The translations under genes were made by a program, and so were the position numbers. Below are positions 1 through 64,000 of a DNA stretch of 64,000 nucleotides, one piece after another. The notes beneath the pieces were generated by a model. That model saw nothing but the letters and a program-made list of their open reading frames with translations. It was not told where the DNA came from and searched no databases. Numbering within the stretch: the first letter of the stretch is position 1; the number at the start of each line of letters is the position of its first letter. This stretch comes from a virus. Lineage: Duplodnaviria; Heunggongvirae; Uroviricota; Caudoviricetes. The stretch lies in IMG/VR virus record IMGVR_UViG_3300009154_000029. One strand, 5' to 3'.

Positions 1-135
1 ATGACAAACGAACAATTTATTTATTGGTTGAAAGGATATATGGCAGCGCAAATTGACTGTCAGATTAAGACTGATATTGAGAAAGCACTTGCAAGCGTAG
101 GAATTAAGCCTACTAGTACACTCACAGCTTGAATT
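1..135 (+). CDS. small hypothetical protein (44 aa, MTNEQFIYWLKGYMAAQ...)
   Basis: ATG at 1 to TGA at 133-135; below the ORF-track length cutoff; same strand and packing as downstream genes. Confidence 0.2.
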
Positions 136-179
136 ACCAAAACTTATAAGGGTTAAAAAAGTTATAATAATAGAAGGTT

Positions 180-479
180 ATGAATCAATTTGAATCAGAA
201 AAACTTCTTAATAAAGTAAGAAATGTTATTGGAATACCGGAATTTCAACCAATAGTTGAAATGTGTAAAGTATGGTTATCTGAAAGAGATGAATCCAAGT
301 ATGAAAAAACTAATAAAGAGTTATTAGAAAGGTATATGGATACATTATGGTTACCTATGGATTGGTCTGAAAAATTCACCTGTCGTTTTGTTTATAAAGT
401 TGATTTTATGGACAATACAGAGAAAGCAAGGTGTTGGATAAAGTGCGCGACTAATTACTTGAAAAACTCAAAAAAATAG
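180..479 (+). CDS. hypothetical protein
   Basis: ORF track; tightly packed + strand array. Confidence 0.4.
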   Translation: MNQFESEKLLNKVRNVIGIPEFQPIVEMCKVWLSERDESKYEKTNKELLERYMDTLWLPMDWSEKFTCRFVYKVDFMDNTEKARCWIKCATNYLKNSKK

Positions 480-485
480 AAAGTT

Positions 486-713
486 ATGAATAGAATAGTA
501 AACGTAAAACAACCAACATTTTTTATCAACTTAGATAACCCAACAGAAGTTAGTTATGAACCAATGGAAGGTAATTGGAAAACGATTACCGTACAAACAT
601 ACCTTTATGGGTTTCCTGAAATAAAAGACGATGAAATTCTTTATATCTATAAAGACTATAAAGGATATGGTAATCCTAGAGACTGTAGAGGTTATATATT
701 AAATAAAAAATAG
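486..713 (+). CDS. hypothetical protein
   Basis: ORF track; 6-nt spacing to neighbours. Confidence 0.4.
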   Translation: MNRIVNVKQPTFFINLDNPTEVSYEPMEGNWKTITVQTYLYGFPEIKDDEILYIYKDYKGYGNPRDCRGYILNKK

Positions 714-719
714 AAAGAT

Positions 720-2012
720 ATGAATAATATAGATAAAGCATACACAGACCTACTCCAAGACATTATAGACAACGGCTACACTAAAGAAGATCGTACTGGT
801 ACAGGAACTCTATCTCTATTTGGCTATCAGATTAGACATGATATGTCAGAGGGCTTTCCTCTACTCACTACCAAGAAGATGTACTTTAAAGGTATTGTAA
901 CAGAACTACTATGGTTCTTACGTGGTGATACATCAATAAAGTATTTGGTTGATAATAATTGCCATATTTGGGATGGAGACGCATGGAAGAATTATTGTAA
1001 TAAATGTAATGAAGATGAGTGGATGAAAGAAATCATTTTAGATTTACCGTTCCATAATAAAAGTTATGGTCTCTATTCACAAGAAGAGTTTATCAACAAA
1101 ATCAAAACCGATGATGAGTTTACTAAGAAGTGGGGTGAATTAGGACCAATTTATGGTAAGCAGTGGAGAAGTTGGCGTAGTAGTAGAAGTGTTGGTGATG
1201 ACACGTTTGTCGGTGGTTATTTTGTTAAAGATGAAAAAACTGACCAAATAGCAAACCTAATCTCTGAACTCAAAACAAATCCTGACTCAAGACGATTAAT
1301 GGTTAGTGCTTGGAATGTAGGTGAGTTGGATCAAATGGTACTTCCACCATGTCATTATGGATTTCAAGTTTATACGAGAGAGTTGAGTTTGGAAGAGAGG
1401 AGAACATTGCTTTTAAAAGATGACCCACATGGAATACAACCAACTACAGATTGGACAGAATCTCAATTAGTAGATTGTAAATTACAATTAGACGAGTTGA
1501 ATATCCCGACTAGAGCAATCTCATTGATGTGGAATCAACGCTCAGTAGATACATTCCTTGGTTTACCATTCAACATAGCATCTTATGGATTACTACTTGA
1601 AATCATAGCCAAAGAAGTTAATATGATCCCTGATGAATTGATTGGTAACTTGGGTGATGTTCATTTATACTCAAATCATATTGAACAGGCTAAGGAGCAG
1701 ATTGGTAGACCTTATACCCAGGAGGAAAGAATCCAGCTTTTAAAAGAAGCTATGGGTCAAGAGGCTTATGATTTAGCTGTTAGTGAATTGATGCCATTCG
1801 GAGGAGGATTAAGTGAGTATTATGATCATTATAAAATACCTCACTCAACCAGAGAATCTTTTCCTTTACCTAAGCTAGTTCATATGAAGACAGAAGCTTT
1901 CTATAAATCACTATCAGAAAACCAATCTTTGTATGGTCATATAGACCCGAAGGATTTTCAATTAGAAAACTACCAATCACATCCAGCAATTAAAGCTACA
2001 CTAAGTAATTAA
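720..2012 (+). CDS. thyA: thymidylate synthase (ThyA family) with large insertions
   Basis: N-terminal DRTGTGTLSLFG, LPPCH catalytic Cys context, C-terminal conserved ThyA blocks; 430 aa vs ~264 aa typical implies inserted segments. Confidence 0.85.
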   Translation: MNNIDKAYTDLLQDIIDNGYTKEDRTGTGTLSLFGYQIRHDMSEGFPLLTTKKMYFKGIVTELLWFLRGDTSIKYLVDNNCHIWDGDAWKNYCNKCNEDEWMKEIILDLPFHNKSYGLYSQEEFINKIKTDDEFTKKWGELGPIYGKQWRSWRSSRSVGDDTFVGGYFVKDEKTDQIANLISELKTNPDSRRLMVSAWNVGELDQMVLPPCHYGFQVYTRELSLEERRTLLLKDDPHGIQPTTDWTESQLVDCKLQLDELNIPTRAISLMWNQRSVDTFLGLPFNIASYGLLLEIIAKEVNMIPDELIGNLGDVHLYSNHIEQAKEQIGRPYTQEERIQLLKEAMGQEAYDLAVSELMPFGGGLSEYYDHYKIPHSTRESFPLPKLVHMKTEAFYKSLSENQSLYGHIDPKDFQLENYQSHPAIKATLSN

Positions 2013-2151
2013 TTATGAATAAGAAGGAAATAAAAGATTCACTGTTTTTAGATGTTGCGTTTTTCTTTCTTCAGATAACGTTCATTTCAGCAGTCCTATT
2101 TGGATTTTATTTATTAGCAAATCTAATTTTCAGTTTAGTAAAATAATAAAA

Positions 2152-2412
2152 ATGAGCACCACTTTAGAAAGTCTACGTAAAGAAATGGAGCCTTATCAGG
2201 GAACTTTAGTTCTTGACCTTTTCGACGTTGTAAGATTGGTTGATGTTATAGCTGAGGAGGATGATTTCTATTGGGTGTACGATACTAAAAAAGGAATAGT
2301 TCATAGCTCCTGTGTTGGAGGATGGATCCCGCTCAAAGGACATATCCAGGATAAAAGCTATGAAAATCTAGTTAGAATCTGGAATTTAAATCACATAAAA
2401 CCAGCAATATGA
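2152..2412 (+). CDS. hypothetical protein
   Basis: ORF track. Confidence 0.35.
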   Translation: MSTTLESLRKEMEPYQGTLVLDLFDVVRLVDVIAEEDDFYWVYDTKKGIVHSSCVGGWIPLKGHIQDKSYENLVRIWNLNHIKPAI

Positions 2413-2756
2413 AAATAGGGATAATTGGAAGTAGAGGATTTAATAATTACGAGCTGCTGGAAAAAACTCTAGCTGAATATCAAAATGCGGAATTGGTTGT
2501 CAGTGGAGGTGCTCAAGGAGCGGATAAACTTGGCGAAAGATGGGCAAATGAAAAAGGGATAAAAACTTTAATCTTTAAACCCAACTGGGAAAAATTTGGA
2601 AAGAGCGCAGGGTTTATCAGAAACCAAGACATTGTTAAAAATTCAGATCTTGTTATAGCTTTCTGGGACGGAGAATCCAAGGGAACTAAAAACTCAATAG
2701 ATCTTTGCGAGAAATTTAGTATAGATGTTAAAACAATAATTTATGGAAAATATTAA
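2409..2756 (+). CDS. DUF2493 / SLOG-family (YspA-like Rossmann) phage protein
   Basis: IIGSRGF...VVSGGAQGAD...AGFIRNQDIV...IAFWDGESKGT pattern typical of DUF2493. Confidence 0.55.
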   Translation: MKIGIIGSRGFNNYELLEKTLAEYQNAELVVSGGAQGADKLGERWANEKGIKTLIFKPNWEKFGKSAGFIRNQDIVKNSDLVIAFWDGESKGTKNSIDLCEKFSIDVKTIIYGKY

Positions 2757-3360
2757 TGACAAAAGCGGACCAACATTTGAAGAAATTGCTATCGTTGAGA
2801 AAGCAACAGGAGGTTTAATTAAAACCCATGAATGGTGGGTGGTTAAAGGAGTAGATGAAAATTTTAAATCAACTCAAAAGCCATCGCACGAAGAGGATAT
2901 TGTATATCATGGCGTATTAGAGAATTCATTCGTTAGTAAGGGAGGAACCTATATGGGAAACTTTAAAGAAGCACAATGGTATCAAAAGAATAGACTAAAA
3001 GTATATGAACCATATGCTCATGGGGTTGCTGAAGCTTATACTGAAGATGGCGTATTAGAAGGATACTGTGGGTACACCCATAGAGGAGCTCAGATCTTCA
3101 GAATCGGAGATAGATTATTCGATGAAGCATATGAACCCAAAGAGGAAAACTATACATCAGAGCAATGGGCAGGATGGGTAAAAGAATATAATGATGGTAT
3201 TATAGAAGCAGAAGCGGAGGGCGATACCTGGTGGATTGAAGACATAAAGAGAGATGGTGTTGGAAGATATATTCCTTTCAAAATGAGAGGGCCTAAAGTA
3301 ATTGAAACTATGGAAGAAGCTGCACAGGCTGCACAAAATTTAAGTAAGCATTTAAGCTAA
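2743..3360 (+). CDS. hypothetical protein
   Basis: ORF track; overlaps upstream gene by 14 nt (operon-like). Confidence 0.4.
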   Translation: MENINDKSGPTFEEIAIVEKATGGLIKTHEWWVVKGVDENFKSTQKPSHEEDIVYHGVLENSFVSKGGTYMGNFKEAQWYQKNRLKVYEPYAHGVAEAYTEDGVLEGYCGYTHRGAQIFRIGDRLFDEAYEPKEENYTSEQWAGWVKEYNDGIIEAEAEGDTWWIEDIKRDGVGRYIPFKMRGPKVIETMEEAAQAAQNLSKHLS

Positions 3361-3364
3361 TAAC

Positions 3365-3760
3365 ATGAAAATATTTTTAGATGACGTTAGAGAACCCTAT
3401 ATGTGTGCAAATTATATGTACCATAGAATAGGTGTATTAAATCCAGTCTACCTCGAGGATTGGTTTGTCGTTAGAAATTACGACGAGTTTGTTGATGTTA
3501 TTGCCAAACATATAGACGAGATAGAATACGTTTCTTTTGATCATGATCTGTCAGATGAACACTACGATCCTTCTATGAACGATAATGATGATCTTAGATA
3601 CAATAATCTTTATAATGAATTCAAAGAAAAAACAGGATACGAGTGTGCTAAATGGATGTTAGATTTTTACAAAGAGAAGGGAAAAGAATTACCTTTCATA
3701 TTTGTTCACTCGATGAATCCTATAGGCACCCAAAATATCATTAACGTTTTTAAAAACTAG
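3365..3760 (+). CDS. hypothetical protein
   Basis: ORF track. Confidence 0.4.
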   Translation: MKIFLDDVREPYMCANYMYHRIGVLNPVYLEDWFVVRNYDEFVDVIAKHIDEIEYVSFDHDLSDEHYDPSMNDNDDLRYNNLYNEFKEKTGYECAKWMLDFYKEKGKELPFIFVHSMNPIGTQNIINVFKN

Positions 3761-3764
3761 AAAT

Positions 3765-3992
3765 ATGGCTAGATATAGACTATTAGAAATTAAGGATAAG
3801 CTCATCAATGAAGGAACACCCTTCTGGAGAGTTGAGAAAAAGGTTCTTGGACTTTTTTGGACTGAGTACTTTGAAGAGCATTCAGAGCGGGGTGCTACCT
3901 TCTACAAAAGAGAAGAGGCTGATATTTGGTATAATTACCATGCTTATCCTCCAAGCAGACGGGACATAAAAGTAATCGCACAAAATAAATAA
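3765..3992 (+). CDS. hypothetical protein
   Basis: ORF track. Confidence 0.35.
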   Translation: MARYRLLEIKDKLINEGTPFWRVEKKVLGLFWTEYFEEHSERGATFYKREEADIWYNYHAYPPSRRDIKVIAQNK

Positions 3993-4002
3993 ATCATAAT
4001 AT

Positions 4003-4278
4003 ATGTACAGAATACCAGAAAAAACTTCACCACTTGCAAAATATCTAATATTGCTATTCTTAGCAACGCCATTTATAATAGGTATTGGTTATTGTATAAA
4101 AACATGCTTGACAGAAACATTTCACCCTATTAAAAATCAATCTTATAAAATAGAGTCAATACCGTGCTATGATTCGGTTGGCAATGTTTACATATATGAA
4201 AAAATTTACAATCATTTACCAACACAAAAAGACTCTGCTGATTTTGAAAAAGAGGGTTTAAGAATAAAAATAAATTAA
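4003..4278 (+). CDS. small membrane protein
   Basis: hydrophobic N-terminal segment LAKYLILLFLATPFIIGIGYCI. Confidence 0.3.
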   Translation: MYRIPEKTSPLAKYLILLFLATPFIIGIGYCIKTCLTETFHPIKNQSYKIESIPCYDSVGNVYIYEKIYNHLPTQKDSADFEKEGLRIKIN

Positions 4279-4280
4279 TT

Positions 4281-4448
4281 ATGAAAAAAAGTACACTTAT
4301 TGGAATGTTCTGGGCATTCTATCTAGGAGCAACAGTTTCTGGATTTTTCGGGGCAGGTATTACTGATATCAGATGGTGGTTGACAGTCATCCCTGTAATC
4401 ATATTAACAAATTGGGAAAAAAGAACACATAACAAAGAAAACAATTAA
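4281..4448 (+). CDS. small membrane protein (55 aa)
   Basis: ATG 4281 to TAA 4446-4448 read manually; two hydrophobic segments; below ORF-track cutoff. Confidence 0.3.
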   Translation: MKKSTLIGMFWAFYLGATVSGFFGAGITDIRWWLTVIPVIILTNWEKRTHNKENN

Positions 4449-4458
4449 AACAAAAAAA

Positions 4459-5028
4459 ATGAAAAAAGTATTATTAGCTGGTCTTGCAATCTCCTTAATT
4501 GCAGCAGGAATTTTTATCGTAAATATGAAATCTACAAATGAATTAACGGAGAAAGAAATCTCAAAAGGCATAGATTCAACCAAATGCCCTTATTTTATGA
4601 TCAATTGTATTGATTATAGATTCATTAAAACCAATTCCTCTTTAATGAATATCCAACATGCCAATTTAGGCTATGATAACTATGTTATGGTTGGATCTTC
4701 TCTGGGTGCCGATAAAAAGGTAAGTCCAAATCAGTGGGTAAAATCCTTGCAAGATGCTATTGTCGTTGCAATAATATTGCATAAAATAAACACCATAGTT
4801 TTAATAGATCATATGGATTGTGGATATTTCAAAATAAAATATGAGGGATATGATCTAGATACAACATACGAGGCAAGAAAAAAATACCATGTTGAGAGTA
4901 TTAATAAATTCAAAAAAGAATTTATAGATAACAACAAATCAGAAGCTGTAAGAAGATTAAAATTCGAGGCATGGCTAGTTTCTAAAGACAATTTAGGTAA
5001 TGATTTTTATGACAAAATAACACAATAA
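4459..5028 (+). CDS. beta-carbonic-anhydrase-like protein with N-terminal membrane anchor
   Basis: CxDxR (CIDYR) and HxxCG (HMDCG) zinc-ligand motifs in the beta-CA order; N-terminal hydrophobic helix. Confidence 0.45.
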   Translation: MKKVLLAGLAISLIAAGIFIVNMKSTNELTEKEISKGIDSTKCPYFMINCIDYRFIKTNSSLMNIQHANLGYDNYVMVGSSLGADKKVSPNQWVKSLQDAIVVAIILHKINTIVLIDHMDCGYFKIKYEGYDLDTTYEARKKYHVESINKFKKEFIDNNKSEAVRRLKFEAWLVSKDNLGNDFYDKITQ

Positions 5029-5029
5029 G

Positions 5030-6049
5030 ATGAATTTAACTCTAACTTACGATGACATTCAGCTGGTTCCCGATTATTCTGAAGTTTCTAGCCGAAAGAA
5101 TATCAGTCTAGAGACTCAGATATCTAAGAACTATAAAATTGACATTCCTTTAGTGGCATCACCGATGGATACAGTTTGTGGATACGAGATGGCACTGTCA
5201 TTTATGAAAGTTGGAGGAGCGGGATGCATTCACCGATTTATGACAATCGAGGATCAAGTCCATTTAGTCAAAAAACTTTTCTCCGCTAGGATTAAAGGTG
5301 GGTATTCAGGAAATTCCCCTATTGTGGCTGCAGTTGGTGCTAATGGTGACTATTTGCAAAGAGCATCAGAATTGATTGGAGCAGGTGCTGATGTTATCCT
5401 TATTGACGTGGCTCACGGACACCACAAAAATGTCAAGGACGCTATCCAAAACATAAAAGCTATAAGCAATGAAATTGATGTTATAGCTGGAAACATAGCA
5501 ACAAAGGAAGCCGCACTTGATCTGGAATCATGGGGAGCAGATGGATTAAGAGTTGGGATAGGTGGAGGAAGTCTTTGCACAACCAGGGTAAAAACAGGAT
5601 TTGGAGTTCCGAATGTAACATGTCTGCAAGAGATAATTGCGGTAGCTAAAACCCCTGTTATGGCTGACGGTGGAATTAGATCGAGTGGTGACGCTGCAAA
5701 GGCTTTAGCTCTAGGTGCTTCATGTGTTATGGTTGGATCACTGATAGCAGGAACAGAGGAAAGCCCAGGAAGCATAATAGAAACCCCACAAGGTCTATAC
5801 AAAAGATACAGAGGAGCTGCTTCCTTAGAAACTAAAATGACACATGGACAGGAAGCAAGAAATGTGGAAGGCGAGAGTACAATGATTCCATACAAAGGCG
5901 GGGTTAAATATATTGTTGAAGGGATATTAGACGGAGTTCGTAGTGCTTTCTCTTATGCCGGCGCCAACTCAATAAAAGAATTCAACCCAGATATAGTCAG
6001 AATTACCTCGGCAGGCCAACAAGAGGCCAAGCCACATTTACTAAGATAA
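5030..6049 (+). CDS. guaC: GMP reductase (IMPDH/GMPR family)
   Basis: 339 aa; IGGGSLCTTRVKTGFGVP catalytic Cys loop nearly identical to GuaC IGPGSVCTTRVKTGVGYP; no CBS insert, so GMPR rather than IMPDH. Confidence 0.8.
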   Translation: MNLTLTYDDIQLVPDYSEVSSRKNISLETQISKNYKIDIPLVASPMDTVCGYEMALSFMKVGGAGCIHRFMTIEDQVHLVKKLFSARIKGGYSGNSPIVAAVGANGDYLQRASELIGAGADVILIDVAHGHHKNVKDAIQNIKAISNEIDVIAGNIATKEAALDLESWGADGLRVGIGGGSLCTTRVKTGFGVPNVTCLQEIIAVAKTPVMADGGIRSSGDAAKALALGASCVMVGSLIAGTEESPGSIIETPQGLYKRYRGAASLETKMTHGQEARNVEGESTMIPYKGGVKYIVEGILDGVRSAFSYAGANSIKEFNPDIVRITSAGQQEAKPHLLR

Positions 6050-6123
6050 AATAAGCTATACGGGAAAAAAAAGGGGCGAAACTAAAAAGATAAATACTAT
6101 ATGAAAGTGTAGAAAGGAACCCA

Positions 6124-6663
6124 ATGAAAATTGAAATAATAATAAGTATAATTTGTGCACTAGCCGCCACTTTTAAGTGGGTGTACGAATATTCAGAAAA
6201 ATCCAAATGGGAAAGAAACGCTTTTCTATTAAACCAAATAGAAAAGTTTAGAAGCTTAGAGACCACCCGTATAATGGAAAAACTTCTAGACTGGAATTCT
6301 ATAGAAGTTAAGATTGGAGAAAATAAGATCTTAGTTGACGATAAATTCCTAATAGATTCCCTACAAACACATAATATTAAACACAGCTTCACTAGAGATG
6401 AAGCTAAACTTCGTGAAATCTTTGATGATTATTTCGATAATATAACAAAGCTTATTTTCATGGCTGAGGTTGGCTTAGTCGATAAAAATAATCTCTCAAT
6501 ATTCCTGGGGTACTGGTTTAGAATAATCTCAGGAGAATCCAAAAATAAACCCGTAGAATTTTTTGATAAGTTACACCACTATTTAGAATACTATGGGTAT
6601 AATGACCTAATCGATTTTTTAGAAAACTACAATGAATATAGCAATAATAGCTCACGACAATAA
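6124..6663 (+). CDS. hypothetical protein
   Basis: ORF track. Confidence 0.4.
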   Translation: MKIEIIISIICALAATFKWVYEYSEKSKWERNAFLLNQIEKFRSLETTRIMEKLLDWNSIEVKIGENKILVDDKFLIDSLQTHNIKHSFTRDEAKLREIFDDYFDNITKLIFMAEVGLVDKNNLSIFLGYWFRIISGESKNKPVEFFDKLHHYLEYYGYNDLIDFLENYNEYSNNSSRQ

Positions 6664-7021
6664 GAAGGCAGATATGGTTGCTTTTGTTCTGAAAAGAATT
6701 GATTTCTTTAAGAGAAAGGACGTTAAGATCATTTCAACAGGAACTACTGGAAACCATATGCTCCATGCAGGAATCACTAATGTTGAATGCTTGCAATCAG
6801 GGCCTAAAGGTGGAGACGCACAGATAGCATCGAGACTAGTTGAGGGTAATGTCGATATAGTTCTATTCTTTATAGATCCGATGTTCTCGCATCCACATGA
6901 AGTTGATATTCATATGTTAATGAGACTCTGTAATGTTTATGATATTCCTCTTGCTACAAACTATGCAACTGCTAAGTTTCTAATTAAAGGAATTAAATAT
7001 GAACAGGCAAAAAATAAGTAA
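6632..7021 (+). CDS. mgsA: methylglyoxal synthase
   Basis: IALIAHD..K, STGTTG, SGPxGGDxQI, DPxxxxPHxxD blocks match MgsA along the whole 129 aa. Confidence 0.8.
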   Translation: MNIAIIAHDNKKADMVAFVLKRIDFFKRKDVKIISTGTTGNHMLHAGITNVECLQSGPKGGDAQIASRLVEGNVDIVLFFIDPMFSHPHEVDIHMLMRLCNVYDIPLATNYATAKFLIKGIKYEQAKNK

Positions 7022-7726
7022 ATGATATCTGATCAGCTCACAATAGTAATACCTAGTAAGAATGAGGGAACCGGCTTGTTGGAGGTATTGGATCTAGTAA
7101 TAAAGCAAGAGCATAGTTTCAAAATTATTATTGCAGATTCGTCTGATGACAAATACAGCAGATCACTATTAGATGATTTCATAAATAAATACGGTTCAAA
7201 GGAGATCCAAATAGTAGAGGGTGGATTACCATCAATTGCACGTAACAGAGGAGCATCTGAAGTAAAGACCCCCTATATCCTGTTTTTAGATGCCGATATA
7301 TACATAAAAGACAAATACCTTATAGGTAGCTGCCTTAAAATAGCCACAGAGGGTGATTGTGATTTAGTAACTTGTAAGTTTAGATCACATGACGGAAAAT
7401 ACAAATGGGTTTGGAGAATATTTGATGTTGCTCAGTTGATTAGCTCTAAAACCAAGCCTTTTGCAGTTGGTGGCTTTATGTTATTCAAAAAAAGCACGTT
7501 CGATAAACTAGGAGGATTTAACAATGAGGATAAAATTGCAGAAGACTACCACCTCAGCTCTAAGATACATCCAAAAAAATTTAGAGTGGCGGATTTTTTT
7601 ATTTACACTCCTTCTCGAAGATTTAAGACAAAGGGTGTTTGGTATATGATTAAATTATTGTTAAATTGCTGGTGGAATAGAAACAACGAATCATTCTATA
7701 AAAAAGATCATAATTATTGGAAATGA
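7022..7726 (+). CDS. glycosyltransferase family 2
   Basis: N-terminal Rossmann-type GT-A fold signature TIVIPSKNE, DxD-like FLDADI. Confidence 0.55.
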   Translation: MISDQLTIVIPSKNEGTGLLEVLDLVIKQEHSFKIIIADSSDDKYSRSLLDDFINKYGSKEIQIVEGGLPSIARNRGASEVKTPYILFLDADIYIKDKYLIGSCLKIATEGDCDLVTCKFRSHDGKYKWVWRIFDVAQLISSKTKPFAVGGFMLFKKSTFDKLGGFNNEDKIAEDYHLSSKIHPKKFRVADFFIYTPSRRFKTKGVWYMIKLLLNCWWNRNNESFYKKDHNYWK

Positions 7727-7814
7727 AAAAGATTAACCTATTTTATAAATTCGAAACATTGGTGGTTGGCACAGTAATTGCTTTACTAATTTTAATTGAA
7801 ATAGCTGTACATAT

Positions 7815-8534
7815 ATGAAATACAAAGCTATAATAGTTTCGGATCTTCACCTCGGTACAAAGGATAGCAAAGCTAAAGAATTTATCGAATTTCTTGAAGA
7901 TCACCCAACTGATCTGCTAATATTGAACGGCGACATAGTGGATGGATGGGCTTTGAACAGAGGTGCCAGATGGAAAAAGCAACACACAAGGGCTCTATCA
8001 AAGATACTCAAAATATCCAATAAAACTAAAGTGATTTGGATCAGAGGTAACCATGATGAATTTTTAATTGAACTAATCGGATCACATTTCGGTAACATCT
8101 CCGTTAGAGAAGATTATGTTTTAGAGGTAGGTGATAAAAAGTATTATGTGTTTCATGGAGATGTCGTAGACGTATTCATTACAAAGTACAAATGGCTAGC
8201 CAAGATAGGATCAATAGGTTACGACTTCGCATTATGGCTAAATAGATGGTATAACAGGTACAGAGCCTGGAGAAAGCTACCCTACCAATCAATCTCTCAG
8301 CAGATCAAAGCAGGTGTAAAGCAAGCAACAAACTACATTAATGATTTTGAGAGAGCTGCTATTAAAATGGCTCACAAGCACGACTGTAATGGAGTAATGT
8401 GTGGACACATACATCAGCCTGAAGATATGGTCATACACGGAGATCATTATCTAAATTCAGGGGATTGGGTAGAAAACAGAACAGCAATTTTAATCGATAA
8501 GAACAATATCATAACAGTTTATAATCACATTTAA
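7815..8534 (+). CDS. LpxH-like calcineurin-type metallophosphoesterase (UDP-2,3-diacylglucosamine diphosphatase family)
   Basis: SDLHLG, GDIVDGW, GNHD, HGD, GHIH metal-binding blocks in LpxH order. Confidence 0.6.
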   Translation: MKYKAIIVSDLHLGTKDSKAKEFIEFLEDHPTDLLILNGDIVDGWALNRGARWKKQHTRALSKILKISNKTKVIWIRGNHDEFLIELIGSHFGNISVREDYVLEVGDKKYYVFHGDVVDVFITKYKWLAKIGSIGYDFALWLNRWYNRYRAWRKLPYQSISQQIKAGVKQATNYINDFERAAIKMAHKHDCNGVMCGHIHQPEDMVIHGDHYLNSGDWVENRTAILIDKNNIITVYNHI

Positions 8535-8857
8535 TGTCAAAGAAAAAAATAAAGTATCACAAAATAATTAGAGAGTGGAATGAGGCATCTAAGAAAGAAG
8601 TATGGGAGGGTATAAGGGATAACTTCATATATGGATTCTTAGCTGCGATGCTAATTGTTGCCACAGCATCAAGAAATGATATGGTGGTACTATTCAGCTT
8701 TGTAATGTATTATTATTTCGTTGGAAGAATAATTAATAGACCCAAATATATAACAGATTTAGGTAAACTTGTAGTTTTTCCAATTCCTTCAGCAATTGGA
8801 GCATTTACTGGATACAAGTTGAGTTATATACTACTGACACTACTCCATCACTCTTAG
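8534..8857 (+). CDS. membrane protein
   Basis: two or three hydrophobic helices; start overlaps stop of upstream gene. Confidence 0.35.
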   Translation: MSKKKIKYHKIIREWNEASKKEVWEGIRDNFIYGFLAAMLIVATASRNDMVVLFSFVMYYYFVGRIINRPKYITDLGKLVVFPIPSAIGAFTGYKLSYILLTLLHHS

Positions 8858-8895
8858 TTTTTAGATGGAATAGTTTAAAATAACTTTCCATCTAA

Positions 8896-9942
8896 ATGAG
8901 TCATCGTCACCACCATCCCAAAGTTTTATTCCTTCTTAAAAAGAAGAAAATTTACGACACTCAGTCTTACACCAAAGTAATTCACTCAGGACTTTTTAAC
9001 AGTGCTACTTTTGTTAATGACATGTTAAACGCAAACGGAGTAAAATCATATTGCGTTCAAGTTATTGATTCTAATGACATCGATCGAGAAGTAAGTAAGA
9101 TCAGACCATCTGTAGTAGTTATAGAGGCTCTCTGGGTTACCCCACAAAAATTCTTGGAACTTCATAAACACCATCCAAAGATTAAATGGGTAGTTAGACT
9201 TCACTCAGAAATGCCATTTATTGCAAACGAAGGTCCAGCCATGGAATGGTCTTTTGAATATGACAAGCTATCTTCAATAATGGATATTACTATTGCTCCG
9301 AACACTTTAAAAATGGTTGGTGATCTTGAAAAAATCGGAATCCAAAAAATAGCTTATCTTCCCAATTACTACCCAGTAAAAGAGTGTAACCACAAACACC
9401 ATAAAAGTAAAGATCATATAGACATAGGTTGCTTTGGAGCTATTAGACCAATGAAGAATCAATTGATCCAGGCAGTAGCCGCTATCGATTTTGGTAACTC
9501 ACTAGGAAAGCCTATACACTTCCACGTAAACTCAGAGAGGATAGAAAAGGGTGAATCAGTTATTAAAAATATTAGGGCTCTTTTTGAAAATCAGGAGCAC
9601 CATAAATTAATAGAGCATCCTTGGCATTCACATGAGGAGTTTATTAAAATAATATCCAAGATGGATATAGGTCTCCAAGTCTCTTTTAATGAAACATTCA
9701 ATATAGTGGCAGCTGATTTTGTTTCTGAAAATGTTCCAATTATTGGATCTGATGAAATAAACTGGCTGAACTTTATCTATAAGGCTAGTCCAACATCTTC
9801 AAATGAGATTGTTAAGAAAATGAAGATAGCTTACATGTTTAGAAAACTAAACCTGCAAAAGCTAAATAAAATTGGACTCAAAGGGGTTTCTGAAGAATCA
9901 AAAGAAACCTGGCTTTGGTATTTGAAATCAAAAAAACATTAA
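8896..9942 (+). CDS. hypothetical protein (His-rich N-terminus; possible glycosyl-modification enzyme)
   Basis: ORF track; sits in a cluster with GT2 and LpxH-like genes. Confidence 0.35.
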   Translation: MSHRHHHPKVLFLLKKKKIYDTQSYTKVIHSGLFNSATFVNDMLNANGVKSYCVQVIDSNDIDREVSKIRPSVVVIEALWVTPQKFLELHKHHPKIKWVVRLHSEMPFIANEGPAMEWSFEYDKLSSIMDITIAPNTLKMVGDLEKIGIQKIAYLPNYYPVKECNHKHHKSKDHIDIGCFGAIRPMKNQLIQAVAAIDFGNSLGKPIHFHVNSERIEKGESVIKNIRALFENQEHHKLIEHPWHSHEEFIKIISKMDIGLQVSFNETFNIVAADFVSENVPIIGSDEINWLNFIYKASPTSSNEIVKKMKIAYMFRKLNLQKLNKIGLKGVSEESKETWLWYLKSKKH

Positions 9943-9943
9943 T

Positions 9944-10138
9944 ATGGAAGCACTTTACGATTACATCTTTTGGTATAACCATCATGAAGAAATATGGTAT
10001 GCCATAGAAAGAGACACACAGTTGGATTTCTTTAGAGGGAACAGAGAAAACTCAAAGTATTATAAATCCAATACGCACTCAACCCTAGTTGAGATTATCA
10101 CAAAACCAAAGCTTCTAGCTAAATTAGAGGGCAAGTAG
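9944..10138 (+). CDS. hypothetical protein
   Basis: ORF track. Confidence 0.3.
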   Translation: MEALYDYIFWYNHHEEIWYAIERDTQLDFFRGNRENSKYYKSNTHSTLVEIITKPKLLAKLEGK

Positions 10139-10171
10139 TTTACACTAGATATATAAAAATAAAATCTTTCA

Positions 10172-10630
10172 GTGATTAAGAGATTTAGTGATTTTATTAA
10201 AGAAAGCATAGACAGTTTTGAAAATGAGATATTTTCTGCGTATAACGGAAGGTATCTATTTGACGTTACTAAGGCTTATCAATTTGCTAAGGATAATCCA
10301 GATAAAGCTAGGATTGAAACATATCCAAGTTTTTATCTTAGCCAGTACTCGCATCCAGATTTTTCACTGGTTGATCCTAAAAAGATTTCTAAGATCAGAA
10401 AAGAAATGGATTACGATAAACCACTTGGGCTTTTAGTTAGATTCAAGAATCCTGAAGATCCTAGAACGGAAGGTGAATGGGTTCTTATTGATGGCAACCA
10501 TAGAACAAGAATAGCGGTAGAAGAAAATATGCCAGGCAAACTGATGGTTATAAAAGATCCCAATGATGTTGAGACCTTTATGAAATTTGATCCCGAAATA
10601 CCCCACGAGCTTTTTCCAGAAGATTACTAA
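10172..10630 (+). CDS. ParB-like nuclease domain protein (CTS-like N-terminus MIKRFSDFIKE)
   Basis: LIDGNHRTRIA resembles the ParB/Srx DGxHR motif; N-terminus fits the recurrent motif. Confidence 0.4.
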   Translation: MIKRFSDFIKESIDSFENEIFSAYNGRYLFDVTKAYQFAKDNPDKARIETYPSFYLSQYSHPDFSLVDPKKISKIRKEMDYDKPLGLLVRFKNPEDPRTEGEWVLIDGNHRTRIAVEENMPGKLMVIKDPNDVETFMKFDPEIPHELFPEDY

Positions 10631-10842
10631 TAAGTGTTTCTGTCAGGAAATAGAGGATCTTGTTTTATCTCCAGATCTTTTTTGTTTTGTAGATAATTTA
10701 CAGAAGCTCTTCCGATATCTCCCAGTAGACCTGAGGTGTCATTAGGTCTTTTCATCTCTTTAACTATCTCCGGGGTTAATCCAGGATTTAATTTCTCAAG
10801 CCTTTTGGCTATTTGATCTAAATACTCTTTACTTGGTGTCAT
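10627..10842 (-). CDS. hypothetical protein
   Basis: ORF track; fills gap on minus strand upstream of 10850 gene. Confidence 0.3.
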   Translation of the reverse strand: MTPSKEYLDQIAKRLEKLNPGLTPEIVKEMKRPNDTSGLLGDIGRASVNYLQNKKDLEIKQDPLFPDRNTY

Positions 10843-10849
10843 ATTAAGA

Positions 10850-11611
10850 TTACATTGTTACTAATATGATGGGTCCTAAGTCCTGCGTAATTGAGCCAAC
10901 ATATTTAGTATAATTTTTTCTAATATAAGCTTGGCTGATCGTCCCGTCTGTGTATATTGAATTTGGGCATTTCATAGAATTCAAAAAGAATTCTGACAGC
11001 TCATAAAAAGATACTGGACCTTTTGAAATGACAAAACATGGAAGTCCGTCTTTGTCTACACCAATACCACCCCTATTTGTCTTATTCTTGGAATCCTTAT
11101 GTGCTTCGAAAATTGAATTTATCTTTCCATCTAAAGTGAGGATTGGTCCGTTTTGTATTGCAAATTTGAAACTTTTATCTCCAAAGTTAAATTCAGATGT
11201 TCCAACTATTCCCCATTTATCCCCACCACCATAAAAAACCCCATTTCTCTCACCCGAATTTTCGTCCAAGTGCATTCCAAAATTATCAGTCTCGCTACTA
11301 TTTTTAGAAGCTATGTCTTTACCGTAAAATCTATAATATCCTGTGTTGCCACCACCAGGTTCAAAGAGACATGCGTTCATAGCAAAATCTATAGCAAATG
11401 GTTCAAGTTTACCTTTTACTGGAAAGTCTGTTTTAATTGAATCAACACCTCCCATATCTTCCAGAAGGGATTCTAATGGACTAGATGAAATCTTATATTC
11501 AGACTTACCCATTGTATCATTTCTGATAATAACCTCTTGACCTTTTTTAACCTTGTAGTAATAGAATTTGCTATCCTGTCCAAATTCTTCAAAGAGCTTA
11601 AGATATTTCAT
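10850..11611 (-). CDS. phosphodiester glycosidase family (DUF2233) protein; likely start MKYLKLFEEF
   Basis: RGGIGVDKDG...DGTISQAYI resembles the DUF2233 C-terminal block; internal Met (minus-strand start 11611) gives a CTS-like N-terminus, alternative start 11653. Confidence 0.45.
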   Translation of the reverse strand: MKYLKLFEEFGQDSKFYYYKVKKGQEVIIRNDTMGKSEYKISSSPLESLLEDMGGVDSIKTDFPVKGKLEPFAIDFAMNACLFEPGGGNTGYYRFYGKDIASKNSSETDNFGMHLDENSGERNGVFYGGGDKWGIVGTSEFNFGDKSFKFAIQNGPILTLDGKINSIFEAHKDSKNKTNRGGIGVDKDGLPCFVISKGPVSFYELSEFFLNSMKCPNSIYTDGTISQAYIRKNYTKYVGSITQDLGPIILVTM

Positions 11612-11677
11612 AGATCGTAATTCGTTTCTTTTATATATCCAGTCCGAAATCATTCAGAGTTTTATGATATAATTTTT

Positions 11678-12103
11678 ATGGAGTATAAGAAATTTCAAAA
11701 AATGGTTGATCTGCTTAAGACCCACGAAAAAAAAGTTCATCAAGCCTACGATCTAAAAATAGATATGATAGACTTTTTTGACGATCTACAAAATGTCATA
11801 AGTATTCTTCTAGAGGAATCATACGGGAAGGAGGGTCTGGATTGGTTTGACTGGTTTAGATTCGAGTCTGACTATGGCAGAAAAAAGTGGGGTGGGGTTC
11901 CTGTTTATGAAGCGAGAGAAGACGGGAAAATTGTTGAGATAAAAGGAAGGGATTCTAAGTACGGTGCATATGACGAGAATGGAAATCCAATATGCTACTC
12001 TGTGAAATCAACCTGGGAATTTTTAGAATCAAATCACGGTAAAAATAAAAAAGATGCCAAGAAAAAAGAACCAAAATCAGGGAATCGAAAAAGAGGAAGT
12101 TAG
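11678..12103 (+). CDS. hypothetical protein
   Basis: ORF track. Confidence 0.4.
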   Translation: MEYKKFQKMVDLLKTHEKKVHQAYDLKIDMIDFFDDLQNVISILLEESYGKEGLDWFDWFRFESDYGRKKWGGVPVYEAREDGKIVEIKGRDSKYGAYDENGNPICYSVKSTWEFLESNHGKNKKDAKKKEPKSGNRKRGS

Positions 12104-12116
12104 ATACCAGATAGAG

Positions 12117-12554
12117 ATGAGCGACAGACAAATGTCGATAATGCAGGATGCCCTTGAATTTTATTCTAGATTCCTACATGGGCAAGTTGATTATATCCCA
12201 TCGTGTCTCGATTGGAGATTAAAACAAGATCACAGAACTCACATCAATCCAAAGATAAAGGAAGCCCTAAATACCCTTAAAAGGGAAATGTTTGGACTAG
12301 AGCACGAGAACTCCCATTGGGGCATAGGTACTAGTCACATTCCAACTATGGAAGATGATAAAAAAATGGACGAGCCTCAAATCTCTTATGAAATGTATAA
12401 GATGATTCTTTACACGTGGAGGCAAGAAAAAATGGAAACGTGTAAAAAAACAGGGGAAGATCCAGGCTGGACTGTTCATGACAGCTTGCCTCTTAAGTAC
12501 TCTTCGGAAAAGCTAATCTCAATAAAAAGAAACCAAATCTCCCAGGATATATAA
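12117..12554 (+). CDS. hypothetical protein (start chosen at MSDRQMS to avoid 50-nt overlap)
   Basis: in-frame ATG at 12117 just after upstream stop at 12103; track ORF starts 12054. Confidence 0.35.
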   Translation: MSDRQMSIMQDALEFYSRFLHGQVDYIPSCLDWRLKQDHRTHINPKIKEALNTLKREMFGLEHENSHWGIGTSHIPTMEDDKKMDEPQISYEMYKMILYTWRQEKMETCKKTGEDPGWTVHDSLPLKYSSEKLISIKRNQISQDI

Positions 12555-12557
12555 AGC

Positions 12558-14015
12558 ATGCCTGGAATCAATATTATTATCGGGGATTCTCAAACTCCAT
12601 TCATAGCCAACAGAACGCAGAACGTAAAAATGCTATCACGTAAGGGATCTAAAGGAGCTCTTTGGTTAGGTGGAATGGGTTTAAATTGGCTTAAAGATGC
12701 TTTAAGAGAACACCCCACAAACACTGACGTTTCTAATGTTGTTATTTGCATAGGAACAAACGGAGGATTTAATCCCAATGAGAATATACAGGGACTATTT
12801 ACTGAACTTAGAAGGGCTTTTCCAAAAGCAAAATTTTATGCTGTCCAAGGATCTTGGGGATGGGGCGGAAATAAGAACGTTACCCCAGCAAGGGTTAAAG
12901 CATACTATGATAAATTTTCAGACGAGGGTGCGACTATAATTAATCCACCAATAGGAAGTGTTTCAGATCCCCATGGCGATCTACCAGTTTATAGTAAAAT
13001 AGGTAAATCTATAGACTCTTACATAACAAATAAAAGTGATACCCCTGTTCAGGTTATTTCAAATAACACATCTGATTTCAACGGGACCCAAATTATCACA
13101 GAACCAATTAAATCAATAAATCAAACGACTCAGATAGATGCCTCGGGGGTTATATCTAGACCAGGTGATGTTTACCAATACATGATCAGAAATGATCATT
13201 GGTTAGCAAAGAAGCCTGGACAAAGCAGATGGTTCGAAATTTCAGGAGCGGATTACAAACCTCAGTTTCAACAGAGTTTGGATATTCTCGATAGGGAAAA
13301 CCCAGATGCAAGATCGGCAAGTGCTCCGAACAAAAATATTCCTGGAGGTGATATAGCTAAAAATCAGACTGTATTAAAAGGGTCAATAACCCCAGTGATT
13401 ACTCCAGTAATAGCAAACAAGCAGAATCAAGTTAAAGTTGTAAATTCTGGACCTGTTGGAAATTATGGGGATCTTAAAGAAGCTCAAGGTAAACCGTTAA
13501 TTATGGTTTTGGGTGGAATGCCAGTAGGAGGAAGACAAAGTGGCGGATCTAGAGGGTATATGTACGACTACCTTAACAAAGGGGGAATTGATTACACGTT
13601 ATTCGTTTCTAAAAATCATAAAATTGATGGAGCAGGTGCTTATCAAGCAGTTAAAGATCAGTTAGCTAAAGATGGGATAAAGTCAACTAAAAAGATTCTC
13701 TATTTATTTTCTGCTGGATATTATCCAGGGCAAATGCTTTTGGAGAAATTCGGAGCCGAAGAATTCGATAAAATCTATCTGGTTGATATCTGGATCGGTA
13801 ATTCCGGCGTTTCTAATTTTTATAAAAAAATAGCAGAGGATAATAAAGATAAAACGGAATACTATTACACAATATACGGATCCAGCAACAAGGAAGCAGC
13901 GGAATATATAGCTTCTAAGGTTAAGAACAAACTTAGCAATGATCCAAAAGGACAGGGATCAACTCATATGGCAACAAATATAGATGCCATGCAATCAATA
14001 AACAATTACATTTAA
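12558..14015 (+). CDS. SGNH/GDSL-hydrolase-like N-terminal domain protein
   Basis: IIIGDSQT block I (GDS) and GTNG block near residue 66; long C-terminal extension. Confidence 0.35.
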   Translation: MPGINIIIGDSQTPFIANRTQNVKMLSRKGSKGALWLGGMGLNWLKDALREHPTNTDVSNVVICIGTNGGFNPNENIQGLFTELRRAFPKAKFYAVQGSWGWGGNKNVTPARVKAYYDKFSDEGATIINPPIGSVSDPHGDLPVYSKIGKSIDSYITNKSDTPVQVISNNTSDFNGTQIITEPIKSINQTTQIDASGVISRPGDVYQYMIRNDHWLAKKPGQSRWFEISGADYKPQFQQSLDILDRENPDARSASAPNKNIPGGDIAKNQTVLKGSITPVITPVIANKQNQVKVVNSGPVGNYGDLKEAQGKPLIMVLGGMPVGGRQSGGSRGYMYDYLNKGGIDYTLFVSKNHKIDGAGAYQAVKDQLAKDGIKSTKKILYLFSAGYYPGQMLLEKFGAEEFDKIYLVDIWIGNSGVSNFYKKIAEDNKDKTEYYYTIYGSSNKEAAEYIASKVKNKLSNDPKGQGSTHMATNIDAMQSINNYI

Positions 14016-14040
14016 CAATAAAAAATAAATATATAATAAA

Positions 14041-14325
14041 ATGAGCAAATTACAAGTTTTAGATTTTTATGCGGAATGGTGCGGACCTTGTAGAGCGATG
14101 AGTCCAGCTATAGAATCACTAATGGCGGAACACAATACAGAGGGATCTGATTTAGAGATTTTAAAAGTTAACGTTGATAAAGAAAATGAACTATCTGAAA
14201 AATATGGCATCAGAAGTATCCCAGTTTTAGTTTTTACAAAAGACGGCGAAGAGGTTTTCAGAACAGTAGGCGCTCAGCCAAAAGATAAGATTGCAGCTAA
14301 AATAGCAGAGCTTAAAGCAGTTTAA
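14041..14325 (+). CDS. trxA: thioredoxin
   Basis: WCGPC active site at residues 13-17; 94 aa. Confidence 0.85.
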   Translation: MSKLQVLDFYAEWCGPCRAMSPAIESLMAEHNTEGSDLEILKVNVDKENELSEKYGIRSIPVLVFTKDGEEVFRTVGAQPKDKIAAKIAELKAV

Positions 14326-14342
14326 ATATAAAATAATATAGC

Positions 14343-15884
14343 ATGAATAATTTTCAGAGGTTTAGCGAGTATAGCGGTATTAATCAGCCAGGGATCTTTT
14401 CTGACTCAGAGGAAAGACATACAGCAAGATACACGCTAAAAGAATTTAAAAACGTAATCAAACAGGAACTCTATGAATCTGAGGGATATGTTGACGAAGA
14501 ACTAATCAAGGAAGCTTATATGTACTACGAGATGGCATCTTTTACAGATTCTAAGGGCGATTGGACTTCAGGTAAAGAAAATATCATGTCATTGGATGCC
14601 GGTGAAAATGTGATCCTCATAAAAAATAATGAGGCATATGTTATATCAAAAAGCACTTTTGATTCGGTTAATGAAGATTGGTCTTTTGCTAGTGCTAAAA
14701 ATGCATTTAACACTCTAAGAGCAAAAGCTTCTTCTACCATCGATAGTATGTCAGCAGGAGCAAAAAAAGCTTGGGATGGATTAAGTGACGGTGCAAAAAA
14801 AGCTTGGGAGTTTGTTAAGACTATACCCTCAGTTGTCACAAAGTTAGTAAAGGGAATGAGTTGGAAAGAATGGACCTCGCTAACACTTGGGGTAATATCT
14901 GCTTTAACTGGATTGGTTGGAGCGGGAATCCCCGGGGTTACCATACTAGGAGGAGTATCTCTGTCCCTTTTGGGTGCTATGGATATCTGGGAAGGTTGGG
15001 AAAAGTATCATGAAGCTTCAAAGAAGCTTGGAAAAATAGATCTAGGTGATGGTGCAAAAAATAGTGCAATTATGGTCTCGGCTTTACCCCAAATTGCAAC
15101 GGGAACTATCCTATTATCTTTAGGAATTAAAGATGTACTTGAGGGATCATCAACAGCTCTGGTTAATCCTGCTGCCGGATCTGTTGCACTAGCGATTAAA
15201 AACACTGCATTAAAAGCTTCTAATAATATAATCGCTTCTATGGGTCATAATATGACTCATATGGCATCAGGTTTTATTAAAAAGGTGGTTGAAAAAATTA
15301 CAAAAAATCCTAAATTGGCATCAAAAGTACCGGGTGTTGCCGGTAGGATTGCCGTTATTGTTTTAGGTAATGTTGTGCTTGGGAAATGCTTAGACTGGCT
15401 ATTTAAGGGCATCATGAAGGGAGCAAAACTTTTAACCTCCGCTTTTAATTTTCTTCTGGATATACCAGCAAAGATCTCTCAGGGAATAGAAACATTCAGA
15501 AGCAAAGCAACCTCACCTATAGCTAAAATAGTTGGTAGTGGTCTTGGCAATTTGGTTAAACCTCTAACTGACTCTGCATCTAAAATGATTAACAAATACA
15601 TCAAGCCCATGTTAGATGGCGTAAGAAAATTTATAGATTTCCAGATATTAACCTATGATCTTTGTCAGGAGACATTAAAAGAAGAAGAGAAAAAACCAGA
15701 AACGAAAAAAATACCAGTTGCTAAGATTCCTGCAACCAAGGGTAAGCCTATTATAAACACAAAGAAGGAACCTCAGAAAGCAACCAGTAAAGATCTTGGA
15801 CTTGTAAAACAAATAAAGGGAATTAAGGAGGGCATAGAAACTCGTAACGTTTACAACTTTGATCAATTTTTAAGATTCGGATAA
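14343..15884 (+). CDS. large hypothetical protein with internal hydrophobic segments and Lys-rich tail (possible virion or internal protein)
   Basis: 513 aa; repeated AKKAWDGLSDGAKKAWEFV; hydrophobic stretch around residues 180-260. Confidence 0.4.
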   Translation: MNNFQRFSEYSGINQPGIFSDSEERHTARYTLKEFKNVIKQELYESEGYVDEELIKEAYMYYEMASFTDSKGDWTSGKENIMSLDAGENVILIKNNEAYVISKSTFDSVNEDWSFASAKNAFNTLRAKASSTIDSMSAGAKKAWDGLSDGAKKAWEFVKTIPSVVTKLVKGMSWKEWTSLTLGVISALTGLVGAGIPGVTILGGVSLSLLGAMDIWEGWEKYHEASKKLGKIDLGDGAKNSAIMVSALPQIATGTILLSLGIKDVLEGSSTALVNPAAGSVALAIKNTALKASNNIIASMGHNMTHMASGFIKKVVEKITKNPKLASKVPGVAGRIAVIVLGNVVLGKCLDWLFKGIMKGAKLLTSAFNFLLDIPAKISQGIETFRSKATSPIAKIVGSGLGNLVKPLTDSASKMINKYIKPMLDGVRKFIDFQILTYDLCQETLKEEEKKPETKKIPVAKIPATKGKPIINTKKEPQKATSKDLGLVKQIKGIKEGIETRNVYNFDQFLRFG

Positions 15885-15905
15885 ATTAACAGATTTAAAT
15901 AAAAA

Positions 15906-15934
15906 AAGCCTAGAAATTCTAGGCTTTTATTTTG
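15906..15934 (+). terminator. rho-independent terminator
   Basis: AAGCCTAGA-AAT-TCTAGGCTT hairpin followed by TTTATTTT. Confidence 0.6.
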
Positions 15935-16063
15935 CGTTTTATTTTTTAAGGTTACTTAAAATCTCCTGGTTTTTTTTAATTCTTTTAAGATTTTTAGCTT
16001 GGTTTTTTTTGTTTTTGCTTGGTTTTTCCTGATTGTTACTTGCTTTTGACATGTTTGTTTTGG

Positions 16064-16933
16064 TTATTTTAAAAGTGCATAGTATTCTTTGAAGAGCTTT
16101 AACCTCTCTGGAAGACCTATGGTTCCCCCGTTTACTCTTTTTGTAACTGAGGTAACTGTTGCATCATCAGCACCTTTATCACAGATAGTCCAAAGACCAT
16201 TCTTTTGAAAAAAGAAAGCTGCAGAAGCAAGAGCGTATTTAGTTGATAATAAATCTGGATTTTCGATGATATTATCCTCTACGATTTTATCAAAATCAGA
16301 GTAGTTGGATTTACCTGTTGTTTGTAAAGCACCTCTTCCACGGAATTTCCAGCCATCTCCAGAAGATTCGTCCCCGTTGCCCATCCTTGAGGAGTAAACC
16401 TTGTTAGCAATCTTCTCTGGATTTTTAGCATAAGATTCATTCAGATTTCCTGGGAAGTATTTAGGAAAGATCTTCTTAAGACCATCCGCAGAGTAATTAA
16501 GATTCTCTGTGAACGATTTCCAGTGTCCAGATTCATGAGCTGCTTGTGACAGAAGGTGTGCAAGTCTTAGCACATTAGTGATTCCAAATTTAGCAGCGGT
16601 GTCTGGGATTTGTGCAATAATAGTGTCAGGCACATGTCCCTTAAGTGCAGACAGTTTAAATTCGCTGTTTGGAATAGCTACTTCAGATTCAGTTACTGTG
16701 ACAGAAGAGGCATCCAAACCCATCTTAGTCCAAGTCGCAGGTCCAACTATACCATCGGCAGATAAGCCATTTGCAGATTGCCAGGCTTTAACTGCTCTGT
16801 CTGTTCCAGGACCGAAATCGCCATCAGCGGTTAGCCCTAATTTGGCTTGAAGTTTCTTAACATCTTCGCCTTTAGATCCAATTTTAAGATTCATAGAATA
16901 TCGTTTTTTGCAATATATATCCGGGAGGGTCAT
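16064..16933 (-). CDS. endolysin: PG_binding_1 domain plus GH19-type muramidase/chitinase-like catalytic domain
   Basis: N-terminal KLQAKLGLTADGDFGPGTDRAVKAWQ (PG_binding_1 twice); AHLLSQAAHESG block typical of GH19 phage lysins. Confidence 0.7.
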   Translation of the reverse strand: MTLPDIYCKKRYSMNLKIGSKGEDVKKLQAKLGLTADGDFGPGTDRAVKAWQSANGLSADGIVGPATWTKMGLDASSVTVTESEVAIPNSEFKLSALKGHVPDTIIAQIPDTAAKFGITNVLRLAHLLSQAAHESGHWKSFTENLNYSADGLKKIFPKYFPGNLNESYAKNPEKIANKVYSSRMGNGDESSGDGWKFRGRGALQTTGKSNYSDFDKIVEDNIIENPDLLSTKYALASAAFFFQKNGLWTICDKGADDATVTSVTKRVNGGTIGLPERLKLFKEYYALLK

Positions 16934-17019
16934 AAAATTGGGTGAAATCTTTTCGGAAACCCTAGATAGAACACATACCGCATAAGGCGGAGCTTATTAA
17001 ATAACTTAAAGAATTAATT

Positions 17020-17535
17020 ATGATTTCAAGATTCATTTTAAGTGCAGCTGTTATGTCTGCCTCCCTTTTTACCACAAGCCTCAATCTAGGGGAAACTAAA
17101 AAAAGTGTGAACTATCAATCTCTCTATGAAGAGATAGTTAAGCAGGGAATAGAGTATCCAGAGATTGTTTGGGCTCAAGCCGTTTTAGAGTCAGGAAACT
17201 TTGATAGTGATGTTTTTCATAAGAATAACAATCTATTCGGAATGCGTCTCCCAGAGAGGAGAAGAACTGTAGCTGACGGAGCTTTTCACGGGTATGCTAA
17301 GTATGGGTCATGGCAAGAATCTGTGGAGGATTATAAGCTATATCAAGAATACTACTTCAAGGATAAAAAGATATCCAAAAAATCATACTTCAGTCATCTA
17401 AATAGATCCTACTGTGAAATAGGAGGACAATACTCAACCAGGGTTAAGTCAATTATTTCCAAAATGTATGATCCTAAATTCAAAACCCCCGAAAATCTTA
17501 GAGATGGAATATTTGGAAACGAATCGGACGATTAA
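17020..17535 (+). CDS. glucosaminidase-like (FlgJ/mannosyl-glycoprotein endo-beta-N-acetylglucosaminidase family) cell-wall hydrolase with signal/anchor
   Basis: WAQAVLESGNF block plus hydrophobic N-terminus. Confidence 0.5.
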   Translation: MISRFILSAAVMSASLFTTSLNLGETKKSVNYQSLYEEIVKQGIEYPEIVWAQAVLESGNFDSDVFHKNNNLFGMRLPERRRTVADGAFHGYAKYGSWQESVEDYKLYQEYYFKDKKISKKSYFSHLNRSYCEIGGQYSTRVKSIISKMYDPKFKTPENLRDGIFGNESDD

Positions 17536-18208
17536 TCAAATCCCAAATTTGGTAGAATATGAACTCAAAGAGATTCTACCTGGCATATTCTCGGCAATAA
17601 TCAAAGACGATTACCAGAGGGCTATGCTATTCTTGAGGTGTCAGGAGTATTATGAATCAGCATTTTCTGAGATCAAGGGGAAAAATTTCGAGATCTTCGA
17701 ATTCATGGAGATCTACAGAAAGCCAAAGGGAAATGACATTTTTATGTATCCCTTAGATTGGGGTGGATTTAATGTTCCTGGACATATTATCGAAACTTGC
17801 ATAAATAGCGTTTTTCGTCACAGTAGCGGCGTTTACGTAACTCCGTATGATTACATAATGGATTCGATAATTAATCGAATTAAGGAGGGAATAAAGAAGA
17901 ATAAGAGGTGGTATCTGATCGGAGTGGATAAAGAGGACAGCAAAACTATGGAACATGAGATCTGTCACGGATTATATTACACTAACAGAGCCTATAAAAA
18001 GAAGACACTAGAGATGGTAAGAGCTATTCCTGATAAGATATCAAAAAGAATGAGAGACATCCTCTCAGGGATGGGCTATTGCAAAGAGGTCTTAGATGAC
18101 GAGATTCAGGCTTATTTGTCGGTCGAGCCCACAAAGGAGATGAGTAAAATAAGGGGGATTAAAAAGCTTCAAAAATCTTTTCGGAATCACCTTTCAGAAT
18201 ACATATAG
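17468..18208 (+). CDS. hypothetical protein with HExxH (HEICH) motif; start uncertain (17468, 17504 or 17624)
   Basis: track ORF overlaps upstream gene by 68 nt; in-frame ATG at 17624 lies after the upstream stop. Confidence 0.35.
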   Translation: MILNSKPPKILEMEYLETNRTINQIPNLVEYELKEILPGIFSAIIKDDYQRAMLFLRCQEYYESAFSEIKGKNFEIFEFMEIYRKPKGNDIFMYPLDWGGFNVPGHIIETCINSVFRHSSGVYVTPYDYIMDSIINRIKEGIKKNKRWYLIGVDKEDSKTMEHEICHGLYYTNRAYKKKTLEMVRAIPDKISKRMRDILSGMGYCKEVLDDEIQAYLSVEPTKEMSKIRGIKKLQKSFRNHLSEYI

Positions 18209-18212
18209 AAAC

Positions 18213-18245
18213 AAAAAAAGCATAGTTTTACTATGCTTTTTTTTA
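18213..18245. terminator. bidirectional rho-independent terminator between convergent genes
   Basis: A-run, GCATAG-TTTTA-CTATGC hairpin, T-run. Confidence 0.6.
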
Positions 18246-18265
18246 TGGGTAAATGTTTTAATTAT

Positions 18266-18907
18266 TTACATTTTACTTTTGATAAACTCTTTTCCTTTTT
18301 GTTTGATAAACTCTTTTCCTTTTTGAATTAGCTTACCTACTGCTTGAAATTTTCCCATTCCTAGTTTTTGTAAACCACCAAACGTCTTTTTGTATGATCC
18401 GGCGTCTAATTTTCCCCTGTTATTAGCAGCAGTCAATTGCATAAATCTCATAGATATCTTAGGAAGAAGATCTGAATTTTTCTTACCTTTAAATCTATCT
18501 CCAAGACCTGCACCACTAATAGGCTTCTGCAAAATAGCTCTTGCTGCATTGTCGTCTTTAGCAGATAATATCATATTAGCTAAAGCTCCACAGTATTTGT
18601 TTAGAGCAACTTGTTCTGCAGCAGCTGCAGGATTTTTCTTTTTCATCATCGCAGCCTTCTTCCAAAGTTTTTTGTCTTCGTTCATTACTTCTAAATCACT
18701 GTAGTAATCGAAATAATCTTCAGCCTCAGCTAATTCTTCGTCGTATTCGAATTCATCTTCGTATCCGAATTCTTCATCTAATTCGTCAGAAAAGTCACCA
18801 TCAAACTCGTCATAATTGTCAAATTCTTGGTCTAGTTCCTGATCTAGTTCGAAATTTTCTTCTTCGTTGATAAACTCGTCGAAGTTTCTGATAATTTGTT
18901 TGTTCAT
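18266..18907 (-). CDS. acidic/basic bipartite protein, paralog A (MNKQIIRNFDEFINEEENFELD)
   Basis: CTS-like N-terminus, D/E/F-rich low-complexity region, Lys-rich C-terminus with KGKEFIK tandem repeat. Confidence 0.5.
   Translation of the reverse strand: MNKQIIRNFDEFINEEENFELDQELDQEFDNYDEFDGDFSDELDEEFGYEDEFEYDEELAEAEDYFDYYSDLEVMNEDKKLWKKAAMMKKKNPAAAAEQVALNKYCGALANMILSAKDDNAARAILQKPISGAGLGDRFKGKKNSDLLPKISMRFMQLTAANNRGKLDAGSYKKTFGGLQKLGMGKFQAVGKLIQKGKEFIKQKGKEFIKSKM
18281..18325. repeat. 24-nt tandem repeat (about 1.9 copies) encoding KGKEFIK x2
   Basis: gataaactcttttcctttttgttt repeated directly. Confidence 0.6.
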
Positions 18908-18936
18908 TGCTTGTTTATTTTTTTTTTTATATATAT

Positions 18937-19497
18937 TTATTTCTTTCCAGTAACTCCTGCTGTATGTAAATCCATTAGATTTTTCATTACCTTTTTGAAA
19001 GCTGCTTTATCCATCTTTCCTGGATTTGTTATTGAAACCAATTTTAAAAAATCAATAGCAATACTTGGGATAAAGTCACGATTTCTTAATCCCTTCTTAT
19101 ATCCTATATTACCCGGCATAGGACCAGACAAAACAGAATTCATCTTTGCTGGATTTGCCAGGGTCATAATCAATTTAGGGGCTAAAGTAGCTTTATATTT
19201 AAATTTATCCATTTTATGAGGATCTCCTTTGCGAGATAAGTCTCCTTTAGCTGGTACACCTTTAGTTGTTGGCGTAGCTGCTACTGGTTTAGTAACGTCT
19301 TCATATAGATCATCTGATTCATCTTCGAAATCGAATTCTTCGTCTAATTCGTCTTCTTCTTCGAATTCTTCATCATATCCAAACTCTTCATCCAACTCCA
19401 TATCCAATTCGTCAAGGATATCAAGTTCCTGATCTATTTCGAAATTTTCTTCTTCGTTAAGAAACTCATCAAAGTTTCTGATAATTTGTTTGTTCAT
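18937..19497 (-). CDS. acidic/basic bipartite protein, paralog B (MNKQIIRNFDEFLNEEENFEID)
   Basis: first ~80 nt nearly identical to paralog A; same architecture. Confidence 0.5.
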   Translation of the reverse strand: MNKQIIRNFDEFLNEEENFEIDQELDILDELDMELDEEFGYDEEFEEEDELDEEFDFEDESDDLYEDVTKPVAATPTTKGVPAKGDLSRKGDPHKMDKFKYKATLAPKLIMTLANPAKMNSVLSGPMPGNIGYKKGLRNRDFIPSIAIDFLKLVSITNPGKMDKAAFKKVMKNLMDLHTAGVTGKK

Positions 19498-19549
19498 TTT
19501 TTATAGTTTTTTTATGCTATTGTTTAGGTATTATATATCTTTTCGGTTT

Positions 19550-20179
19550 TTATTTTCTGCGATTTTCATGGTAACTTTCATGAAATGTTACTTTTTTGTG
19601 CATTTCTTGCCATTTCGATCTATCCAAATACGAGATCAACTCTTTAGCTTCCTGATAATCTCCAGAGTCAAGTGCTTGATCGATCATGCTTCTGATCTCC
19701 CTCTTAGAAACGTTAGAATAGTTGATTTCCTCAACGTCTTCAATCTCATCAGAATCTTCATGCTCGTCCTCTATCTGATTAATTATACCCCCAATTCTTC
19801 CTTCCGCAGAGGGACTTTCTCTAAGTACAGCGTACATAAGTTTTAAGAATTCAGAACCTGACATAAGCATCATTTTTTCCAAAACCTTCTTTTTAAGATT
19901 TGGTACTGGGCTGTGACCACCTAGTTTATCAATTAAAGCAGTAAGATCTGATGCTATTTCAGATTTGTACCCTAAATCCTCGATTTCATGGGCTAGTTCG
20001 TCTGTATTTGTGATAAGGGTAACCTCCTCCATGTCATCTTCGTCTTCATAGTCGGTGTCAGAATCTTTCAAAATTCCTTCCAAATCAAGGATTATTTCTA
20101 TGGGGCTATGATTAGATCCCCAGCCACTCATATGAATGACATTTGCTTCATTAAGTGGCTTCCAGAATTTTCTAGTCAT
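19550..20179 (-). CDS. hypothetical acidic protein
   Basis: ORF track; overlaps downstream minus-strand gene by 8 nt. Confidence 0.4.
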   Translation of the reverse strand: MTRKFWKPLNEANVIHMSGWGSNHSPIEIILDLEGILKDSDTDYEDEDDMEEVTLITNTDELAHEIEDLGYKSEIASDLTALIDKLGGHSPVPNLKKKVLEKMMLMSGSEFLKLMYAVLRESPSAEGRIGGIINQIEDEHEDSDEIEDVEEINYSNVSKREIRSMIDQALDSGDYQEAKELISYLDRSKWQEMHKKVTFHESYHENRRK

Positions 20180-20378
20180 TGTATCTTTGTTTTAGTTTTG
20201 AAATGTCAAATTTAATAGGGGCTTTTGCTTTTTTTAATTCATCTATGAATCTGTTTACAATATCGCCCAATGTGTTCGAACTTGAAGAATTGTCGAAAGA
20301 TGTTTCTGTCTCTGGATAACCAAATGCGGAAAATTTCCCAACTTTTGGAGATCCATCCATTCTAGTAAAACTTTTCAT
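20172..20378 (-). CDS. hypothetical protein
   Basis: ORF track. Confidence 0.3.
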   Translation of the reverse strand: MKSFTRMDGSPKVGKFSAFGYPETETSFDNSSSSNTLGDIVNRFIDELKKAKAPIKFDISKLKQRYND

Positions 20379-20395
20379 TAATTACGTTTTTTTGT

Positions 20396-22012
20396 TTGAA
20401 TATATATTCAAACAAAATTACAATTCGTATGTTATACTCCGGGTTTAAAACATTTTCAGAAAAAGCTCTCTTATTGGAGAGTGCTCAAGAAGCTAAGGCA
20501 TATTTAATTAAAAAGTATGCGGAGAGCAAAAATATGAAATCTTCGGAAGTTCCGGAAGAGATTAAGCAAAGAATAGTTAACGATCCTAGATTTATCGAGG
20601 TCAGAGATTTATGTCAGAAATTCCCTAACTATATTGCTCTTTTCACTAAATTTGTATTTGATCAAAAAGCTCCAATTGACAGAATAAAGCATATCATTGA
20701 AATGATGCTTCAGTATAAAAACAATCTGGCAAAGGATCTTGAAATGCAAATTCAGGATTATGGAAAGATTACCGCAACCAAAGAAGACATTAGACCAGGA
20801 TGGGAGGTTTTGGAAGACGATCTTAATAATATTCCTAGAAAGATCAAGCTAAGAAGACTTTACAACGGTCTTACCCCAGAAATGAAACTTCAGTTCAACA
20901 AAGCATCAGAGAAGGAAATAGCTCACTTGGAGGAAATTTCAAACCAGCTAGATAGGCTACCAAACAAAGAGGGTGAAGACGAGAAGGGTAACATGGTCAC
21001 TAAAAACGCATGGGACGAATTTACAGGAAATGTTAAAAAATACACAGACACTAGAACATATCCAGAATATAGAGATCCTAGAGTTGCTTTCTTAGATCTA
21101 ATAAAAGACGCAGATCTTAAGATAGCAAAATGGGACGAGAGCGATGATGAGTTCGTTACAAGTCTTAAAAAATTAGGGGCTCAAGTTGGTATACTTTATT
21201 CTAAAAAAGGCTATACCGTTTTATCTGCAAGAACTCCAGAAGCTCTTAGAGCAGTAGCAGGTGACACTGGATGGTGCATCAGAAATGATAGCACATTCTG
21301 GAGCTATTCTGGAAGTAGTCCAGATATGGCTAGAATGCAATTTGTTGTGGTCAATAAAAATCTTCCAACCACAAATCCCAACAGCCTTTTAGGTATTACA
21401 GTTTACGGAGATGGCAGAATCTACTCAGATGCCGATAGACCAAATCGTAGGATATACGCACCAAATGGTAGCACATTCAAAACATTGAATGAGCTTATGA
21501 AAGGTTTAAATTTTCCTAATGATCTGATCGATGAGGTTAATAAGAAATTTGAGGTGGAAAAAAATATAAAGGTTTCTCTAGAGCAATTCTTTAAGGTTGG
21601 TAAAAAACTTAATGCAGAGGAAATTATCAAATCCCTTATTAATGCTAAAAGAGGAGTTCTGTCAGGTATAGTTGATCCTGAACAATGGGATCAAATCTCA
21701 GGTATAGTTTCAATGATTATAGCAGAGGCTGAAGATTTAAAACCATCACACTTCCTAGAGGAGTTTAGAACTTATGGAATCCTAACCAAATCATCGGTTG
21801 GCGTATTTGATTATGTTGTTGGCGATGATTACACTAAGAAAGATATAGATAAGATCATAGATTCAACAAAACAAAATCAAGAATCTGCAAGAGATTTCTT
21901 AATGACATACAGAGCAGGGTTTGGAAAGGTGAAAGCTGAGCACTTGGCTTTACTGGAGGAAATAGAAAGGGATGAAGCCGAGGTACTAAAAGCTTTAGAA
22001 TCAAAATTATAA
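20396..22012 (+). CDS. large hypothetical protein (538 aa)
   Basis: ORF track; an internal Met gives MLYSGFKTFSEKALLLE-type N-terminus. Confidence 0.45.
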   Translation: MNIYSNKITIRMLYSGFKTFSEKALLLESAQEAKAYLIKKYAESKNMKSSEVPEEIKQRIVNDPRFIEVRDLCQKFPNYIALFTKFVFDQKAPIDRIKHIIEMMLQYKNNLAKDLEMQIQDYGKITATKEDIRPGWEVLEDDLNNIPRKIKLRRLYNGLTPEMKLQFNKASEKEIAHLEEISNQLDRLPNKEGEDEKGNMVTKNAWDEFTGNVKKYTDTRTYPEYRDPRVAFLDLIKDADLKIAKWDESDDEFVTSLKKLGAQVGILYSKKGYTVLSARTPEALRAVAGDTGWCIRNDSTFWSYSGSSPDMARMQFVVVNKNLPTTNPNSLLGITVYGDGRIYSDADRPNRRIYAPNGSTFKTLNELMKGLNFPNDLIDEVNKKFEVEKNIKVSLEQFFKVGKKLNAEEIIKSLINAKRGVLSGIVDPEQWDQISGIVSMIIAEAEDLKPSHFLEEFRTYGILTKSSVGVFDYVVGDDYTKKDIDKIIDSTKQNQESARDFLMTYRAGFGKVKAEHLALLEEIERDEAEVLKALESKL

Positions 22013-22037
22013 TCACAAAAATTAATTAGACTTTTAT

Positions 22038-23267
22038 ATGAATTATATGTCATTAAACGAAGGGGAATACTGGGGACCTGCCGGTGAAAGAACTAAAGAG
22101 CTCGATGATGCTTTCAATCAGACTGATGCTGGGAGAGATTTATATGCTCTAGGGGTTAGAAAAATAAGGGAGAGAGACAGAATCAAGTATGAGAGAAGAG
22201 GCTACAATAAATCCATGCCAAGAACAGCTGCTTACAAAGACGAAGCCACAGGTAAATTCCATATTGAACACTATTCTAGTAAACCTGGATTAGAAATTTA
22301 CGGAGAAAAAGATTTCGATACACCAGAGGAACTATACAGACACCTTTGGATGAGACTAGCTAAAAATTTAATCCCAGCTTCACTTGTTAGTAAAAGAGAT
22401 GCAGAGAAAAGAATAAATCTTGAAGAGTTATTCCCAATTGGACATAGGATTTCTCAGGAAGGATTTTTCGATAGAATAAAGCCATTTATTGGCGGGGAAG
22501 AACTTAATCATCCATCGAACCAGGATCTAGTAGGAACTGAGACAGTTCAAGAGCTACTTAAATTGGGACTTATTGGGAAGGGCACCAGATATAATGCGAG
22601 TGCAACTATTGCTGTGGTTAATGATATTTCTAAAAATGAAATAGTTAAATATAGATTCTACTGTAAGGCCGCACAGGTTGCAAGAAACATATATTCTCCA
22701 CTAATAACCCAAATAATCGGGGCATTTGAATTTAGGGCTTGTTCAGGTACTATGGTTTCAAGGAGTCAAGATTATGAATCATGGACGGTAACAAACACAA
22801 ACAGAATTCCTCTAAATTCTGTTAATTTCAGATCAGGCGAAAACACACTCAGATGTCACGTTCAGGATAATGATATGATGGCTGCTGTTTTTCTTTCGAT
22901 TATCAAAAGAACATTTAAAAGAGCTAAAGGATCTAATTGGGCAGAGAAAATTCTAGCTGGTGGAAACAACACAGCTTTGATAGAGGAAATGAACAGTCTC
23001 TTATCCGACTATTTCTTTCAAGCCGCTTCGAACCTAGATCAAACAGTATTTTTCGAGGAGGAGTATCATCAGAACGAAACCATTATCAATAATGCAAACG
23101 CTCTTTTAATTAAATACCTTATGACTAACGGATCCCAAACAATTAAAGATCTAATCAAAGGTAATACTGAGCTTGAACCATTGGTAAATTTTGCAACTTC
23201 ACGTGAGGATTTAACGGAATTTGCTAAGAAGTTAATCCGTCTAATCAAATCTTTAAAATACTCATAA
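22038..23267 (+). CDS. large hypothetical protein (409 aa)
   Basis: ORF track. Confidence 0.45.
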   Translation: MNYMSLNEGEYWGPAGERTKELDDAFNQTDAGRDLYALGVRKIRERDRIKYERRGYNKSMPRTAAYKDEATGKFHIEHYSSKPGLEIYGEKDFDTPEELYRHLWMRLAKNLIPASLVSKRDAEKRINLEELFPIGHRISQEGFFDRIKPFIGGEELNHPSNQDLVGTETVQELLKLGLIGKGTRYNASATIAVVNDISKNEIVKYRFYCKAAQVARNIYSPLITQIIGAFEFRACSGTMVSRSQDYESWTVTNTNRIPLNSVNFRSGENTLRCHVQDNDMMAAVFLSIIKRTFKRAKGSNWAEKILAGGNNTALIEEMNSLLSDYFFQAASNLDQTVFFEEEYHQNETIINNANALLIKYLMTNGSQTIKDLIKGNTELEPLVNFATSREDLTEFAKKLIRLIKSLKYS

Positions 23268-23270
23268 ACT

Positions 23271-23504
23271 ATGAGAAATCTAAAATCTTACGAGGAACAG
23301 CTAAACGAAAGAAGAAGACAAGATGTTTGTGCTGGATGTGGAAAGTCAATCGAGGATCCAGAGAAAGAGTGTTCTAGATGTGGGACATTTCCACATAAGG
23401 CATATCACGAGAGAGCAGCTTCTAAAACTCTTGGCATAGCTAAATGGATTCAAAATTCCCCAGTTATGCAACCTAATCAGAAATTGAGCGGAGCTGAAAA
23501 TTAA
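23271..23504 (+). CDS. small zinc-ribbon protein (CxxC...CxxC), CTS-like N-terminus MRNLKSYEEQLNE
   Basis: CAGCGKS and CSRCG pairs. Confidence 0.4.
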   Translation: MRNLKSYEEQLNERRRQDVCAGCGKSIEDPEKECSRCGTFPHKAYHERAASKTLGIAKWIQNSPVMQPNQKLSGAEN

Positions 23505-23589
23505 AAAGAAAAACATTCTAATAAAATTCCAGTAAATCTGGAATTTTTTTTGCCCCTATGTAGTATAAATTAATAAACCAACGGGTATT

Positions 23590-24213
23590 ATGGAAAAAAG
23601 ACTAAAAGGTGAATTAAGTAAAAGCGAATCTGGCCGATGGGCAATCTGGTACTGGAAAGAGGATAGAAACTCCTTTGAAGGAGGTAAATATCCGGTTCAC
23701 CCAGAGATCCAAGAAAAAATGGAACAATTCGAATTTATGGATTATCTTAGCGATGGCATTGAGGTTGAATTTGTTATAGTTAAAGATGATAAAGTGTGCG
23801 AGGAGTTTGGAACTAACGAATATGCGAAAATTGTTCAACCGGAGGAAGAGGAGATTTCTGAATTTAAAAAAATAAGGGAATCTATTATCAGACAATTGAA
23901 AAATGTGATCTATGATAATGGAGACGTATCGGATGTTGGGAATGAGATAGGAATTGCAATAGCAAAACACCTTAACGAAAACCAAAACGTTGAAGACTTT
24001 ATGCATGGAGTAAGACATGGGGTTTCGTTAATTGACGGATCGCATTCTTCCGATTTCGAGCCTGTTGTTTCTGATGATTTTACAATAGGCCCAAATGGGG
24101 CATATGAATATCAAGACTGGGATCAAGTTTTCGAAAGCTACTTAGGTGCTCAAGATCTTCATTCTTTCCTAGAGTGGCTGAAACAAAATTACGATTCTCC
24201 GGTTATAAAATAG
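23590..24213 (+). CDS. hypothetical acidic protein
   Basis: ORF track. Confidence 0.4.
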   Translation: MEKRLKGELSKSESGRWAIWYWKEDRNSFEGGKYPVHPEIQEKMEQFEFMDYLSDGIEVEFVIVKDDKVCEEFGTNEYAKIVQPEEEEISEFKKIRESIIRQLKNVIYDNGDVSDVGNEIGIAIAKHLNENQNVEDFMHGVRHGVSLIDGSHSSDFEPVVSDDFTIGPNGAYEYQDWDQVFESYLGAQDLHSFLEWLKQNYDSPVIK

Positions 24214-24371
24214 TCAGGTGGCGGAATGGATAGACGCATACTTGTTGGTTTTAAGGTTAAAACATGATTTGCAAACATGGGGTAGTTCCACGCATAGGGG
24301 ATTAGTGCACATGAGTCCTTCTGTAATAAAGAAAAATACCCACCATACAGGTTCGAATCCTGTCCTGACTA
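24212..24371 (+). tRNA. tRNA-like gene with ~70-nt excess in central region (intron-containing or degenerate type II tRNA, Leu-like 5' half)
   Basis: perfect 7-bp acceptor AGTCAGG/CCTGACT, U8, D-arm GCG-GAATGGATAGA-CGC like tRNA-Leu, T-arm ACAGG-TTCGAAT-CCTGT, discriminator A; 160 nt total. Confidence 0.45.
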
Positions 24372-24446
24372 CAATGAATAGAGCAGTTGAGTTCATTACT
24401 CAAAGGAACGCAGACAGTGGAGATGAGCGACCCACCTATTCAAAAT

Positions 24447-24541
24447 AGTCAGGTGGCGGAATGGTAGACGCTATCGTTACAAAGGTAGAATAGTAAATAG
24501 TTTACGCTCTATTCTTACAGGTTCGAATCCTGTCTTGGCTA
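24447..24541 (+). tRNA. tRNA-like gene, type II (long extra arm), anticodon arm not confidently foldable
   Basis: same 5' 25 nt and T-arm as upstream copy; acceptor AGTCAGG/CTTGGCT with two G-U; 7-bp AGAATAG/CTATTCT hairpin in the variable region; 95 nt. Confidence 0.45.
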
Positions 24542-24554
24542 CAAATTAAAAAAA

Positions 24555-24926
24555 ATGAATATGGAAAAATTAATTTTATCTCTAGTGTTTGTTGTTATCA
24601 ATATAGCTTTAGCCTTTATTGATGCAAGGAGAATTAAACAGAATAAACACATTTATCACGGAGTGAATGGAGCAATTTACGGTGGCTTGATTTTAATCGG
24701 TTACTTATTTACACACAGCATTCTTTCATCCTTTGCAATGCTTTTACTTCGTATTCCTGTCTTTAATTCATCTCTAAATCTTTTTAGAGGGCTTCCAATC
24801 GATTACACTAGCAAATCCACAACATCTATCATAGATAAAACAACACAAAAAATAATAGACTCTATTGGATATTTTAATTACTGTTTTGTTATTCTTTTAA
24901 TAGTGTTCGCTTTATTATGTCTTTAA
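24555..24926 (+). CDS. membrane protein
   Basis: three hydrophobic helices. Confidence 0.4.
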   Translation: MNMEKLILSLVFVVINIALAFIDARRIKQNKHIYHGVNGAIYGGLILIGYLFTHSILSSFAMLLLRIPVFNSSLNLFRGLPIDYTSKSTTSIIDKTTQKIIDSIGYFNYCFVILLIVFALLCL

Positions 24927-25186
24927 ATAAAATTAATCTTATGGCAAAAGGAATGTTAGAATATGATCTGAACGATCCTGATGATATCATGGCTCATGAA
25001 AGAGCGGTTAAATCAACTGATATGGCTTTGGCATTATGGGAAATGGCATATAATGTAAAGAAACAAATACAAAGTCAAGTGGAAACCGAAAAATTAGATT
25101 CGTATGACGCAATCGAAAAAGTATTTGAGAAATTCTGGGAGATCCTTGATGATCGCGGGATTAAACTAGATAACATTATAAATTAA
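24917..25186 (+). CDS. hypothetical protein
   Basis: ORF track. Confidence 0.35.
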   Translation: MSLNKINLMAKGMLEYDLNDPDDIMAHERAVKSTDMALALWEMAYNVKKQIQSQVETEKLDSYDAIEKVFEKFWEILDDRGIKLDNIIN

Positions 25187-25224
25187 TTCACATCGAAACT
25201 TTTAATCGAAAGTCAGATTTAATA

Positions 25225-25425
25225 TTGGAAATTAAAAAAAATAAAATGAGCAACAAATCAACTAAAAAATTCAACGGAACACCTAAAGCCAGAACAAGAA
25301 GAAATTCAGTAATAACACGTCTTGAAGCGCAGTTAAAGAGCGGAAAGAAAAGTCAAGGGGAGTTAGTTGAAGCTGACATTAAAAGAATAAACAAAGAACT
25401 CGAAGTTCTTAAATCAAGAGTATAA
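25225..25425 (+). CDS. small basic protein
   Basis: ORF track; Lys/Arg-rich. Confidence 0.3.
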   Translation: MEIKKNKMSNKSTKKFNGTPKARTRRNSVITRLEAQLKSGKKSQGELVEADIKRINKELEVLKSRV

Positions 25426-25664
25426 TGAAATTAGATCCTATATTATTCTATGTTGGCATAATCCCAGAGGATAGTCCAACTTTCTTCAACTTTATACATT
25501 CTCTAAATGAGGATGATGTTGATCAAAAATTCAATTCACATATCTTAAAAGAATTTGACGATCTTAATGGTTATTATAATTATTTGATTAAAGGAACATG
25601 GGAAGCTTATAAATGTTTTATCGGACAGGCTTTTGTTAAATCCCTCGAACATTTTGAGGAATAA
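25425..25664 (+). CDS. hypothetical protein
   Basis: ORF track. Confidence 0.3.
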   Translation: MKLDPILFYVGIIPEDSPTFFNFIHSLNEDDVDQKFNSHILKEFDDLNGYYNYLIKGTWEAYKCFIGQAFVKSLEHFEE

Positions 25665-26058
25665 AGATAAATACAAAATGACAAATAAAAGATTAACCTT
25701 ATTTCCTGATTATGACGAATGGTCCAAAGAAATCTTCACAAGCACTTTCGTCAACCTTTGTCATAACCATATGGCAAGTTTAGGATACTATTCACACATT
25801 ATCAAAGATCAAATTTGTATAGTTGATTCAACAGGCTCAAGCTCTTGTACTCCTGGAACTTTAGTAGGTTGGCGATTTGTTAGCGAGATAGAAAAGTTTA
25901 TTGCTAATAACGGGTATCCATGGTTCGGAGATGACAGCAGAACACAGGTAGAGAGCTCAAAGGGATTTGCTATAGTTGGACAATTTGCAAACATAGTTTC
26001 TGAGCTGTTACAAAGGGAGCCAGAAATAATCGAAAATGAAAAAAATGAAACCATTTAA
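25633..26058 (+). CDS. hypothetical protein
   Basis: ORF track. Confidence 0.35.
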   Translation: MLNPSNILRNKDKYKMTNKRLTLFPDYDEWSKEIFTSTFVNLCHNHMASLGYYSHIIKDQICIVDSTGSSSCTPGTLVGWRFVSEIEKFIANNGYPWFGDDSRTQVESSKGFAIVGQFANIVSELLQREPEIIENEKNETI

Positions 26059-26338
26059 ATTTATATTCCTCTCTTTTATTTGTTTCATGTCATGTAAAAA
26101 CGTAGACATGAACAAAACAAAGAGTGGGGATTTGGTTATTATAGGAAAAGATAGTTTTACTGTTAATGTTGATACATTCAGGGTTATAGCAACAAATAAA
26201 GCCAATCCAAGAAACGTTCTAGAGGAAGCTGACCCGAGATATGAAAATTTAACAGATAAAGGTAAGGTCTTCTTCTTTTCTAGACCAATGCCTATTGGGG
26301 ATACTATTTTAACTAGAACATTAATTAGGATAAAATAA
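26036..26338 (+). CDS. lipoprotein
   Basis: signal peptide ending in lipobox FMSC. Confidence 0.45.
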   Translation: MKKMKPFKFIFLSFICFMSCKNVDMNKTKSGDLVIIGKDSFTVNVDTFRVIATNKANPRNVLEEADPRYENLTDKGKVFFFSRPMPIGDTILTRTLIRIK

Positions 26339-26340
26339 AA

Positions 26341-26589
26341 ATGGATTTTAGATTTGTAAAAATAAAGGTTGAAACCGTTCTAGGAGAAAACGAAAGCATG
26401 GATAAAATGTTTTTTGAGTATCTAAATGAATATTCAATTACACATAAGATGGATGAGGTCAAAGGAGATAATGGATGCCCAATAGTTGAATACGAGGGCG
26501 GGCCAATTTCGTTATATAATATGTTAAAAGAAAAGTTTGGAATGGAGAGAGAAGATATTGAACAATCATATCCCCAATTAAATGAGTAA
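26341..26589 (+). CDS. hypothetical protein
   Basis: ORF track. Confidence 0.3.
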   Translation: MDFRFVKIKVETVLGENESMDKMFFEYLNEYSITHKMDEVKGDNGCPIVEYEGGPISLYNMLKEKFGMEREDIEQSYPQLNE

Positions 26590-26794
26590 TAATAGAGACA
26601 AAAGAAAAGATTATAAAATTTCATTAGACGTTGGATCTAGATATCTAATAGTCGATAAAGTATATGAGATTATTGAAGTTACTAATCAGCACACTTACGC
26701 AGTAAGGGTTAGTCCTGAAGGTGAGTGTTACGGTAGAGCCATCACTCTTGGATCTTTAAGAAATAAAAAAGTGGAGAAGGTATCTTTATTATGA
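26582..26794 (+). CDS. hypothetical protein
   Basis: ORF track. Confidence 0.3.
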   Translation: MSNNRDKRKDYKISLDVGSRYLIVDKVYEIIEVTNQHTYAVRVSPEGECYGRAITLGSLRNKKVEKVSLL

Positions 26795-27583
26795 ATCTGA
26801 CCCGTGAAGTGTAGCAGTAAGCTTATCTATTAATGTTTCTCCAAATTTACTTAGCATATTTGCTGGTCCGGTTTCCCCAGTAAGTCTGTTCACATAAACC
26901 CCCTGAGATGTTGCATTTAAAAGATTACTTAGCTTTGCTCTCTCATCTTTAGTATTTGCATTAGGAGTAGTATTAACCACTGGTTTTATGTTTGAAGCAT
27001 ATTCTGAGCTGCATGAAGCGTGAATGTGATTATAGTGATTCCCAGCCTCATTCTGTTTGCCCATCTTTGAATCATCATATCTCCAAATAATTGTTCTAGA
27101 AGAACCGCTTTCCCCCTTTATAATATTATTCGGGTATTTTTTAATAAGATCAGGATCTTCGGTCATAAGGGAATATCCCATAGAAACTAAAGCATCAACT
27201 AATCTATTTCCAGCTTCTACAAATTTAGGATTGGGATTTTTATTATTTCTATCGGCACCATTTGATCCTTCTAGTGAAGCAAAAGGAACGCTTTCGTCTC
27301 CTATCCTAGCCAGATCAACAGCTAATCCCTGATTATGACGGCTGTAATCACTATGAGATGGATGATCAGTGTCTGCAGCAGTAACCATAACATGAACTTT
27401 AGCTTCCCTTGCTGCAGTTTCAATATCGTCTAATAAAGCCTTATTAACCTTATCTGTGCCAGGGACACTACCCATTTTTAGGTTAGTGTACGATGTTCCT
27501 TTTAGATAATCGAGAGGAACTTTATTTATTTCGTTCAGCTCGTTTTCTGCTATAAAATCGTTGAATAACTTGATTCTTTTCAT
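26789..27583 (-). CDS. M15-family zinc peptidase (VanY/L-Ala-D-Glu peptidase type) with CTS-like N-terminus MKRIKLFNDFIAE
   Basis: SRHNQGLAVD = SxHxxGxAxD zinc-binding block, downstream HYNHIH; N-terminus nearly identical in pattern to T4 CTS (..EFIAE). Confidence 0.6.
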   Translation of the reverse strand: MKRIKLFNDFIAENELNEINKVPLDYLKGTSYTNLKMGSVPGTDKVNKALLDDIETAAREAKVHVMVTAADTDHPSHSDYSRHNQGLAVDLARIGDESVPFASLEGSNGADRNNKNPNPKFVEAGNRLVDALVSMGYSLMTEDPDLIKKYPNNIIKGESGSSRTIIWRYDDSKMGKQNEAGNHYNHIHASCSSEYASNIKPVVNTTPNANTKDERAKLSNLLNATSQGVYVNRLTGETGPANMLSKFGETLIDKLTATLHGSDS

Positions 27584-27771
27584 AATTAATTGGGTTTATC
27601 CTAGTTCTATATATTCTGCTTTTTGAGACTTATTACTCTATATATCCACTTATTTAGGAGATACCCGAAATATTTTCCTGGTTTGTTGTTATGATAGTAG
27701 TAAAACTAGTGTTTAATTTTTTATTTCCGAGGGTATCCCATATCTTTGTGAAGTACTTAAAAAAATAGGTT

Positions 27772-27960
27772 ATGACTGAGAAAATAATTATGGCAGCTCT
27801 ATTTATTGTAGCTGGTTTTTCTGCAATGTACTTTTATGGTGAGGGCCTTAGAATGTGGATTTGGCAAGTTACCACAATCGTTTGGATCATAAACTCCTAC
27901 AGAAAAACAAAACAAATCGAAAGACTTACTAGAGTAATAAAAAATCAATCATGGAAATAA
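27772..27960 (+). CDS. small membrane protein
   Basis: two hydrophobic helices. Confidence 0.3.
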   Translation: MTEKIIMAALFIVAGFSAMYFYGEGLRMWIWQVTTIVWIINSYRKTKQIERLTRVIKNQSWK

Positions 27961-28367
27961 AAGAATCACCAAAAATCGAATTCAGAGAGACTAAACATCA
28001 GGTATCAAGAACTTTCTGCCCAATTAACGGAGAGCCTATTGCAATTAAAGCAATCAGATCGGGGTGGAATTACGGGCACCCAACATATCACGTGATAACA
28101 GAATGGGGAGATATGGAAAATTCTGACTATCAATTTTTAAGCCACAAAGAATTGGAGGAAAAACTTGGGATGAACATAGACACTGAAGAGAGGTCTTCCC
28201 CTGGGACGGAAGCCCAAATGAGCTTAATCTCTGACCTTTTAAAAGAATCAGATTCACACAATTTAAGTCCAGAGGTTATTACCTGGGCACTTCAGTTTAT
28301 GCAAGAAAATCCAGGGCTTGAGCCATATGAGGCTTTTGCACTAGGGTATCATGAATGGGTAAAATAG
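27951..28367 (+). CDS. hypothetical protein
   Basis: ORF track. Confidence 0.35.
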   Translation: MEIKESPKIEFRETKHQVSRTFCPINGEPIAIKAIRSGWNYGHPTYHVITEWGDMENSDYQFLSHKELEEKLGMNIDTEERSSPGTEAQMSLISDLLKESDSHNLSPEVITWALQFMQENPGLEPYEAFALGYHEWVK

Positions 28368-28404
28368 TAACCAATAATTAATAATAATTTAAAATTAAAA
28401 TCAA

Positions 28405-29373
28405 ATGTTAACAGTTCTAACAGTTCTTGCCTTTATTGGCATCATTTATGGAGTAATTGCCAAAGTTCAAAAGAGTGCAGAGTCTGACTTTGTTCTTCCG
28501 TCGGGAAAATCTGTATTAACAATTTCAGCAATTGCATTTGTTCTATTCCTATCGGTAAACATGACACTGTACAGAATAGGAGCACAAGAGGTTGGTGTTG
28601 TAGTTACCCCACGAGGGGTATCGGATGAAGAACTTACCACCGGGTGGAATTTCGTAGCACCTTGGAATACAGTTAAGCTCATGGATAAAACCGTATGGGT
28701 ATACACACTAACATCTAACCCAAAAGAGGGTGCCAAAAATACAGATGATGCTATTTGGGCACCAACCTCAGATGGTATTAAAATGGGATTCGATATTTCG
28801 GTTAACTGGCGTATTGATCCTAATCAAGCTTCATGGATCTACGGTAACATCTCTGCAGACCAAGACGGTGAAGGCAAGTATCATTGGATTGAAGAAAATA
28901 TTATTAGACCTGCTATTAAGTCTATTATGCCACTTACCATATCAAACTACACGCCAATCCAATGTTATTCTGATAAACGTTCAGAGATACAAGCTAAGGT
29001 ACAAGCAGCTCTTAAAAAAGAATTGCAAACCAATCACCTTGTGGTGGAGGTTGCTCAGATTCGTGAGGTGTTCTATAACCCACAATACGAAGCAAGTATC
29101 AATCAAAAGAAACTTGAAGAACAAAAGGTTTTAACAATGGTTCAAATTACTCGTCAAAAAGATGAGGCGTTAAAACAAGCTACTATTGATAAGGATATAG
29201 CAATTCAAAAAGCAGAAGGCGAAGCGAAAGCCTTGCAAATAAAGGGTTCTTCCATTGCCAGCAATCCTAAGATTATTAATCTTGAGTGGATCCAGAAATG
29301 GGACGGTAAGTTACCAAATTACATGATGGGTAACGGACAAGGTGTTATAATGAACATGCAAAATAAAGATTAA
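28405..29373 (+). CDS. SPFH/band-7 (prohibitin/HflKC-like) membrane protein
   Basis: N-terminal TM helix, SPFH-like core, C-terminal coiled coil. Confidence 0.55.
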   Translation: MLTVLTVLAFIGIIYGVIAKVQKSAESDFVLPSGKSVLTISAIAFVLFLSVNMTLYRIGAQEVGVVVTPRGVSDEELTTGWNFVAPWNTVKLMDKTVWVYTLTSNPKEGAKNTDDAIWAPTSDGIKMGFDISVNWRIDPNQASWIYGNISADQDGEGKYHWIEENIIRPAIKSIMPLTISNYTPIQCYSDKRSEIQAKVQAALKKELQTNHLVVEVAQIREVFYNPQYEASINQKKLEEQKVLTMVQITRQKDEALKQATIDKDIAIQKAEGEAKALQIKGSSIASNPKIINLEWIQKWDGKLPNYMMGNGQGVIMNMQNKD

Positions 29374-29379
29374 ATAAAA

Positions 29380-29823
29380 ATGCAAAAAAGAAAACCATTA
29401 AAAAAGAAACCAGCAGGTAAGGTCACAGCAGAAACACAAGGAGAAAAGTCAGATGTTAATGATTTGGAGGTCGCTAAAAAAATGCTCAAAATTCATCAGA
29501 GTGCTATTGATAGGAATTTAGAATTCAATCTCGGATTCGAGTCAGTTAAAAAACTTCTATCTTATTCCAATTGTTATTACACCAATAGAAAATTTGAAAA
29601 CGAGGGTAACTATGCTAGAAGCTTTGATCGTATAGATTCAGCAAAGGGATATGTGGAAGGAAATGTTGTTGCGTGCACAGTGGACATAAACGGGAAAAAG
29701 AGTAACCTGACATTGGAAGAGATTGAGTGTTTGTATAAAAAGCTAGTGACCAATAAGACTAAGGTTGAAAAAAAGGTTAAGACAGAGGAAGATCCTAGTC
29801 CTACCACCCCTGAAGATATATAG
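29380..29823 (+). CDS. hypothetical protein (possibly degenerate HNH-like fold)
   Basis: SFDRIDSAKGYVEGNVVACTVDINGKKS resembles HNH core with catalytic His replaced. Confidence 0.25.
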   Translation: MQKRKPLKKKPAGKVTAETQGEKSDVNDLEVAKKMLKIHQSAIDRNLEFNLGFESVKKLLSYSNCYYTNRKFENEGNYARSFDRIDSAKGYVEGNVVACTVDINGKKSNLTLEEIECLYKKLVTNKTKVEKKVKTEEDPSPTTPEDI

Positions 29824-29843
29824 AGTAAATTTTTATCTATCAA

Positions 29844-30680
29844 TTGAAAAGGATTTCAACTTTTAATAATTTTCTAAACGAATCTGAAATGGGAACGGAG
29901 CCATTTAAGATCGACGATACTACCTTAAATAAGCTAAAGGAAGACTCTAATTTTTTAAGAAATGCAGCTATTAAAGGAAATATCTCCTCGCTTTTTACCC
30001 TGCATAAAACATACCCAAAAAGAATTCTAGAGATTTACAATTCTTCCGATGGATTTGGAATGACCATAAAGGTTAATGAAATTAACAATTTGATAACCTC
30101 ACTTGATGCTGGGTATTATTATATAACACCTGATGTTTTCTCAGGAAGCTCCATAACTTATCTATATTTCATTAAAGATGATAAACTGGAATCGGGAGAG
30201 TTTAAGGTGGGAAACATTGGTAAGCATCACGATCTATACGACGAGAATATGCTGGTTACTAGTTTAGGTTACGAAAATTATCAGGGCCTCGTTAAAGCTT
30301 TAGATTCTTCAATTAAAGGCGTAGTTGATACCTTTTCAAATATTAGAGTTTTTGATTTTGGTGACTCTAAGATACCCTACAAGCTTTCGTCAGAGGTTAA
30401 GACGAAAATAAAACAGATTTATAAAGAGTGTATTAAAGACTATTTTAATGCAGGCGAGCTCGATCCTGAAATATCCTCCCTGAAAGACATAATAGCGGAC
30501 ATATTCAAGAAAAGACAGAATCTTATTAGAGACTATGGATTAGAAGGACTACCTGATGATTTAATGACTAGGGTCATAAGAAGCTTGGTTGACGATGAGG
30601 AGAAGGAGGTTCTAGTTAAAATTGAATCGCTTCTAAAATTTAGCAAAGCTAAAGAAAACATATTTAAGCTATATCGTTAA
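29844..30680 (+). CDS. hypothetical protein, CTS-like N-terminus MKRISTFNNFLNE
   Basis: ORF track; motif. Confidence 0.45.
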   Translation: MKRISTFNNFLNESEMGTEPFKIDDTTLNKLKEDSNFLRNAAIKGNISSLFTLHKTYPKRILEIYNSSDGFGMTIKVNEINNLITSLDAGYYYITPDVFSGSSITYLYFIKDDKLESGEFKVGNIGKHHDLYDENMLVTSLGYENYQGLVKALDSSIKGVVDTFSNIRVFDFGDSKIPYKLSSEVKTKIKQIYKECIKDYFNAGELDPEISSLKDIIADIFKKRQNLIRDYGLEGLPDDLMTRVIRSLVDDEEKEVLVKIESLLKFSKAKENIFKLYR

Positions 30681-30695
30681 AGATTATACAAGAAC

Positions 30696-30730
30696 AACAA
30701 AAAACCCAAAGTTTCCTTTGGGTTTTTTTA
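30696..30730. terminator. bidirectional rho-independent terminator
   Basis: A-run, ACCCAAAG-TTTC-CTTTGGGT hairpin, T-run between convergent genes. Confidence 0.6.
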
Positions 30731-30749
30731 TTAAAATATAAACAAACAA

Positions 30750-31259
30750 TTATCCATCTAATCCAATATCATCTTTACCCATCCCAAGATATCCGCCAAG
30801 TTTATTGAAATAAGATGTTCTGGTAATATCAGGCTTTATCATCTTAGTCAGATCAATTTTCTGAAGGGACAATTGCTGTACCACACCTCCAACTAAATCA
30901 GGAATAGCTGACACCATAGCTTTAGCTAAATTAGTTCTTTGTTGGATTAGCTTGTCTTTAAAAGATGGGTCTATGCCAGGTAGGGAAGAAATAATACCAG
31001 CAACTCTCTGAGCTAAATATGATGATGCCGAAGATGGATCTTCTTTGACCATTCTTACTATTGTGCTAGCTTGTTGTTGATCCCCATTAATAACTCCTTG
31101 GGCCATTAATTCAGCAATAACTTGCATAGCTTCATTCTTTACTCCAGACATTGAAAATTCAACTTTGCCAAAAACTGGAGGTGCAACTTCGATACCTGCT
31201 GCTCCTGCTCCCGGTGCATTTGCATCCTCAAAAAGCTCAAAATCTATAAGATTTTCCAT
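30750..31259 (-). CDS. hypothetical protein (MENLIDFELFEDA)
   Basis: ORF track. Confidence 0.4.
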   Translation of the reverse strand: MENLIDFELFEDANAPGAGAAGIEVAPPVFGKVEFSMSGVKNEAMQVIAELMAQGVINGDQQQASTIVRMVKEDPSSASSYLAQRVAGIISSLPGIDPSFKDKLIQQRTNLAKAMVSAIPDLVGGVVQQLSLQKIDLTKMIKPDITRTSYFNKLGGYLGMGKDDIGLDG

Positions 31260-31275
31260 ATTAATATATTTTATT

Positions 31276-31545
31276 TTATTCTGCGTGTGGTTTTACTAGT
31301 CCTGCATATCCAGGTTGTCCCATGCATTCTTTTATATATCCCATGCACTCGTTAACATACCCCTCGTAGGTGTGAGAATCGTCTGGGTCATTGTGATAGT
31401 CTTCCGCTTCCTTGCAAAGCATAGCTTCACAAAGGGATTTTATTTCATTTTTTGCATCCTCACTCACTGCACCACATTCTTCTAAATGTGATCCGTAATT
31501 CTCCATTAATCCGGAGAAACTCTCGTATGATTTTAAATTTGTCAT
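31276..31545 (-). CDS. hypothetical Cys-rich protein (MTNLKSYESF)
   Basis: ORF track. Confidence 0.35.
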   Translation of the reverse strand: MTNLKSYESFSGLMENYGSHLEECGAVSEDAKNEIKSLCEAMLCKEAEDYHNDPDDSHTYEGYVNECMGYIKECMGQPGYAGLVKPHAE

Positions 31546-31548
31546 GGT

Positions 31549-31857
31549 TTATATATCTTTTTGCGTTTCTGAATCCACTGGATCTGGCTGTGTGGTTTGT
31601 TCAGATTGGTCTTTAGATGCCTGTTTCGGAGAGGAAGAATTTTTAGAAAATATCTTTTCTATTACCGTTAATCCTAAACCCCCACCTGTTATGATTACTA
31701 ACGAATCAAACATAAATTCAGGGGTTACCCATTTGTCAGCCTTAAAGGTTGCCAGAAATGTGATAACAATAATTGAAAAGAGAGAAACGATAGCAGCAAA
31801 TCTTTTGCTGGACGCCTCTGATTGATTTGAGAAAATATCTTTGAAAAATTCTTTCAT
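31549..31857 (-). CDS. small membrane protein
   Basis: central hydrophobic helix. Confidence 0.35.
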   Translation of the reverse strand: MKEFFKDIFSNQSEASSKRFAAIVSLFSIIVITFLATFKADKWVTPEFMFDSLVIITGGGLGLTVIEKIFSKNSSSPKQASKDQSEQTTQPDPVDSETQKDI

Positions 31858-31913
31858 AACTTTATTGTTATTTTTTTATATATCTATTAACACCGTATTT
31901 TGATATATAAATC

Positions 31914-32333
31914 ATGTCCAGCATTTTAAAATTTTCCGATTGGGTTCTAGAAGGCATTGATCCATCTATGCCAGACTGGAGGGAAGGTGGGATTGTTTTA
32001 ATTAAGGGTATGGTTTTAGATGATGGCTGGCCTAGGTTATATGCCGGAAGAATATCGAGCCTTTGGAGAAATTCAAGTGGCGCTATTATGGTAAAGCTTC
32101 AATCCCAGATCTACATTATACTAAGGCAAGGATGGACATACACAAGTAATAAAATAATGACAAACCCAGAAATTCTAAAAAGAGCTTTAGGATTATCCTC
32201 ATATAGTTTAGCACTAAATTCAAAAACAGGAAAGACCCCAATGTGGGAGAAATCTATAAATAGAGTGGATTTTGAAGCATTTTTAAGGGATTGGTCAACG
32301 GTACTCGACACCTACACAGAATTCAAATTCTAA
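31914..32333 (+). CDS. hypothetical protein
   Basis: ORF track. Confidence 0.35.
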   Translation: MSSILKFSDWVLEGIDPSMPDWREGGIVLIKGMVLDDGWPRLYAGRISSLWRNSSGAIMVKLQSQIYIILRQGWTYTSNKIMTNPEILKRALGLSSYSLALNSKTGKTPMWEKSINRVDFEAFLRDWSTVLDTYTEFKF

Positions 32334-32335
32334 TT

Positions 32336-32905
32336 TTACTTTTTTAGAAGATCGTTAAGAACATAGGTTCCCCTTTCGTTTAAGGGAACACCGCTTAGAT
32401 CTGTATAGGGTATACATTCAAGGTCAAGATAATTTTTGATGATTGCATCAAGTTTAATGATTTCCTCCTTATTATGGAATCTTATGCCATCATTTTCTGT
32501 ACCTTCTAGAACTGGCGGGACATAATATATTCTATGCCATTGGTTTATTGATTTTAGAATCTCCTTTTGCACATGATTGATTGTTGCTATCTCCTTTAAA
32601 GAAAGGTTACCTTTAAAAAGCGATCTAAAGTAAAAATAGTTTAGCAAGGAGCTGGAGTCACAAATGATCCACTCTTTTGAACCAACATACATTCTTTCCC
32701 TCCCCAATTGTTTATAAAATATCACCAGCTGATCCATGGCAGAATCTGGGATACCCCACTCTGCAATATAATCGGTAGCTGCTTCTCCTACAAAGATTGA
32801 ATTCTTTCTTTTAATTTTAAGACTATGGTGAAGTGATGTTGCTAAAGTGCTTTTTCCTGAGCATGGAGCTCCTATAACTGAGACTAAATACGATTGTGTT
32901 TTCAT
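32336..32905 (-). CDS. P-loop NTPase / nucleotide-kinase-like protein
   Basis: Walker A GAPCSGKST at residues 12-20; 189 aa kinase-sized. Confidence 0.45.
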   Translation of the reverse strand: MKTQSYLVSVIGAPCSGKSTLATSLHHSLKIKRKNSIFVGEAATDYIAEWGIPDSAMDQLVIFYKQLGRERMYVGSKEWIICDSSSLLNYFYFRSLFKGNLSLKEIATINHVQKEILKSINQWHRIYYVPPVLEGTENDGIRFHNKEEIIKLDAIIKNYLDLECIPYTDLSGVPLNERGTYVLNDLLKK

Positions 32906-33039
32906 CGGTGATTATATACAGGATTCCAAAATAATTCCACGAATCTGGGAATAACCTGTGATTTTTAACTATAATACAGGAAATAGTCCTGAAAATGGGA
33001 ATTTGAAAAATATAAGTGATTAATTTTAAATGATTTAGA

Positions 33040-33468
33040 GTGAAACTATCTATAGCAAACAGAAAAGCCAAATTTGATTATGAATTTTTAGAAATCTGGA
33101 TTGCTGGGATTTGTTTAACCGGATCTGAGGTTAAGTCAGTTAGGGATTCAAAGGTTTCCATGGTGGATTCCTTTTGCTTTTTTATCTCTGATGAACTTTG
33201 GCTTAAGGGAATGACCATAACACCTGGATTGAATTCTTTCCAACATGACCCTATAAGGGATCGAAAGCTGTTATTAAAAAGAAAGGAGTTAAAGAAATTA
33301 AAGGATAAAATGGATCAGGGATTAACTATAGTTCCAATCCGGATATTTTCATCAGAAAGAAATCTTATTAAAGTTGAGATAGCTCTAGCAAAAGGAAAAA
33401 AGAGCTACGATAAAAGAAACGCAATCAAGGAAAGAGAGGCTGAAAGAGAGATTAGAAAATTATATTAA
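33040..33468 (+). CDS. smpB: SsrA-binding protein SmpB
   Basis: whole-length similarity to SmpB: IAxNxKAxxDYxxxE, GTEVKS, ITP, DPxRxRKLLLxxxEL, IALAKGKKxxDKRxxIKERE. Confidence 0.8.
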   Translation: MKLSIANRKAKFDYEFLEIWIAGICLTGSEVKSVRDSKVSMVDSFCFFISDELWLKGMTITPGLNSFQHDPIRDRKLLLKRKELKKLKDKMDQGLTIVPIRIFSSERNLIKVEIALAKGKKSYDKRNAIKEREAEREIRKLY

Positions 33469-33477
33469 AATTTAGTT

Positions 33478-34242
33478 ATGAAAAAAATACTAAAAGAAAT
33501 TTATCCATTCTGTAAAAAAGCTAGAAATGAAGGAACAGCTTTTGCCAATGGACATATAGACTACCCTGCCAGGGTTAAGTTTTTGGTAAACCTCTTAGAG
33601 AAATTTGACATATCGCATTTTGTAGATTCATTTGCAACTGAGGTTCATCCCATGATAAATTTTCATAATATAGTTATGCCGGGAAAAAGCAGCTATATTA
33701 TAATTGCTCATCATGATATAGTTAATCCAAATTCAGATAATGCAAATGACAACTCTGCTTCTGTTATTAACGCAATCTACCTTAAGTCACTTGTTCCTGA
33801 TGCAACTGTTGTTTTGACTGATTGTGAGGAGGTTGGAATGTACGGAGCAAAAAGACTCTGTGAGCAAATAAAAAGTGGTCTTTATGGTGAGATCAAGGGT
33901 GTTATAAATCTCGAACTTACTGGAGCTGGAGGAAAATCTATAATGATAGGGGATTATCCAGGATCACTGAATGAAAGAATTAGAATTTTATTCGAAGCAC
34001 CTGTTTTTTCAACACCTCCAAGCGACACCGTTATTTTTAGAAGGGAAGGTATAGATAGCACAGTGATTAATCCACTGCCTATAGTATCCGAGAACTTTTC
34101 AAATATGCCAACTCAGGGAGGATATTTAGATAACTCATCATGGTGGAGATGTCACACTGAGGAAGACTCTGTTGATCAAATATCTATTGATGATATGCAC
34201 CAGTTTGTAACCAAAATTCTTGTTCCTCTTATTAAACCTTAA
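33478..34242 (+). CDS. M28/M20-like zinc peptidase candidate
   Basis: HHD..., DNSAS, CEEVG, NLELTG blocks in metal-ligand order of M28-type peptidases. Confidence 0.35.
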   Translation: MKKILKEIYPFCKKARNEGTAFANGHIDYPARVKFLVNLLEKFDISHFVDSFATEVHPMINFHNIVMPGKSSYIIIAHHDIVNPNSDNANDNSASVINAIYLKSLVPDATVVLTDCEEVGMYGAKRLCEQIKSGLYGEIKGVINLELTGAGGKSIMIGDYPGSLNERIRILFEAPVFSTPPSDTVIFRREGIDSTVINPLPIVSENFSNMPTQGGYLDNSSWWRCHTEEDSVDQISIDDMHQFVTKILVPLIKP

Positions 34243-34346
34243 ATGGAAACATTAGATCTCATATTAAGGGTAATAACTTTGGGTTTGGCTTGTTTTGGTT
34301 TATTCCTAGTCGTTTTTGTTTTAATTAAAGATAACTTTAAAAAACT

Positions 34347-34538
34347 ATGAATCATTTTGTTATTAGCGGATCTATTGTCCAAGCAATGAAGGAAAAATAT
34401 GGTGAAGAGATGGTAGAAAAGTGCTTCTATCTAGCAAGTCAAAAATTTCCTACAGATGTCTATGAGGACATAAAGGATAGCGGAGAAATGGATTTAATGG
34501 ATTGTTTTTGTACTATTTACGAAGGTCTTCTGAAATAG
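34347..34538 (+). CDS. hypothetical protein
   Basis: ORF track. Confidence 0.3.
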   Translation: MNHFVISGSIVQAMKEKYGEEMVEKCFYLASQKFPTDVYEDIKDSGEMDLMDCFCTIYEGLLK

Positions 34539-34925
34539 AATTCCTATTTAAATACCTCGTAAGCAAGATATAGGATAACCAAAAACAACCTGAAATTGAA
34601 TAAAAAACGATGTCTGCAGCCCAATAAGAACCTGTCAAGTCCATGATGAGCTTGAAGAGAGCATCGTAGCCAAACGGAAGAAAAAACATTGCGAGCATTA
34701 AAGAGGTTTCCTTTAAGATCGTGAGTCTTTTCTTTTTGTCTTTGAGTATTTTGATTTTTTCTATCACCAGGGTCGTCGTCCATATTGGAAAATTTTTTCA
34801 CAATTTAGCTCCATAGTGGAAAAAAACTGCGGAATTCAAGTTATTCGTTGTATATATTGGAAAAGTTTTGCAAAATAAGGAACTTACACCACTTTATCCT
34901 CATAGAAAAAATAAAATTAAAAATT

Positions 34926-35246
34926 ATGCCACGTTTCGAATCATCAGCAGAGGTAGACGTAGACGTTTACGAATTTTTAGAATCATGTTCAGACTGGGAC
35001 AAAGCAGAAGCTCTGGAACAGCTTTTGGATGAAGTACCAGAAAGCGACAGATTGGAAAAGGCCTTGAAAAAAAGCTTGGCCGAAAAATTCTCAGGAATGT
35101 CACTTGGAAGTCCAGATTTAGGCGGAGATAATCTTAATTACGACCAGGAAGAGTTTATGTCTTCATTAAACAAGCTTAATAAAGCTTACTATCAGCTATC
35201 TAATGAGGAGCTTGAAATTATAAATAAGATAGCTAAGAGGTTTTAA
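34926..35246 (+). CDS. hypothetical acidic protein (start at MPRFESSAE)
   Basis: in-frame ATG preceded by AT-rich leader; track ORF from 34848 has an implausible N-terminus. Confidence 0.35.
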   Translation: MPRFESSAEVDVDVYEFLESCSDWDKAEALEQLLDEVPESDRLEKALKKSLAEKFSGMSLGSPDLGGDNLNYDQEEFMSSLNKLNKAYYQLSNEELEIINKIAKRF

Positions 35247-35270
35247 TTGTGATTCATGAATATATAGTCC

Positions 35271-35960
35271 ATGCACATTCTGGAATACAAGAGATTTATA
35301 ACGGAATCTAACGAAGAGAATCTATATACATTTGACCAGCTTTCACCTAAAGCCCAGCAAAATGCTATAGAGCGCAATAGAGAGCCAGACCTTGATTACG
35401 ATTGGGAATCCCCCATTATTGAAGGATTCAGTGAAGAAATGGAGAAATGTGGAATCAGAGACGTTAAGTGCATGTTTAGTGGATTTCACAGCCAAGGAGA
35501 TGGCGCTTCATTCACTGGTGAGGTTTTTGACAATAGAAAATTTATCTTTGAAACTTTAGACATGGGCAGATTTGATCCCTGGCCACTACTTGATAGGGTA
35601 AAATCAGCAGCAAGTATGAGAGAAGAAATTTTAAAAACATTTAATGAAGACCTTCATATTCGAATTACAAGAAGACCTAACAGTAATTATGTACATGAGA
35701 ACACTGTTAGCGTAGATGTTAATTATTACAATGATGAAGACTTTTACATAAAAATCGGATTGGAAGGAGAAGTTTTAATAGACCTTGATGTATTTTTGCA
35801 TGAGCTAGAAATGGAGGCTATTATGTGGGTTAGAGAAAAATCAAAGGGACTTTACAGAGATCTAGAAAATTATTACGAAGAACTAACCTCAGATGAGGGA
35901 ATAGCAGATAACTTAAGAAGTGGGGGATATGAATTTGACGAGATGGGAAATATGATTTAA
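35271..35960 (+). CDS. hypothetical protein, CTS-like N-terminus MHILEYKRFITE
   Basis: ORF track; motif. Confidence 0.45.
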   Translation: MHILEYKRFITESNEENLYTFDQLSPKAQQNAIERNREPDLDYDWESPIIEGFSEEMEKCGIRDVKCMFSGFHSQGDGASFTGEVFDNRKFIFETLDMGRFDPWPLLDRVKSAASMREEILKTFNEDLHIRITRRPNSNYVHENTVSVDVNYYNDEDFYIKIGLEGEVLIDLDVFLHELEMEAIMWVREKSKGLYRDLENYYEELTSDEGIADNLRSGGYEFDEMGNMI

Positions 35961-36110
35961 TTAAAAAAATAATTACATGAAAAAAGAAACCTGGCTAAAG
36001 GAAGAATATCAAGGTAAATCACAGAAACAAGTTGAAGATAGCTGTAAGATCATCACTTGGGGAACGATTGTTATTCTGATAGCACTGATAGCTTCTATGC
36101 TAATCAAGCA

Positions 36111-36587
36111 TTAATATTTTCCTCTAAGGGATTCCTCCCATTTTCTAAACATAAGATTTCCTCTCTGATAGGCATCTGCTTCTATCTTTTCAACATCCTG
36201 GGATTTACCGTATATCCCCTCAGAGGCTTTCGCAATATCCCATCCTTTATTTAATTTTTGATCCGCGTGGATCAGTTCATGAGCTAAAGATCTTAGACAA
36301 TCTTTCAAAGCTCTACCGCTAGTGAAGATTGTAATCTCATTTATTGTTGGATTGTAGTTTCCAGTCGGGAAAAAAGCAGGAACACCTTTTTGTTTTTTCT
36401 TGTCAAATGTGATTGTTGGAAAAACCTCGTCATCAAACTCTATTCCCTCGCCTGACATGAAATCGATTATCGAAGAAGCTAGTTTACAGATATCCGCACC
36501 ATCCACGGTAAAAGCTTTACCCGAATTTATTTTTTGGTTTTTGTCTATTTTTTTAAGATATCCGTTAAAGTCCTTAATTCTTTTCAT
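36111..36587 (-). CDS. HExxH zinc metalloprotease-like protein, CTS-like N-terminus MKRIKDFNGYL
   Basis: HELIH motif at residues 113-117. Confidence 0.45.
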   Translation of the reverse strand: MKRIKDFNGYLKKIDKNQKINSGKAFTVDGADICKLASSIIDFMSGEGIEFDDEVFPTITFDKKKQKGVPAFFPTGNYNPTINEITIFTSGRALKDCLRSLAHELIHADQKLNKGWDIAKASEGIYGKSQDVEKIEADAYQRGNLMFRKWEESLRGKY

Positions 36588-36588
36588 A

Positions 36589-37731
36589 TTAAATCATTCC
36601 TTTTTTCAAAGCCCTACCCAAATGAGACATATCTTTTATTCCAGTCCTTTTAAGAACATCGTCCTTTATTTTAGGATAAGGATCTAGAAGATATAATTCT
36701 AGAGGATTTTCTTTAAAGTATTTGTCTAAAACATCATTTGTTAAAATTGTGGACATTAGCCTTTGAGCTTTTGTCCTAACCTCTGGTTTTTCAATTTTTG
36801 CCCATTTGGCACCTTCATAATAAGTTGTAAAGGATTCACCTGAAAGAACATGCAATTTAGATTCAAGATTCCATTCACCATCGGGTATGTAAAAAACCGG
36901 GGTTGAAAAAAATCCACCGATAAAATCAGCAACGCCCTTAAGGGATTTTAAATGATCATCCCAAGCATAAATACTACCTGCACGATAATTTCCTCCCACT
37001 TTTTTTGGTCCATTTTCTAGAGATTCTAGCATGTTTGAGTTGCAATAAAAATCTTGTCCAACTTCAATCGGAGATCCAGCTAGAGATTTAATTTCGCATT
37101 GAGAACAATTGAATAGACCAGAAACGTAGGTTGGTGCAAATGGCAAGGATGTTATTATTGAATTCCAAGAACAATTAAAGTCACCTTTAATTTTCCCGAA
37201 TCTCAGTGAATATAATGCTTCCAGTTTTTCATTCGTATCTATCTTTTGGATTAGATCAACATTTCCATTTACATCTATCCTTTCAGTGCTTGGATTCCAC
37301 TTCCAATTAGATGTTTTTATTGATGAAAACAATAAGGATAAAGCTTGATCACTGATAGGACCGTGAGTTTCTTTTCTAGTCCTCTTCTTTGCTTCCTTAG
37401 CGTATTTATCAATAAGATAATCAAGCAAATCCTTTAATGAGTAGGCATCTCCAGTAGCACCATATCTTCTAATAAATCCGCTATCTTTTGCATAGTCTCT
37501 AATGTACCCTGACTTCTGCAAAACTATTCCAGATGGATACAGATCTATTCTATTGTTAGATAACATAATGCTTTGATTTCTTGCCTGTCCAGCAGTTGTG
37601 GAATCTGTGAACCCCAGGTCTTGCAAAGATTTCCATTCCTCCTTATAGGAATCCTTCCAATTGGCAGGCCAGCCATCGCTTACAAGTCTCTCGTTTATGG
37701 GAAATTCTGAAAGATTAATAATTCTTCTCAT
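36589..37731 (-). CDS. LRR-like repeat protein of the conserved-C-tail family (paralog of 53234..54610)
   Basis: N-terminal ~110 aa alignable with 53234 gene; repeats ...SLAGSPIEVGQDFYCNSNMLESLENGPKKVGGNY; tail YFKENPLELYLLDPYPKIKDDVLKRTGIKDMSHLGRALKKGMI. Confidence 0.55.
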   Translation of the reverse strand: MRRIINLSEFPINERLVSDGWPANWKDSYKEEWKSLQDLGFTDSTTAGQARNQSIMLSNNRIDLYPSGIVLQKSGYIRDYAKDSGFIRRYGATGDAYSLKDLLDYLIDKYAKEAKKRTRKETHGPISDQALSLLFSSIKTSNWKWNPSTERIDVNGNVDLIQKIDTNEKLEALYSLRFGKIKGDFNCSWNSIITSLPFAPTYVSGLFNCSQCEIKSLAGSPIEVGQDFYCNSNMLESLENGPKKVGGNYRAGSIYAWDDHLKSLKGVADFIGGFFSTPVFYIPDGEWNLESKLHVLSGESFTTYYEGAKWAKIEKPEVRTKAQRLMSTILTNDVLDKYFKENPLELYLLDPYPKIKDDVLKRTGIKDMSHLGRALKKGMI

Positions 37732-37737
37732 GTTAAA

Positions 37738-38217
37738 TTACTTATTCTTTGATTTTGGAGGATAAGTCTTTTCTATCCAACTTGGGAATTCATCAAGAAC
37801 ATCTGCTTTAGAAACATCATATCCAAATTTGGAGTAATGTTCTGGCTTAGAAACCTTAAATTTCTCATCCTTGTCTTTGGAAAATTGTTTGTGTGCAAAA
37901 TCTATGACCCAGCCATCCATATATCCAGCTACGTGGGCATTCTTTTGTTTAGAAGTCTCCGGAAAATAGATTAGCTGAACAGGGGTTCTAGCTATTTCGC
38001 ACCATCTAAAGAAGTCCTGTGCATACCATGCGCAATTGCCCGTTTTTTTGTCAAATGGCTTGCCATTTCCTATATCGTAATCCTTTTCTATATCCTTTAG
38101 ATAAGACTTGGCTACGGCTTCGTAATCACGTCTTAAATTAGGGACGTTGGAAACAACCGGGAGATAATCCCTATTTAAAGTTGCGGTATAAGACTCGTAG
38201 AGTGAAATATATTTCAT
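37738..38217 (-). CDS. papain-like (NlpC/P60- or CHAP-like) candidate, CTS-like N-terminus MKYISLYESY
   Basis: GNCAWYAQ (Cys) followed by HVAGYMDGWVID (His) in papain-fold order. Confidence 0.3.
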   Translation of the reverse strand: MKYISLYESYTATLNRDYLPVVSNVPNLRRDYEAVAKSYLKDIEKDYDIGNGKPFDKKTGNCAWYAQDFFRWCEIARTPVQLIYFPETSKQKNAHVAGYMDGWVIDFAHKQFSKDKDEKFKVSKPEHYSKFGYDVSKADVLDEFPSWIEKTYPPKSKNK

Positions 38218-38274
38218 TTTGCTAGTTATATATCGGAATACTAGAGATATATAAACAAATTAAAAAAGATATTT

Positions 38275-38946
38275 ATGAAACATTTAATCTTATTCGAGGA
38301 TTTCGATCAAATGGGGGATATAAATCCAGGTGGAGCACCAGAGCTATCATCAGGAGAGAAAGCTGCTCTTGAAAAAGGTCTGGAAATTTTAACAATTGAA
38401 CAAGCTGCTGTTTGTTATTTGTATGCAAAAGGTCTTCAGAACGAGATCTATAGAGCTATGACCACTGCAGATGAATACTCACCTTCTGGCTACAGAACAG
38501 ATACACCTGACGACCTATCACTTCTAATAGGAATAAAACGTAGATCTTTTGATTTTGCAGTTACCAAGATGAAGATTTTATTGGGACTTATAGATCAAGG
38601 AAATCAAGCAATTTACCCAAAGATTCTTGACTTCTTTAATGAGTTTGAGGAGATAGGGCCTAGCGCAGTAGCTGAAATTGCAAAGAATGCATTTACCCCA
38701 GAAGCTATGGATAAGGGAAAGGCTTTCAGATACGAGATGGAGTCATCTAAAATGAGGAGTTCAGTAGCAGCTGTAAACAGGGATAATGATATTAGAACTT
38801 ATTATAGCACATACTACAAAATGGCTCAGCCTAAAATGGAAGAATATCAAGCAAAAATGAAAGCTACAGAAAAGACCATTCAAAAATTAGCAGAGAAGGG
38901 GATTTCTATTACTGCAGCAGATATAAGAAAGGTAATTTCTAAATAA
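38275..38946 (+). CDS. hypothetical protein, CTS-like N-terminus MKHLILFEDFDQ
   Basis: ORF track; motif. Confidence 0.45.
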   Translation: MKHLILFEDFDQMGDINPGGAPELSSGEKAALEKGLEILTIEQAAVCYLYAKGLQNEIYRAMTTADEYSPSGYRTDTPDDLSLLIGIKRRSFDFAVTKMKILLGLIDQGNQAIYPKILDFFNEFEEIGPSAVAEIAKNAFTPEAMDKGKAFRYEMESSKMRSSVAAVNRDNDIRTYYSTYYKMAQPKMEEYQAKMKATEKTIQKLAEKGISITAADIRKVISK

Positions 38947-38950
38947 TCCA

Positions 38951-39526
38951 ATGAAACTAGTAGAAGCAATTAAAACTTTAAGACCTGGTGAAAGATTAAA
39001 GGCTTTGGTTATTCTGGCTTTAATCTCATCACTAACAGGTCTTATTACTGTTTGGTTGAAGGGCAATCCTTGTAAAGAAATAAGCACTCAATACACAGAA
39101 ATGCTTCACAACTATTCAGAAATTGCTAAGTCTAATAATTCTCTAATGAGCGACAATAATCAAAAACAAGAGATTATAATTAGCTTAAAAAGAATTCTAG
39201 AAAAAATTGATTCTTCTAAGAGTGAAACGATTATAAGTGATGTTGTTATTGATGTTCCTGTAAAACAGCAGGTTTTAGAGAAGTTGGAGGTAAAGGATAA
39301 TAACACTATCGCAGATTCACACGAAGAAGAACCCATAATTTTAGCTGACGAATGCTCATCAGATTTTCATCCTTTAAAAAAAGATCTGGATAAAAGCAAA
39401 GTCCACACAAAAGTAGAGAAGATATTGCAAATAAGAAAGACCACAAAAACTACAGTCGGATTAAATAAAAGTCAAAGAAGTCTTTTGGATTCTGCTTTAA
39501 TCATAACAAGAAAAATTAAATCATAG
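38951..39526 (+). CDS. membrane-anchored hypothetical protein
   Basis: N-terminal TM helix LKALVILALISSLTGLITVWL. Confidence 0.4.
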   Translation: MKLVEAIKTLRPGERLKALVILALISSLTGLITVWLKGNPCKEISTQYTEMLHNYSEIAKSNNSLMSDNNQKQEIIISLKRILEKIDSSKSETIISDVVIDVPVKQQVLEKLEVKDNNTIADSHEEEPIILADECSSDFHPLKKDLDKSKVHTKVEKILQIRKTTKTTVGLNKSQRSLLDSALIITRKIKS

Positions 39527-40000
39527 ATGAAACACATTGAAATATACGAAGCGTTTTCACAATCTCTAAACACTGGGATCGTTCCTATTACTCAAGTTTT
39601 GGCTAATCCCAAGATGATAGACTTTTCCGTTCTTCCTGATAAGAAAACCGTGATCATTTCACAATCTGATGGAAGAGGAGGGGTAGTTCCAGGATCTTCA
39701 TATAAATACTCAGCACAAGGGAGAAAGGGAAGCGGAATTCTTTCGGTTAAAATCGGATTGGAGATAAACTCGATCGTTAAAAAACCAGACGGATCGATGG
39801 AGGTAAAAGTTATACCAACATCCTCACTTGCTAGAAAGTCATCACAATCAAAAATAGGACCTGATGGATGGATAACAGCTCCTGTTGGTGTTGACAAGGT
39901 CGATTCTTTAATTAAAGATCTAGTTAAATCTAGGGGTAAATCTGGAACATTAGAAACTGAAAATCTAAGTGTTGATTTTTCATTAATCGGTCCTCAATAA
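39527..40000 (+). CDS. hypothetical protein (MKHIEIYEAF)
   Basis: ORF track. Confidence 0.4.
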   Translation: MKHIEIYEAFSQSLNTGIVPITQVLANPKMIDFSVLPDKKTVIISQSDGRGGVVPGSSYKYSAQGRKGSGILSVKIGLEINSIVKKPDGSMEVKVIPTSSLARKSSQSKIGPDGWITAPVGVDKVDSLIKDLVKSRGKSGTLETENLSVDFSLIGPQ

Positions 40001-40029
40001 TTTTTTTCACCCGGAATCTTAAACTACAT

Positions 40030-40350
40030 TTGCTTCCTAAATCTTTAAGAATGCAAGATCAAAATACTATAGATCAAATCGTCTCAACCTGTAATGAGAT
40101 AGTTAAGAACGACTCAGAAATGCTCAGGTGGAGATTTGGGGTAACCCAGGAAGAACTTTCGCATATTGCTAACATTGCTCATTCAATAGTACTTCACAAA
40201 AAAGGAATAAGAAAGGGCGGAGGATTTGTTGAAGCTGTTTGCTCAGACTCACTTACTAAAGCAGCGGTTCGTGCTGACTCTACAATGCAAAAGGTCTTAG
40301 CTTATATGGCTTCCTTTGTAGATAAGGCCGATACCATATATCCACACTAA
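40030..40350 (+). CDS. hypothetical protein
   Basis: ORF track. Confidence 0.35.
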   Translation: MLPKSLRMQDQNTIDQIVSTCNEIVKNDSEMLRWRFGVTQEELSHIANIAHSIVLHKKGIRKGGGFVEAVCSDSLTKAAVRADSTMQKVLAYMASFVDKADTIYPH

Positions 40351-40534
40351 CATTACTTCGGAGTTAAAAAAATATTAATCATGGGATTTATAAAATTTGT
40401 AATAGTCTCGCTTTCATTCATAGGCGTTCTTTATTTTATCGAGATGGCCATAATAAGCAATCTTTCTGATAAAAATAGAATAAGAAAATGGTGGAGAAAC
40501 CATATTGTTGGTGAATAGTAAAAACTAAAAAAAT

Positions 40535-41347
40535 ATGCCAGAAGGTCCAGAAGTTAGAAGGATGTCCGAAGGATTATCCTCAAGAATTCAAGGTAAAAGA
40601 ATAGTAAAGGCTCAAATCCTTGGTGGTAAATGGATTAAAAAACCAATTACAGGAATAGATATTTTAACTTCATCTCTAGAAAAATCTCCTCTTGTTTGCG
40701 ATTGGGTTAAGGTTAAGGGAAAATTTATATACGCTAAATTCGGAGATCTCTACATGTGGAATACTCTCGGAATGAGCGGAGGCTGGAGAGATCTACAAAC
40801 AAAGCACTCGCACTTTGTATTTGAACTGGAAGGGGGAAGGAATATTTACTTTGATGATGTTAGAAGATTTGGAAACATATCATTCTATTCAGATATAAAT
40901 ATCATCAAAAAAAAGTTAGAAGGTGCAGGTCCTGATCTATTAAACGAGGATGTTTCCTATGAGCTTTTTGAAGAGAGAATATGTAGGAGAGGTGATAAGA
41001 ATATCTGTCAACTTTTAATGGACCAAAAAGTTGTTAGCGGAATAGGTAATTACATTAAAAGTGAAGCTTTATACAGATCTAAGGTTAATCCACATCTAAA
41101 GGCTAAAGAAATTTCAAAAGAGAAAATGAGATCCCTTTACGATTGGTCAAGAGCTATTATAAGAACGAGCTATGAACAAGGCGGGGCTACACTGGCAACC
41201 TACACTGACATGGACGGGAATAGAGGCGATTTTGTCTTCTCGTTTCATGTTTATCGTAAAGAAGTCGACCCGCTAGGAAATAAAATTATTCACGAGGAAA
41301 CACCTGATGGGAGAATGACACACTGGGTTCCACAAATTCAAAACTAA
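40535..41347 (+). CDS. Fpg/Nei-family DNA glycosylase
   Basis: N-terminal MPEGPEV catalytic Pro2/Glu3, H2TH-like middle region; no obvious C-terminal zinc finger. Confidence 0.75.
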   Translation: MPEGPEVRRMSEGLSSRIQGKRIVKAQILGGKWIKKPITGIDILTSSLEKSPLVCDWVKVKGKFIYAKFGDLYMWNTLGMSGGWRDLQTKHSHFVFELEGGRNIYFDDVRRFGNISFYSDINIIKKKLEGAGPDLLNEDVSYELFEERICRRGDKNICQLLMDQKVVSGIGNYIKSEALYRSKVNPHLKAKEISKEKMRSLYDWSRAIIRTSYEQGGATLATYTDMDGNRGDFVFSFHVYRKEVDPLGNKIIHEETPDGRMTHWVPQIQN

Positions 41348-41568
41348 TGCAATTTACTATTAATTACGACGAGTCACAGATCATATCTGTTGACAAGATC
41401 TACAAAGGGGCAATGGAAAACGGTCAAAAATTTGAGATTCACGCCAACTGGAATGACTGGGACGGATGGACAGTAGATGATATCATTTTCGAATCAGACA
41501 TGGAGGAAAGTGTAAAAGAAGATATATCCGAATCGTTTACTCAACAAATAAATGGATATATAGATTAA
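41347..41568 (+). CDS. hypothetical acidic protein
   Basis: ORF track. Confidence 0.3.
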   Translation: MQFTINYDESQIISVDKIYKGAMENGQKFEIHANWNDWDGWTVDDIIFESDMEESVKEDISESFTQQINGYID

Positions 41569-41582
41569 ATAAAAGACAAATT

Positions 41583-42092
41583 ATGGCAGTATTTTCACTT
41601 GTAGCATCTAGAAGTTATCTTCCATCAGATAATCCAATGAATAGATTCAAAGGAACAGTTAGCTCTGCTTCAAACAGTACAACAGTAGGATTAACAGGTA
41701 TAGACGCAGGACTAGTTTCATCACTTAATTCATTAAAATCAAGCAGAACTATAACGGTTACAGGATCAACTTTACCAGTAGGCGGATATATTACAGCTGC
41801 TAGCGGAACTTCAGTAACTTTGACTTATCCATATACAGTGTCAAGCGTTGCAGCAGGACAAACGGGCGATTGGCTTTATTGGTACTATCTTGATGCACCT
41901 AATGAAAAACAACTTCCTATTACATACGTAGGTGGAAGTGGAGCTTACACATTAAACTATATGGATCTTGATGGAACTACAGCTTCTATAAGCGCCGGTA
42001 CAGGATATAATGATATGCAAATCTCTCTTATTAGAACACTATCAGGAACAACCGGAACAATTATAGGGTACAGTAAAGGTAATCTTAACTAG
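41583..42092 (+). CDS. Ser/Thr/Gly-rich protein (fiber- or structural-like)
   Basis: compositional bias, TVTGSTLPVGGYITAASGTSVTLTYPYT. Confidence 0.35.
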   Translation: MAVFSLVASRSYLPSDNPMNRFKGTVSSASNSTTVGLTGIDAGLVSSLNSLKSSRTITVTGSTLPVGGYITAASGTSVTLTYPYTVSSVAAGQTGDWLYWYYLDAPNEKQLPITYVGGSGAYTLNYMDLDGTTASISAGTGYNDMQISLIRTLSGTTGTIIGYSKGNLN

Positions 42093-42111
42093 GAATTTCA
42101 AAAACAATATT

Positions 42112-42146
42112 AAAAAAATAAGGGATCTTTGATCCCTTATTTTTTG
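42112..42146. terminator. bidirectional rho-independent terminator
   Basis: A-run, AAGGGATC-TTT-GATCCCTT hairpin, T-run. Confidence 0.55.
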
Positions 42147-42775
42147 TGTACTCTTTTATCGCAAAATTTATAGAAGTTCTTGAATACGATATCACCAAGC
42201 CATCCCTTCTCTGGATGGAATTGGAGGCCAAAGATATTTTTACGCTTACATTCAAACCCAGCTATAGGTGTTTTTTTAGTTGATGCTATAATCTTACAAT
42301 CTTTAGGAAGTGAATCGATCATATATGAATGCTCCATCTTAACCATGGCTTTCTCAGAGTTATCGTATCCTTGAAATAAAACACTTGGTTTTAATTCTGC
42401 CGTAACATTTGAGAATTCACCCATTGGAGGATTGCATTTAGTTATACTTCCTCCAAGATGCTGAGCCAAAATCTCCGCGCCATAGCAGAGACCGAGTTTA
42501 GGTAACTTTGAATCCAATAGAACATCAGGAAGACCTGGAAGTTCGCCTTTAACATTTCTAGATCCAGTTATAATGACACCAAACGTATCATCTAAGTGAT
42601 CTTTTATGTCCTTTTCTACATTAGCTTCATCATACGGTAAGCCAATAAAAGGAAGCTTAGAAAGCTTTAAATTAGATTCCACTGAGAGAACCGGTGTTTC
42701 CATATGAAGCACTAGGAATTTTCTTCTCTTCCAAACATCGAAAGGTGGAATTCTAATTAAACTTTTATCTCCCAT
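42137..42775 (-). CDS. class I glutamine amidotransferase domain protein
   Basis: GLCYGAE (nucleophile Cys in GxCxG) and FGLQFHPE (His-Glu) catalytic blocks. Confidence 0.65.
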   Translation of the reverse strand: MGDKSLIRIPPFDVWKRRKFLVLHMETPVLSVESNLKLSKLPFIGLPYDEANVEKDIKDHLDDTFGVIITGSRNVKGELPGLPDVLLDSKLPKLGLCYGAEILAQHLGGSITKCNPPMGEFSNVTAELKPSVLFQGYDNSEKAMVKMEHSYMIDSLPKDCKIIASTKKTPIAGFECKRKNIFGLQFHPEKGWLGDIVFKNFYKFCDKRVHKK

Positions 42776-42776
42776 T

Positions 42777-43052
42777 TTATTCCCATTCTATATTTACTGC
42801 TCCACCAAAAGCACTGCCATGCTGCATCTGTGCTCCTCTCGTTTCTGGTCTTTCTAACCAATCTAATTTGTCTGCAGATCTAGCTAGTGTATTCAGAGAA
42901 TTAAATAGTTCCTGACCTTTTTGTTCACCCATAATTTTATTAAGAGCATCTCTAACTTCGGGCATTTGAAGAATATGCTTAGTGTTCTTAGCTTCTCCCT
43001 GAATTATTAGGTTTATGAGTTTTCTTTTTTCTACCTCTTTTAAATTTTCCAT
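42777..43052 (-). CDS. hypothetical protein
   Basis: ORF track. Confidence 0.35.
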   Translation of the reverse strand: MENLKEVEKRKLINLIIQGEAKNTKHILQMPEVRDALNKIMGEQKGQELFNSLNTLARSADKLDWLERPETRGAQMQHGSAFGGAVNIEWE

Positions 43053-43056
43053 AGGA

Positions 43057-44109
43057 CTATTTTAAATATTGAGCAATTATTTTCATCGTTTCCCTGTCTT
43101 TAGCGTCTATAGCTTTAGAAAGTTCATCGTTCAGTTCTCTCTGAGTCATCTTAGAGTAATCAATCGGCTCTGGTTCTTCCTGCTTTTTAGGTAAGTTAAG
43201 ACCTAAAGATTTTCTTTTCTCCATCTTTTTATTATAATCTTCCATCTGTCTCTCGTATTCCGCCATCTGTCTTTCATATTCTGCAAGATCCCTTAAATAT
43301 TTAGCTCTCTTTTGTAGCTTATCTATGATCTTGTCTATAAGAGAATCAACTTTAACTCTTGCCTCTGGTGTTTTAGATAATATACCCTTCATAAGATCTA
43401 AAAACTCTTCAGTTGGCATCGTTTTCTCGTCGATCATATACTTCCAAAGTTCCTCTCTAACATTTTTAAACATGTCAGTTTTAGGATTCTCGTTAACAAA
43501 ATCTCTAAGATCCGCTGCTATTTCTGGACCATATCTCCAATCATCAGGTTCATCGGATAAACCAAATTGAGATTCAATTGCTTTAGCAAGTGCAGGATCT
43601 TTAGGAACAGATCCCATTGATATAACTCTCCAGATCCCCTTAACCGCTTCATGTATAAGCATACTAAAATCTACACCTCTAGCTCTTATTATCGGACTTT
43701 GACTAGGGGTTGTTTGTGTCGTTGCTTTCTGTTTAGCAAAAGCAGTATCGATCATTCTTCTAATATCATTCCCGCTAGAGAATTTAATGTCCAGCTTTAT
43801 CTTATAGTGATCTATTAAAGGTTTATACAAATCAGTAATCACCTTGGTTGCCAATTCTTCCAATGCTCTTTCATATCCTACTGATAGAGCTTGTGATCTG
43901 TACATTTCGTTCATTAAAGGACCAGCCGCTCCTTGAAGAGCCCTTGGGCTTCCTTCAGTTTCTCCTGCTATTCCCATTCTTTCTTTTGCTCTAGCGGTAA
44001 CGTCTGCAATATAATCACTCTCTCCCGGTAGTTTACCTGGAATAGAGGAGAGGTCTCTAGTTTTCATTGCCTCTAGGAAAAGTTCAAATTTTTTAAGTCT
44101 ATCTGTCAT
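43057..44109 (-). CDS. hypothetical protein, CTS-like N-terminus MTDRLKKFELFLE
   Basis: ORF track; tandem AEYERQM repeat. Confidence 0.45.
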   Translation of the reverse strand: MTDRLKKFELFLEAMKTRDLSSIPGKLPGESDYIADVTARAKERMGIAGETEGSPRALQGAAGPLMNEMYRSQALSVGYERALEELATKVITDLYKPLIDHYKIKLDIKFSSGNDIRRMIDTAFAKQKATTQTTPSQSPIIRARGVDFSMLIHEAVKGIWRVISMGSVPKDPALAKAIESQFGLSDEPDDWRYGPEIAADLRDFVNENPKTDMFKNVREELWKYMIDEKTMPTEEFLDLMKGILSKTPEARVKVDSLIDKIIDKLQKRAKYLRDLAEYERQMAEYERQMEDYNKKMEKRKSLGLNLPKKQEEPEPIDYSKMTQRELNDELSKAIDAKDRETMKIIAQYLK

Positions 44110-44115
44110 AAAGGA

Positions 44116-46404
44116 TTACTTGTATTTTCTGATTGATTCTTTTCTGTCTTTAAGGATTTTAAGAAGTCTTTTAGCCACATCCATCTCAGAAGCCTTTCTT
44201 AAAGCTAATGGACCTGGGTCAACGGAAGGTCTTTTTATTGGATCATCATCCGGATCGGTTGGTCTTTGAGGTTTAACTGGTTTTTCAGGATCAACATCAG
44301 GATCAACGTCTGGATCACTTGGTCTAGGCCTAGTGGCAGGCTCTGCATAAGTGAAAGCTTCGAAAGTCATAATTTTTCTAGATCCTATCGATTGTGATCC
44401 GTCCTCGAATAAATTAAAAATTCTTTGTACTCTTGAAGATTTGCTCTCGTTTACAGGTGTTCCGTTAATAACCAATTTGTTATTAACTATATCATATTCA
44501 AGGTGAATCTTATCTCCTACCTCATCATCTATAATTGCATTTGCGATAGGATCTTCGATATATTGTTGAATAGCACGTCTTAAAGGTCTAGCCCCCATTT
44601 CTTTATCATATCCATGCTTCATAATAATTTCCTTAACCGATCTTCCACAAGTTAATTCGATATTTCTTTCTTTTAACTTAGCTGCAACCTTATCTAATTC
44701 ACCATCTATGATTTTGTATAGATTGTCTTGCTCTAAAGGTTTAAATATAATTATTTCATCTATTCTATTAATAAACTCAGGTGGAAGTTTTTTCTTAAGA
44801 TCTGCCTTTACTGCATCTATTCTTTGAATCTCTTGTTTTGAAGCATCTGTAGAGAATCCTATCGTAGGTCTTCTCTCCTCCTCTGCCTTTGCTCCAATGT
44901 TAGAGGTCATGATTATAATGGTATTCTTGAAATCAACCTTTCTACCTTCGCCATCTGTCATATGTCCATCTTCAAAAACTTGAAGCCAAGATTGAAGAAC
45001 TTTAGCGTGTGCTTTTTCTAATTCGTCTAAAAGAACTATACAGTGTGGATTTCTTCTGATCTTTTCAGTGAACTGAGTTCCTTCGCCATATCCAACATAA
45101 CCTGGAGGTGAACCGAATAATCTAGAAACTGTATGAGGCTCACTGAATTCACTCATATCCAATCTAAACATTCTATTAGGATCCCCGAACATTTCCTTAG
45201 CTAAAGCTTTAACTAAGTGGGTTTTACCGACACCAGTAGGTCCAAGGAAAAGAAATACCCCCTCTGGACGGTTTGGATCTTTTAGACCTGCTTTAGTTCT
45301 TTTAATGATACGTGTTACAGCTTCAACTGCTTCGTCTTGTCCAATAACAGACATCTGCAATCTAGACTGTAGGCCTTTTAGAGATTGTTTTTGATCTCTA
45401 GAAACATTCTCGATAGGAATTCTAGTTTTCTTAGAAACAACCTCTTCGGCAAGTTCCTTAGTTATTGATATGGTTTCCTCTTTTGGTGAACCACCTTTAG
45501 CAGCCTTTAATTCCTCTTGGATCTCTTTAACCTTATCATGGGCTTCGAAAGACTCCTCAAATTTTTGTTCTTTTGCTAGACGATTAACCTTTTCCAAAGC
45601 AGATACAAGTTCTGTTTCTAATTCAATTACTCTAGGGTTTTTTGATCTAGACATACGAATTTTAGCTCCTGTTTCGTCCATTAAATCAATGGCCTTGTCA
45701 GGTAAAAATCTGTCGGTAATATATCTTTGTGAAAGTTTTATGAATGATTCTATAGCAGCATCTGTATATGAAACGTTATGAAACTCCTCGTATTTTTTCT
45801 TAATACCATTTAGTATTTCTAAACACTCAGAAAAACTAGGTTCATCCACATAGACCTTTTGAAATCTTCTTTCCATTGCTCCATCCTTCTCAATGCTTTC
45901 TCTGTATTCATTTAGTGTTGTTGCTCCAATTAAACTTAGTTTTCCTCTAGCTAGCGCTGGTTTAAGTGCGTCATAAACCTGTGGTTTTTTTAAGGTGTGC
46001 ATCTCATCCATAAATAGAACTAATCCCTCAGTCTCAACTTCTTGAATAAGTTGTCCTAAAGCACCCACTGCAAAAACTGCGTTAAGATCTATTGATATTA
46101 GTTTTTTGCCGCCTAAAAATTGAGGACAATCACCGCTTGCCATTACTATTGCTAGTTTTTCAACTGCGGCTGTTTTACCTACTCCTGGTTCACCAATTAA
46201 AACTGGATTATTCTTGGTTTTTCTACTTAAAACCCAAATAACTTGTTCAAGTTCTTTGTCTCTTCCAACGACAGGATCTATCTTTCCGTCCTTTGCCATC
46301 TGGGTTAAATCAACACCCAGTGCTTTATAGACCTTGTTACCCTCTGTGACCTGTTGATCTTCAATCTGGCTTTCCAGTACTTTTTTAGTGTGTAGTCTTT
46401 TCAT
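44116..46404 (-). CDS. ClpA/ClpC-like double-AAA+ unfoldase lacking N-domain, with IGF ClpP-docking loop and Pro/Asp-rich C-terminal tail
   Basis: two Walker A boxes GEPGVGKT and GPTGVGKT ~317 aa apart, sensor/arginine-finger blocks, PTIGFSTD loop, tail [28 protein letters not shown]. Confidence 0.8.
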
Positions 46405-46621
46405 TTAATTGTTCTTTGTTTTACCACCTATATATCTACTTTACTTTGGGCAATACCACAGTAATATAAGATTTTTTGGCAGGTCCAACATCGCAACTTG
46501 TGCTAATAGAAAAGAATTAATAAAATTTATTTTACAGTAAATATTATGCTTTTCCCGTAGGTTACTGCATAATAAGTTCCACGAGGTAGTCCACTTAAAT
46601 GTTATCCACTATATAACAAAA

Positions 46622-46645
46622 TTCAGCCACCTAAGGTGGCTGAAT
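46622..46645. other. perfect 11-bp stem hairpin in 500-bp divergent intergenic region
   Basis: ATTCAGCCACC-TAA-GGTGGCTGAAT; no U-run. Confidence 0.4.
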
Positions 46646-46903
46646 GCGCTATCTTTTTACCTGATGTTAAAAAGTTTAACCTATTATGGTTTGTCTGATT
46701 TAATTACTTTCATATCTATATTTACTAAAAAATCCATTGTTTCAAATGGATTTGGTCATTAAACCTAGGTCTATGTTTTGTTCAATATATATATCAATAA
46801 TCCTAATATCTCAGAGATCCAATCGGACACGAAATCACTATACATTATATGTCAACAAATTAGGAAATTCTGTTGAACGATTATTCTAAGCGATAAAAAC
46901 AAA

Positions 46904-47425
46904 ATGGAAAATAAAATTTTTGAAAATTTAGAAAAAAATAAAAAATTAAAAATCCAAAGTCTAGAGTGGAATCGTCTGGGGATTCAAACAAAATTAACAG
47001 AGATTAAAAAAATTATGGGGATCAGAAAATTCGATCTTCCATCAGAATCCCCGAATTGTTTATCAATTCTTATTTCCAAAACACCATTAATGTGTTTAGA
47101 TGTTGAAGGAACGCCAGGTTCGGTGGAGGGTTTTAGATCATTTTTAGCTGGGATAAATGTTGATTTAAACACCCTATTTTACGAGAAAACAGGAAACCAA
47201 GGTCTACACATATTTTTCAGAAAAAAGCCCGGTAGCACTAACATAAATAAGTATAATGTAAATAAATTTGGTATTCAATTTGATGTTCTTTATAGTGGAA
47301 GAGTTTTTACTACCCCTAGCTTCTTTATGGGCAGAACATACGAATTTGGAACAATAACACCATTCTCAATAAAAACAATTGAGGAGATCCAAGAAATGCC
47401 AGATTGGGTTTCTCTTTTACTATGA
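46904..47425 (+). CDS. PrimPol-like (bifunctional primase-polymerase small domain) protein, copy 1
   Basis: CLDVEGT (DxE), GNQGLHIFFRK, FGIQFDVLYSGRVFTTPS blocks match Prim-Pol motifs I-III. Confidence 0.45.
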   Translation: MENKIFENLEKNKKLKIQSLEWNRLGIQTKLTEIKKIMGIRKFDLPSESPNCLSILISKTPLMCLDVEGTPGSVEGFRSFLAGINVDLNTLFYEKTGNQGLHIFFRKKPGSTNINKYNVNKFGIQFDVLYSGRVFTTPSFFMGRTYEFGTITPFSIKTIEEIQEMPDWVSLLL

Positions 47426-47973
47426 ATCTGATAGAAAATTTTAAAATTTTAGGCTCCTATAATATAGATTCAATTCTTTCCAAAATTCAATGTTTGGATC
47501 AGGATTGGGATGAATACACATTCAGACAGGAGAGATATAAGGATCATAGTGAAACTAAAACAATTCCTCTTATATGGTCTGAGAAGTTTAATTCAATCGA
47601 AAAGAGAAAGTGGTATAATATCTTTGAGAATGAACTTGAAGAGCTAGAATTTATTTTTAATAGCTCACTCGAAGAAGGTGTAATAATAAGTGCTATTCTT
47701 ATTAATCTACCGAAGGGTAAATCTATAAAAAGGCATATTGATGCAAACCCAATAGGTGAAAGATTCAATCAATGTCACAGAATTCATATCCCTATAACAA
47801 CAAACGAAAACTGTATCTTTGAAATTAACGGAGAAGAGAAATCATTAAAGCCAGGAGAAATTTGGGAAATAAGTAATGTCTTTAAACCACATAGTGTAAG
47901 AAACGAAGGCGATTGCGACAGAATCCACCTACTAATTGACTGGATGCCATTAGAGATTTTTAAGAATCTCTGA
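47404..47973 (+). CDS. cupin / Asp-Asn beta-hydroxylase-like 2OG-Fe(II) oxygenase candidate
   Basis: HIDANP ... HRIHIP ... HSVRNEGDCDRIHLLIDW His/Asp spacing. Confidence 0.4.
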   Translation: MGFSFTMNLIENFKILGSYNIDSILSKIQCLDQDWDEYTFRQERYKDHSETKTIPLIWSEKFNSIEKRKWYNIFENELEELEFIFNSSLEEGVIISAILINLPKGKSIKRHIDANPIGERFNQCHRIHIPITTNENCIFEINGEEKSLKPGEIWEISNVFKPHSVRNEGDCDRIHLLIDWMPLEIFKNL

Positions 47974-48342
47974 TAAATTATTAGATGTTCCTGAATTTCC
48001 TTCCGAAGTGTAGCTAAAAACTCCATTTTTCTTAGTGATTACTAAATCACCAGATTCTGTTTTTAAGCAAACAGTGTTACAAAGATCACCTCTTCCAGTA
48101 AAAAAATCAGCAACAGATTCTGCAAGTCCTCTGCCATCTGGAGTTCCAAAATAGCTTGCGTCTTTACTTGTGCATTTAGAATCAACCTCACCCATACCAT
48201 TTGAAAGAGATTGTTTTCTGATTGAATTTATTTCATCTCTAGTGAACCAATTTATTGAGCCATTACCTTGATTAAATTCAAAACTTTGTGATTCTTCTAA
48301 AAGATCAGAAACAAACTCTTCAAATAATTTAAGACGCTTCAT
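47950..48342 (-). CDS. hypothetical protein, CTS-like N-terminus MKRLKLFEEFVSDLLEE
   Basis: ORF track; motif. Confidence 0.45.
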   Translation of the reverse strand: MKRLKLFEEFVSDLLEESQSFEFNQGNGSINWFTRDEINSIRKQSLSNGMGEVDSKCTSKDASYFGTPDGRGLAESVADFFTGRGDLCNTVCLKTESGDLVITKKNGVFSYTSEGNSGTSNNLSEILKNL

Positions 48343-48392
48343 AATTTACCTGCTGTTTTATCTGATATATATCAATGAAAAAACAATAAAAA

Positions 48393-49025
48393 ATGGTAAT
48401 AAAATTTTTAACATTTCTCCCCGATGGCCACTACGGTTATCCGGAACCAATATTAACCGACAACTTTACAATTCCAGATCGTGATGAACTTTTAGCCAGA
48501 TATGCAGAAGCAGATTGTAGCGCATATATAATGGGGGAAGACGATAACAGGGGTACAGAAGGGCCGTTTGATGACTTTCAAAACTATGAACTTTATAAGC
48601 ACGGTTTCATGATAATTGGAGAGAATCTGAATTATCTTAACCGCTATTTGTATGAGGCGATTAACAACTATCTGTCAGTGGCTTTAGGTGGAGGTGAAGG
48701 AGGTTATGAAGCTAACGGTAAAGATTTTTATGATCTATTCGATGCATATAGTCCTTTCAAAGGATTTATTGTACCGATAACTTTCGGCGATGAAGCTAAA
48801 GGAGACACATTAGACTCTGAACACGCATCGTTAGAAAACATAGATCCAAATTCCATTAAAATAGCTGTAGATGTCCTAGTTGAAAGATATAAAGACCATC
48901 CTTTAGAAATTTATCAGCTGGATGGTGTTCCTGAACTTAAGAAAATGGTTTTAGATAGATTGTCAGAGCTTGGAGTAAAAGACTTTGGAGCTTTGGGTAA
49001 GATTTTAGGGAAAGGTCTATTGTAA
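48393..49025 (+). CDS. acidic protein with the family C-terminal tail (no LRR repeats)
   Basis: ends LEIYQLDGVPELKKMVLDRLSELGVKDFGALGKILGKGLL. Confidence 0.5.
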   Translation: MVIKFLTFLPDGHYGYPEPILTDNFTIPDRDELLARYAEADCSAYIMGEDDNRGTEGPFDDFQNYELYKHGFMIIGENLNYLNRYLYEAINNYLSVALGGGEGGYEANGKDFYDLFDAYSPFKGFIVPITFGDEAKGDTLDSEHASLENIDPNSIKIAVDVLVERYKDHPLEIYQLDGVPELKKMVLDRLSELGVKDFGALGKILGKGLL

Positions 49026-49544
49026 AACTAAAAATCGTTCAATCAACCACTGGGGGATATGATCTATCTCATATAGAGAATTTATGGTAAACGGTGTTTT
49101 TTCTCCCCATTCATAAAATTTATCATCCAGATATGACGGAGCAGTAAAAGCTCTTCCCGTATAAAGAAAGTCAAAATCTATTCCATCAACTTTCGCTTTC
49201 TTGTATTTACTTAGCTCTATATTATTAGAATTCCTGAAATAAATGTGCAGACCAGAGTTAAGGCTCCTCTCATAGAACAAAGAGTCTAACGAAACCCCAA
49301 GTGAGCTAAGTATCCCCTTAAATTTCACAACAGAGTTTCTTGTGCCTTCCACATCTAGACAAACTAGATTGCTTACCCTTAGATTAATCGAAAGAAAATT
49401 AGAGTCTTTAATAATATCTGGAGATTCAGAACCGTTCACCAGATTTGAATGCCTGATGGTTTTCATAGATCCTCTCTGAGCCTCGCAAACTGAGACCTTT
49501 GTTAAAACACCTAAAGCATTCCATCTTTTAATATAATCTATCAT
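49017..49544 (-). CDS. PrimPol-like protein, copy 2 (inverted paralog of 46904..47425)
   Basis: CLDVEGT, NSGLHIYFRN, GIDFDFLYTGRAFTAPS. Confidence 0.45.
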   Translation of the reverse strand: MIDYIKRWNALGVLTKVSVCEAQRGSMKTIRHSNLVNGSESPDIIKDSNFLSINLRVSNLVCLDVEGTRNSVVKFKGILSSLGVSLDSLFYERSLNSGLHIYFRNSNNIELSKYKKAKVDGIDFDFLYTGRAFTAPSYLDDKFYEWGEKTPFTINSLYEIDHIPQWLIERFLVLQ

Positions 49545-49584
49545 GGCAAAGGAATATATATGTGAATCAAAATTACCGATGAAT

Positions 49585-50532
49585 ATGAAAAGAATTAAGA
49601 GGTTTGAGTTATTCTTAGAGAACGAAGAAAAGAAGACTGGCTATAAGCTTTTTTATTTTAAAACAGAAGCAAATGAAGACTATGGTTATCCAATCCTTTC
49701 TGAAGTCGACGAGGACGATTTATATAGGAGGAATGGTTCATGGAAATCCCCAAATAGCATTGATGAGCTTCATGACGAGTATGTTAACGCAAACAATGGA
49801 CCAATCCATGGCTCAGATGGGTGGGAAAGTCTCAATTATAGCATACAGAAGTATCAAGATGCAAAAGACCAAAATGACGAGGAAGAGATGGCAGAATGTC
49901 TTGAAAAAATTGAAGATTGTCTTTTAGATTTTGGACTTGACGATGCTGATGCAGAAAGAGTTGCGAATGAGCCAGATTATTATGATGAAATGACTACAAA
50001 GTATATTAATGACACATTTCAACAATGGAAAAATGCATATTACCCATTCGACTCATCTTGGAATTTTCTGTGCATAGATCTAAATGGTGGGGGAGAATAC
50101 TCTAATAGATGGGATGACAACTCTATAGATGGAAATCTTTGGACTACTATCGCTTCATTGATTGGCTCTGCCGTTATCCCATTAGCTTATTCGAATGATA
50201 GTGATTATTTTCATATATTAACTTCGGATAACGAATTCATAAAAACAAAATTCACAAAGTCAAATAGTCCAGAAAAGATTGCATCAGGATTTATAGCTGA
50301 TCCAGAATCTCATAAAATGGTAAGTGATATGATCTCAAAAATGGAAAATACAGGGAAAAAGAATTTTCTACCAAAAGCACCTTTAGATATACTTGATGCT
50401 TATTTTAAGGAGAATCCCTTAGATCTGTATATGATAGCTGACCATCCACAACTTAAGGATGAGGTTCTAAAAAGAACAGGCCTAAAGGACTTTTCAAGAT
50501 TAGGACAAACTATAGATAAAGGAATACTTTAA
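49585..50532 (+). CDS. acidic protein with family C-terminal tail; start at MKRIKRFELFLE
   Basis: internal ATG 49585 gives CTS-like N-terminus; tail YFKENPLDLYMIADHPQLKDEVLKRTGLKDFSRLGQTIDKGIL. Confidence 0.5.
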   Translation: MKRIKRFELFLENEEKKTGYKLFYFKTEANEDYGYPILSEVDEDDLYRRNGSWKSPNSIDELHDEYVNANNGPIHGSDGWESLNYSIQKYQDAKDQNDEEEMAECLEKIEDCLLDFGLDDADAERVANEPDYYDEMTTKYINDTFQQWKNAYYPFDSSWNFLCIDLNGGGEYSNRWDDNSIDGNLWTTIASLIGSAVIPLAYSNDSDYFHILTSDNEFIKTKFTKSNSPEKIASGFIADPESHKMVSDMISKMENTGKKNFLPKAPLDILDAYFKENPLDLYMIADHPQLKDEVLKRTGLKDFSRLGQTIDKGIL

Positions 50533-50589
50533 TCTACGTGGTCCTATTTAAATCAGGATATATAAAGTGCAAAATAATACTCGTAAAAT

Positions 50590-52257
50590 TTGAAGCTCCC
50601 TAAGAAATATCTCACATCTAATCCCAATATCATGAAAAGGGAAATAAAAAAACATGGCGATAAGAAGGATGATGATCCCTCTGCATACAAGGACTGGGAT
50701 GCTGACTATAAAAGTGGAAAGGCAGGAAAGGGTAAAGCAGTTCCAACCAAAAAGAGCAAGTACACAAAAAAGTACAAAGAGATGTTTGGAGAGAACGAGA
50801 GTGCGGGGAAAGACAGAATAATGGACTTCGAAACGTTCACAGTTGAAAACTTGGATGAAGCCTCTAAGATGAGTAAGGATAGTCCAGTTTATAAATCACT
50901 TAAAAAAAAGGCAAAAAAATCAGGATTCCCTTTATCGATTCTTAGAGAAGTGTGGAGCAGAGGGTATGCTGCTTGGAAGAATGGACACGTCCCAGGAACA
51001 ACACCTCAGCAGTGGGCAATGGCTAGAGTCAATTCTTTTATTGTTGGGGGCAGAACCACAGAAATGAGCGATAAGGCTCTTTATAAGAGAGCTAAGAAAT
51101 CAAAACGTGTTAATGAGAGTCAGGAACACCAAGAACTTACTGAGGAGCAAATTGCATGGCTTAATGGAAAAGTTAAAAAGGATTCAACATGGACATTGAA
51201 TCCACAAACAGGACTTGTTGATATTAACGGTAGCTTTAGTTGCGCTGTCTATTTTCCTACGCCAAAAAACAAGGCACTTCATGGAATTAGATTCGGAAAT
51301 GTGACTGGATCTTTTGACTGTAGCTCTTGTTACCTGCTATCCCTTGAAGGAACCCCCCGTACTGTTGGTGTTGATTTCGAGTGCTCGAATAACCCATTAG
51401 ATTCATTGGAAGGTGGACCATTAGAAGTTGGTAGAGATTTTAAATTTTATGCGACAAAGGTCACGTCTTTGGAAGGAGCACCAAAAATTGTTGGTCGTGA
51501 TTTCATATGCACAAGTAGTAAGTTGGTTACACTTAAAGGTGCACCCCAAACTATTATGGGAAAATTTGAGTGTAAAGGAAACGAGTTAGAGACTTTAGAA
51601 GGAGGACCTGAAATAGTAAATGGAACTTTTGATTGCGATGGGAATAAGCTTCAGTCGCTAAAAGGCGGACCTAGAGTGGTTGGAACGTATTACCAGTGTT
51701 GTAGTAACGATCTTCTCTCTTTAGAAGGAGCACCCGAAAAAGTTGGACATTTCTTCTGTAGAGGAAATAAAAATCTAACTTCTCTAGAAGGAGCTTCGAA
51801 TATGGAAACTGACGGTTATTTTAATTGTAGCGGAAATAATTTAACATCTTTAAAGGGATCGCCCAAAAAAGTTGGATGGTATTTTGATTGCACTAATAAT
51901 CCTCTTGAGACCCTCGAGGGGGTAACAATGGAGATAGGAGGTAAGTTTCGTTGTGATTCATTTGCTACTATTGACGGACAATGGAATGTTGGGGGTTGGC
52001 TGAATGTGTTAGAAAGAAAAACTGAAAGCACTAGAAACAACACAGAAGATCCATTACAAATAATAAATCTCGAGGATTCTAAAAAGCTAATTCTAACCAT
52101 ACTGTCTGACGATGTTGTTGATCAATATTTCAAAGAGAATCCATTTGAAATCGGTATTCTAGACAATTTACCTGAATTTAAGGAGAAGGTACTTAAGAGA
52201 ACTGGGCTTAGGGACCTATCTATTTTAGGAAAGGCACTTAGCAAAGGTATGCTTTAA
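50590..52257 (+). CDS. LRR-like repeat protein, conserved-C-tail family (555 aa, ~10 repeats)
   Basis: 22-aa repeats LxSLEGAPxxVGxxFxCSxNxL; tail YFKENPFEIGILDNLPEFKEKVLKRTGLRDLSILGKALSKGML. Confidence 0.6.
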   Translation: MKLPKKYLTSNPNIMKREIKKHGDKKDDDPSAYKDWDADYKSGKAGKGKAVPTKKSKYTKKYKEMFGENESAGKDRIMDFETFTVENLDEASKMSKDSPVYKSLKKKAKKSGFPLSILREVWSRGYAAWKNGHVPGTTPQQWAMARVNSFIVGGRTTEMSDKALYKRAKKSKRVNESQEHQELTEEQIAWLNGKVKKDSTWTLNPQTGLVDINGSFSCAVYFPTPKNKALHGIRFGNVTGSFDCSSCYLLSLEGTPRTVGVDFECSNNPLDSLEGGPLEVGRDFKFYATKVTSLEGAPKIVGRDFICTSSKLVTLKGAPQTIMGKFECKGNELETLEGGPEIVNGTFDCDGNKLQSLKGGPRVVGTYYQCCSNDLLSLEGAPEKVGHFFCRGNKNLTSLEGASNMETDGYFNCSGNNLTSLKGSPKKVGWYFDCTNNPLETLEGVTMEIGGKFRCDSFATIDGQWNVGGWLNVLERKTESTRNNTEDPLQIINLEDSKKLILTILSDDVVDQYFKENPFEIGILDNLPEFKEKVLKRTGLRDLSILGKALSKGML

Positions 52258-52265
52258 AGATAAGA

Positions 52266-53234
52266 ATGAGAAACTTAAAAACATATAAATTATTCGAGAA
52301 ATCACAAGAGATCACACCAGAGCAGAGGGAGTGGCTGGACACCTGCTCAACGGCAGGGAATAGACATTCAAAATGGTCAATAAATCCACTAGGAATGATT
52401 GATGTTGATCATGATTTTTATGCACATGGATCTAATGGAACAAGGTTTTCATCCAATCTAAGAAAGAATCTCACAGGATTTCTTGGATTAAAATTCGGAA
52501 AGGTTTGGGGGGGTTTCTTTGTTAATGACACTGCAATTACTACATTGGAGGGAAGTCCATCTGATGTTGGAGGATCCTTCCACTGTGAGCAGAACAGTTT
52601 GGAATCACTTGAAGGAGCTCCTGAAAGGGTGGGAAGAAATTTCGTTTGTAGTGGGAATACAACACTAAAATCTTTAAAAGGAGCACCTCGGGAGATTGGA
52701 TATGAACACACTTACGACGAGAATGATCTATATCCATCAGTATTTGATTGCTCACTTTGTGATTTAAAGAATCTAGAGGGAAGTCCAGAGTATATACCTG
52801 GTGATTTCAAATGCGAGGGAAATCCACTAGTATCTCTTAAGGGAGCACCTAGAGTTATAGAAAGAAACTTTTATACCAGAACCGGATTAGGTGAACTTAA
52901 ATCACTATACGGAGCTCCTGAAAAAGTAGGGGGTAGCTTTATATGTAATGACTTCACTTTGTATAATGGAACATGGGGAACCTCAGAATCATACACAAAG
53001 CTCTTTTTAGGAGTTGAAGACGATGACTGTAAAATATACGCTAGTTCAGAGAGAATGAAATTGTTGATGACACCTTATGTTACTGACGATTTAGTCGACT
53101 CATTCTTTAAGGAGAATCCACTAGAGATTGGTCTTCTAGACGGTTATCCAGAAATTAAAGCTGAAGTTCTCAAAAGAACAGGACTAAGAGACATGTCATC
53201 ATTAGGACAAGCTCTAAGAAAAAAAATGATATAA
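52266..53234 (+). CDS. LRR-like repeat protein, conserved-C-tail family (MRNLKTYKLFEK)
   Basis: repeats plus tail FFKENPLEIGLLDGYPEIKAEVLKRTGLRDMSSLGQALRKKMI. Confidence 0.6.
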   Translation: MRNLKTYKLFEKSQEITPEQREWLDTCSTAGNRHSKWSINPLGMIDVDHDFYAHGSNGTRFSSNLRKNLTGFLGLKFGKVWGGFFVNDTAITTLEGSPSDVGGSFHCEQNSLESLEGAPERVGRNFVCSGNTTLKSLKGAPREIGYEHTYDENDLYPSVFDCSLCDLKNLEGSPEYIPGDFKCEGNPLVSLKGAPRVIERNFYTRTGLGELKSLYGAPEKVGGSFICNDFTLYNGTWGTSESYTKLFLGVEDDDCKIYASSERMKLLMTPYVTDDLVDSFFKENPLEIGLLDGYPEIKAEVLKRTGLRDMSSLGQALRKKMI

Positions 53235-54610
53235 TGGGAAAACACATTTTAAGCGCAGCAGAATTCTTTCTGAATGAGGGGACAATCAACGATCCATCAG
53301 ATTGGCCAGATAACTGGAAAGACATGCCTGAATGGACACAACTCCAGGAGCTTGGATTTACTGACGCCACCACGCCGCAAATGGCCAAGAACGGTAGCAT
53401 TCTTCTCATGAACTTTGCCATTCCACACTATCCAGGAGGTATAACACTTCAACAATCAGGGTACATTAGAAATAAGTTGGCATCTTCAGGATTCATTAAA
53501 AATTATCGTGATAGCTTTACACTTAAGCAAATGTTTGACTACCTTATAGAGAAATTCACTAAGCTCTCAAAAAAAGGAATAGAAAGAAACCCAGAGCATG
53601 GTGATCTTCCAGATCCAACAGTTGCATTCTTAAATAAGGTGGTTAATGGATCTTGGAGTTTTAACCAGGAAACTCAAAGAATTGACGTTGAAGGTAATGT
53701 TAACATGTCCATGATCAAATCTATACCCGAGGGGATCAGATTCGGAAACGTTTTGGTTCATTTCGTTTGTAATAATATGGGACTTACCAATTTAGATATT
53801 GCTCCGATATATGTTGGTGGATATTTTGACTGCTCGAGTAATAAACTCACCTCGCTAGAGGGAGGACCTGAAAGAGTGGACGGAAATTATGACTGCTCAC
53901 TCAATAAGCTCACAACATTAAGGGGTGCTCCAGAATATTGTGCACACTCATTTGTCTGCAGTTCTAATAAATTAGAAACGCTAGAGGGATGTCCGAAAGA
54001 AGTGGGTAGGAGATTTGATTGTTCAAAAAATCCTCTGAAATCCCTTATTGGCTCTCCTGAGATGAATCCTGAAAGCCAATTTTTTGCAGATCGAACCCTC
54101 ATTAACAATCTAAGTGGAATGCCTGAAGTTGGTGAGGTGACAATTGAGGCATGTAAAAATCTCAAATCTTTAAGGGATTTACCCCAAAGTGTTTATTCCA
54201 TATATCAGGGGGGTATGTCAATCTTTATTAATAAAGGAGGGAATAGATCAGGTGGCAATTTTTCAAGATCATATATTCTTGAAGCAATAGCACAGCTTAT
54301 TTCTTATAGGAATGAAGCTATCACCAGTGATCGTTATTCTAATACTCAGATCCCAGATATAGAAAGAGGCGGATACACCATACACACTAATATATACAAT
54401 TGGAATTCTACACCAAAGGAAAGGGAAAGGGGATTTACTCTTTTTATGACACTTCTAGACAATGACTTCTTAGATCAATACTTCAAAGAAAATCCTATGG
54501 ATATCAATATATTAAATGCATTGCCTGATGTTAAAGCCGGGGTATTACAAAGAACTGGTATAAAAGACTACTCCAAACTAGCAGCAGCTCTAAGAAGCGG
54601 TATGGTTTAA
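53234..54610 (+). CDS. LRR-like repeat protein, conserved-C-tail family (paralog of 36589..37731)
   Basis: shared N-domain, repeats CSSNKLTSLEGGPERVDGNYD etc., tail YFKENPMDINILNALPDVKAGVLQRTGIKDYSKLAAALRSGMV. Confidence 0.6.
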   Translation: MGKHILSAAEFFLNEGTINDPSDWPDNWKDMPEWTQLQELGFTDATTPQMAKNGSILLMNFAIPHYPGGITLQQSGYIRNKLASSGFIKNYRDSFTLKQMFDYLIEKFTKLSKKGIERNPEHGDLPDPTVAFLNKVVNGSWSFNQETQRIDVEGNVNMSMIKSIPEGIRFGNVLVHFVCNNMGLTNLDIAPIYVGGYFDCSSNKLTSLEGGPERVDGNYDCSLNKLTTLRGAPEYCAHSFVCSSNKLETLEGCPKEVGRRFDCSKNPLKSLIGSPEMNPESQFFADRTLINNLSGMPEVGEVTIEACKNLKSLRDLPQSVYSIYQGGMSIFINKGGNRSGGNFSRSYILEAIAQLISYRNEAITSDRYSNTQIPDIERGGYTIHTNIYNWNSTPKERERGFTLFMTLLDNDFLDQYFKENPMDINILNALPDVKAGVLQRTGIKDYSKLAAALRSGMV

Positions 54611-54643
54611 TAGTATTAAAAATTTAAATAGATATATAATTAT

Positions 54644-55222
54644 ATGAAGCATATCCATGACTACCATATATTCGAGAGCACTACCAGCAAGAATCTTGTC
54701 TCCCCCTCACTCTCACCGATTACAACCTACTTCGAGACCGCACAGGGATCCAAGTATCTTCTCTCACAGAAGGGAGAGACCAAGAGGTGGAAAAGCTCAC
54801 ACGCCAACACAGGAGGGGAAGATCAAGGGCTAAAGTCCTGGTATCCCAACTCCATGTTTGTACCTGAGGATAGTCTAGATGCTATGATGGCTTACGAGCA
54901 CTTATTAGATAAAGGATACAGAATATCACTCTCCAAGACCCAGAACGGCAAGCAGGTCTGGATCATTCTTAAAGATGGTGCGTGGACACCAGCTCTCTAC
55001 TCCGACGCATTCCCAACATATAGCAGACTGAACCCAGATAAAGCATCTAAGCCACTAGCTTTCACTAGCTACTCAACGCCATCTCTAGGCATGATGGCTG
55101 TGGAGTACAAACAGGAATCTAATGGACTGATCAGAAGCTTCCATCCTGGTTCTCCAGTCTCCAAGGTGCTACCTATAGATCAGGCTGATCCTAAGGATCT
55201 GTTCTACTTTGGCATTAAATAA
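54644..55222 (+). CDS. hypothetical protein in GC-richer island (MKHIHDYHIFE)
   Basis: ORF track; composition shift. Confidence 0.45.
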   Translation: MKHIHDYHIFESTTSKNLVSPSLSPITTYFETAQGSKYLLSQKGETKRWKSSHANTGGEDQGLKSWYPNSMFVPEDSLDAMMAYEHLLDKGYRISLSKTQNGKQVWIILKDGAWTPALYSDAFPTYSRLNPDKASKPLAFTSYSTPSLGMMAVEYKQESNGLIRSFHPGSPVSKVLPIDQADPKDLFYFGIK

Positions 55223-55296
55223 TTCAGGGTCTAAGAAAAGCCACTATCTAATCTTATATTCACAATTCATCCGAGCTTATTCCGTATATTTGGATT

Positions 55297-55755
55297 ATGA
55301 TTAAATCTAAATCAAAGGGGGAAGATCTCGATAATAACTCCTATTTATGGGAACTCCTTAGGGAGGAGTATCTAGAGGAGCTCTACTCAAGGGTAAGCTC
55401 ATCCGATCTCTTCCTGCCCAAAAGATTTCTCTGGGAGCACGTTATCTGTTTAGTTTCTTATCGCGATCTTCCATCTAGTGTGAACGTGGACAAAGCCATC
55501 TACGAGAAGAAGGTGGAGCACTATCGACAGAAGGTCACAGGTCAGCCTCAGCACTCATTTAATGTATTTATGGCCGAAATAGCCGATAGAATGAATGGAT
55601 ATGACGGGTACGTTCTCGCCGAATGGAATATTGGAATGGAATCAGTGGAGGGATATATGAAGAAATTTGGGGTGGATAGGGACACGGCTTTGAAGATGAA
55701 GAGTCTATACGAGGACTCACCCCTTATAGAGATGGAATGGAAGCAAGTCAAATAG
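55297..55755 (+). CDS. hypothetical protein, paralog of 60185..60610
   Basis: shared EGYM..GVDR..ALK.KSLY....E.EW..V C-terminal blocks. Confidence 0.45.
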   Translation: MIKSKSKGEDLDNNSYLWELLREEYLEELYSRVSSSDLFLPKRFLWEHVICLVSYRDLPSSVNVDKAIYEKKVEHYRQKVTGQPQHSFNVFMAEIADRMNGYDGYVLAEWNIGMESVEGYMKKFGVDRDTALKMKSLYEDSPLIEMEWKQVK

Positions 55756-55863
55756 AACAATCTGCTAAATGATCTGCCCGACTTAAAGGCGGGGGTTCTG
55801 AAGAGAACTGGTCTTAAAGACATGAGCGCTCTAGTCAAAGGTCTAAAAGGGGGAATGTTTTAA
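55756..55863 (+). pseudogene. orphan copy of the family C-terminal tail (NNLLNDLPDLKAGVLKRTGLKDMSALVKGLKGGMF), in frame directly after the TAG stop of 55297..55755
   Basis: manual translation of codons from 55756; no start codon; 35 codons then TAA at 55861-55863. Confidence 0.5.
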
Positions 55864-55874
55864 TTAACCTCTTA

Positions 55875-58160
55875 TCAATTTTTTACAAATCTGTAAATTT
55901 TTGAACCGCTTGTTAGACTTAACAAAAGGATATATGTTCCTGACGATATCACAGAGGTATTTACAACCACTATATTACTCCCCTTAGATAGACGTATTTT
56001 ATTTCTGTATACTATTCTTCCCATCGCATCTATAACATTCACATTTGAGAATTGAGCGGATTCTGAAAAAAAATTTATTCTGTATACATCTTTAACAGGA
56101 TTAGGGGATCCCTCATTAGAGGAAGATCTTACTAGAACTGTAGCAGTTGAAATCTTTGTTAATAAAGCTGATCCATAGGCAGGGATTGTAATGGTTCCAA
56201 TATAGTTATTACCATATACATCTCTGTATGTACCATCCAATGTAGTGACAACAGGGGCATTAGTAGTATTATAAAAAGGAATAAATGTTGTTGTAGGAAT
56301 AGCTACACTTGCGGCATCCCCAGCTATAAATGTTTTCCAGGCAGTCAGTTTCAAACTTGCGGGATCTACAAATGTACCACCAGAGGTAAGATGGTAATAG
56401 TAGTCAAATGGATTGGTTACGTCATCTCTGTAGTAGTTGCTATCAAATACAGCAATCAATCTCATATCATTCTGGATAGTGATTGTTGTAGGAGTATTTA
56501 ACGCACCGTTCCAGTAAAAGAAGTTTTTTTGAGAGGTGGTTGATGGATATATGACATTTTTCTTAACCGTATTGTTTCTCACCTGAGATGTGTCGCTAGG
56601 AAGCCTGTTCATAGAAATACAATCTGTACTGTTATACACCATGTTGGTACGAATATTAACTCTCTTACTATTATTAAGAAATATTCCCTCTCCATTTGTA
56701 GAAGAAACTGAATTACTTGTAATGTTTACATCACTAGCTCCATCTATATAAATACCCCTAGCATCTCCGGTAGTTGTGCTAGTACCAGCTGCTGCTCCCA
56801 CTGTAGTGATAATGATATTATTAGAAATTGTTCTGTTTGTCTTGCCTAAACCTGTGTAAGTGTAAATAGCTCCACCGTCATTCTTCTCACTATTAGTATT
56901 AGTGATATAGTTTTTGTCTACAAGCACATTACCACCCTTCCAATCAATACCATTGAAGCCAATACTATCTATTCTGTTATTAGTAATTGTTACCCCAAGC
57001 CCATCTACAAACACAGCAGCACCTTGTCCATCATCACCTGATCTACCCATTCCGGGGATAAGTCCACACTTAGAAATGGTATTAAACCTAACAGTAACAG
57101 CCCTATCTGCTCTCCCCTGAAGACGAACCCCAGTGTTAAGGCAGTTCTTTATTGTGCTGGACTCAACCAATGCATTCGCCACATACCACATCTTTACAGC
57201 ATCAAAGTTGTACTCAAATTCGCAATTAGATACGGTGATGTTGCTAGCATCCTTTGCTATTAAAGCAGCATAACCAGCTCCGGTAAATCTAAGGTAACTA
57301 AACTTAATATTACTCCTTGCTGTTCTCCCACCGTATCCACCGCAGTGAACCAATGTATCTTGTGCACTCACTTTAATGGTATAACTAGCTGGATTGAGAT
57401 TGCCAAAGTACACTTGTAATGTTTTCCCTGAATTGTTCCAATACCACTCCCCAAAACTGTCAAGAGTCCTGATGTCATCCTGAAAAAAGAACCCGTAATT
57501 AGCTTTCCCGGGATAGGTGTTAGTAACACCTGACCAAATATCACCACTAGCTGGAGCTGGGTTTCTATAGCTCACCTTTGTACCAACTTGGCTTTTAACT
57601 CTTCCTGTATCTAAAATCCATCTCTCTTTCCTTACAATAATCTGAGCTCCTGTCCAGTTAGTTGTGCTTAACTGACTGCTAGTCAAACTGGTATCTCCAG
57701 CTGAAAGTGTACCCACTGACTGATAGGTTAGATATCCCTTATTTGTTGCTGTGTAATTAGGGAATCTACCCATTCCTGTCAGAACACCATTAACCGTTAC
57801 TATCGAAGCTCTACTCGGATCACTGGTTATAGGGTTACTACTGTAGATGCCCACCCCTGAAAGAGTCCATCCTGTAACAGTTACAAATCCGGTAATCTCA
57901 GGAAGGCTTCCTGTACCATAAGCATTAAACACTAGGTTGTCTCTATTGGGAATAAGCTTTCCCTGAAACACATCCCCTCGTTTAAAAGAAATGGTGTCAC
58001 CAGAAGCAAAGGTGGCTGTGTTCACCTTATTTAGTGACTGCCACGGAGCGCCCAATGTGCCAGCATTAGCATCATTTCCCGTGCTTGATGATACGTAATA
58101 ATTCTTTGCCTGTGCTCCTAGGGACGACAAAATGATAAGGTAAAAAATCAGGGCTCTCAT
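55875..58160 (-). CDS. secreted right-handed beta-helix protein with T9SS C-terminal sorting domain
   Basis: signal peptide MRALIFYLIILSSLGAQA, parallel beta-helix-like repeats, C-terminal ~80 aa with Por-secretion CTD pattern. Confidence 0.6.
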   Translation of the reverse strand: MRALIFYLIILSSLGAQAKNYYVSSSTGNDANAGTLGAPWQSLNKVNTATFASGDTISFKRGDVFQGKLIPNRDNLVFNAYGTGSLPEITGFVTVTGWTLSGVGIYSSNPITSDPSRASIVTVNGVLTGMGRFPNYTATNKGYLTYQSVGTLSAGDTSLTSSQLSTTNWTGAQIIVRKERWILDTGRVKSQVGTKVSYRNPAPASGDIWSGVTNTYPGKANYGFFFQDDIRTLDSFGEWYWNNSGKTLQVYFGNLNPASYTIKVSAQDTLVHCGGYGGRTARSNIKFSYLRFTGAGYAALIAKDASNITVSNCEFEYNFDAVKMWYVANALVESSTIKNCLNTGVRLQGRADRAVTVRFNTISKCGLIPGMGRSGDDGQGAAVFVDGLGVTITNNRIDSIGFNGIDWKGGNVLVDKNYITNTNSEKNDGGAIYTYTGLGKTNRTISNNIIITTVGAAAGTSTTTGDARGIYIDGASDVNITSNSVSSTNGEGIFLNNSKRVNIRTNMVYNSTDCISMNRLPSDTSQVRNNTVKKNVIYPSTTSQKNFFYWNGALNTPTTITIQNDMRLIAVFDSNYYRDDVTNPFDYYYHLTSGGTFVDPASLKLTAWKTFIAGDAASVAIPTTTFIPFYNTTNAPVVTTLDGTYRDVYGNNYIGTITIPAYGSALLTKISTATVLVRSSSNEGSPNPVKDVYRINFFSESAQFSNVNVIDAMGRIVYRNKIRLSKGSNIVVVNTSVISSGTYILLLSLTSGSKIYRFVKN

Positions 58161-58419
58161 TTATAGATTTTATTTTTTATGTTATATCTATTTTTCTTAC
58201 CCTTATTATCAGAATTTTATTGAGGATTTGTTGCATATTCTCAAATATTATGAGAAATATGAGCTTTCTAGTCAAGAGTCTACTGCGGTGCTTTCCAGAC
58301 AGGGATGGTGCTAGTGTCAGAGGGTATTTAGCTAAACCCCATGGGGTCGCAAAAAACACGGATTTCATCAGATTCACTCCGGGCTCCTGCCGTACATTTA
58401 CAATATTAATATAAAAGTT

Positions 58420-58599
58420 ATGAATAACGAACAGCATCCATTAGAAAATACACTACAGAACTTAAAGGATTTTAGAGAAGCATTAATTAACTTTAGTGCT
58501 CCTGAAAATGTAGATGGATGGTCTCTATCAAATTTGCCAACCCATTTTTGGGAAACTATTGGTGAATGTATAAATGATATTGAGCAGCATATAAAATAG
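58420..58599 (+). CDS. small hypothetical protein (59 aa, MNNEQHPLEN...)
   Basis: manual ORF; shares start context aaagttATGAATAACGAA with the next gene. Confidence 0.3.
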   Translation: MNNEQHPLENTLQNLKDFREALINFSAPENVDGWSLSNLPTHFWETIGECINDIEQHIK

Positions 58600-58605
58600 A
58601 AAGTT

Positions 58606-58824
58606 ATGAATAACGAATTTGCACCAAAAAGAGGTTTGGCAGAAAGGTATTCAATTGAAAGCCTGGCCAAGTCCAGAGGACTTTCAGTAGAGGAATTTAA
58701 AGCCAGCATTCTGGAAGAACGCGAAATAAAGAATGGGTTAATTCAGAAGCACCTAGCTAAAGGTTATACCCAAGAACAAGCCGAGACGACCGCACTTAGG
58801 ATATTATATATTCCAGGTTTTTGA
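58606..58824 (+). CDS. small hypothetical protein (MNNEFAPKRG...)
   Basis: ORF track. Confidence 0.35.
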   Translation: MNNEFAPKRGLAERYSIESLAKSRGLSVEEFKASILEEREIKNGLIQKHLAKGYTQEQAETTALRILYIPGF

Positions 58825-58859
58825 GGTTAGCCTCATGATATATAGGATAGAACCAAAAG

Positions 58860-60086
58860 ATGAGAAGAATTTTAAATTTTTATGATTTCACATCAGATTC
58901 ATCAATGAATGAATCTGACAAACCGTTGGAGGGGAAACCGAAAGAAGGAAAGCCTTCATTCGAAATCCCCAAGATTAATCAGAAGATGCCTAGCGATTAT
59001 TTGGGCAAAGGAGGGGGATTGGAGGGAGGAAAATACCCCGGAGGTAGAAAAACATATGCCAGACTAAGGACGAAAGCTGTTACTGATCTCCTAAAATTAA
59101 AAAAAGATATGGAGGAAGAGGGTTTTATGGAAGACTGTGAAGAATCATTAAAGGGGGCTAAGGAGGAGTTAAAAAAATTGTTTGCTAGCCCGATTACTGC
59201 CAGAAAATTTAGAGACAACTACGAGAAATCAAAGAATACAGCAATTGCTAATAGCCAAAAATCAATTTTTAAAAAGTATTTAAATGCGATCGAAAATCTT
59301 GAAATTGCCTACTATACAAATAGCGGTCTTTGGCAGGAAGGCATATCCCCATTAGTCAGAAAGAAAATTGAAAAAATATATCCCACAGGATCTAAATTCT
59401 ATAAGGAATACCCCGATGCTATTGCTTTTGTTCTTCCTGAAGATCCGGAGCTTAATAGAATTATATTCGTGAATTGTGTTAAGGGATTAGAAAAAAGCAT
59501 GTTTGACGAAATGAAGTTCGTTATGATCCATGAGATTCAACATTTACTGTTTAAGATCTGTCCAATAAATCCAGAGGCCCAAATTGGAAAGACTTTTATT
59601 GGCCCAGGAGAACCAAAATCAAGTCCGTTAGCATCCTTGTTTGGAGGAGGGGGTCTTTTTAAAACTGCTAAGGATTTATATTTTAAATTATCGGGTAAAA
59701 AATCAGAGGCGGAGATGGAATCAGCTTTAGCTCGAATAAAGAGAATATCAAAAGAAACTAGTAGCGACACCGAGGCAAAGAACATATATTTTTATTGGAC
59801 TAAACTATGCATGGAAAAGGGTAATGGCCAATACATAGATGAGATAACTGAAAATGCATCTCGAATTATTGCTATGAGATCAGTTCTAGGGGTTTCCCCT
59901 GGGAAGGACATAAGCAAAAAAATGATCCTGCCCTATATCCTTAGAAAGGAAAGCGATACAAACATATCCTGGCTATTGCTGGCTTGGGCTAAAAACGGAT
60001 TTAAAGATTTGGATCAATTTTTAAATGGAATAAACGCACTGGCTAAATCGGACCAAGCCTCTCAATTTGGCGGAGATTACGCGTAA
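58860..60086 (+). CDS. HExxH zinc metalloprotease-like protein, CTS-like N-terminus MRRILNFYDFTSD
   Basis: HEIQH motif (MIHEIQHLLF) around residue 224. Confidence 0.45.
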   Translation: MRRILNFYDFTSDSSMNESDKPLEGKPKEGKPSFEIPKINQKMPSDYLGKGGGLEGGKYPGGRKTYARLRTKAVTDLLKLKKDMEEEGFMEDCEESLKGAKEELKKLFASPITARKFRDNYEKSKNTAIANSQKSIFKKYLNAIENLEIAYYTNSGLWQEGISPLVRKKIEKIYPTGSKFYKEYPDAIAFVLPEDPELNRIIFVNCVKGLEKSMFDEMKFVMIHEIQHLLFKICPINPEAQIGKTFIGPGEPKSSPLASLFGGGGLFKTAKDLYFKLSGKKSEAEMESALARIKRISKETSSDTEAKNIYFYWTKLCMEKGNGQYIDEITENASRIIAMRSVLGVSPGKDISKKMILPYILRKESDTNISWLLLAWAKNGFKDLDQFLNGINALAKSDQASQFGGDYA

Positions 60087-60184
60087 ATGAAAGATAAACT
60101 TACCATCTCATACAGCCTGGACTCACCTCCAGGCTTTTTTGTGGTCTAAGCCCCCGGGCAGGTTTTCGAAAAATCCCCGAGTTT

Positions 60185-60610
60185 ATGGGTTATATTTGGA
60201 TTATGAACCAAGACGAGATCAAAGAGCTAGAAGCCCAAACACTAAAGCAATATCTGAAGGAGCTAGAGACCCTGGTGTCCATGCCCGAACTCTACAAATC
60301 AAACTACCCCTTATGGGACAAGATGGTGCATAACAGACTCAGGCATCCCACCGATGAGAAGATAGACTGGGCTCTGATCTACCAGTACGAGGCGGTAATG
60401 GACACACCCCAGCACATGCTCGATCTGTTTGTCTCAGTGGAGAGGGATGATTGGGGGGTTTCATCGTTTCCCATAGGGGAGATACGCTGGGACATGGACA
60501 CCGAAGGGTATATGAGGGTCTATGGAGTGGACCGACCCATGGCTCTCAAGATCAAGAGTCTATACCGAAAGCAGGTGTTCATAGAGCTCGAGTGGGTCAA
60601 AGTCCACTAA
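60185..60610 (+). CDS. hypothetical protein in GC-rich island, paralog of 55297..55755
   Basis: alignment of C-terminal blocks; GC-rich codon usage. Confidence 0.45.
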   Translation: MGYIWIMNQDEIKELEAQTLKQYLKELETLVSMPELYKSNYPLWDKMVHNRLRHPTDEKIDWALIYQYEAVMDTPQHMLDLFVSVERDDWGVSSFPIGEIRWDMDTEGYMRVYGVDRPMALKIKSLYRKQVFIELEWVKVH

Positions 60611-60654
60611 ACCCCCAGGAGACCCGCCCACCACAAGCCAATGATATATAAGAC

Positions 60655-61041
60655 ATGAAACACATAGACACATACGAGATGCTAGAGGCTAAAGGCCCAT
60701 GCTGGACAGGCTACAAGCAGATTGGCACCAAGATCAAGAAAGGCAGAAAGGTGCCGAGATGCGTGCCGATCAAGGAGGGAGAGATCACACCACCACCAGG
60801 CTGGGAGATGCAAGACTCATCCCTCTATAAGAGATACACGTTCAAGGACTTCAAAGTTGCCATGGCATTTATGAACGAGGTCGCAGAGGTGTGCAACCAA
60901 ATGAATCACCATCCCAAGTGGACCAACGTTTATAAGACTGTCCAGTGCTGGCTTAGAACCCATGACGCAGGAGATGTGCCTACAGAGAAGGATCACGAGC
61001 TTGCTCTAGCTATGGACTCTATAGCCTCCAGGCTCAGCTAG
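60655..61041 (+). CDS. pterin-4a-carbinolamine dehydratase (PCD/DCoH)-like protein with N-terminal extension
   Basis: EVCNQMNHHPKWTNVYKTV...RTHDAG matches the [E]xxxHHPxxxxxY...HD PCD signature. Confidence 0.6.
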   Translation: MKHIDTYEMLEAKGPCWTGYKQIGTKIKKGRKVPRCVPIKEGEITPPPGWEMQDSSLYKRYTFKDFKVAMAFMNEVAEVCNQMNHHPKWTNVYKTVQCWLRTHDAGDVPTEKDHELALAMDSIASRLS

Positions 61042-61067
61042 AAGCCCACACAAAACTCCAATCATAC

Positions 61068-61093
61068 AGTCCAGGTTATTCTGGACTTTTTTA
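61068..61093 (+). terminator. rho-independent terminator
   Basis: AGTCCAG-GTTATT-CTGGACT hairpin followed by TTTTTT. Confidence 0.55.
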
Positions 61094-61099
61094 TGTCCC

Positions 61100-61272
61100 C
61101 TCATATAGTATAGTAGTAAGGTAGTATGCGAAGGGGAGCCTACCCCTACCTAGTGCCAGCACCTAGTCCAGCATATATCATGAGGAGAAGCTTGGATAGG
61201 CCTCCCCACATAGTATGATGGTAACATAGTATGCAAGGGGAAGACCGGAACCCCTAGTGGACACGCGTGGGA
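61100..61272. repeat. two ~65-bp imperfect direct repeats (~105-bp spacing), each with a GGGG..CCCC hairpin, in GC-rich non-coding DNA
   Basis: CATATAGTAT.GTAAGGTAGTATGCGAAGGGGAGCCTACCCCTACCTAGTG vs CACATAGTATGATGGTAACATAGTATGCAAGGGGAAGACCGGAACCCCTAGTGG. Confidence 0.55.
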
Positions 61273-61622
61273 GGTGCTAGGAAGAGCCTAGATGAGGGAC
61301 GGCTAAGTGGGTGTATATGGGGAATCTGAGGGAGCTCTGGCCCCTGATGGAAACCCCTCTGCAGGACCGAGCCACCACCCAGGGTGGGTACACGGTGATT
61401 TCTGTGATGCCGCGTTTGCCTAGTTTCCCAGCCCGGGCCGAGTCCACCGCCGACGGTTCGCCGGGACGTCTGGGAAATCCTGGAATTCTGTGTGATTTTG
61501 TGGAGATTTGTGTGAATCCCCGGTCGGGCTCACCCGGTCCCACAGATTCCCCCGCTAATCTCGCCCCGCCAGGCTGCCTTAGATCCCTATAGGAGCTCGC
61601 CTCGCCCCGGATATATAGGTGT

Positions 61623-62249
61623 ATGAAGCATATTAAACCCCTAAACGAAAACTGGGATGACGACGACCCGGATTACGACATTCCCGATGACGACGAGCCC
61701 ACCGAGCCCTTTAAGAGAAGATTGGATTTACCTAAGTGGGAGAAGCTCTTTCACGTTCTCTATATAGGTGACCACTACGCCCTAGTCTATATGGGCACAG
61801 ACCAGAAGGACCTTTGGATAGTTGACTTGGACTGGGGGGAAATCCGAGAGGATATGGAGAATTTGGGATTCTGGCTTGTCTTTGATGCCGATCCCACTAC
61901 TTGGGAGGAGAACCAAGGTGGTCTGGAGGATTTTCTCACTCTGGCCTGGCAGGGTAAGCTGGGAATTAAGAAGGAGGATCTCTTCGAGGCTGGGGATGAT
62001 CCCGAGGTTTCGGCTGAGCGATTCATTGACAATCAGGCTTTCTCCAAGAAGGCCGAGGTTTGCCGAATCAGCACGCCGGAGTTTGCGGAGGTGGTGATAG
62101 GAGAGCTGCTGAAAGCTCATGGCCGGGCTCATGAGAGACACATAGTCACTGCCAAGAGGTATCGGAACATTCTTCCGGCGGATTTCAAGGGTGTAGGTAA
62201 CAAGAGGATGGCGAGCTATATCGCAGCCGTGTGGCCGAGCGCAACTTAG
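61623..62249 (+). CDS. hypothetical acidic protein in GC-rich island (MKHIKPLNENWDDDDPD)
   Basis: ORF track. Confidence 0.45.
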   Translation: MKHIKPLNENWDDDDPDYDIPDDDEPTEPFKRRLDLPKWEKLFHVLYIGDHYALVYMGTDQKDLWIVDLDWGEIREDMENLGFWLVFDADPTTWEENQGGLEDFLTLAWQGKLGIKKEDLFEAGDDPEVSAERFIDNQAFSKKAEVCRISTPEFAEVVIGELLKAHGRAHERHIVTAKRYRNILPADFKGVGNKRMASYIAAVWPSAT

Positions 62250-62353
62250 GCGCAGGTTGGAGTCTACTCTCCCGGCTCCTTTTGAGAGCCACGCCCGTGA
62301 CCGGTGTCCCCTAGTGCCACAATGTAAATGTATGGCATTTCCCCGAGAAGAAA

Positions 62354-62473
62354 AAAATATTCCGGTGGTATTTTGATATATAAGACAGAATAAAAAAAAT
62401 GAGTATGAACAAAATATTCCGGTGGTATTTTGATATATAAGACAGAATAAAAAAAATGAGTATGAACAAAATA
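62354..62473. repeat. perfect 57-bp tandem duplication (2.1 copies) spanning the leader and first 12 nt of the downstream gene
   Basis: aaaatattccggtggtattttgatatataagacagaataaaaaaaatgagtatgaac at 62354 and again at 62411. Confidence 0.8.
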
Positions 62474-63157
62474 ACCAGCTACGAGGATTTCCTTAATGAG
62501 GATAATAAACCAAAAGCTAAAACTAAAACTAAGGTTATAATCCTCCCTATAAGCAGTAGTCTATCCAATGGAGAATCTGCCCCGGCAAATAAAATCATCA
62601 CTCCTAAGTTCTGGAGCATCAAACAAGCAAAGCCCGAGCATAAACAAATAGCACTTGATATTCTTAATGCACTAAGCGGGTTTACCGAGAATGAAGAAGC
62701 TGTGATAAAGACGTTTAGAGAGGAAATAAAGACACAAGAGGATTTCTTTGGTGTTCAACAGGTTTGGCAATATTGGTTTCCAAGCATACAGAATTTGAGA
62801 AATGTGAGGTACAAAACTATGGCTGAAGCTGATAAGATGGGTAAAACCAGGGAAACCAGAAAGGGAATTGGCTTCAGAAACGCCTTAGGCTACTATCTTA
62901 ACGATAAGCAACTTGCCACATTGAATGCTGTTCTCCCTGCTGGAATTATAAAGATCGCAAAAACTAAAGGGTCAGGTGGAGAAATTTCCACATCAAGGAC
63001 AAGAACAATTGACTTTCCCGATATGACAAAAGAGGCTCTTATAGATATTCTATTAAGAAGCTTATCTATAATGCAAAAGGATCTTACATATACCGGAGAG
63101 CAAGTTTGCGCCCATATAGACTCTGTTTGTAAAAATTACAGAGAAGCTAAAAAGTAA
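62462..63157 (+). CDS. hypothetical protein, CTS-like N-terminus MNKITSYEDFLNE (alternative start 62456)
   Basis: ORF track; motif. Confidence 0.45.
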   Translation: MNKITSYEDFLNEDNKPKAKTKTKVIILPISSSLSNGESAPANKIITPKFWSIKQAKPEHKQIALDILNALSGFTENEEAVIKTFREEIKTQEDFFGVQQVWQYWFPSIQNLRNVRYKTMAEADKMGKTRETRKGIGFRNALGYYLNDKQLATLNAVLPAGIIKIAKTKGSGGEISTSRTRTIDFPDMTKEALIDILLRSLSIMQKDLTYTGEQVCAHIDSVCKNYREAKK

Positions 63158-63174
63158 TAATTCAACTAAAGATA

Positions 63175-63205
63175 TCCCAGCCCAATCTTCGGATTGGGTT
63201 TTTTG
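63175..63205 (+). terminator. rho-independent terminator
   Basis: CCCAATC-TTCG-GATTGGG hairpin plus TTTTTT. Confidence 0.6.
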
Positions 63206-63370
63206 TGCGTCTCTGCAGCGATGCATGCATCACATAAAAACCGTGGCCAACGGTTCCGCGACGGCCGCAGCGGAAGCTTCCCAGCAGCTGGATGAAACAA
63301 AATGACCCCACCGGCCTATAATAGACGTCCAGAAATATCTCTGGGCGATTAAAAAAATAAAAAACAAAAG

Positions 63371-63907
63371 ATGAAAAAAATCATTTTGATTGTAGCAGTT
63401 GCTTTGACTTCAGCAGTTGCTAGTGCACAGATGCCATGCGCATTTAAGAAATCAGACAAGATGTTAGAAGGTACAGTTTCTTATACTAAAGCAACTGATA
63501 CTAAAGCAACTTGGACTCTAAACCCAACAGTTGGTTACTTTGTAACTAATCGCGTTGCAGTTGGTCTATCTGCAGAATTAGGTGAAACCGCAGATGTTAA
63601 AACAACAAACGTGGGTGCATTCGCAAGATGTTACTTTATGAACATCGGACAACACGCACACGTTTACTCGCAATTAGGTGTTGCTGCCAACTCCTCTACA
63701 GACGCTGGCGTTAAGACAACTTCGACTACAGCAGGTCTTGGTCTTGGTGCTAACTACTTCGTTAGTCCAAAATTAGCTCTTAGCATGAAATTAGCAGATC
63801 TAGTAAGCTACACTAACAGCGATTCACATTCAACATTAACAGTTGGATTCGAAGGTGTAACTAGTCCGTTCACTACAGGAAGCTTTGGGGTACTTTATAA
63901 GTTCTAA
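63371..63907 (+). CDS. outer-membrane beta-barrel protein (porin-family/OmpA-like barrel) with signal peptide
   Basis: signal MKKIILIVAVALTSAVASAQ, alternating amphipathic strands, C-terminal ...GVLYKF. Confidence 0.55.
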   Translation: MKKIILIVAVALTSAVASAQMPCAFKKSDKMLEGTVSYTKATDTKATWTLNPTVGYFVTNRVAVGLSAELGETADVKTTNVGAFARCYFMNIGQHAHVYSQLGVAANSSTDAGVKTTSTTAGLGLGANYFVSPKLALSMKLADLVSYTNSDSHSTLTVGFEGVTSPFTTGSFGVLYKF

Positions 63908-63945
63908 TTCGTTTATCAGCTAACCCCTATAGTTGATAAGCCAGC

Positions 63946-63975
63946 CAGGAATTGAAAAATTCCTGGTTTTTTTTG
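63946..63975 (+). terminator. rho-independent terminator
   Basis: CCAGGAAT-TGAAA-AATTCCTGG hairpin plus T8. Confidence 0.6.
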
Positions 63976-64000
63976 TAATAAATTTTTTTATCTGAAAGGG

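Follow-up and report, generated by a model that had tools for sequence, protein, structure and literature searches.

Tagged genes of the window

The window, a 64,000-nucleotide stretch of a Caudoviricetes genome (IMG/VR record IMGVR_UViG_3300009154_000029), contains genes of which about a quarter begin with a common 13-residue tag of consensus M-K-[HR]-[IL]-K-[LT]-[FY]-E-[ED]-F-[ILV]-N-E. Most are preceded, 12-42 nt upstream, by the 8-mer [GA]ATATATA, which we read as a putative late promoter from where it lies in related contigs, ahead of head genes (below). Tags were scored against an external profile of 252 tags taken from other contigs, with the window excluded so that the scores are non-circular; bit values refer to this profile unless noted. 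All N-termini quoted in an earlier sequence-only reading were present at the coordinates given, and no tagged genes occurred at 1-10 kb.

The gene at 10172..10630 (+; 152 aa, GTG start) has a shortened tag, MIKRFSDFIKE, with a terminal I-K-E (8.0 bits; promoter GATATATA at 10148-10155). Gene 10850 (10850..11611, -; 253 aa; MKYLKLFEEFGQD, 19.9 bits) encodes a NAGPA (phosphodiester glycosidase) domain at residues 78-231 (Pfam match); because its promoter GATATATA at 11632-11639(-) lies within the longer ORF, we place the true start at 11611, not 11653. Genes 18266 (18266..18907, -; 213 aa; MNKQIIRNFDEFINEE, 11.1 bits; promoter AATATATA at 18930-18937(-)) and 18937 (18937..19497, -; 186 aa; MNKQIIRNFDEFLNEE, 10.3 bits; promoter GATATATA at 19532-19539(-)) are paralogues; in the former, a very acidic tract comes after the tag and precedes a basic C-terminal half, and the latter is also acidic/basic bipartite. 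The 77-aa gene at 23271..23504 (+; MRNLKSYEEQLNE, 16.0 bits) has no promoter of its own and comes after the gene at 22038-23267. A score of 25.0 bits (MKRIKLFNDFIAE) belonged to gene 26789 (26789..27583, -; 264 aa), which has two promoter 8-mers (27608-27615 and 27639-27646(-)) and, from about residue 30, a LAS-superfamily (MepA/VanY/M15-like) Zn-peptidase domain, in line with the M15 label given earlier. In its AF2 model the tag is helical over residues 6-12, a low-confidence, disordered linker (15-18) comes next, and the fold matched MepA, the Hedgehog N-terminal domain and VanXY.

Further along, gene 29844 (29844..30680, +; 278 aa, TTG start; (M)KRISTFNNFLNE, 21.1 bits) follows a promoter GATATATA at 29815-29822. 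Gene 30750 (30750..31259, -; 169 aa) has a weak tag, MENLIDFELFEDA, that only the seed profile scored (9.1 bits), and GATATATA lies 74 nt upstream at 31333-31340(-). The 89-aa gene at 31276..31545 (-; MTNLKSYESFSGL, 16.0 bits; promoter GATATATA at 31550-31557(-)) is followed by another weak tag at 31914..32333 (+; 139 aa; promoter GATATATA at 31902-31909), where MSSILKFSDWVLE fits aromatic-x-x-aromatic-[ILV]-x-E. The body of gene 35271 (35271..35960, +; 229 aa; MHILEYKRFITE, 9.1 bits; promoter AATATATA at 35259-35266) belongs to phrog_5162; the PHROG profile begins at residue 13, and rV5-like phages have homologues whose alignment starts only near residue 20. Gene 36111 (36111..36587, -; 158 aa, within an operon; MKRIKDFNGYLKK, 14.8 bits) contains an HExxH motif and returned no match in family and profile searches. 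Its neighbour 36589 (36589..37731, -; 380 aa; weak tag MRRIINLSEFPINE) is a paralogue of a repeat family, shares that family's C-terminal module and has homologues on tag-carrying IMG/VR contigs. Gene 37738 (37738..38217, -; 159 aa; MKYISLYESYTAT, 13.5 bits; promoter GATATATA at 38227-38234(-)), gene 38275 (38275..38946, +; 223 aa; MKHLILFEDFDQM, 17.3 bits; promoter GATATATA at 38246-38253) and gene 39527 (39527..40000, +; 157 aa, within an operon; MKHIEIYEAFSQS, 13.9 bits) complete this stretch.

The 350-aa gene at 43057..44109 (-; MTDRLKKFELFLE, 7.5 bits) lies immediately downstream of a ClpB/ClpA-like gene with a promoter at 46429-46436(-). Gene 47950 (47950..48342, -; 130 aa; MKRLKLFEEFVSD, 22.3 bits; promoter GATATATA at 48366-48373(-)) has a homologue on contig L085 (41% identical) that is tagged too. 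Gene 49585 (49585..50532, +; 315 aa; MKRIKRFELFLEN, 12.8 bits), which starts at 49585 rather than 49543 (promoter AATATATA at 49553-49560), carries the repeat-family C-terminal module, and two repeat-family paralogues follow: 52266 (52266..53234, +; 322 aa; MRNLKTYKLFEKS, 13.8 bits), in an operon after gene 50590 (operon promoter at 50557-50564) and with homologues in L036, L078, L079 and L088 that align from residue 1, and 53234 (53234..54610, +; 458 aa; weak tag MGKHILSAAEFFLNE). Gene 54644 (54644..55222, +; 192 aa; MKHIHDYHIFEST, 11.1 bits; promoter GATATATA at 54631-54638) is moderately GC-rich in its body (GC3 0.51), and gene 58860 (58860..60086, +; 408 aa; MRRILNFYDFTSD, 12.4 bits; promoter GATATATA at 58837-58844) has an HExxH motif. 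The sequence-only reading had placed tagged genes in GC-rich islands as well, and this was confirmed for the island at 60-62.5 kb (GC3 0.62-0.65). Within it, gene 60655 (60655..61041, +; 128 aa; MKHIDTYEMLEAK, 13.2 bits; promoter GATATATA at 60643-60650) consists of the tag, a basic linker and a Pterin_4a domain at residues 47-123 (Pfam); GC content is 0.38 in the first 39 nt versus 0.51 in the rest (GC3 0.65). Such AT-rich tags on GC-rich, apparently acquired genes favour the proposed prohead address. Some of the cargo, such as a pterin-4a-carbinolamine dehydratase, nevertheless looks unusual for proteins packed into a head. Gene 61623 (61623..62249, +; 208 aa; promoter GATATATA at 61610-61617), also in the island, has a weak tag (MKHIKPLNENWDD; 6.8 bits, seed profile), and gene 62462 (62462..63157, +; 231 aa; MNKITSYEDFLNE, 17.3 bits), with its start at 62462, has two copies of GATATATA (62432-62439 and 62375-62382).

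Specificity of the tag and its upstream 8-mer

The tag is a real N-terminal motif on diverse window proteins. With the external profile, 21 N-termini scored above every internal position (best internal score 6.0 bits among 16,472 window residues), and there are about five weaker tags (genes 30750, 31914, 36589, 53234 and 61623). A relaxed form of the motif, M-[KR]-x-[IL]-x-x-[FY]-[EDN]-x-[FY], matched 7-9 of 100 gene starts versus none of 348 internal Met positions, so the expected enrichment at true N-termini held; at internal positions in general there were 2 matches in 15,295. The control genome immuto had the tag in 1 of 223 genes, and 80 immuto-like head loci in 1 of 1146; none was found in the PTm1, T4, LR756508, LR756501 and Mel-JY01 regions searched. 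Conservation is at the amino acid level, codon identity at same-residue positions being 0.509 versus 0.485 expected from codon usage, and as helices the tags are amphipathic (hydrophobic moment 0.41 versus 0.27 for shuffles).

The tagged bodies comprise at least 20 unrelated protein families. Their description as unrelated stood for about 20 families by BLASTP and failed for the 18266/18937 pair and a six-member family sharing a C-terminal module of about 50 aa. Domains could be verified only for the LAS/M15-like peptidase, NAGPA and the pterin dehydratase; the ParB-like, papain-like and HExxH metalloprotease labels found no profile support. Three tagged proteins are cell-wall enzymes (the LAS peptidase, a PG_binding_1/YkuD-like protein and an SLT-like protein), which fits virion delivery. 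A true endolysin homologue has the promoter and lacks the tag.

GATATATA occurs 26 times in the window versus 4.1 expected, and tag and promoter are strongly associated there (counts 16/12/5/67, odds ratio 17.9, p = 2e-7); the association was weaker in LR756500 (odds ratio 3.6). Promoter-to-ATG spacers differ in sequence as well as length (12-42 nt), and several promoters stop just 5 nt before the ATG, giving very short leaders.

Head modules, orthologues and the T4 capsid targeting sequence

A metagenome scan for contigs overlapping the window found none, and a search for a cultured clade member was likewise negative. As this genome's own head module and protease were not recovered, the link to head genes runs through the lineage only. 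In hundreds of related IMG/VR contigs the 8-mer precedes a T4-type portal and a T4-type prohead protease (Peptidase_S77). Among 80 IMG/VR head modules picked by capsid-protein similarity alone, it stood ahead of 74/74 proteases and 61/64 portals, and in a second set ahead of 54/58 proteases; 378 head-module genes had the promoter only versus 53 with promoter and tag. Portal_T4, Peptidase_S77 and Gp23 all exceeded Pfam thresholds, and the head is probably of T4 type, judging from these related contigs. In nearly every one of the 80 modules a tagged gene of 110-122 aa, beginning MK[IH][IVL]K[TL]FE[ED]F[IVL][ST]E, lies between portal and protease, the position of gp67/gp68 in T4, and more tagged genes come after the capsid gene. 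The clade capsid protein has an invariant L-I-N-E near its N-terminus. Homologues of window genes were found on tag-bearing contigs of 127-349 kb, one of which (3300027770_000025) also encodes a T4-type capsid protein. Tagged paralogues form tandem arrays in L093 (16 genes), L031 and L036, and a complete 462-kb relative has about 45 tagged genes, grouped in islands. The repertoire, proposed to be exceptionally large, is so when set against T4, but characterizes the whole clade rather than this phage alone. Some 45 cargo species per virion has a precedent in phiKZ-like phages and none in T4-like ones.

The tag was kept by every orthologue of 26789 and 10850 at 39-65% identity (for 10850, P0039-P0050); most of them also retained an [ILV]-x-E, even when shifted, while the linker behind the tag varied. 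The tag was absent from more distant homologues. The pattern first proposed, including F-[IL]-x-E, was literal in only two genes, and [ILV]-x-E ends the tag in about 8-12 of 26 window genes. Across 267 tags, [ILVM]-x-E fell at positions 11-13 in only 41% and within positions 10-24 in 69%, and many tags may not be cleaved at the tag end. The T4 capsid targeting sequence (CTS), MKTYQEFIAE, aligned to profile positions 4-13 with 7.5 bits, above any internal window score; the tag reads as an extended version of it, and a related head locus carries MKTYAEFLTE. In T4 the CTS is the sole feature common to diverse internal proteins and is enough to package foreign proteins (PMC3012670, PMC9958956, PMC5694885, bioRxiv 10.1101/2021.01.19.427310).

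Interpretation of the tag

The tag is likely to be a capsid-targeting propeptide of T4 type that a clade of jumbo/huge phages, probably of Bacteroidota, has greatly expanded; its cargo would be packaged and ejected with the DNA. The original proposal of a T4-CTS-like prohead address is in part supported by the promoter shared with portal and protease, the tagged head-module gene, the lineage's Peptidase_S77 (T4 gp21 family), orthologue retention and the CTS alignment, and falls short in that [ILV]-x-E closes no more than about half of the tags. That same shortfall speaks for an address to the virion or assembly site that is not a cleaved signal for internal, ejected cargo, such as a permanent docking helix for proteins of the scaffold, portal or capsid surface, or a signal with which head accessory proteins co-assemble. 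The tagged conserved head-module protein could itself be a structural core protein, and a common promoter shows late timing only. We consider this unlikely, since orthologues keep [ILV]-x-E even if displaced, the cargo covers varied enzymatic activities and takes in recently acquired genes, and the T4 sequence that the tag resembles is cleaved (PMC9958956). A capsid-unrelated sorting or quality-control signal, be it a recognition helix for a ClpB/ClpA-like AAA+ protein, a degron timing late proteins or a signal directing proteins to another compartment made by the phage, is decidedly unlikely: hundreds of head modules have the archetypal tagged gene flanked by portal and protease, no Clp-type peptidase subunit appeared among the window proteins scanned or with precomputed Pfam matches, and the likeness to the CTS remains. 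In its favour, the ClpB/ClpA-like gene (44116-46404) directly upstream of a tagged gene has the same promoter, and N-terminal helices are common recognition elements.

Could the N-terminus lack any address function, as a relic of common descent among much-diverged tandem paralogues or as a mobile promoter-plus-start cassette, comparable to the promoter-stem-loop cassettes of T4-type phages? The tandem arrays, the paralogue pairs in the window and the joint travel of promoter and tag would agree with this, but nucleotide conservation does not exceed codon usage, the promoter-ATG spacer is variable, the tag sits on unrelated folds (LAS peptidase, NAGPA, Pterin_4a, phrog_5162) and in orthologues it is more constrained than the adjoining linker; we regard it as very unlikely. 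Least credible, and barely so, is that the motif acts at the level of translation or mRNA in late genes with short leaders. Several leaders are indeed very short, and initiation generally benefits from A-rich second and third codons (MK...), yet most genes with the same promoter, among them portal, protease and endolysin, lack the motif, and what is conserved is aromatic and acidic residues over codons 7-13, with synonymous variation free.

Under the capsid-targeting reading, the course that we infer, of docking, cleavage, packaging and ejection, would begin with late transcription of tagged genes from their own [GA]ATATATA promoters, alongside those for portal and prohead protease. Through its short amphipathic N-terminal helix the protein would dock on the scaffolding core of the assembling prohead, to be enclosed by the capsid shell; the gp21-family protease (Peptidase_S77) would remove tags ending in [ILV]-x-[ED], and the mature protein would remain in the head and be delivered with the DNA. 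Gaining a 13-codon tag and a promoter could turn any gene into cargo, which would explain the unrelated domains, including those of recently acquired GC-rich genes. The best reading of the window is a 'cargo island' in the genome of a large freshwater (lake) phage, uncultured and with a host that is probably a member of the Bacteroidota. New here are the upstream 8-mer and its link to head genes, the tagged head-module gene, the retention of the tag in orthologues, the alignment with the T4 CTS and the 462-kb relative. Which proteins this group of very large phages packages, and probably injects, can thereby be proposed from sequence alone.

The shared N-terminus in the window

The sequence-only reading had proposed that many proteins of this phage carry one T4-like capsid-targeting N-terminus, and all of the N-termini it quoted were present in the window sequence. 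A relaxed form of the pattern, M-[KR]-x-[IL]-x-x-[FY]-[EDN]-x-[FY], matched 7–9 of 100 starts versus none of 348 internal methionines, in line with the proposed N-terminal enrichment, and 2 of 15,295 internal window positions matched it. To keep the window test non-circular, the profile used for scoring the 13-residue tag (MK[HR][IL]K[LT][FY]E[ED]F[ILV]NE) was built from 252 tags on other contigs. By this profile, 21 window N-termini scored above the best internal position (6.0 bits), with about 5 more weak matches. Control genomes were nearly empty (1 of 223 genes in Flavobacterium phage immuto and 1 of 1146 in immuto-like head loci), and no matches were obtained in the PTm1, T4, LR756508, LR756501 and Mel-JY01 regions scored. 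The complete pattern first put forward, with its F-[IL]-x-E ending, was literal in 2 genes only, while about 8–12 tags end in [ILV]-x-E and 8 window genes match the strict [ILV]-x-E-type pattern. The window flanks contributed 3 more tagged genes, 2 of them with cell-wall-enzyme domains (PG_binding_1/YkuD-like and SLT). No description of the tag or of the associated [GA]ATATATA element was found in the searchable literature.

The tag begins at the initiator Met, with the promoter 12–42 nt upstream, and internal positions are without the motif. Across 267 unique tags the consensus reads M, K (81%), H (41%), I (64%) or L, K (62%), L (40%) or T, F (74%) or Y, E (68%), E or D, F (74%), [IVL] (51%), N (31%) and E (49%). 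Treated as a helix, the tag is amphipathic (hydrophobic moment 0.41 versus 0.27 in shuffles). A Sec, Tat or lipoprotein signal peptide was ruled out, the tags being charged and amphipathic with no hydrophobic stretch; the true signal peptides within the window (e.g., those of genes 55875 and 63371) are unlike them.

The tagged bodies carry different domains (NAGPA, Pterin_4a, LAS peptidase and phrog_5162), and profile or domain matches start behind the tag, at residue 13 for phrog_5162, 47 for Pterin_4a and 78 for NAGPA. For the family of gene 26789, AF2 models predicted a helix at residues 6–12, a low-confidence linker and then a confident LAS-type peptidase domain, with fold matches to MepA, the Hedgehog N-terminal domain and VanXY. 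Wherever a domain is known, the tag is an N-terminal add-on. The ParB-like, papain-like and metalloprotease labels earlier given to some of the cargo received no support from Pfam, PHROGs, NCBIfam or PDB sequence searches. In the two paralogues at 18266-18907(-) and 18937-19497(-), the stretch after the tag is extremely acidic, reminiscent of the acidic tract in the T4 core protein gp67, and a lysine-rich half comes next.

The putative [GA]ATATATA promoter and T4-type head modules

The motif GATATATA occurs in 26 copies in the window versus 4.1 expected, and 19 of these lie within 50 nt upstream of starts. Of the 21 tagged genes, 16 have the 8-mer [GA]ATATATA upstream, and of the 79 untagged genes 12 do (odds ratio 17.9, p = 2e-7); tagged genes without their own promoter lie inside operons, and the untagged genes bearing one include an endolysin homologue, a thioredoxin and a ClpB/ClpA-like ATPase. 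This ClpB/ClpA-like ATPase, a double AAA+ protein of 762 aa, is encoded at 44116-46404(-), with a putative late promoter at 46429-46436 and a tagged gene directly downstream. The promoter region 5' of gene 62462 (62311-62469) looks duplicated, with GATATATA at 62375 and 62432, 57 nt apart, and a spurious opposite-strand ORF there reads as a repeated peptide.

Scanning IMG/VR with a combined promoter-plus-tag DNA pattern returned at least 120 loci, many with several tagged genes and many on contigs of 125–480 kb; T4-type head genes were found in 24 of the 120 matches listed. The densest tag array seen (IMGVR_UViG_3300031566_000207, 19.4–34.2 kb) consists of 16 consecutive small genes, each starting MK[HYN]IKTFE[DQ]F[IV]NE. 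Sets of head modules were gathered by capsid-protein similarity only, independent of tag and promoter. Among 80 such loci, [GA]ATATATA preceded 74 of 74 proteases and 61 of 64 portals; in a second set, 80 loci from larger genomes, it preceded 54 of 58 proteases, and tagged genes stood right after the capsid gene. Nearly all loci of the first set also contained, between portal and protease and hence in the position of T4 gp67/gp68, a gene for a protein of 110–122 aa with the N-terminus MK[IH][IVL]K[TL]FE[ED]F[IVL][ST]E. Head genes of tag-lineage contigs matched Portal_T4, Peptidase_S77 (the family of the T4 prohead protease gp21) and Gp23 above Pfam thresholds. Close to their N-terminus, the clade's capsid proteins share an invariant L-I-N-E, which is of the same tripeptide type as the tag end.

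From its place in these T4-type head modules, we interpret [GA]ATATATA as the clade's late promoter, and from promoter sharing the tagged genes would be expressed late together with the head genes. Like the gp55/gp33-dependent T4 late promoter TATAAATA, which was confirmed before T4 genes 20, 22 and 24, it is a single AT-rich 8-mer with no −35 element, just 5' of head genes and individual late genes; it differs from the T4 element in sequence, and its late timing comes from gene context only.

Homologues of window genes were located on tag-bearing IMG/VR contigs of 127–349 kb, and 3300027770_000025 (348.6 kb) carries a T4-type capsid gene together with homologues of the window's repeat family. 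Head genes were absent from the window and from about 19 kb of flanks, and a metagenome scan with a capsid-protein alignment recovered no contig overlapping the window. In a related head locus (Ga0164296_1000555), the N-terminus of a 124-aa protein encoded at 3949-4323 reads MKTYAEFLTE, almost the T4 capsid targeting sequence (CTS), and a T4-type protease gene lies about 4 kb downstream; the same locus contains a 43% homologue of window gene 8896-9942.

Proposed capsid targeting and alternative explanations

In T4, the CTS of about 10 residues (MKTYQEFIAE) is the sole conserved feature of diverse internal proteins, is enough to load foreign proteins into the scaffolding core, and is removed by gp21 (PMC3012670; PMC9958956; PMC5694885; bioRxiv 10.1101/2021.01.19.427310). 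The tag resembles the CTS of T4 IPII and IPIII (and IPI) in being a short N-terminal amphipathic peptide that is the only common feature of otherwise unrelated proteins. Scored against the profile, the T4 CTS reached 7.5 bits when aligned to positions 4–13 (best internal window score 6.0), with the pairs K-K, Y-F, E-E, F-F, I-I and E-E, a match that for so short a motif is support and not proof. The T4 CTS ends in [IL]-x-E, and only about half of the tags end in such a motif; CTS proteins and tagged genes are both expressed with head genes, here as predicted from the promoter; and related contigs share with T4 the T4-type portal, Peptidase_S77 and Gp23. The tag is, however, three residues longer at the front (M-K-[HR]), and its function here is predicted. 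T4 has about 3 CTS proteins, whereas 21–26 tagged genes occur in 64 kb here and about 45 in a 462-kb relative, and the cargo includes enzymes and recently acquired genes in contrast to the small basic proteins of T4.

We consider it probable that the tag belongs to a capsid-targeting propeptide system of the T4 type that uses a late promoter of its own and that, within a clade of large phages known only from uncultured members, has expanded to tens of cargo genes in each genome. Our confidence stops there because packaging and cleavage are predicted, half of the tags are without a canonical site and the head genes of the window's genome were not found. A tripeptide [ILVM]-x-E occupies positions 11–13 in 41% of the 267 tags and falls within positions 10–24 in 69%. 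The tag is kept in all 12 orthologues of 26789 (39–58% identity) and all 11 of 10850 (41–65%), and the linker that follows varies in length and sequence; [ILV]-x-E is mostly kept in the same orthologues though shifted by several residues (e.g., MRIKSFHEFENGSEINE, MEKVKSFSEFTIDYNISE). This pattern fits a two-part signal made of a docking helix and a cleavage site. It weakens the rival view of an assembly signal that is not cleaved, for which the tags without a canonical site speak. More distant homologues in other lineages, including distant peptidase homologues in IMG/VR, are without the tag.

Spread of the motif as a mobile promoter/start cassette would account for promoter and tag lying together, but there is no DNA-level conservation across copies: where two tags have the same residue, the same codon is used in 50.9% of gene pairs versus 48.5% predicted from codon usage, and the spacers between promoter and ATG vary in length and sequence. 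For these reasons the tag is read as a protein signal and not as a DNA element, and a translation feature is also weakened. A relic of paralogy or a shuffling cassette could find a place in the pair 18266/18937 and in a six-member family with a common C-terminal module, for which the earlier description of the tagged proteins as unrelated does not hold; elsewhere that description stands, the tagged proteins forming about 20 unrelated families by BLASTP, and the relic is likewise weakened. The same grading applies to a Clp-related or other intracellular sorting signal; no Clp-type peptidase partner was found among the window proteins scanned.

Dozens of different ejection or inner-body proteins are packaged in the heads of phiKZ, 201phi2-1 and SPN3US, where paralogues may share identical N-termini and the prohead protease cuts off the propeptides after Glu. 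These phages are of a different lineage, and their propeptides mostly span 80–160 residues, with [S/A/G]-x-E sites and no single short common tag; a long propeptide of the phiKZ/SPN3US type was rejected here, since the conserved part is 13 aa and domains begin by residue 13–47. The predicted capsid targeting is also like the DarA/Hdf-dependent Dar system of phage P1, which places accessory proteins directed at the host in the head as it assembles and then injects them. Loading of the P1 Dar proteins depends on a hierarchy of specific proteins and is not known to use a shared terminal peptide.

Lineages, apparently acquired genes and implications

In the complete genome LR756500.1 (462 kb, 671 ORFs), about 45 N-termini bear the tag versus 1 internal match, and the tags are clustered, with 17 of 53 genes tagged in one 50-kb bin. 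Given this clustering, the window (21–26% tagged) looks like one such island, and the tagged repertoire is a property of the clade. The occurrence of tagged genes in GC-rich islands, as originally suggested, was borne out by 60655 and 61623 (GC3 0.62–0.65 versus about 0.28 elsewhere). The first 39 nt of both genes are AT-richer than the rest, as would be expected if the tag had been grafted onto imported genes. The surrounding island (60001-62500, GC 0.47–0.54 versus 0.35 in the backbone) encodes a pterin-4a-carbinolamine dehydratase and an acidic protein, both with AT-rich tag and promoter.

A C-terminal module of about 48 aa (D.YFKENPL..Y.LD..P..K..VLKRTG.KD.S.LG.A..KGM-I/L) ends six proteins, 4 tagged and 2 untagged (36589-37731(-), 48393-49025, 49585-50532, 50590-52257, 52266-53234 and 53234-54610), and it might act as a further address, or as an anchor, at the C-terminal end. 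Copies of their repeat-rich middles are numerous in huge phages (the 735-kb LR756501 has them at 16 places) and in a 196-kb Vibrio phage; the LR756501 locus with this repeat family has no tag. The neighbouring tagged genes 35271-35960(+) and 36111-36587(-) have homologues that also lie side by side, but without the tag, in rV5-like coliphages and in related entries filed under Campylobacter phages.

The window contains about 100 genes, none of them for a tRNA, and its GC content is 35%; genes in the first 1–10 kb serve nucleotide metabolism and similar functions, and the remainder are mostly unannotated. The window sequence recurs in several freshwater-lake metagenomes, where the contigs reach 88 kb or more; megablast of window 1–25 kb against GenBank phages gave no match, and searches of IMG/VR returned no copy of this phage. 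For a few window proteins the best cultured relative is Flavobacterium phage immuto (ThyA 60%, endolysin 61%). A 761-aa parallel beta-helix protein at 55875-58160(-) combines a signal peptide with a T9SS type A sorting domain, and is apparently exported by the host type IX secretion system; this sorting domain on a phage protein, together with the immuto relationship, suggests a Bacteroidota host. The product of 33040-33468(+) is a full-length SmpB, the protein partner of tmRNA, and scores above the NCBIfam equivalog cutoff; no tmRNA gene was found within the window.

By capsid protein, the tag lineage is nearest to the uncultured huge phage LR756500.1 (52%), followed by Lak phages, Tenacibaculum phage PTm1 and the 635–735-kb Lac Pavin phages (about 37%); PTm1, the nearest cultured phage (36%), is without the tag. 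Immuto was rejected as a member: its head is T4-type, but both the tag and GATATATA are missing, and 80 immuto-like head loci were tag-free, which places the tag lineage on a T4-type branch other than immuto's. The immuto head module (18632-25468) encodes three small proteins with CTS-like N-termini (MENFDLKKFLVEN, MENNFDIHKWQAKFLKES and ...GKFSKEHFIAEA), similar to T4 in number and unlike the window tag in sequence. In the cultured 196-kb Vibrio phage VB_VaC_TDDLMA (PP083315.1, 0.9–2.8 kb), adjacent small genes start with MKFKQFLAESDE, MKFKEYLNELSQ or MNFKEYIQLGEA, and this phage with CTS-like N-termini could serve as an experimental model.

In LR756508.1 (484 kb, T4-type head), an N-terminal tag ending in [VIL]-x-E is common to over 15 proteins encoded within or near the head module; judged from sequence, this shows the same principle in a sister lineage. 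Its tag differs (MK[LI][ST]E+KLR+[IL][IV][KR]EE[IL]..VL.E; profile score 0) and is absent from the literature searched. At 150–200 kb of the same genome, paralogues of about 250–280 aa start with MRLKEILLE or MKFKELLKE, and several have a YRG[ST] motif recalling ADP-ribosyltransferases such as T4 Alt. Address codes thus appear to differ between sister lineages, LR756508 being one example, and such lineage-specific codes would imply co-evolution of tag and scaffold.

We tentatively put forward, as a possibility, that this clade of uncultured T4-headed jumbo and huge phages practises 'plug-and-inject', in which any gene that gains a 13-codon tag and an 8-base late promoter has its product loaded into the capsid. 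If so, one virion would carry enzymes and effectors of tens of different kinds, and sequence alone would reveal the injected proteome. The [GA]ATATATA element is a candidate late-promoter signature for annotating the clade. If the tag acts as the T4 CTS does, it would offer a second, longer targeting peptide for engineered protein delivery in phage capsids, and it would allow the packaged and probably injected proteins of uncultured huge phages, now mostly 'hypothetical', to be listed from sequence alone, with new cargo being recruited by the addition of tag and promoter.

What the first reader, a model, noticed from the sequence alone, without database searches (positions are those of the whole stretch)
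24212..24541. Tandem pair of tRNA-like genes with identical Leu-like 5' halves and T-arms but aberrantly long central regions
Seen directly: both copies start AGTCAGGTGGCGGAATGG(A)TAGACGC. This closely resembles bacterial tRNA-Leu (GGTGGCGGAATTGGTAGACGC). Both end with ACAGGTTCGAATCCTGT plus a 7-nt acceptor complement and discriminator A. Copy 1 is 160 nt, with about 70 extra nucleotides between the D-arm and T-arm, including the small hairpins CATG-ATTTGCAAA-CATG and TTTTAA-GG-TTAAAA. Copy 2 is 95 nt, with a 7-bp AGAATAG/CTATTCT hairpin and a 15-nt loop, but no canonical 7-nt anticodon loop with U33 that I could fold by hand. The acceptor of copy 2 carries two G-U pairs. Inference: these may be intron-containing tRNAs, degenerating duplicates, or tRNA-derived elements with another role, such as a decoy for host anticodon nucleases or a recombination site.
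Basis: seen in the sequence. Interest (0 to 1): 0.6.

Follow-up and report, generated by a model that had tools for sequence, protein, structure and literature searches.

The report
Phage tRNA-like RNAs without anticodons
The two odd "tRNAs" are real members of a large, apparently undescribed family of phage RNAs that keep the top half of a leucine tRNA and replace the anticodon arm with a different, conserved insert in each lineage, much like the engineered "tRNA scaffold" used to express foreign RNAs.

Summary
Window 24212-24371 (160 nt) and 24447-24541 (95 nt) both match Rfam tRNA end to end just above threshold, with 88- and 36-nt unaligned centres. ARAGORN calls neither.

They are not duplicates, pseudogenes or intron-containing tRNAs.

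Members share a class II tRNA-Leu shell: acceptor mostly AGTCAGG/CCTGACT, Leu-type D-arm, T-arm, A73, U8, A14, A15-U48, no encoded CCA. The centre is 22-130 nt with no anticodon arm, no shared motif and little excess structure.

Individual centres are selected: 1.2% divergence against 9.9% in homologous flanks. Copy 1's centre recurs in 7 contigs and at least 5 contexts, once in a different shell. Copy 2's centre has 4 relatives, with a covarying hairpin and a conserved loop.

Units behave as cassettes: homology ends at the shell edges.

Best reading: natural tRNA-scaffolded small RNAs, processed like tRNAs and possibly leucylated, carrying lineage-specific payloads. What the payloads do is unknown.

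The parts
24212..24371 (+). Unit 1 (160 nt): tRNA-Leu-type tRNA-like RNA with a 109-nt centre in place of the anticodon arm
   Evidence: Rfam RF00005 32.8 bits, model positions 1-71, 88 nt unaligned. Six relatives at 95% identity or more, in at least 5 genomic contexts.
24212..24237 (+). Unit 1, 5' shell: acceptor 5' strand AGTCAGG (24212-18), U8 G9, D-arm GCGG-AATGGATAG-ACGC (24221-37)
   Evidence: Read from the sequence. The same shell occurs in 105 of 144 non-canonical units pooled from both scans. The D-arm is identical in type to canonical phage tRNA-Leu.
24238..24346 (+). Unit 1 centre (payload), 109 nt; the first 54 nt are invariant in all 7 known members; palindrome GTGCAC at 24305-24310
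   Evidence: In L445 the same centre sits in a different shell. No Rfam match.
24347..24371 (+). Unit 1, 3' shell: T-arm ACAGG-TTCGAAT-CCTGT (24347-63), acceptor 3' strand CCTGACT (24364-70), discriminator A73 (24371); followed by C, with no encoded CCA
24372..24446 (+). 75-nt spacer between the units; no promoter or terminator above chance; only a loose resemblance to the GAAAGA leader hairpin seen in other loci
24447..24541 (+). Unit 2 (95 nt): second tRNA-like RNA, same shell type, unrelated 45-nt centre
   Evidence: Rfam RF00005 33.9 bits. Four relatives, L449-L452. The four-helix model is supported by covariation.
24447..24471 (+). Unit 2, 5' shell: AGTCAGG (24447-53), UG, D-arm GCGG-AATGGTAG-ACGC (24456-71)
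24472..24486 (+). Unit 2 centre, 5' segment TATCGTTACAAAGGT, unpaired in the model, lying where the anticodon arm would be
   Evidence: Identical in all 5 members, but 14 of its 15 nt were part of the search pattern, so this invariance is not independent evidence.
24487..24515 (+). Unit 2 centre hairpin: stem AGAATAG/CTATTCT (24487-93 / 24509-15) and 15-nt loop TAAATAGTTTACGCT (24494-24508), at the position of a class II variable arm
   Evidence: 4 of the 7 stem pairs change on both sides across 5 sequences. 14 of the 15 loop positions are invariant and were not imposed by the search.
24517..24541 (+). Unit 2, 3' shell: T-arm (24517-33), acceptor 3' strand CTTGGCT with two G-U pairs (24534-40), A73 (24541); followed by CAAA
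23590..24213 (+). Upstream ORF (207 aa, no family match). Its TAG stop overlaps the first two bases of unit 1. Context only.
   Evidence: The overlap is not a family feature. Its homologue in L444 is only about 40% identical over 58 aa, while the adjacent RNA is about 97% identical.
24555..24926 (+). Downstream ORF (123 aa), starting 13 nt after unit 2. Context only; probably co-transcribed.

Best explanation
The two units are genes for stable, non-decoding tRNA-like RNAs. They belong to a large phage family that keeps the top half and elbow of a class II tRNA-Leu (acceptor stem, D-arm, T-arm, A73) and carries a lineage-specific insert where the anticodon arm should be.

Shown:
- The shell is a real tRNA fold, with compensatory changes in the acceptor, D and T stems.
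- There is no anticodon arm.
- The inserts share no common motif, but each one is held constant by selection.
- Shell and insert are modular, and units turn up as discrete cassettes in unrelated phage contexts, often inside tRNA gene arrays.

Inferred mechanism:
- The pair is transcribed with its neighbours.
- The shell makes each unit a substrate for the host tRNA maturation machinery: RNase P cuts at A1 after the conserved U(-1), the 3' end is trimmed after A73-C74, and CCA is added because it is not encoded.
- This releases a nuclease-resistant L-shaped RNA that presents the insert, as the engineered tRNA scaffold does for foreign RNAs.
- The shell retains the whole bacterial LeuRS identity set, and LeuRS needs neither the anticodon nor the variable arm, so the RNAs may also be leucylated.
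- The insert is the functional payload, for example a protein- or RNA-binding module used in host takeover or counter-defence. Its target is unknown.
- The shared shells also act as homology arms through which inserts are exchanged between co-infecting phages.
For: - tRNA fold. Rfam tRNA matches both units full length above the gathering score. Other members score 31-45 bits, against 48-70 for canonical tRNAs in the same arrays.
- Family size. The D-arm scan gave 79 units with 67 distinct centres of 23-119 nt. The independent 3'-shell scan gave 161 unique units of 65-182 nt, up to 6 per contig.
- Compensatory variants in the acceptor, T and D stems.
- No anticodon arm beyond chance: 1 observed against 1.3 expected; 2 against 1.8 when U33 and R37 are also required.
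- Identity positions not imposed by the searches: A73 62/70, U48 61/70, C74 69/70, CCA encoded 0/70, U(-1) 57/70, U8 152/161, A14 and A15 in 112 of 122 parseable D-arms.
- These are the E. coli LeuRS determinants, and minimal tRNA-Leu lacking the anticodon and variable arms is still charged (PMC9976931).
- Canonical tRNA-Leu genes of the same phages share the D-arm, A73 and the 'AC' 3' context.
- Inserts are selected: 10/842 differences in centres against 830/8360 in homologous flanks. L444's neighbouring protein is about 40% identical while the RNA is about 97% identical.
- Unit 2's hairpin covaries and its loop is conserved.
- Modularity and cassette behaviour. The same centre occurs in a different shell in L445. 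About 9 of the 22 related pairs with both flanks measurable have both flanks unrelated, against 1 of 344 near-identical canonical tRNA pairs. Homology ends at the shell edges.
- 46 of 74 loci carry canonical tRNAs nearby.
- The engineered tRNA scaffold has the same design and works because the cell processes and protects it (PMC3753655).
Against: - No expression, end-mapping or aminoacylation data exist. Processing and charging are inferred only from conserved positions.
- On average the centres are barely more structured than shuffles (0.478 against 0.461) and share no motif, so nothing points to a common payload function.
- No target was found: no antisense signal to the phage's own translation-initiation regions, no matches elsewhere in the loci, no conserved partner protein.
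- One acceptor sequence predominates (105 of 144). A pure scaffold role, which needs only a helix, does not explain that; it hints that something reads the shell sequence itself.
- About a quarter of the units selected by 3' shell lack a clean D-arm.
- The related pairs used for the selection test are few and not all independent.
- The window's own pair is not in a tRNA array.
Confidence: 0.55

Rival explanations
1. The shell is the functional part. The RNAs are tRNA-Leu mimics that titrate or occupy a host factor reading the acceptor stem and elbow: LeuRS, EF-Tu, RNase P, the CCA-adding enzyme, or a tRNA-targeting defence enzyme acting on acceptor ends. The centre matters only as a non-decoding filler.
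For: One acceptor sequence dominates (105/144) although any helix would fold. The full LeuRS identity set is retained. Up to 6 copies with one shell occur per contig, which suggests dosage. The centres have no common motif or structure.
Against: Centres are conserved about 8-fold better than flanks. The same 109-nt centre is kept in 7 contigs, and in L445 while the shell differs at about 9 positions. Unit 2's loop is invariant and its stem covaries. Copies within one genome carry different centres rather than repeats of one. No tRNA-targeting system or its inhibitor context was identified.
Confidence: 0.2
2. Selfish mobile tRNA-like elements (MITE- or SINE-like) that spread among phage genomes using their tRNA-like ends, with no benefit to the phage.
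For: Identical units occur in unrelated contexts, with homology ending exactly at the ends. The contrast with canonical tRNAs is strong. There is an 8-nt terminal inverted repeat, TAGTCAGG...CCTGACTA, and multiple copies per contig.
Against: Copies within one genome are not similar to one another in the centre, unlike recently transposed elements. No target-site duplication, transposase or reverse transcriptase is associated. The tRNA tertiary-interaction positions (U8, A14, A15-U48, GG, A73) are conserved, which mobility alone does not need. Double crossover within the shared shells explains the cassette pattern without transposition.
Confidence: 0.1
3. mRNA punctuation signals: tRNA-like structures placed between genes only so that RNase P and 3' processing enzymes cut the polycistronic transcript.
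For: The units are intergenic and co-oriented with their neighbours. There is no promoter or terminator around the window pair, and unit 2 ends 13 nt before the next start codon. In 10 of 74 loci the unit lies just upstream of the large terminase gene, and a small-terminase-type gene lies just upstream of the unit in 7 loci.
Against: Punctuation needs only an acceptor/T minihelix. It does not explain conserved, selected centres, retention of A73 and the Leu elbow, or placement inside tRNA arrays. It could be a side effect of the main explanation.
Confidence: 0.07
4. Unusual decoding tRNAs: intron-containing tRNAs, tRNAs with expanded anticodon loops, or tRNAs with very long variable arms, which are spliced or used directly in translation (for example as suppressor or recoding tRNAs).
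For: Rfam and, for some short members, ARAGORN give tRNA calls. Unit 2 can be drawn with a weak CTATC/GGTAG stem and an 8-nt loop (my reading). Phages of this kind carry large tRNA arrays.
Against: A canonical anticodon arm is at chance frequency. Intron-aware calls scatter over 23 isotypes and more than 40 anticodons, with scattered intron positions and mismatched stems. No group I or II intron model matches. Centres can be as short as 22-24 nt without forming an arm. A Leu-identity shell with arbitrary anticodons would cause mistranslation.
Confidence: 0.05
5. Decaying tRNA pseudogenes or remnants of a tRNA-targeted attachment site.
For: Low Rfam scores, no ARAGORN call, and two G-U pairs in unit 2's acceptor.
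Against: The family has hundreds of members with an almost fixed shell, compensatory changes and selected centres. Both tRNA halves are present. There are only about a dozen occurrences in 185,579 cellular genomes, mostly on short MAG contigs. No integrase is nearby in the window.
Confidence: 0.03

Closest known systems
Engineered 'tRNA scaffold' for recombinant RNA expression (Ponchon and Dardel; PMC3753655)
   Same: Identical design: acceptor stem, T-arm and D-arm kept, anticodon stem-loop replaced by an arbitrary insert. It works because the chimera is recognised, precisely processed, modified and protected by the cell's tRNA machinery.
   Different: It is man-made and uses other tRNA chassis (for example human tRNA-Lys3). 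The family here is natural, phage-encoded, uses a tRNA-Leu chassis with A73, and carries inserts under natural selection. Processing of the natural RNAs is inferred, not shown.
tmRNA (SsrA)
   Same: Same topology: the 5' and 3' ends form an acceptor stem plus T-arm, and a large functional domain replaces the anticodon arm. tmRNA is aminoacylated without decoding by an anticodon.
   Different: tmRNA has alanine identity (G3-U70), a degenerate D-arm, pseudoknots and a tag ORF, binds SmpB, and is 260-400 nt. Here there is Leu-type identity and a true D-arm, the units are 65-182 nt, there is no conserved ORF, and no Rfam tmRNA match reaches significance.
Canonical class II tRNA-Leu encoded by the same phages
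   Same: Same D-arm type (GTGGCGGAATGGTAGACGC), A73, T-loop and 'AC' 3' context without CCA. This is the probable evolutionary source of the shell.
   Different: Canonical genes have a normal CUUAAAA- or CUUAGGA-type anticodon loop, a short variable arm and a different acceptor stem (GC...) in each phage. The family has no anticodon arm and mostly one acceptor, AGTCAGG.
T4 stable RNAs rnaC and rnaD (species 1 and 2)
   Same: Small stable phage RNAs of unknown function, encoded in a tRNA gene cluster. rnaC ends in a tRNA-like T-arm and acceptor, followed by CAAAC.
   Different: No sequence relationship. rnaC reaches only 17.5 bits on tRNA-Sec and has no Leu-type D-arm at its 5' end. The tRNA-like part is a 3' domain, not a shell around an insert.
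Bacterial Y RNA-like YrlA and viral tRNA-like structures (plant-virus TLS, mascRNA)
   Same: Non-decoding RNAs that mimic the tRNA elbow and acceptor and are handled by tRNA enzymes. Plant-virus TLSs are aminoacylated.
   Different: YrlA has the opposite topology (its ends lie in the Ro60-binding stem). TLSs lie at the 3' ends of RNA genomes. No Rfam match to any of them, and no Ro60 gene among the window ORFs scanned.

Membership tests
Canonical tRNA (Rfam RF00005) | 7-bp acceptor stem, D-arm with GG, T-arm with GTTCRAnYC, discriminator base | tested here: met
   Both units align to model positions 1-71 at 32.8 and 33.9 bits, above the gathering score of 29. The helices covary in the family.
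Canonical tRNA (Rfam RF00005) | Anticodon arm: 5-bp stem, 7-nt loop with U33 and R37, at positions 27-43 | tested here: not met
   Rfam leaves 88 and 36 nt unaligned there. ARAGORN makes no call. Family-wide frequency of such an arm equals shuffles.
Intron-containing bacterial tRNA | A group I (or II) intron in the anticodon loop, whose removal restores a coherent anticodon arm | tested here: not met
   No intron family at E<=10 in the region or E<=1 in the window. Intron-aware ARAGORN gives incoherent isotypes and intron positions.
Bacterial LeuRS substrate (tRNA-Leu identity) | A73, U8:A14, A15-U48, G18G19, D/T-loop tertiary pairs; anticodon and variable arm not required (PMC9976931) | tested here: met
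   All are present in both window units. In the family, free of search bias: A73 62/70, U48 61/70, U8 152/161, A14 and A15 112/122. The rule comes from E. coli and Aquifex, not from the unknown host.
Bacterial LeuRS substrate (tRNA-Leu identity) | Actual leucylation of the RNA | not testable with these tools
   Needs in vitro charging or acid-gel/periodate assays.
tRNA-scaffold-type chimeric RNA | Acceptor, T- and D-arms retained; anticodon stem-loop replaced by a foreign insert | tested here: met
   Definition taken from PMC3753655.
tRNA-scaffold-type chimeric RNA | Precise processing by RNase P and 3' enzymes, CCA addition, and stability in the cell | not testable with these tools
   Only indirect evidence: U(-1) 57/70, C74 69/70, CCA never encoded, the same 3' context as canonical tRNAs of the same phages.
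tmRNA | G3-U70 alanine identity, tag ORF with resume codon, pseudoknots, match to tmRNA models | tested here: not met
   Position 3-70 is U-A in unit 1 and U-G in unit 2. There is no conserved ORF, and centres can be as short as 23 nt. The only tmRNA-model hit in the window lies elsewhere, at 18.1 bits against a gathering score of 50.
Y RNA-like (YrlA) / Ro60 system | Match to the YrlA model; RNA ends in a Ro60-binding stem; Ro60 (TROVE) gene nearby | tested here: not met
   No Rfam match. The topology is opposite. No TROVE domain in the 40 window ORFs scanned.
Phage attachment site / tRNA gene fragment | Only the 3' part of a host tRNA; integrase nearby; the same sequence present in host chromosomes | tested here: not met
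   Both halves are present. Up to 6 units occur per contig. There are about a dozen true occurrences in 185,579 genomes, mostly on short MAG contigs. No integrase was found in the window ORFs scanned.
MITE / IS-type mobile element | Terminal inverted repeats with target-site duplication, similar copies within a genome, a mobilising enzyme | tested here: inconclusive
   An 8-nt inverted terminus exists, but it is simply the acceptor stem. Units occur in unrelated contexts. However, the upstream AT and downstream CAAA contexts do not form a repeat (no systematic search for duplications was made), centres within one genome differ, and no transposase is linked.
T4 rnaC/rnaD-type stable RNAs | Sequence or structural similarity to rnaC or rnaD | tested here: not met
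   No similarity. rnaC is tRNA-like only in its 3' domain, at 17.5 bits.

The most novel reading that the evidence does not exclude
Phages run a natural, modular RNA display system. One leucine-tRNA chassis is read by the host's tRNA maturation enzymes, and possibly charged by LeuRS. It presents many different selected RNA modules, such as aptamers, sponges or guides used in host takeover or counter-defence. These modules are shuffled between unrelated phages as cassettes by recombination within the invariant shells.
Probability: 0.3. Interest if true: 0.85.

Novelty: new variant of a known kind. Interest (0 to 1): 0.68.

Why it matters
- **A hidden class of phage RNA genes.** Standard tRNA finders either miss these units or label them as tRNAs with arbitrary anticodons. 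That pollutes phage tRNA censuses and codon-usage or recoding inferences.
- **A natural precedent for a laboratory tool.** If the RNAs are processed like tRNAs, evolution reached the design of the engineered tRNA scaffold independently. The family would then supply hundreds of inserts that tolerate, or were optimised for, that context.
- **A new kind of charged RNA.** If they are leucylated, they would be a class of charged but non-decoding RNAs in infected cells. That bears on LeuRS and EF-Tu availability, on enzymes that use aminoacyl-tRNA, and on defences that target tRNAs.
- **A tractable case of modular RNA evolution.** One shell carries many selected centres, which are exchanged as cassettes.
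- **An old open question.** It gives a handle on what the non-tRNA stable RNAs in phage tRNA clusters do, a question open since T4 species 1 and 2 were described.

Tried and rejected
1. **Stop-codon link.** In the window the upstream ORF's TAG overlaps the start of unit 1. Across the family the distance to the upstream ORF ranges from 4 to more than 1,000 nt, so this is coincidence.
2. **Spread across many bacterial phyla.** This was my first reading of the genome scan, and it was wrong. About 90 of the 102 hits are chance 17-mer matches in GC-rich coding DNA; only about a dozen are real.
3. **AGGT/AAGGT motif in the centres.** It looked enriched with mononucleotide shuffles but disappears with dinucleotide shuffles on 124 non-redundant centres. 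The related Shine-Dalgarno-like idea is dropped; the enrichment was only mild.
4. **A common layout of an unpaired 5' segment followed by a 3' hairpin.** I suggested this from constrained folds. It is not supported statistically: first 14 nt 0.424 against 0.434; last 14 nt 0.465 against 0.438 +/- 0.014. It does hold for unit 2 specifically.
5. **Intron-aware ARAGORN.** The calls are artefactual and incoherent.
6. **A conserved partner gene.** None found. The best candidates are TerL in 10 of 74 loci, and TerS and a YkuK-type RNaseH_like protein in 7 each.
7. **Centres antisense to, or copied from, other DNA.** No matches in the loci, none in INPHARED, and no signal against the window's translation-initiation regions.
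8. **tmRNA-like small ORF.** Unit 1 contains ATG...TAG preceded by AAGG, but this is not general; centres can be as short as 23 nt.
9. **Unit 2 has no relatives.** The shell/centre junction pattern found four relatives.
10. **Minimum-free-energy z-scores** are uninformative.
11. **Literature.** Six searches, including exact sequence strings, found no description of the family. The library holds open-access papers only.
Full report
**1. The observation**

- Unit 1 (24212-24371, 160 nt) and unit 2 (24447-24541, 95 nt) both begin AGTCAGG-TG-GCGGAATGG(A)TAGACGC. Both end ACAGGTTCGAATCCTGT plus a 7-nt acceptor complement and A.
- Unit 2's acceptor has two G-U pairs.
- The small hairpins in unit 1, and the AGAATAG/CTATTCT stem with a 15-nt loop in unit 2, are present.
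- Rfam's tRNA model matches both units over its whole length at 32.8 and 33.9 bits (gathering score 29). It skips 88 and 36 central nucleotides.
- A permissive scan of the whole window finds no third copy and no other RNA family.
- ARAGORN calls no tRNA in the 64 kb.
- Folding energies are no better than those of shuffles, so thermodynamics neither supports nor refutes anything here.

**2. The setting**

The window looks like part of a large phage of a Bacteroidota host.

- It is about 35% GC, mostly ORFans, and has no DNA match among 50,697 deposited phages.
- It encodes thymidylate synthase, GMP reductase, Fpg, a ClpB-like ATPase, a lysin-like protein (peptidoglycan-binding domain), a Tad6-like Thoeris inhibitor, and a beta-helix protein with a type IX secretion sorting domain.
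- I saw no RNA ligase, Ro60, reverse transcriptase or CCA-adding enzyme among the 40 ORFs scanned.
- No promoter or terminator signal exceeds chance around the pair, and unit 2 ends 13 nt before the next start codon. Co-transcription with the neighbouring genes is therefore likely.

**3. The pair belongs to a large family**

- Parsing gave 79 units with an AGTCAGG-type acceptor and 67 different centres of 23-119 nt.
- It also gave 19 ordinary tRNA-Leu(CAA) genes from one phage group.

An independent scan with the 22-nt 3' shell also hit the limit.

- It gave 161 unique units of 65-182 nt (median 106), with up to 6 per contig.

Other distribution points:

- In the same arrays, Rfam scores these units at 31-45 bits and canonical tRNAs at 48-70.
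- 46 of 74 loci carry canonical tRNAs nearby, and many units sit inside tRNA gene arrays. The window's pair does not.
- In 185,579 cellular genomes the shell is almost absent. My first impression of a spread across phyla was wrong: most of the 102 hits were chance 17-mer matches in GC-rich genes. Only about a dozen are real, half of them in Chitinophagales or other Bacteroidota MAGs and most on short contigs.
- No cultured phage has a full-length match.
- A variant member does lie, unannotated, in the published 735-kb phage LR756501.

**4. The shell is a genuine tRNA-Leu top half**

For each half I used only the sample in which the search did not impose it.

| Feature | Count |
|---|---|
| A73 | 62/70 |
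| U48 | 61/70 |
| C74 after A73 | 69/70 |
| Encoded CCA | 0/70 |
| U(-1) | 57/70 |
| U8 | 152/161 |
| D-arm with GG loop | 122/161 |
| A14 and A15 | 112 of those 122 |

- The helices covary. Acceptor variants include AGTTAGG/CCTAACT, GGTCAGG/CCTGACC, AGTCAAA/TTTGACT and AGTTAGA/TCTAACT. T-stem variants include GCAGG/CCTGC, GTAGG/CCTAC and GAAGG/CCTTC. D-stem variants include GCGG/CGC, GTGT/ACAC and GTGG/CCAC.
- Canonical tRNA-Leu genes of the same phages share this D-arm, A73 and the 'AC' 3' context. They have normal anticodon loops and varied acceptors.
- According to the identity review PMC9976931, E. coli LeuRS reads A73, U8:A14, A15-U48, G18G19 and the D/T-loop pairs. It does not read the anticodon or the variable arm, and minimal tRNA-Leu lacking both is still charged.
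- The invariant shell is therefore the LeuRS identity set. It is also the acceptor/T-arm domain that RNase P and the CCA-adding enzyme are known to recognise (general knowledge, not tested here).
- One acceptor sequence predominates (105 of 144 pooled units), more than helix formation requires. I cannot explain that.

**5. The centre is not an anticodon arm and not an intron**

- A 5-bp/7-nt arm at the expected place occurs as often as in shuffled centres: 1 against 1.3, and 2 against 1.8 with U33 and R37 required.
- Default ARAGORN of 161 units, with 21 different 'anticodons'.
- In intron-aware mode with unlimited intron length, ARAGORN fuses unit 1's 5' half to unit 2's 3' half.
- With introns capped at 120 nt, it calls Pro(TGG) and Leu(TAG) with mismatched stems.
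- Across the family it scatters over 23 isotypes, more than 40 anticodons, and intron positions 29-43.
- No intron, ribozyme or other Rfam family matches the centres.

**6. What the centres are**

As a class they are hypervariable.

- There is no shared motif once dinucleotide composition is controlled. This retracts my earlier AGGT claim.
- Predicted pairing barely exceeds shuffles: 0.478 against 0.461.

Individually they are selected.

- In related pairs whose flanks are homologous but diverged, centres differ at 10 of 842 positions and flanks at 830 of 8,360. The pairs are not all independent.

Unit 1's 109-nt centre:

- It recurs in seven contigs (window, L016, L444-L448), and its first 54 nt are invariant.
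- L444 is a relative of the window's phage. Its upstream protein is only about 40% identical to the window's, yet the RNA is about 97% identical. L016 and L445 share no proteins with the window at all.
- In L445 the same centre sits in a different shell: acceptor AGTTAGA/TCTAACT, T-stem GCAGG/CCTGC, another D-loop.

Unit 2's centre:

- It has four relatives, L449-L452.
- On the five-sequence alignment the four-helix model pairs 93.5% of cells, against 33-43% when partners are slid.
- Six pairs change on both sides, four of them in the centre hairpin, and 0 of 500 shuffles reach that.
- The 15-nt loop is conserved, and the search did not impose it. The invariance of the 5' segment TATCGTTACAAAGG was imposed by my search pattern and is not evidence.
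- Caveat: there are only five sequences, and the structure was derived from one of them.

**7. Cassette behaviour**

- Between the window and L016, identity (about 95%) begins at ATAGTCAGG and stops at CCTGACTACAA. Both flanks are unrelated. L016 has a canonical tRNA-Lys roughly where the window has unit 2.
- Across the family, pairing on centres at least 80% identical, about 9 of the 22 pairs with both flanks measurable have both flanks at the unrelated baseline. For near-identical canonical tRNA pairs (at least 95% identity) in the same contigs the figure is 1 of 344.
- In L444 the second position of the tandem pair is occupied by a unit with an unrelated centre and an extra insertion in its D-loop.
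- Units within one genome differ in their centres. The conserved upstream AT and downstream CAAA contexts do not form a repeat, though I made no systematic search for target-site duplications. No mobilising enzyme is linked.
- For these reasons I favour exchange by double crossover within the shared 25-27-nt shells over transposition. This is inference.

**8. Mechanism**

The anatomy matches the engineered tRNA scaffold: acceptor, T- and D-arms kept, anticodon stem-loop replaced by an insert. That scaffold works because such RNAs are recognised, precisely processed, modified and spared from degradation (PMC3753655).

I therefore propose:

- The units are excised from polycistronic or tRNA-array transcripts by the host tRNA maturation enzymes and completed with CCA.
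- They accumulate as stable L-shaped RNAs presenting a lineage-specific payload.
- They may also be leucylated.

I found no target for the payloads:

- no antisense signal to the phage's own start regions;
- no matches elsewhere in the loci;
- no partner protein.

Rival readings, with reasons for and against, are in the Rival explanations section:

- a shell-centred decoy or mimic (about 0.2);
- a selfish mobile element (about 0.1);
- mRNA punctuation (about 0.07);
- an unusual decoding tRNA (about 0.05);
- a pseudogene or attachment-site remnant (about 0.03).

**9. Comparison with known systems, and novelty**

The family works like the tRNA scaffold and is topologically like tmRNA. It is not a member of either:

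- it lacks alanine identity, a tag ORF and pseudoknots;
- no tmRNA model matches it.

It is also not YrlA, a plant-virus TLS, or T4 rnaC/rnaD. rnaC is tRNA-like only in its 3' domain, at 17.5 bits.

Six literature searches, including searches for exact sequence strings, found no description. The library is open-access only, so an existing description cannot be excluded.

I rate it a new variant of a known kind (tRNA-like non-coding RNAs). The family-level description carries high confidence. The proposed mode of action carries moderate-to-low confidence.

Noticed in passing
L450 10682-10698; L451, L043, L066, L113, L120, L246 and others. No strict match in the window; loose version in the spacer 24372-24446.: A sharply defined leader hairpin, TGAC(A/G)-stem-GAAAGA-stem, with a covarying 4-6-bp stem and an invariant loop. 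53 were found against 12 expected. It ends 4-6 nt before the unit start in 16 of 252 shell-type starts, against 2 of 482 canonical tRNAs. Sometimes it is followed by a T-run instead. Function unknown: a processing signal, a terminator or a promoter element are all possible.
   Followed up: partly
L445 8553-8720 (- strand): Hatchet self-cleaving ribozyme, RF02678, 75.3 bits (gathering score 51), in a contig that also carries the unit 1 RNA.
   Followed up: no
L011 4124-4186: freshwater-1 RNA (RF02979) at 70.1 bits, just under its gathering score of 72, inside a phage tRNA array that also holds family units.
   Followed up: no
L017, L035, L048, L062 (for example L017 13391-13459): A family unit is followed after 2 nt by a second, 69-nt tRNA-like RNA (GGCTATGTGG...CATGGCCG), which ARAGORN reports as a tRNA of undetermined type with a 2-nt 'anticodon'.
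   Followed up: no
window 24305-24310: The palindrome GTGCAC in unit 1's centre (also in L445) is GTATAC in the other five members. This double change keeps the hexamer self-complementary, as expected for a dimerisation (kissing) site or a DNA-level palindrome.
   Followed up: no
L444 6353-6481 (- strand): The unit at the position of the window's unit 2 has an unrelated centre and an extra insertion of about 24 nt inside its D-loop. Rfam no longer detects it.
   Followed up: partly
L223 1417-1527 (LR756501.1, about 204050-204160, minus strand): The published but unannotated 735-kb 'uncultured phage' genome carries a variant family member (acceptor AGTTAAG/CTTAACT, discriminator T) within a tRNA array. 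It scores 45 bits on RF00005 and ARAGORN does not call it.
   Followed up: partly
window 2743-3360 (+): The ORF matches Pfam Tad6, a type I Thoeris inhibitor (E 1.8e-9, 38.2 bits against a cut-off of 27). This is a candidate anti-defence gene.
   Followed up: no
window 55875-58160 (-) and 44116-46404 (-): A beta-helix protein with a type IX secretion C-terminal sorting domain, which points to a Bacteroidota host, and a full-length ClpB/ClpA-like double-AAA ATPase encoded by the phage.
   Followed up: no
window 60001-64000: GC content rises to 46%, from about 35% over the rest of the window. This may be a module boundary or recently acquired DNA.
   Followed up: no
window 24218-24448 (+) and 24214-24396 (-): Mechanical ORFs of 76 and 60 aa lie over unit 1. 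They give blastp 'homologues' in L016 and L445 only because the RNA is conserved, so gene callers may annotate them as conserved hypothetical proteins.
   Followed up: partly
7 of 74 family loci (for example L087), about 0.8 kb upstream of the unit: A YkuK-type 'RNaseH_like' protein (PF04308, E 1e-22) recurs near family units. The association is weak and its significance is unknown.
   Followed up: partly

Follow-up and report, generated by a model that had tools for sequence, protein, structure and literature searches.

Parts of the trans-translation system have been described in phages before. In huge phages, tmRNAs and SmpB were named together among the translation genes, without their linkage being addressed (Al-Shayeb et al. 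2020, PMC7162821). One genome in the supplement of that study (ALT_..._scaffold_111) encodes an SmpB whose N-terminus matches one of the lineages considered below (L002-L004), a lineage of the same broad clade as the SmpB described here, and SmpBs of this kind are annotated in published huge-phage genomes with Bacteroidetes best hits. More distant SmpBs are encoded by phages of 636-735 kb and by Lak megaphages; those of the Lak megaphages and of LR756501-LR756504 are 42-52% identical to the protein studied here. The RNA half of the system has also been found by itself, as ssrA without smpB in the Bxz1-group mycobacteriophages and in Bacillus phage G, in a 2014 survey that gave no phage smpB (Hudson et al. 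2014, PMC4131195). Phage-borne SmpB is already known, and in huge phages a gene of this kind is to be expected.

The locus described here lies within a 64-kb viral sequence (64,000 nt, analyzed as a whole and referred to as the window) and contains an intact smpB gene (Table 1). It shares with the huge phages the occurrence of translation-termination and rescue genes in phages larger than 200 kb. With the Bxz1 group and phage G it shares the presence of one half of a two-part system in a phage, but those phages carry only the RNA half whereas the window shows the opposite half, SmpB. To these descriptions we add the structure of a compact, virus-specific SmpB clade, a loose linkage to ssrA, evidence that the lack of a tmRNA reflects the extent of the window and cannot yet be attributed to the phage itself, and a recurrence of ClpP and peptidase genes as neighbors. 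The predicted protein would most probably (probability about 0.88) function as SmpB in trans-translation, with a partner tmRNA encoded by the phage or by the host.

Table 1 Features of the window discussed in the text, in order of position
Feature	Coordinates	Strand	Description
TL1	24212..24371	+	160 nt; tRNA-Leu-like scaffold (acceptor, D arm, T arm, A73)
TL2	24447..24541	+	95 nt; scaffold of TL1 with a different insert; RF00005 33.9 bits (cutoff 29)
AAA_28 nucleoside/nucleotide-kinase-like gene	32336..32905	-	PF13521 on L020, L024, L027 and the P0031 contig
smpB	33040..33468	+	GTG start; 142 aa; intact compact SsrA-binding protein; Pfam, NCBIfam and PDB matches
M28-family peptidase gene	33478..34242	+	PF04389 on identical genes of L020-L026
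Small conserved membrane-protein gene	34513..34767	-	Synteny anchor
Clp/Hsp100 double-AAA+ ATPase	44116..46404	-	phrog_4871, E=2e-210; two Walker A motifs and an IGF tripeptide

Identity and relatives of the phage SmpB

The predicted product belongs to the SmpB family over its full length, as had been proposed in the earlier note. The match to Pfam PF01668 covered residues 5-140 (E=1.1e-48; 165 bits against a cutoff of 27), and the cutoffs of two NCBIfam equivalog models were exceeded, by TIGR00086 with 168.3 bits (cutoff 119.1) and by NF003843 with 167.3 bits (cutoff 130), which identifies the protein as SmpB proper and not as a mere resemblance in fold. Residues 2-140 aligned to residues 14-155 of PDB 7ljp (E=3e-40), including the C-terminal tail, and the Thermus SmpB structure 1j1h was also aligned from end to end. 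The conserved tail that the note had pointed out (EIALAKGKKSYDKRNAIKEREAEREIRKLY) aligned to the tails of the PDB entries, with the hinge G, the KK, the DKR and the basic helix all present, and the motif EIALAKGKKxYDKR..IKeR was at least 80% conserved among approximately 100 clade members. Within the viral clade the mean frequency of the most common residue was 0.73 in the tail and 0.66 in the body, a pattern similar to that of bacterial-type SmpBs. In PHROGs the family is present as phrog_6791 and is labelled "unknown function".

In order to assess selection, smpB was compared with its orthologue in the L024 lineage, with which it shares 74% amino-acid identity without gaps. The values obtained (pN 0.15, pS 0.67) correspond to a dN/dS of about 0.10; the gene is under purifying selection and is no pseudogene. 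In a near-identical strain (L020) smpB was identical to that of the window. The smpB region had no megablast match among GenBank phages. Family membership, integrity and purifying selection are thereby established, and, judged from its sequence, the gene is a true, full-length and phage-borne smpB.

Relative to bacterial SmpBs, especially those of Bacteroidota, the protein retains all conserved motifs, including NRKA.FDY and GSEVKS at the N-terminus, RKLLL and TIVP, and the KGKKxYDKR tail with its basic helix. It differs from Bacteroidota SmpBs in being 8-16 residues shorter, in lacking their N-terminal extension, in a deletion of 2-3 residues in the PGLNS-FQHDP loop, and in being carried by phages and placed in a virus-only clade. 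Such a shortened protein could be read as a decoy or inhibitor that sequesters host tmRNA or blocks stalled ribosomes, for example preventing the tagging of phage proteins, and there is a precedent for phage interference with this pathway in mycobacteriophage DS6A, whose TLD-only RNA has been proposed to titrate SmpB (PMC4131195). We consider this very unlikely. The C-terminal tail, which is needed for productive accommodation, is intact and as conserved as in bacteria, which argues against a truncated or dominant-negative decoy; purifying selection is strong along the entire protein; and the linkage to ClpP described below fits productive tagging better.

A phylogeny, which had been suggested earlier as a check on the gene, was built by neighbor-joining from 132 sequences (no bootstrap). 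It placed the window SmpB in a large and deep clade of short SmpBs (139-148 aa) in which there was no named bacterium. This clade includes proteins from contigs of 197-403 kb (P0003, P0008, P0009, P0031, P0034, P0055, P0059, P0060, P0062, and P0109) as well as from IMG/VR loci (L001-L004, L007, and L010), and the closest relatives are found on contigs of 290-330 kb. The named Bacteroidota SmpBs (150-158 aa) formed a separate group together with those viral SmpBs (L005, L016, and L017) whose genes lie next to a tmRNA. The presence of viral SmpBs in two groups suggests that smpB was acquired by phages more than once, and the window gene seems, from the tree, to belong to an old and vertically diversifying viral lineage.

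Among SmpBs of named organisms, those of Chitinophagales, Spirosoma, Cytophagales, and Carboxylicivirga come nearest (53-56% identity). SmpB is universal in bacteria, and Bacteroidota proteins as nearest named homologues would also be expected if the window were a cellular contig carrying an organism's own smpB, but the chance of this is negligible. Most ORFs of the window have no family match, and among those that do are an endolysin gene (16064-16933), a phage-type thymidylate synthase and the Clp-type ATPase. The sequences most closely related to it are 200-430 kb in length and come from IMG/VR and from metagenomes. L024 is colinear with the window over the entire smpB region, and the partly syntenic L027 has a gene with a Gp23 capsid-protein domain. 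Neither rRNA genes nor ordinary tRNAs were detected in the window by ARAGORN or Rfam, and, as noted, the SmpB clade has no named bacterial member. The sequence is viral and probably comes from a very large freshwater phage; the samples are JGI and ENA environmental metagenomes, probably from freshwater lakes. A Bacteroidota host is likely, given the nearest named SmpBs, an ORF with the type-IX-secretion sorting domain Por_Secre_tail (55875-58160), and the Bacteroidetes best hits of published huge-phage SmpBs.

Search for a partner tmRNA

No tmRNA was detected in the window, and on this point three methods agreed with one another and with the earlier note. ARAGORN with default settings reported no genes, neither tRNA nor tmRNA, and Rfam at gathering thresholds returned only two tRNA-like matches, at the positions of TL1 and TL2. 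When Rfam matches up to E<=10 were considered, the sole tmRNA-family match in the window was an 18-bit alpha_tmRNA hit (33667-33862, E=0.23), which was rejected as noise because it lies within the conserved M28 peptidase ORF and was not supported by any other method. Permuted-tmRNA calls made by ARAGORN at a low threshold were also rejected, all of them falling within coding regions. The third method was a lineage-specific nucleotide profile built from 36 distinct phage tmRNAs. This profile recovered divergent tmRNAs missed by both Rfam and ARAGORN (L165, L184, and L189; E about 1e-24), and had no match in the window, its extensions or the relatives named below as lacking a tmRNA near smpB. 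Two more detailed statements of the note, that the window has no further GGTTCGA-type T-arm and no tag-peptide frame, were borne out as well: exact GGTTCGAATCC motifs were restricted to the two tRNA-like genes, and six-frame translation of the window gave no frame ending in LAA, VAA, IAA or MAA followed by a stop.

The window was extended with contigs encoding proteins identical to those of its end genes, by approximately 8 kb upstream (L152) and approximately 10 kb downstream (L154 and L155). These flanks (about 18 kb) contained no tmRNA according to ARAGORN or Rfam. The search for tmRNA covered about 82 kb in total, out of a genome that is probably much larger, the closest relatives lying on 290-330 kb contigs; these 82 kb contained no canonical tRNA either. 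In the closest relatives, L001 and L020-L027, the 10 kb on either side of smpB were free of tmRNA, and this was also true of L002-L004, L007-L012, and L150.

Other related phages do encode tmRNAs. In a 308-kb contig with a short-clade SmpB of the P0059 lineage (L151), a canonical tmRNA is located 4.2 kb upstream of smpB (RF00023, 58.9 bits, cutoff 47), with the G3:U70 pair and a tag ending in TELAIAA. Its position could not be carried over to the window by synteny, there being too few common genes, and this attempt was abandoned. A 94-kb viral contig (L106) has a tmRNA (68.8 bits) and shares with the window both the tRNA-like scaffold described below and a homologue of the small membrane-protein gene with 66% identity. 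In other viral loci ssrA is directly adjacent to smpB (L005, L016, and L017-19). Within views of 20 kb the two genes are found adjacent, a few kilobases apart, or single. The suggestion that this SmpB comes without a tmRNA holds for the window and about 18 kb of flanks; it need not hold for the phage as a whole, since relatives L151 and L106 encode tmRNAs. Because related phages keep their tmRNA elsewhere, 64 kb is too little for judging its absence from the genome.

The small membrane-protein gene served as a synteny anchor in a census of smpB and ssrA linkage. Its homologues adjoin a tmRNA in L106, L159, and L303, and in some relatives a tmRNA together with a tRNA array. Among the best 80 of its 207 IMG/VR relatives there was no smpB within 10 kb. 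The gene is so widespread that these best 80 loci represent other lineages without a nearby smpB, and the census is informative solely for the varying linkage of smpB and ssrA.

A probe derived from the L151 and L106 tmRNAs matched 65 viral contigs, many of them 170-430 kb in length, and at least 53 tmRNAs with long and unusual tags were confirmed among these contigs; in habitats of this type, large viral contigs commonly carry a tmRNA. The 65 did not include any of 11 IMG/VR contigs with a short-type SmpB, one of which is 434.5 kb long. A stricter, exact L106-type probe matched 11 JGI contigs, none of which came from this phage although the collection includes several of its contigs. The negative results with probes are weak evidence, because by a rough count the probes cover only about 2 of the 5 tmRNA types encountered.

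These observations bear on which RNA would partner the phage SmpB. A tmRNA gene elsewhere in the phage genome has about an even chance, and the conventional arrangement, in which smpB would be served by a phage tmRNA gene outside the window, is evenly balanced against all other possibilities and is slightly favored over exclusive use of host tmRNA. The phage may also have no ssrA at all, its SmpB working with the tmRNA of the host, which is plausible but has less than an even chance. The logic of such an arrangement is that tmRNA is abundant and stable and survives host shut-off, while the SmpB protein must be resynthesized, which would leave the phage to contribute just the protein, as the half in short supply. 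It would account for the absence of tmRNA from about 82 kb of the phage and from the vicinity of smpB in most members of the compact clade, and for the probe-negative SmpB-bearing IMG/VR contigs and JGI contigs. The compact clade is old, diversified and mostly unlinked to ssrA, whereas independent viral acquisitions of smpB keep ssrA adjacent. In addition, few RNA genes seem to be present in the lineage, a canonical tRNA being absent from about 82 kb, and the reverse case of phages with ssrA but without smpB is documented (PMC4131195). However, the sequence searched is a minority of the likely genome, and the probes would match only about 2 of the 5 tmRNA types by the rough count above. With views of 10 kb on either side of smpB, a tmRNA was seen in about 1 of 11 clade lineages, which is roughly the expectation for random placement in a 300-kb genome, and relatives L151 and L106 encode tmRNAs.

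Protease neighbors and a possible course of ribosome rescue

The M28-family peptidase gene lies 9 nt downstream of smpB in the same orientation, and the two are probably co-transcribed; their adjacency is kept in the L024 lineage, with 75% amino-acid identity. Scans for sigma-70 promoters near smpB gave results at chance level. The divergent upstream neighbor, the AAA_28 gene, is also conserved, with 84-92% identity to L024 and L027. Further downstream, the best NCBIfam matches of the Clp/Hsp100 ATPase were ClpB and ClpA, both below their equivalog cutoffs. It contains an IGF loop around residue 515, on the C-terminal side of the D2 Walker A motif, and we take this loop to resemble the ClpP-docking IGF/IGL loop found in ClpA and ClpX and absent from ClpB. 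The ATPase is a candidate ClpP-docking unfoldase, and no ClpP gene was found in the window.

In relatives, ClpP itself is found beside smpB. In the 328-kb contig L027 the ClpP gene is located immediately upstream of smpB with a 4-nt overlap, it is also immediately upstream in the 345-kb P0031 contig, and in a third lineage it is 9 kb from smpB. The smpB-linked protein matches true ClpP over the full length (E=8e-75), much more strongly than the ClpP-like prohead protease (E=2e-19). At another locus (L150) there is an overlap between smpB and a small gene in which a weak signal of peptidyl-tRNA hydrolase (Pth2) was seen; an RNA ligase and a nucleotidyltransferase of the CCA-adding type are encoded in the vicinity. 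The recurrence of protease genes near smpB is an established observation, and the repeated pairing is the best contextual clue to function, as it fits productive tagging followed by degradation. The ClpP, M28 peptidase and Clp ATPase neighbors together suggest that rescue is coupled to proteolysis.

With the protein acting as a working SmpB, the following course of events may be proposed. Phage SmpB would bind the tRNA-like domain of alanyl-tmRNA, which could be the product of a phage gene beyond the 64-kb window or of the host's, and its conserved C-terminal tail would give the SmpB-tmRNA complex access to ribosomes that have stalled on mRNAs which are broken or have no stop codon. Stalled ribosomes ought to be numerous after the shut-down and degradation of host transcripts by the infection. 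Their rescue would keep ribosomes free for phage proteins, and the tagged fragments could pass to Clp-type proteolysis and peptidases, with recycling of their amino acids. What we infer is the timing of these events, how the phage benefits, and which RNA is the partner. The earlier proposal that the phage supplements host ribosome rescue appears reasonable in this context.

If phage SmpB does act during infection, large phages would manage ribosome stalling themselves. Rescue would then probably be coupled to phage Clp-type proteolysis, amounting to viral control of host translation quality control. Taken together, an SmpB clade confined to viruses, a linkage to tmRNA that varies, and phage tmRNAs whose tags are long and unusual also offer a natural experiment on which half of the system is limiting in the infected cell.

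tRNA-like elements and a family of tRNA-Leu-like scaffolds

TL1 and TL2 are identical in the 5' strand of the acceptor, and both have a T arm, A73 and a D arm of class II that is tRNA-Leu-like; CCA is not encoded in either. Their centers are long, differ from each other, and take the place of the anticodon and variable arms. The D arm is regular for class II (GGCGGAATGG(A)TAGACGC), and the T arm has a GTTCGAATC loop. In TL1, a 110-nt insert replaces the anticodon and variable arms, and the match to the Rfam tRNA model (RF00005, 32.8 bits, cutoff 29) leaves an 88-nt center unaligned. A structural scanner, which looked for an acceptor stem and D arm along with the T arm, found both elements and had no match in 20 shuffles, while single-sequence folding was uninformative (z-scores of -0.1 for TL1 and -1.0 for TL2). 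In TL2, acceptor pairs are kept as the wobbles U3:G70 and G6:U67. TL1 and TL2 are taken to be real structured RNAs, because the wobble changes in TL2 preserve pairing and double changes in the T stem are fully compensated in other copies.

Neither element is a tmRNA or a decoding tRNA. The G3:U70 alanine identity pair is absent, position 3:70 being U3:A70 in TL1 and U3:G70 in TL2. The tmRNA models had no match at 24.2-24.6 kb even at E<=10, where clan competition may hide weak matches; ARAGORN made no tmRNA call at either element even at relaxed thresholds, the lineage profile was negative, and inspection of TL1 by eye revealed only trivial tag frames, such as GCA AAC ATG GGG TAG. The lack of G3:U70, the normal D stem, the lack of a tmRNA-model match and the lack of a plausible tag frame argue against tmRNA. 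As for decoding, TL1 and TL2 both lack an anticodon stem of 5 bp that carries U33 in a loop of 7 nt. ARAGORN rejected both by default and accepted them solely by positing artificial "introns" or by merging the pair into one. One such call, a "tRNA-Leu(UAG)" with a 240-nt intron (24212-24542), was dismissed as an artefact in which the 5' half of TL1 is joined to the 3' half of TL2, as the two share the same scaffold.

The scaffold is not confined to this phage. A 17-nt pattern derived from it matched at least 120 viral contigs; among the matches listed, 116 distinct elements had inserts of 17-109 nt, and the 103 elements that could be parsed contained 86 unrelated insert families. The invariance of the 5' half in this set is imposed by the search pattern. 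Improbable anticodons were assigned to the 22 of 123 elements that were called as tRNAs. In several cases the copies are part of RNA-gene clusters beside tmRNAs and tRNAs (L106, L165, L184, L189, and L193). The scaffold-bearing contigs share scattered homologues of window proteins with 25-66% identity, so the family is spread over a broad lineage of phages.

Elements without an anticodon arm also occur closer to smpB. In L002-L004, tandem noncoding islands 1-6 kb downstream of smpB start with a 57-nt tRNA-like RNA that has no anticodon arm, and L150 has a 59-nt version; the L002-L004 island has no counterpart in the window. It could be imagined that SmpB of the compact viral clade, uncoupled from tmRNA, pairs with phage tRNA-like RNAs of this kind, either the 57-59 nt elements or the tRNA-Leu-like scaffolds, in a tag-less and phage-controlled form of rescue. 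The idea is attractive on paper because SmpB would stand in for the missing anticodon arm. The armless elements of L002, L003, L004, and L150 lie 1-6 kb downstream of smpB, TL1 and TL2 lie 9 kb from it in the window and a scaffold element lies 2.4 kb from it in L064, and all of these loci are without a tmRNA. TLD-only ssrA genes exist in jakobid mitochondria. They are known from phage DS6A as well (PMC4131195). We nevertheless regard such pairing as highly improbable. The G3:U70 pair is not consistent in any of the elements, the D stem is normal in all, and many have a helix at the position of the anticodon stem, where SmpB must sit. Furthermore, the scaffold family is present on more than 100 contigs, mostly without a nearby smpB, it also adjoins bona fide tmRNAs and tRNA arrays, and elements of this kind are absent from the surroundings of smpB in the closest relatives L001, L024, and L027. 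The earlier idea that the tRNA-like genes upstream are functional partners of SmpB is thus not supported, given the absence of G3:U70, the normal D stem, the failure of tmRNA models and a family found mostly without smpB.

Another connection to ribosome stalling was considered and rejected. The TAG of ORF 23590-24213 overlaps nucleotides 1-2 of TL1, and RNase P cleavage at such an element would generate a non-stop mRNA in need of SmpB. Across the family, just 8 of 100 elements overlap the end of an ORF with at least 50 codons in this manner, so removal of a stop codon is not a trait of the family.

RNase P and RNase Z recognize the parts of a tRNA that are retained in the scaffold, namely A73 and the core formed by the D and T loops. 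For leucylation, A73 and the D/T-loop core are reported to be sufficient, the anticodon arm being dispensable (PMC2377443). Our best guess is that the scaffold elements are processed, possibly leucylated, tRNA-scaffolded small RNAs, or else processing signals.

Similar RNAs have been described elsewhere. The tRNA cluster of phage T4 produces stable RNAs known as "species 1 and 2", which, like TL1 and TL2, have an acceptor stem and a T arm and no decoding role. The plant mitochondrial t-elements (PMC1920247) also share with TL1 and TL2 an acceptor stem and T arm without a decoding function. The family resembles both in being intergenic, co-oriented with flanking genes, and sometimes located inside tRNA or tmRNA clusters. 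It differs from them in its tRNA-Leu-like character, complete D arm, A73 and hypervariable center. This widespread family with hypervariable centers may prove more interesting than SmpB itself.

The inserts of these elements behave as cassettes. Strain L020, which is nearly identical to the window, has the same TL1, and its TL2 slot is occupied by a 144-nt element with an unrelated insert of 95 nt. In L065, a copy of TL1 with 95% identity is located between entirely different and unrelated flanks, and the sequence in the TL2 slot is not alignable to the scaffold and is called by ARAGORN as a 72-nt tRNA-Lys.

tRNA-Leu-like scaffold family and its second slot

The phage tRNA-Leu-like scaffold family, to which both tRNA-like elements of the window belong, is widespread: over 100 contigs of IMG/VR carry at least 116 different elements. 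No published description of it was found in the literature. Its members combine an acceptor stem (AGUCAGG/CCUGACU) with a D arm of class II and a T arm whose stem shows covariation; they have A73, and CCA is not encoded. Where the anticodon and variable region would stand there is a hypervariable insert of 17-109 nt. Among the matches listed, these inserts fall into 86 unrelated families in 103 parsed elements, and only 22 of 123 scaffold elements pass as tRNA.

In the window, the first two nucleotides of the first element (TL1) are overlapped by the TAG stop of a 207-aa ORF. The spacer between TL1 and the second element (TL2) is filled by a mini-ORF of 24 codons, which ends in a TAG that overlaps TL2 in the same way. 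A T precedes the element (base -1) in 86% of family members, and only 8 of 100 elements close a long ORF.

The TL2 slot was compared between the window, the near-identical strain L020 and L065, a locus with a closely related TL1. The inserts of TL2 are unrelated (46 nt vs 95 nt) between strains that share an identical SmpB, the ribosome-rescue protein, and an identical TL1. In L065, TL1 is 95% identical to that of the window, yet the second element and both flanks are different. At one of the TL1 differences between L065 and the window the palindrome GTGCAC becomes GTATAC, and self-complementarity is kept. The second slot behaves like an exchangeable cassette.

Coordinates of features in the window and in related loci
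Feature	Sequence	Position	Strand	Detail
Scaffold element TL1	window	24212-24371	+	
Scaffold element TL2	window	24447-24541	+	
TL2 slot	L020; L065	1118-1261; ~9875-9946		
Other scaffold family members	L030-L149			e.g. L039, L047, L065, L069, L081, L104-L106
207-aa ORF	window	23590-24213		
Mini-ORF	window	24375-24449		
Noncoding RNA islands/elements	L002; L003; L004; L150	11498-12210; 15280-16010; 15607-16690; 13744-13802		
Module with G3:U70	L004	16454-16522		
DUF805b RNA motif (RF02914)	L002; L003; L004; L150	4017-4051; 3181-3215; 3026-3060; 2800-2834		
86-aa gene overlapping smpB start	L150	9748-10008		
Small predicted membrane protein	window	34513-34767	-	motif SLMLAMFFLPFGYDA
761-aa beta-helix protein, Por_Secre_tail domain	window	55875-58160	-	annotation of identical gene in L154, a contig extending the window downstream
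Thymidylate synthase, 430 aa	window	720-2012	+	PHROG profile match

Phage tmRNAs and their tags

Long, unusual tags are encoded by phage tmRNAs of large viral contigs (loci L156-L219, L300-L310 and L220-L299), including GNTNFWSLVNESVNAPVTEELLAA from contigs of ~270 kb, DKTQSSRVAEGDAILASIFGEVAIAA and ELSNYTFESLVAELEGSELELA. Many phage tmRNAs of 440-500 nt were detected by Rfam RF00023 and missed by ARAGORN, and therefore phage tmRNAs are under-counted in surveys that use ARAGORN alone.

RNA elements around smpB in related loci

In the sister lineage, smpB is followed at a distance of 1-6 kb by noncoding RNA islands, and comparison with Rfam gave no matching family. They carry a tRNA-like RNA of 57-59 nt with acceptor, D and T arms and without an anticodon arm, followed by several tRNA-like modules bearing inserts, one of which, in L004, has G3:U70. 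Each island is terminated by a conserved element of ~115 nt, and covariation is seen in the closing stem of this element (GGAUGG/CCAUCC vs GAAUAG/CUAUUC).

The RF02914 matches in four related huge-phage loci sit ~6-7 kb upstream of smpB and score at or near the gathering score. The 86-aa gene of L150 has a weak N-terminal match to the peptidyl-tRNA hydrolase Pth2 (E=5e-7, 27 residues only), and a nucleotidyltransferase of the PolyA_pol/CCA type is encoded at most 9 kb away, as is an RNA ligase.

Other genes in the window

The small predicted membrane protein has 207 relatives in IMG/VR, the best 80 of which are 72-94% identical, and its conservation is unusually high. It is found in several huge-phage lineages with differing neighbours. 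The beta-helix protein is unusual cargo for a phage, and its Por_Secre_tail domain, associated with type IX secretion sorting, hints that the host belongs to the Bacteroidota. The thymidylate synthase matches positions 29-307 of the 335 in its profile and is far longer than the matched region, which implies a probable insertion of ~100 aa or more.
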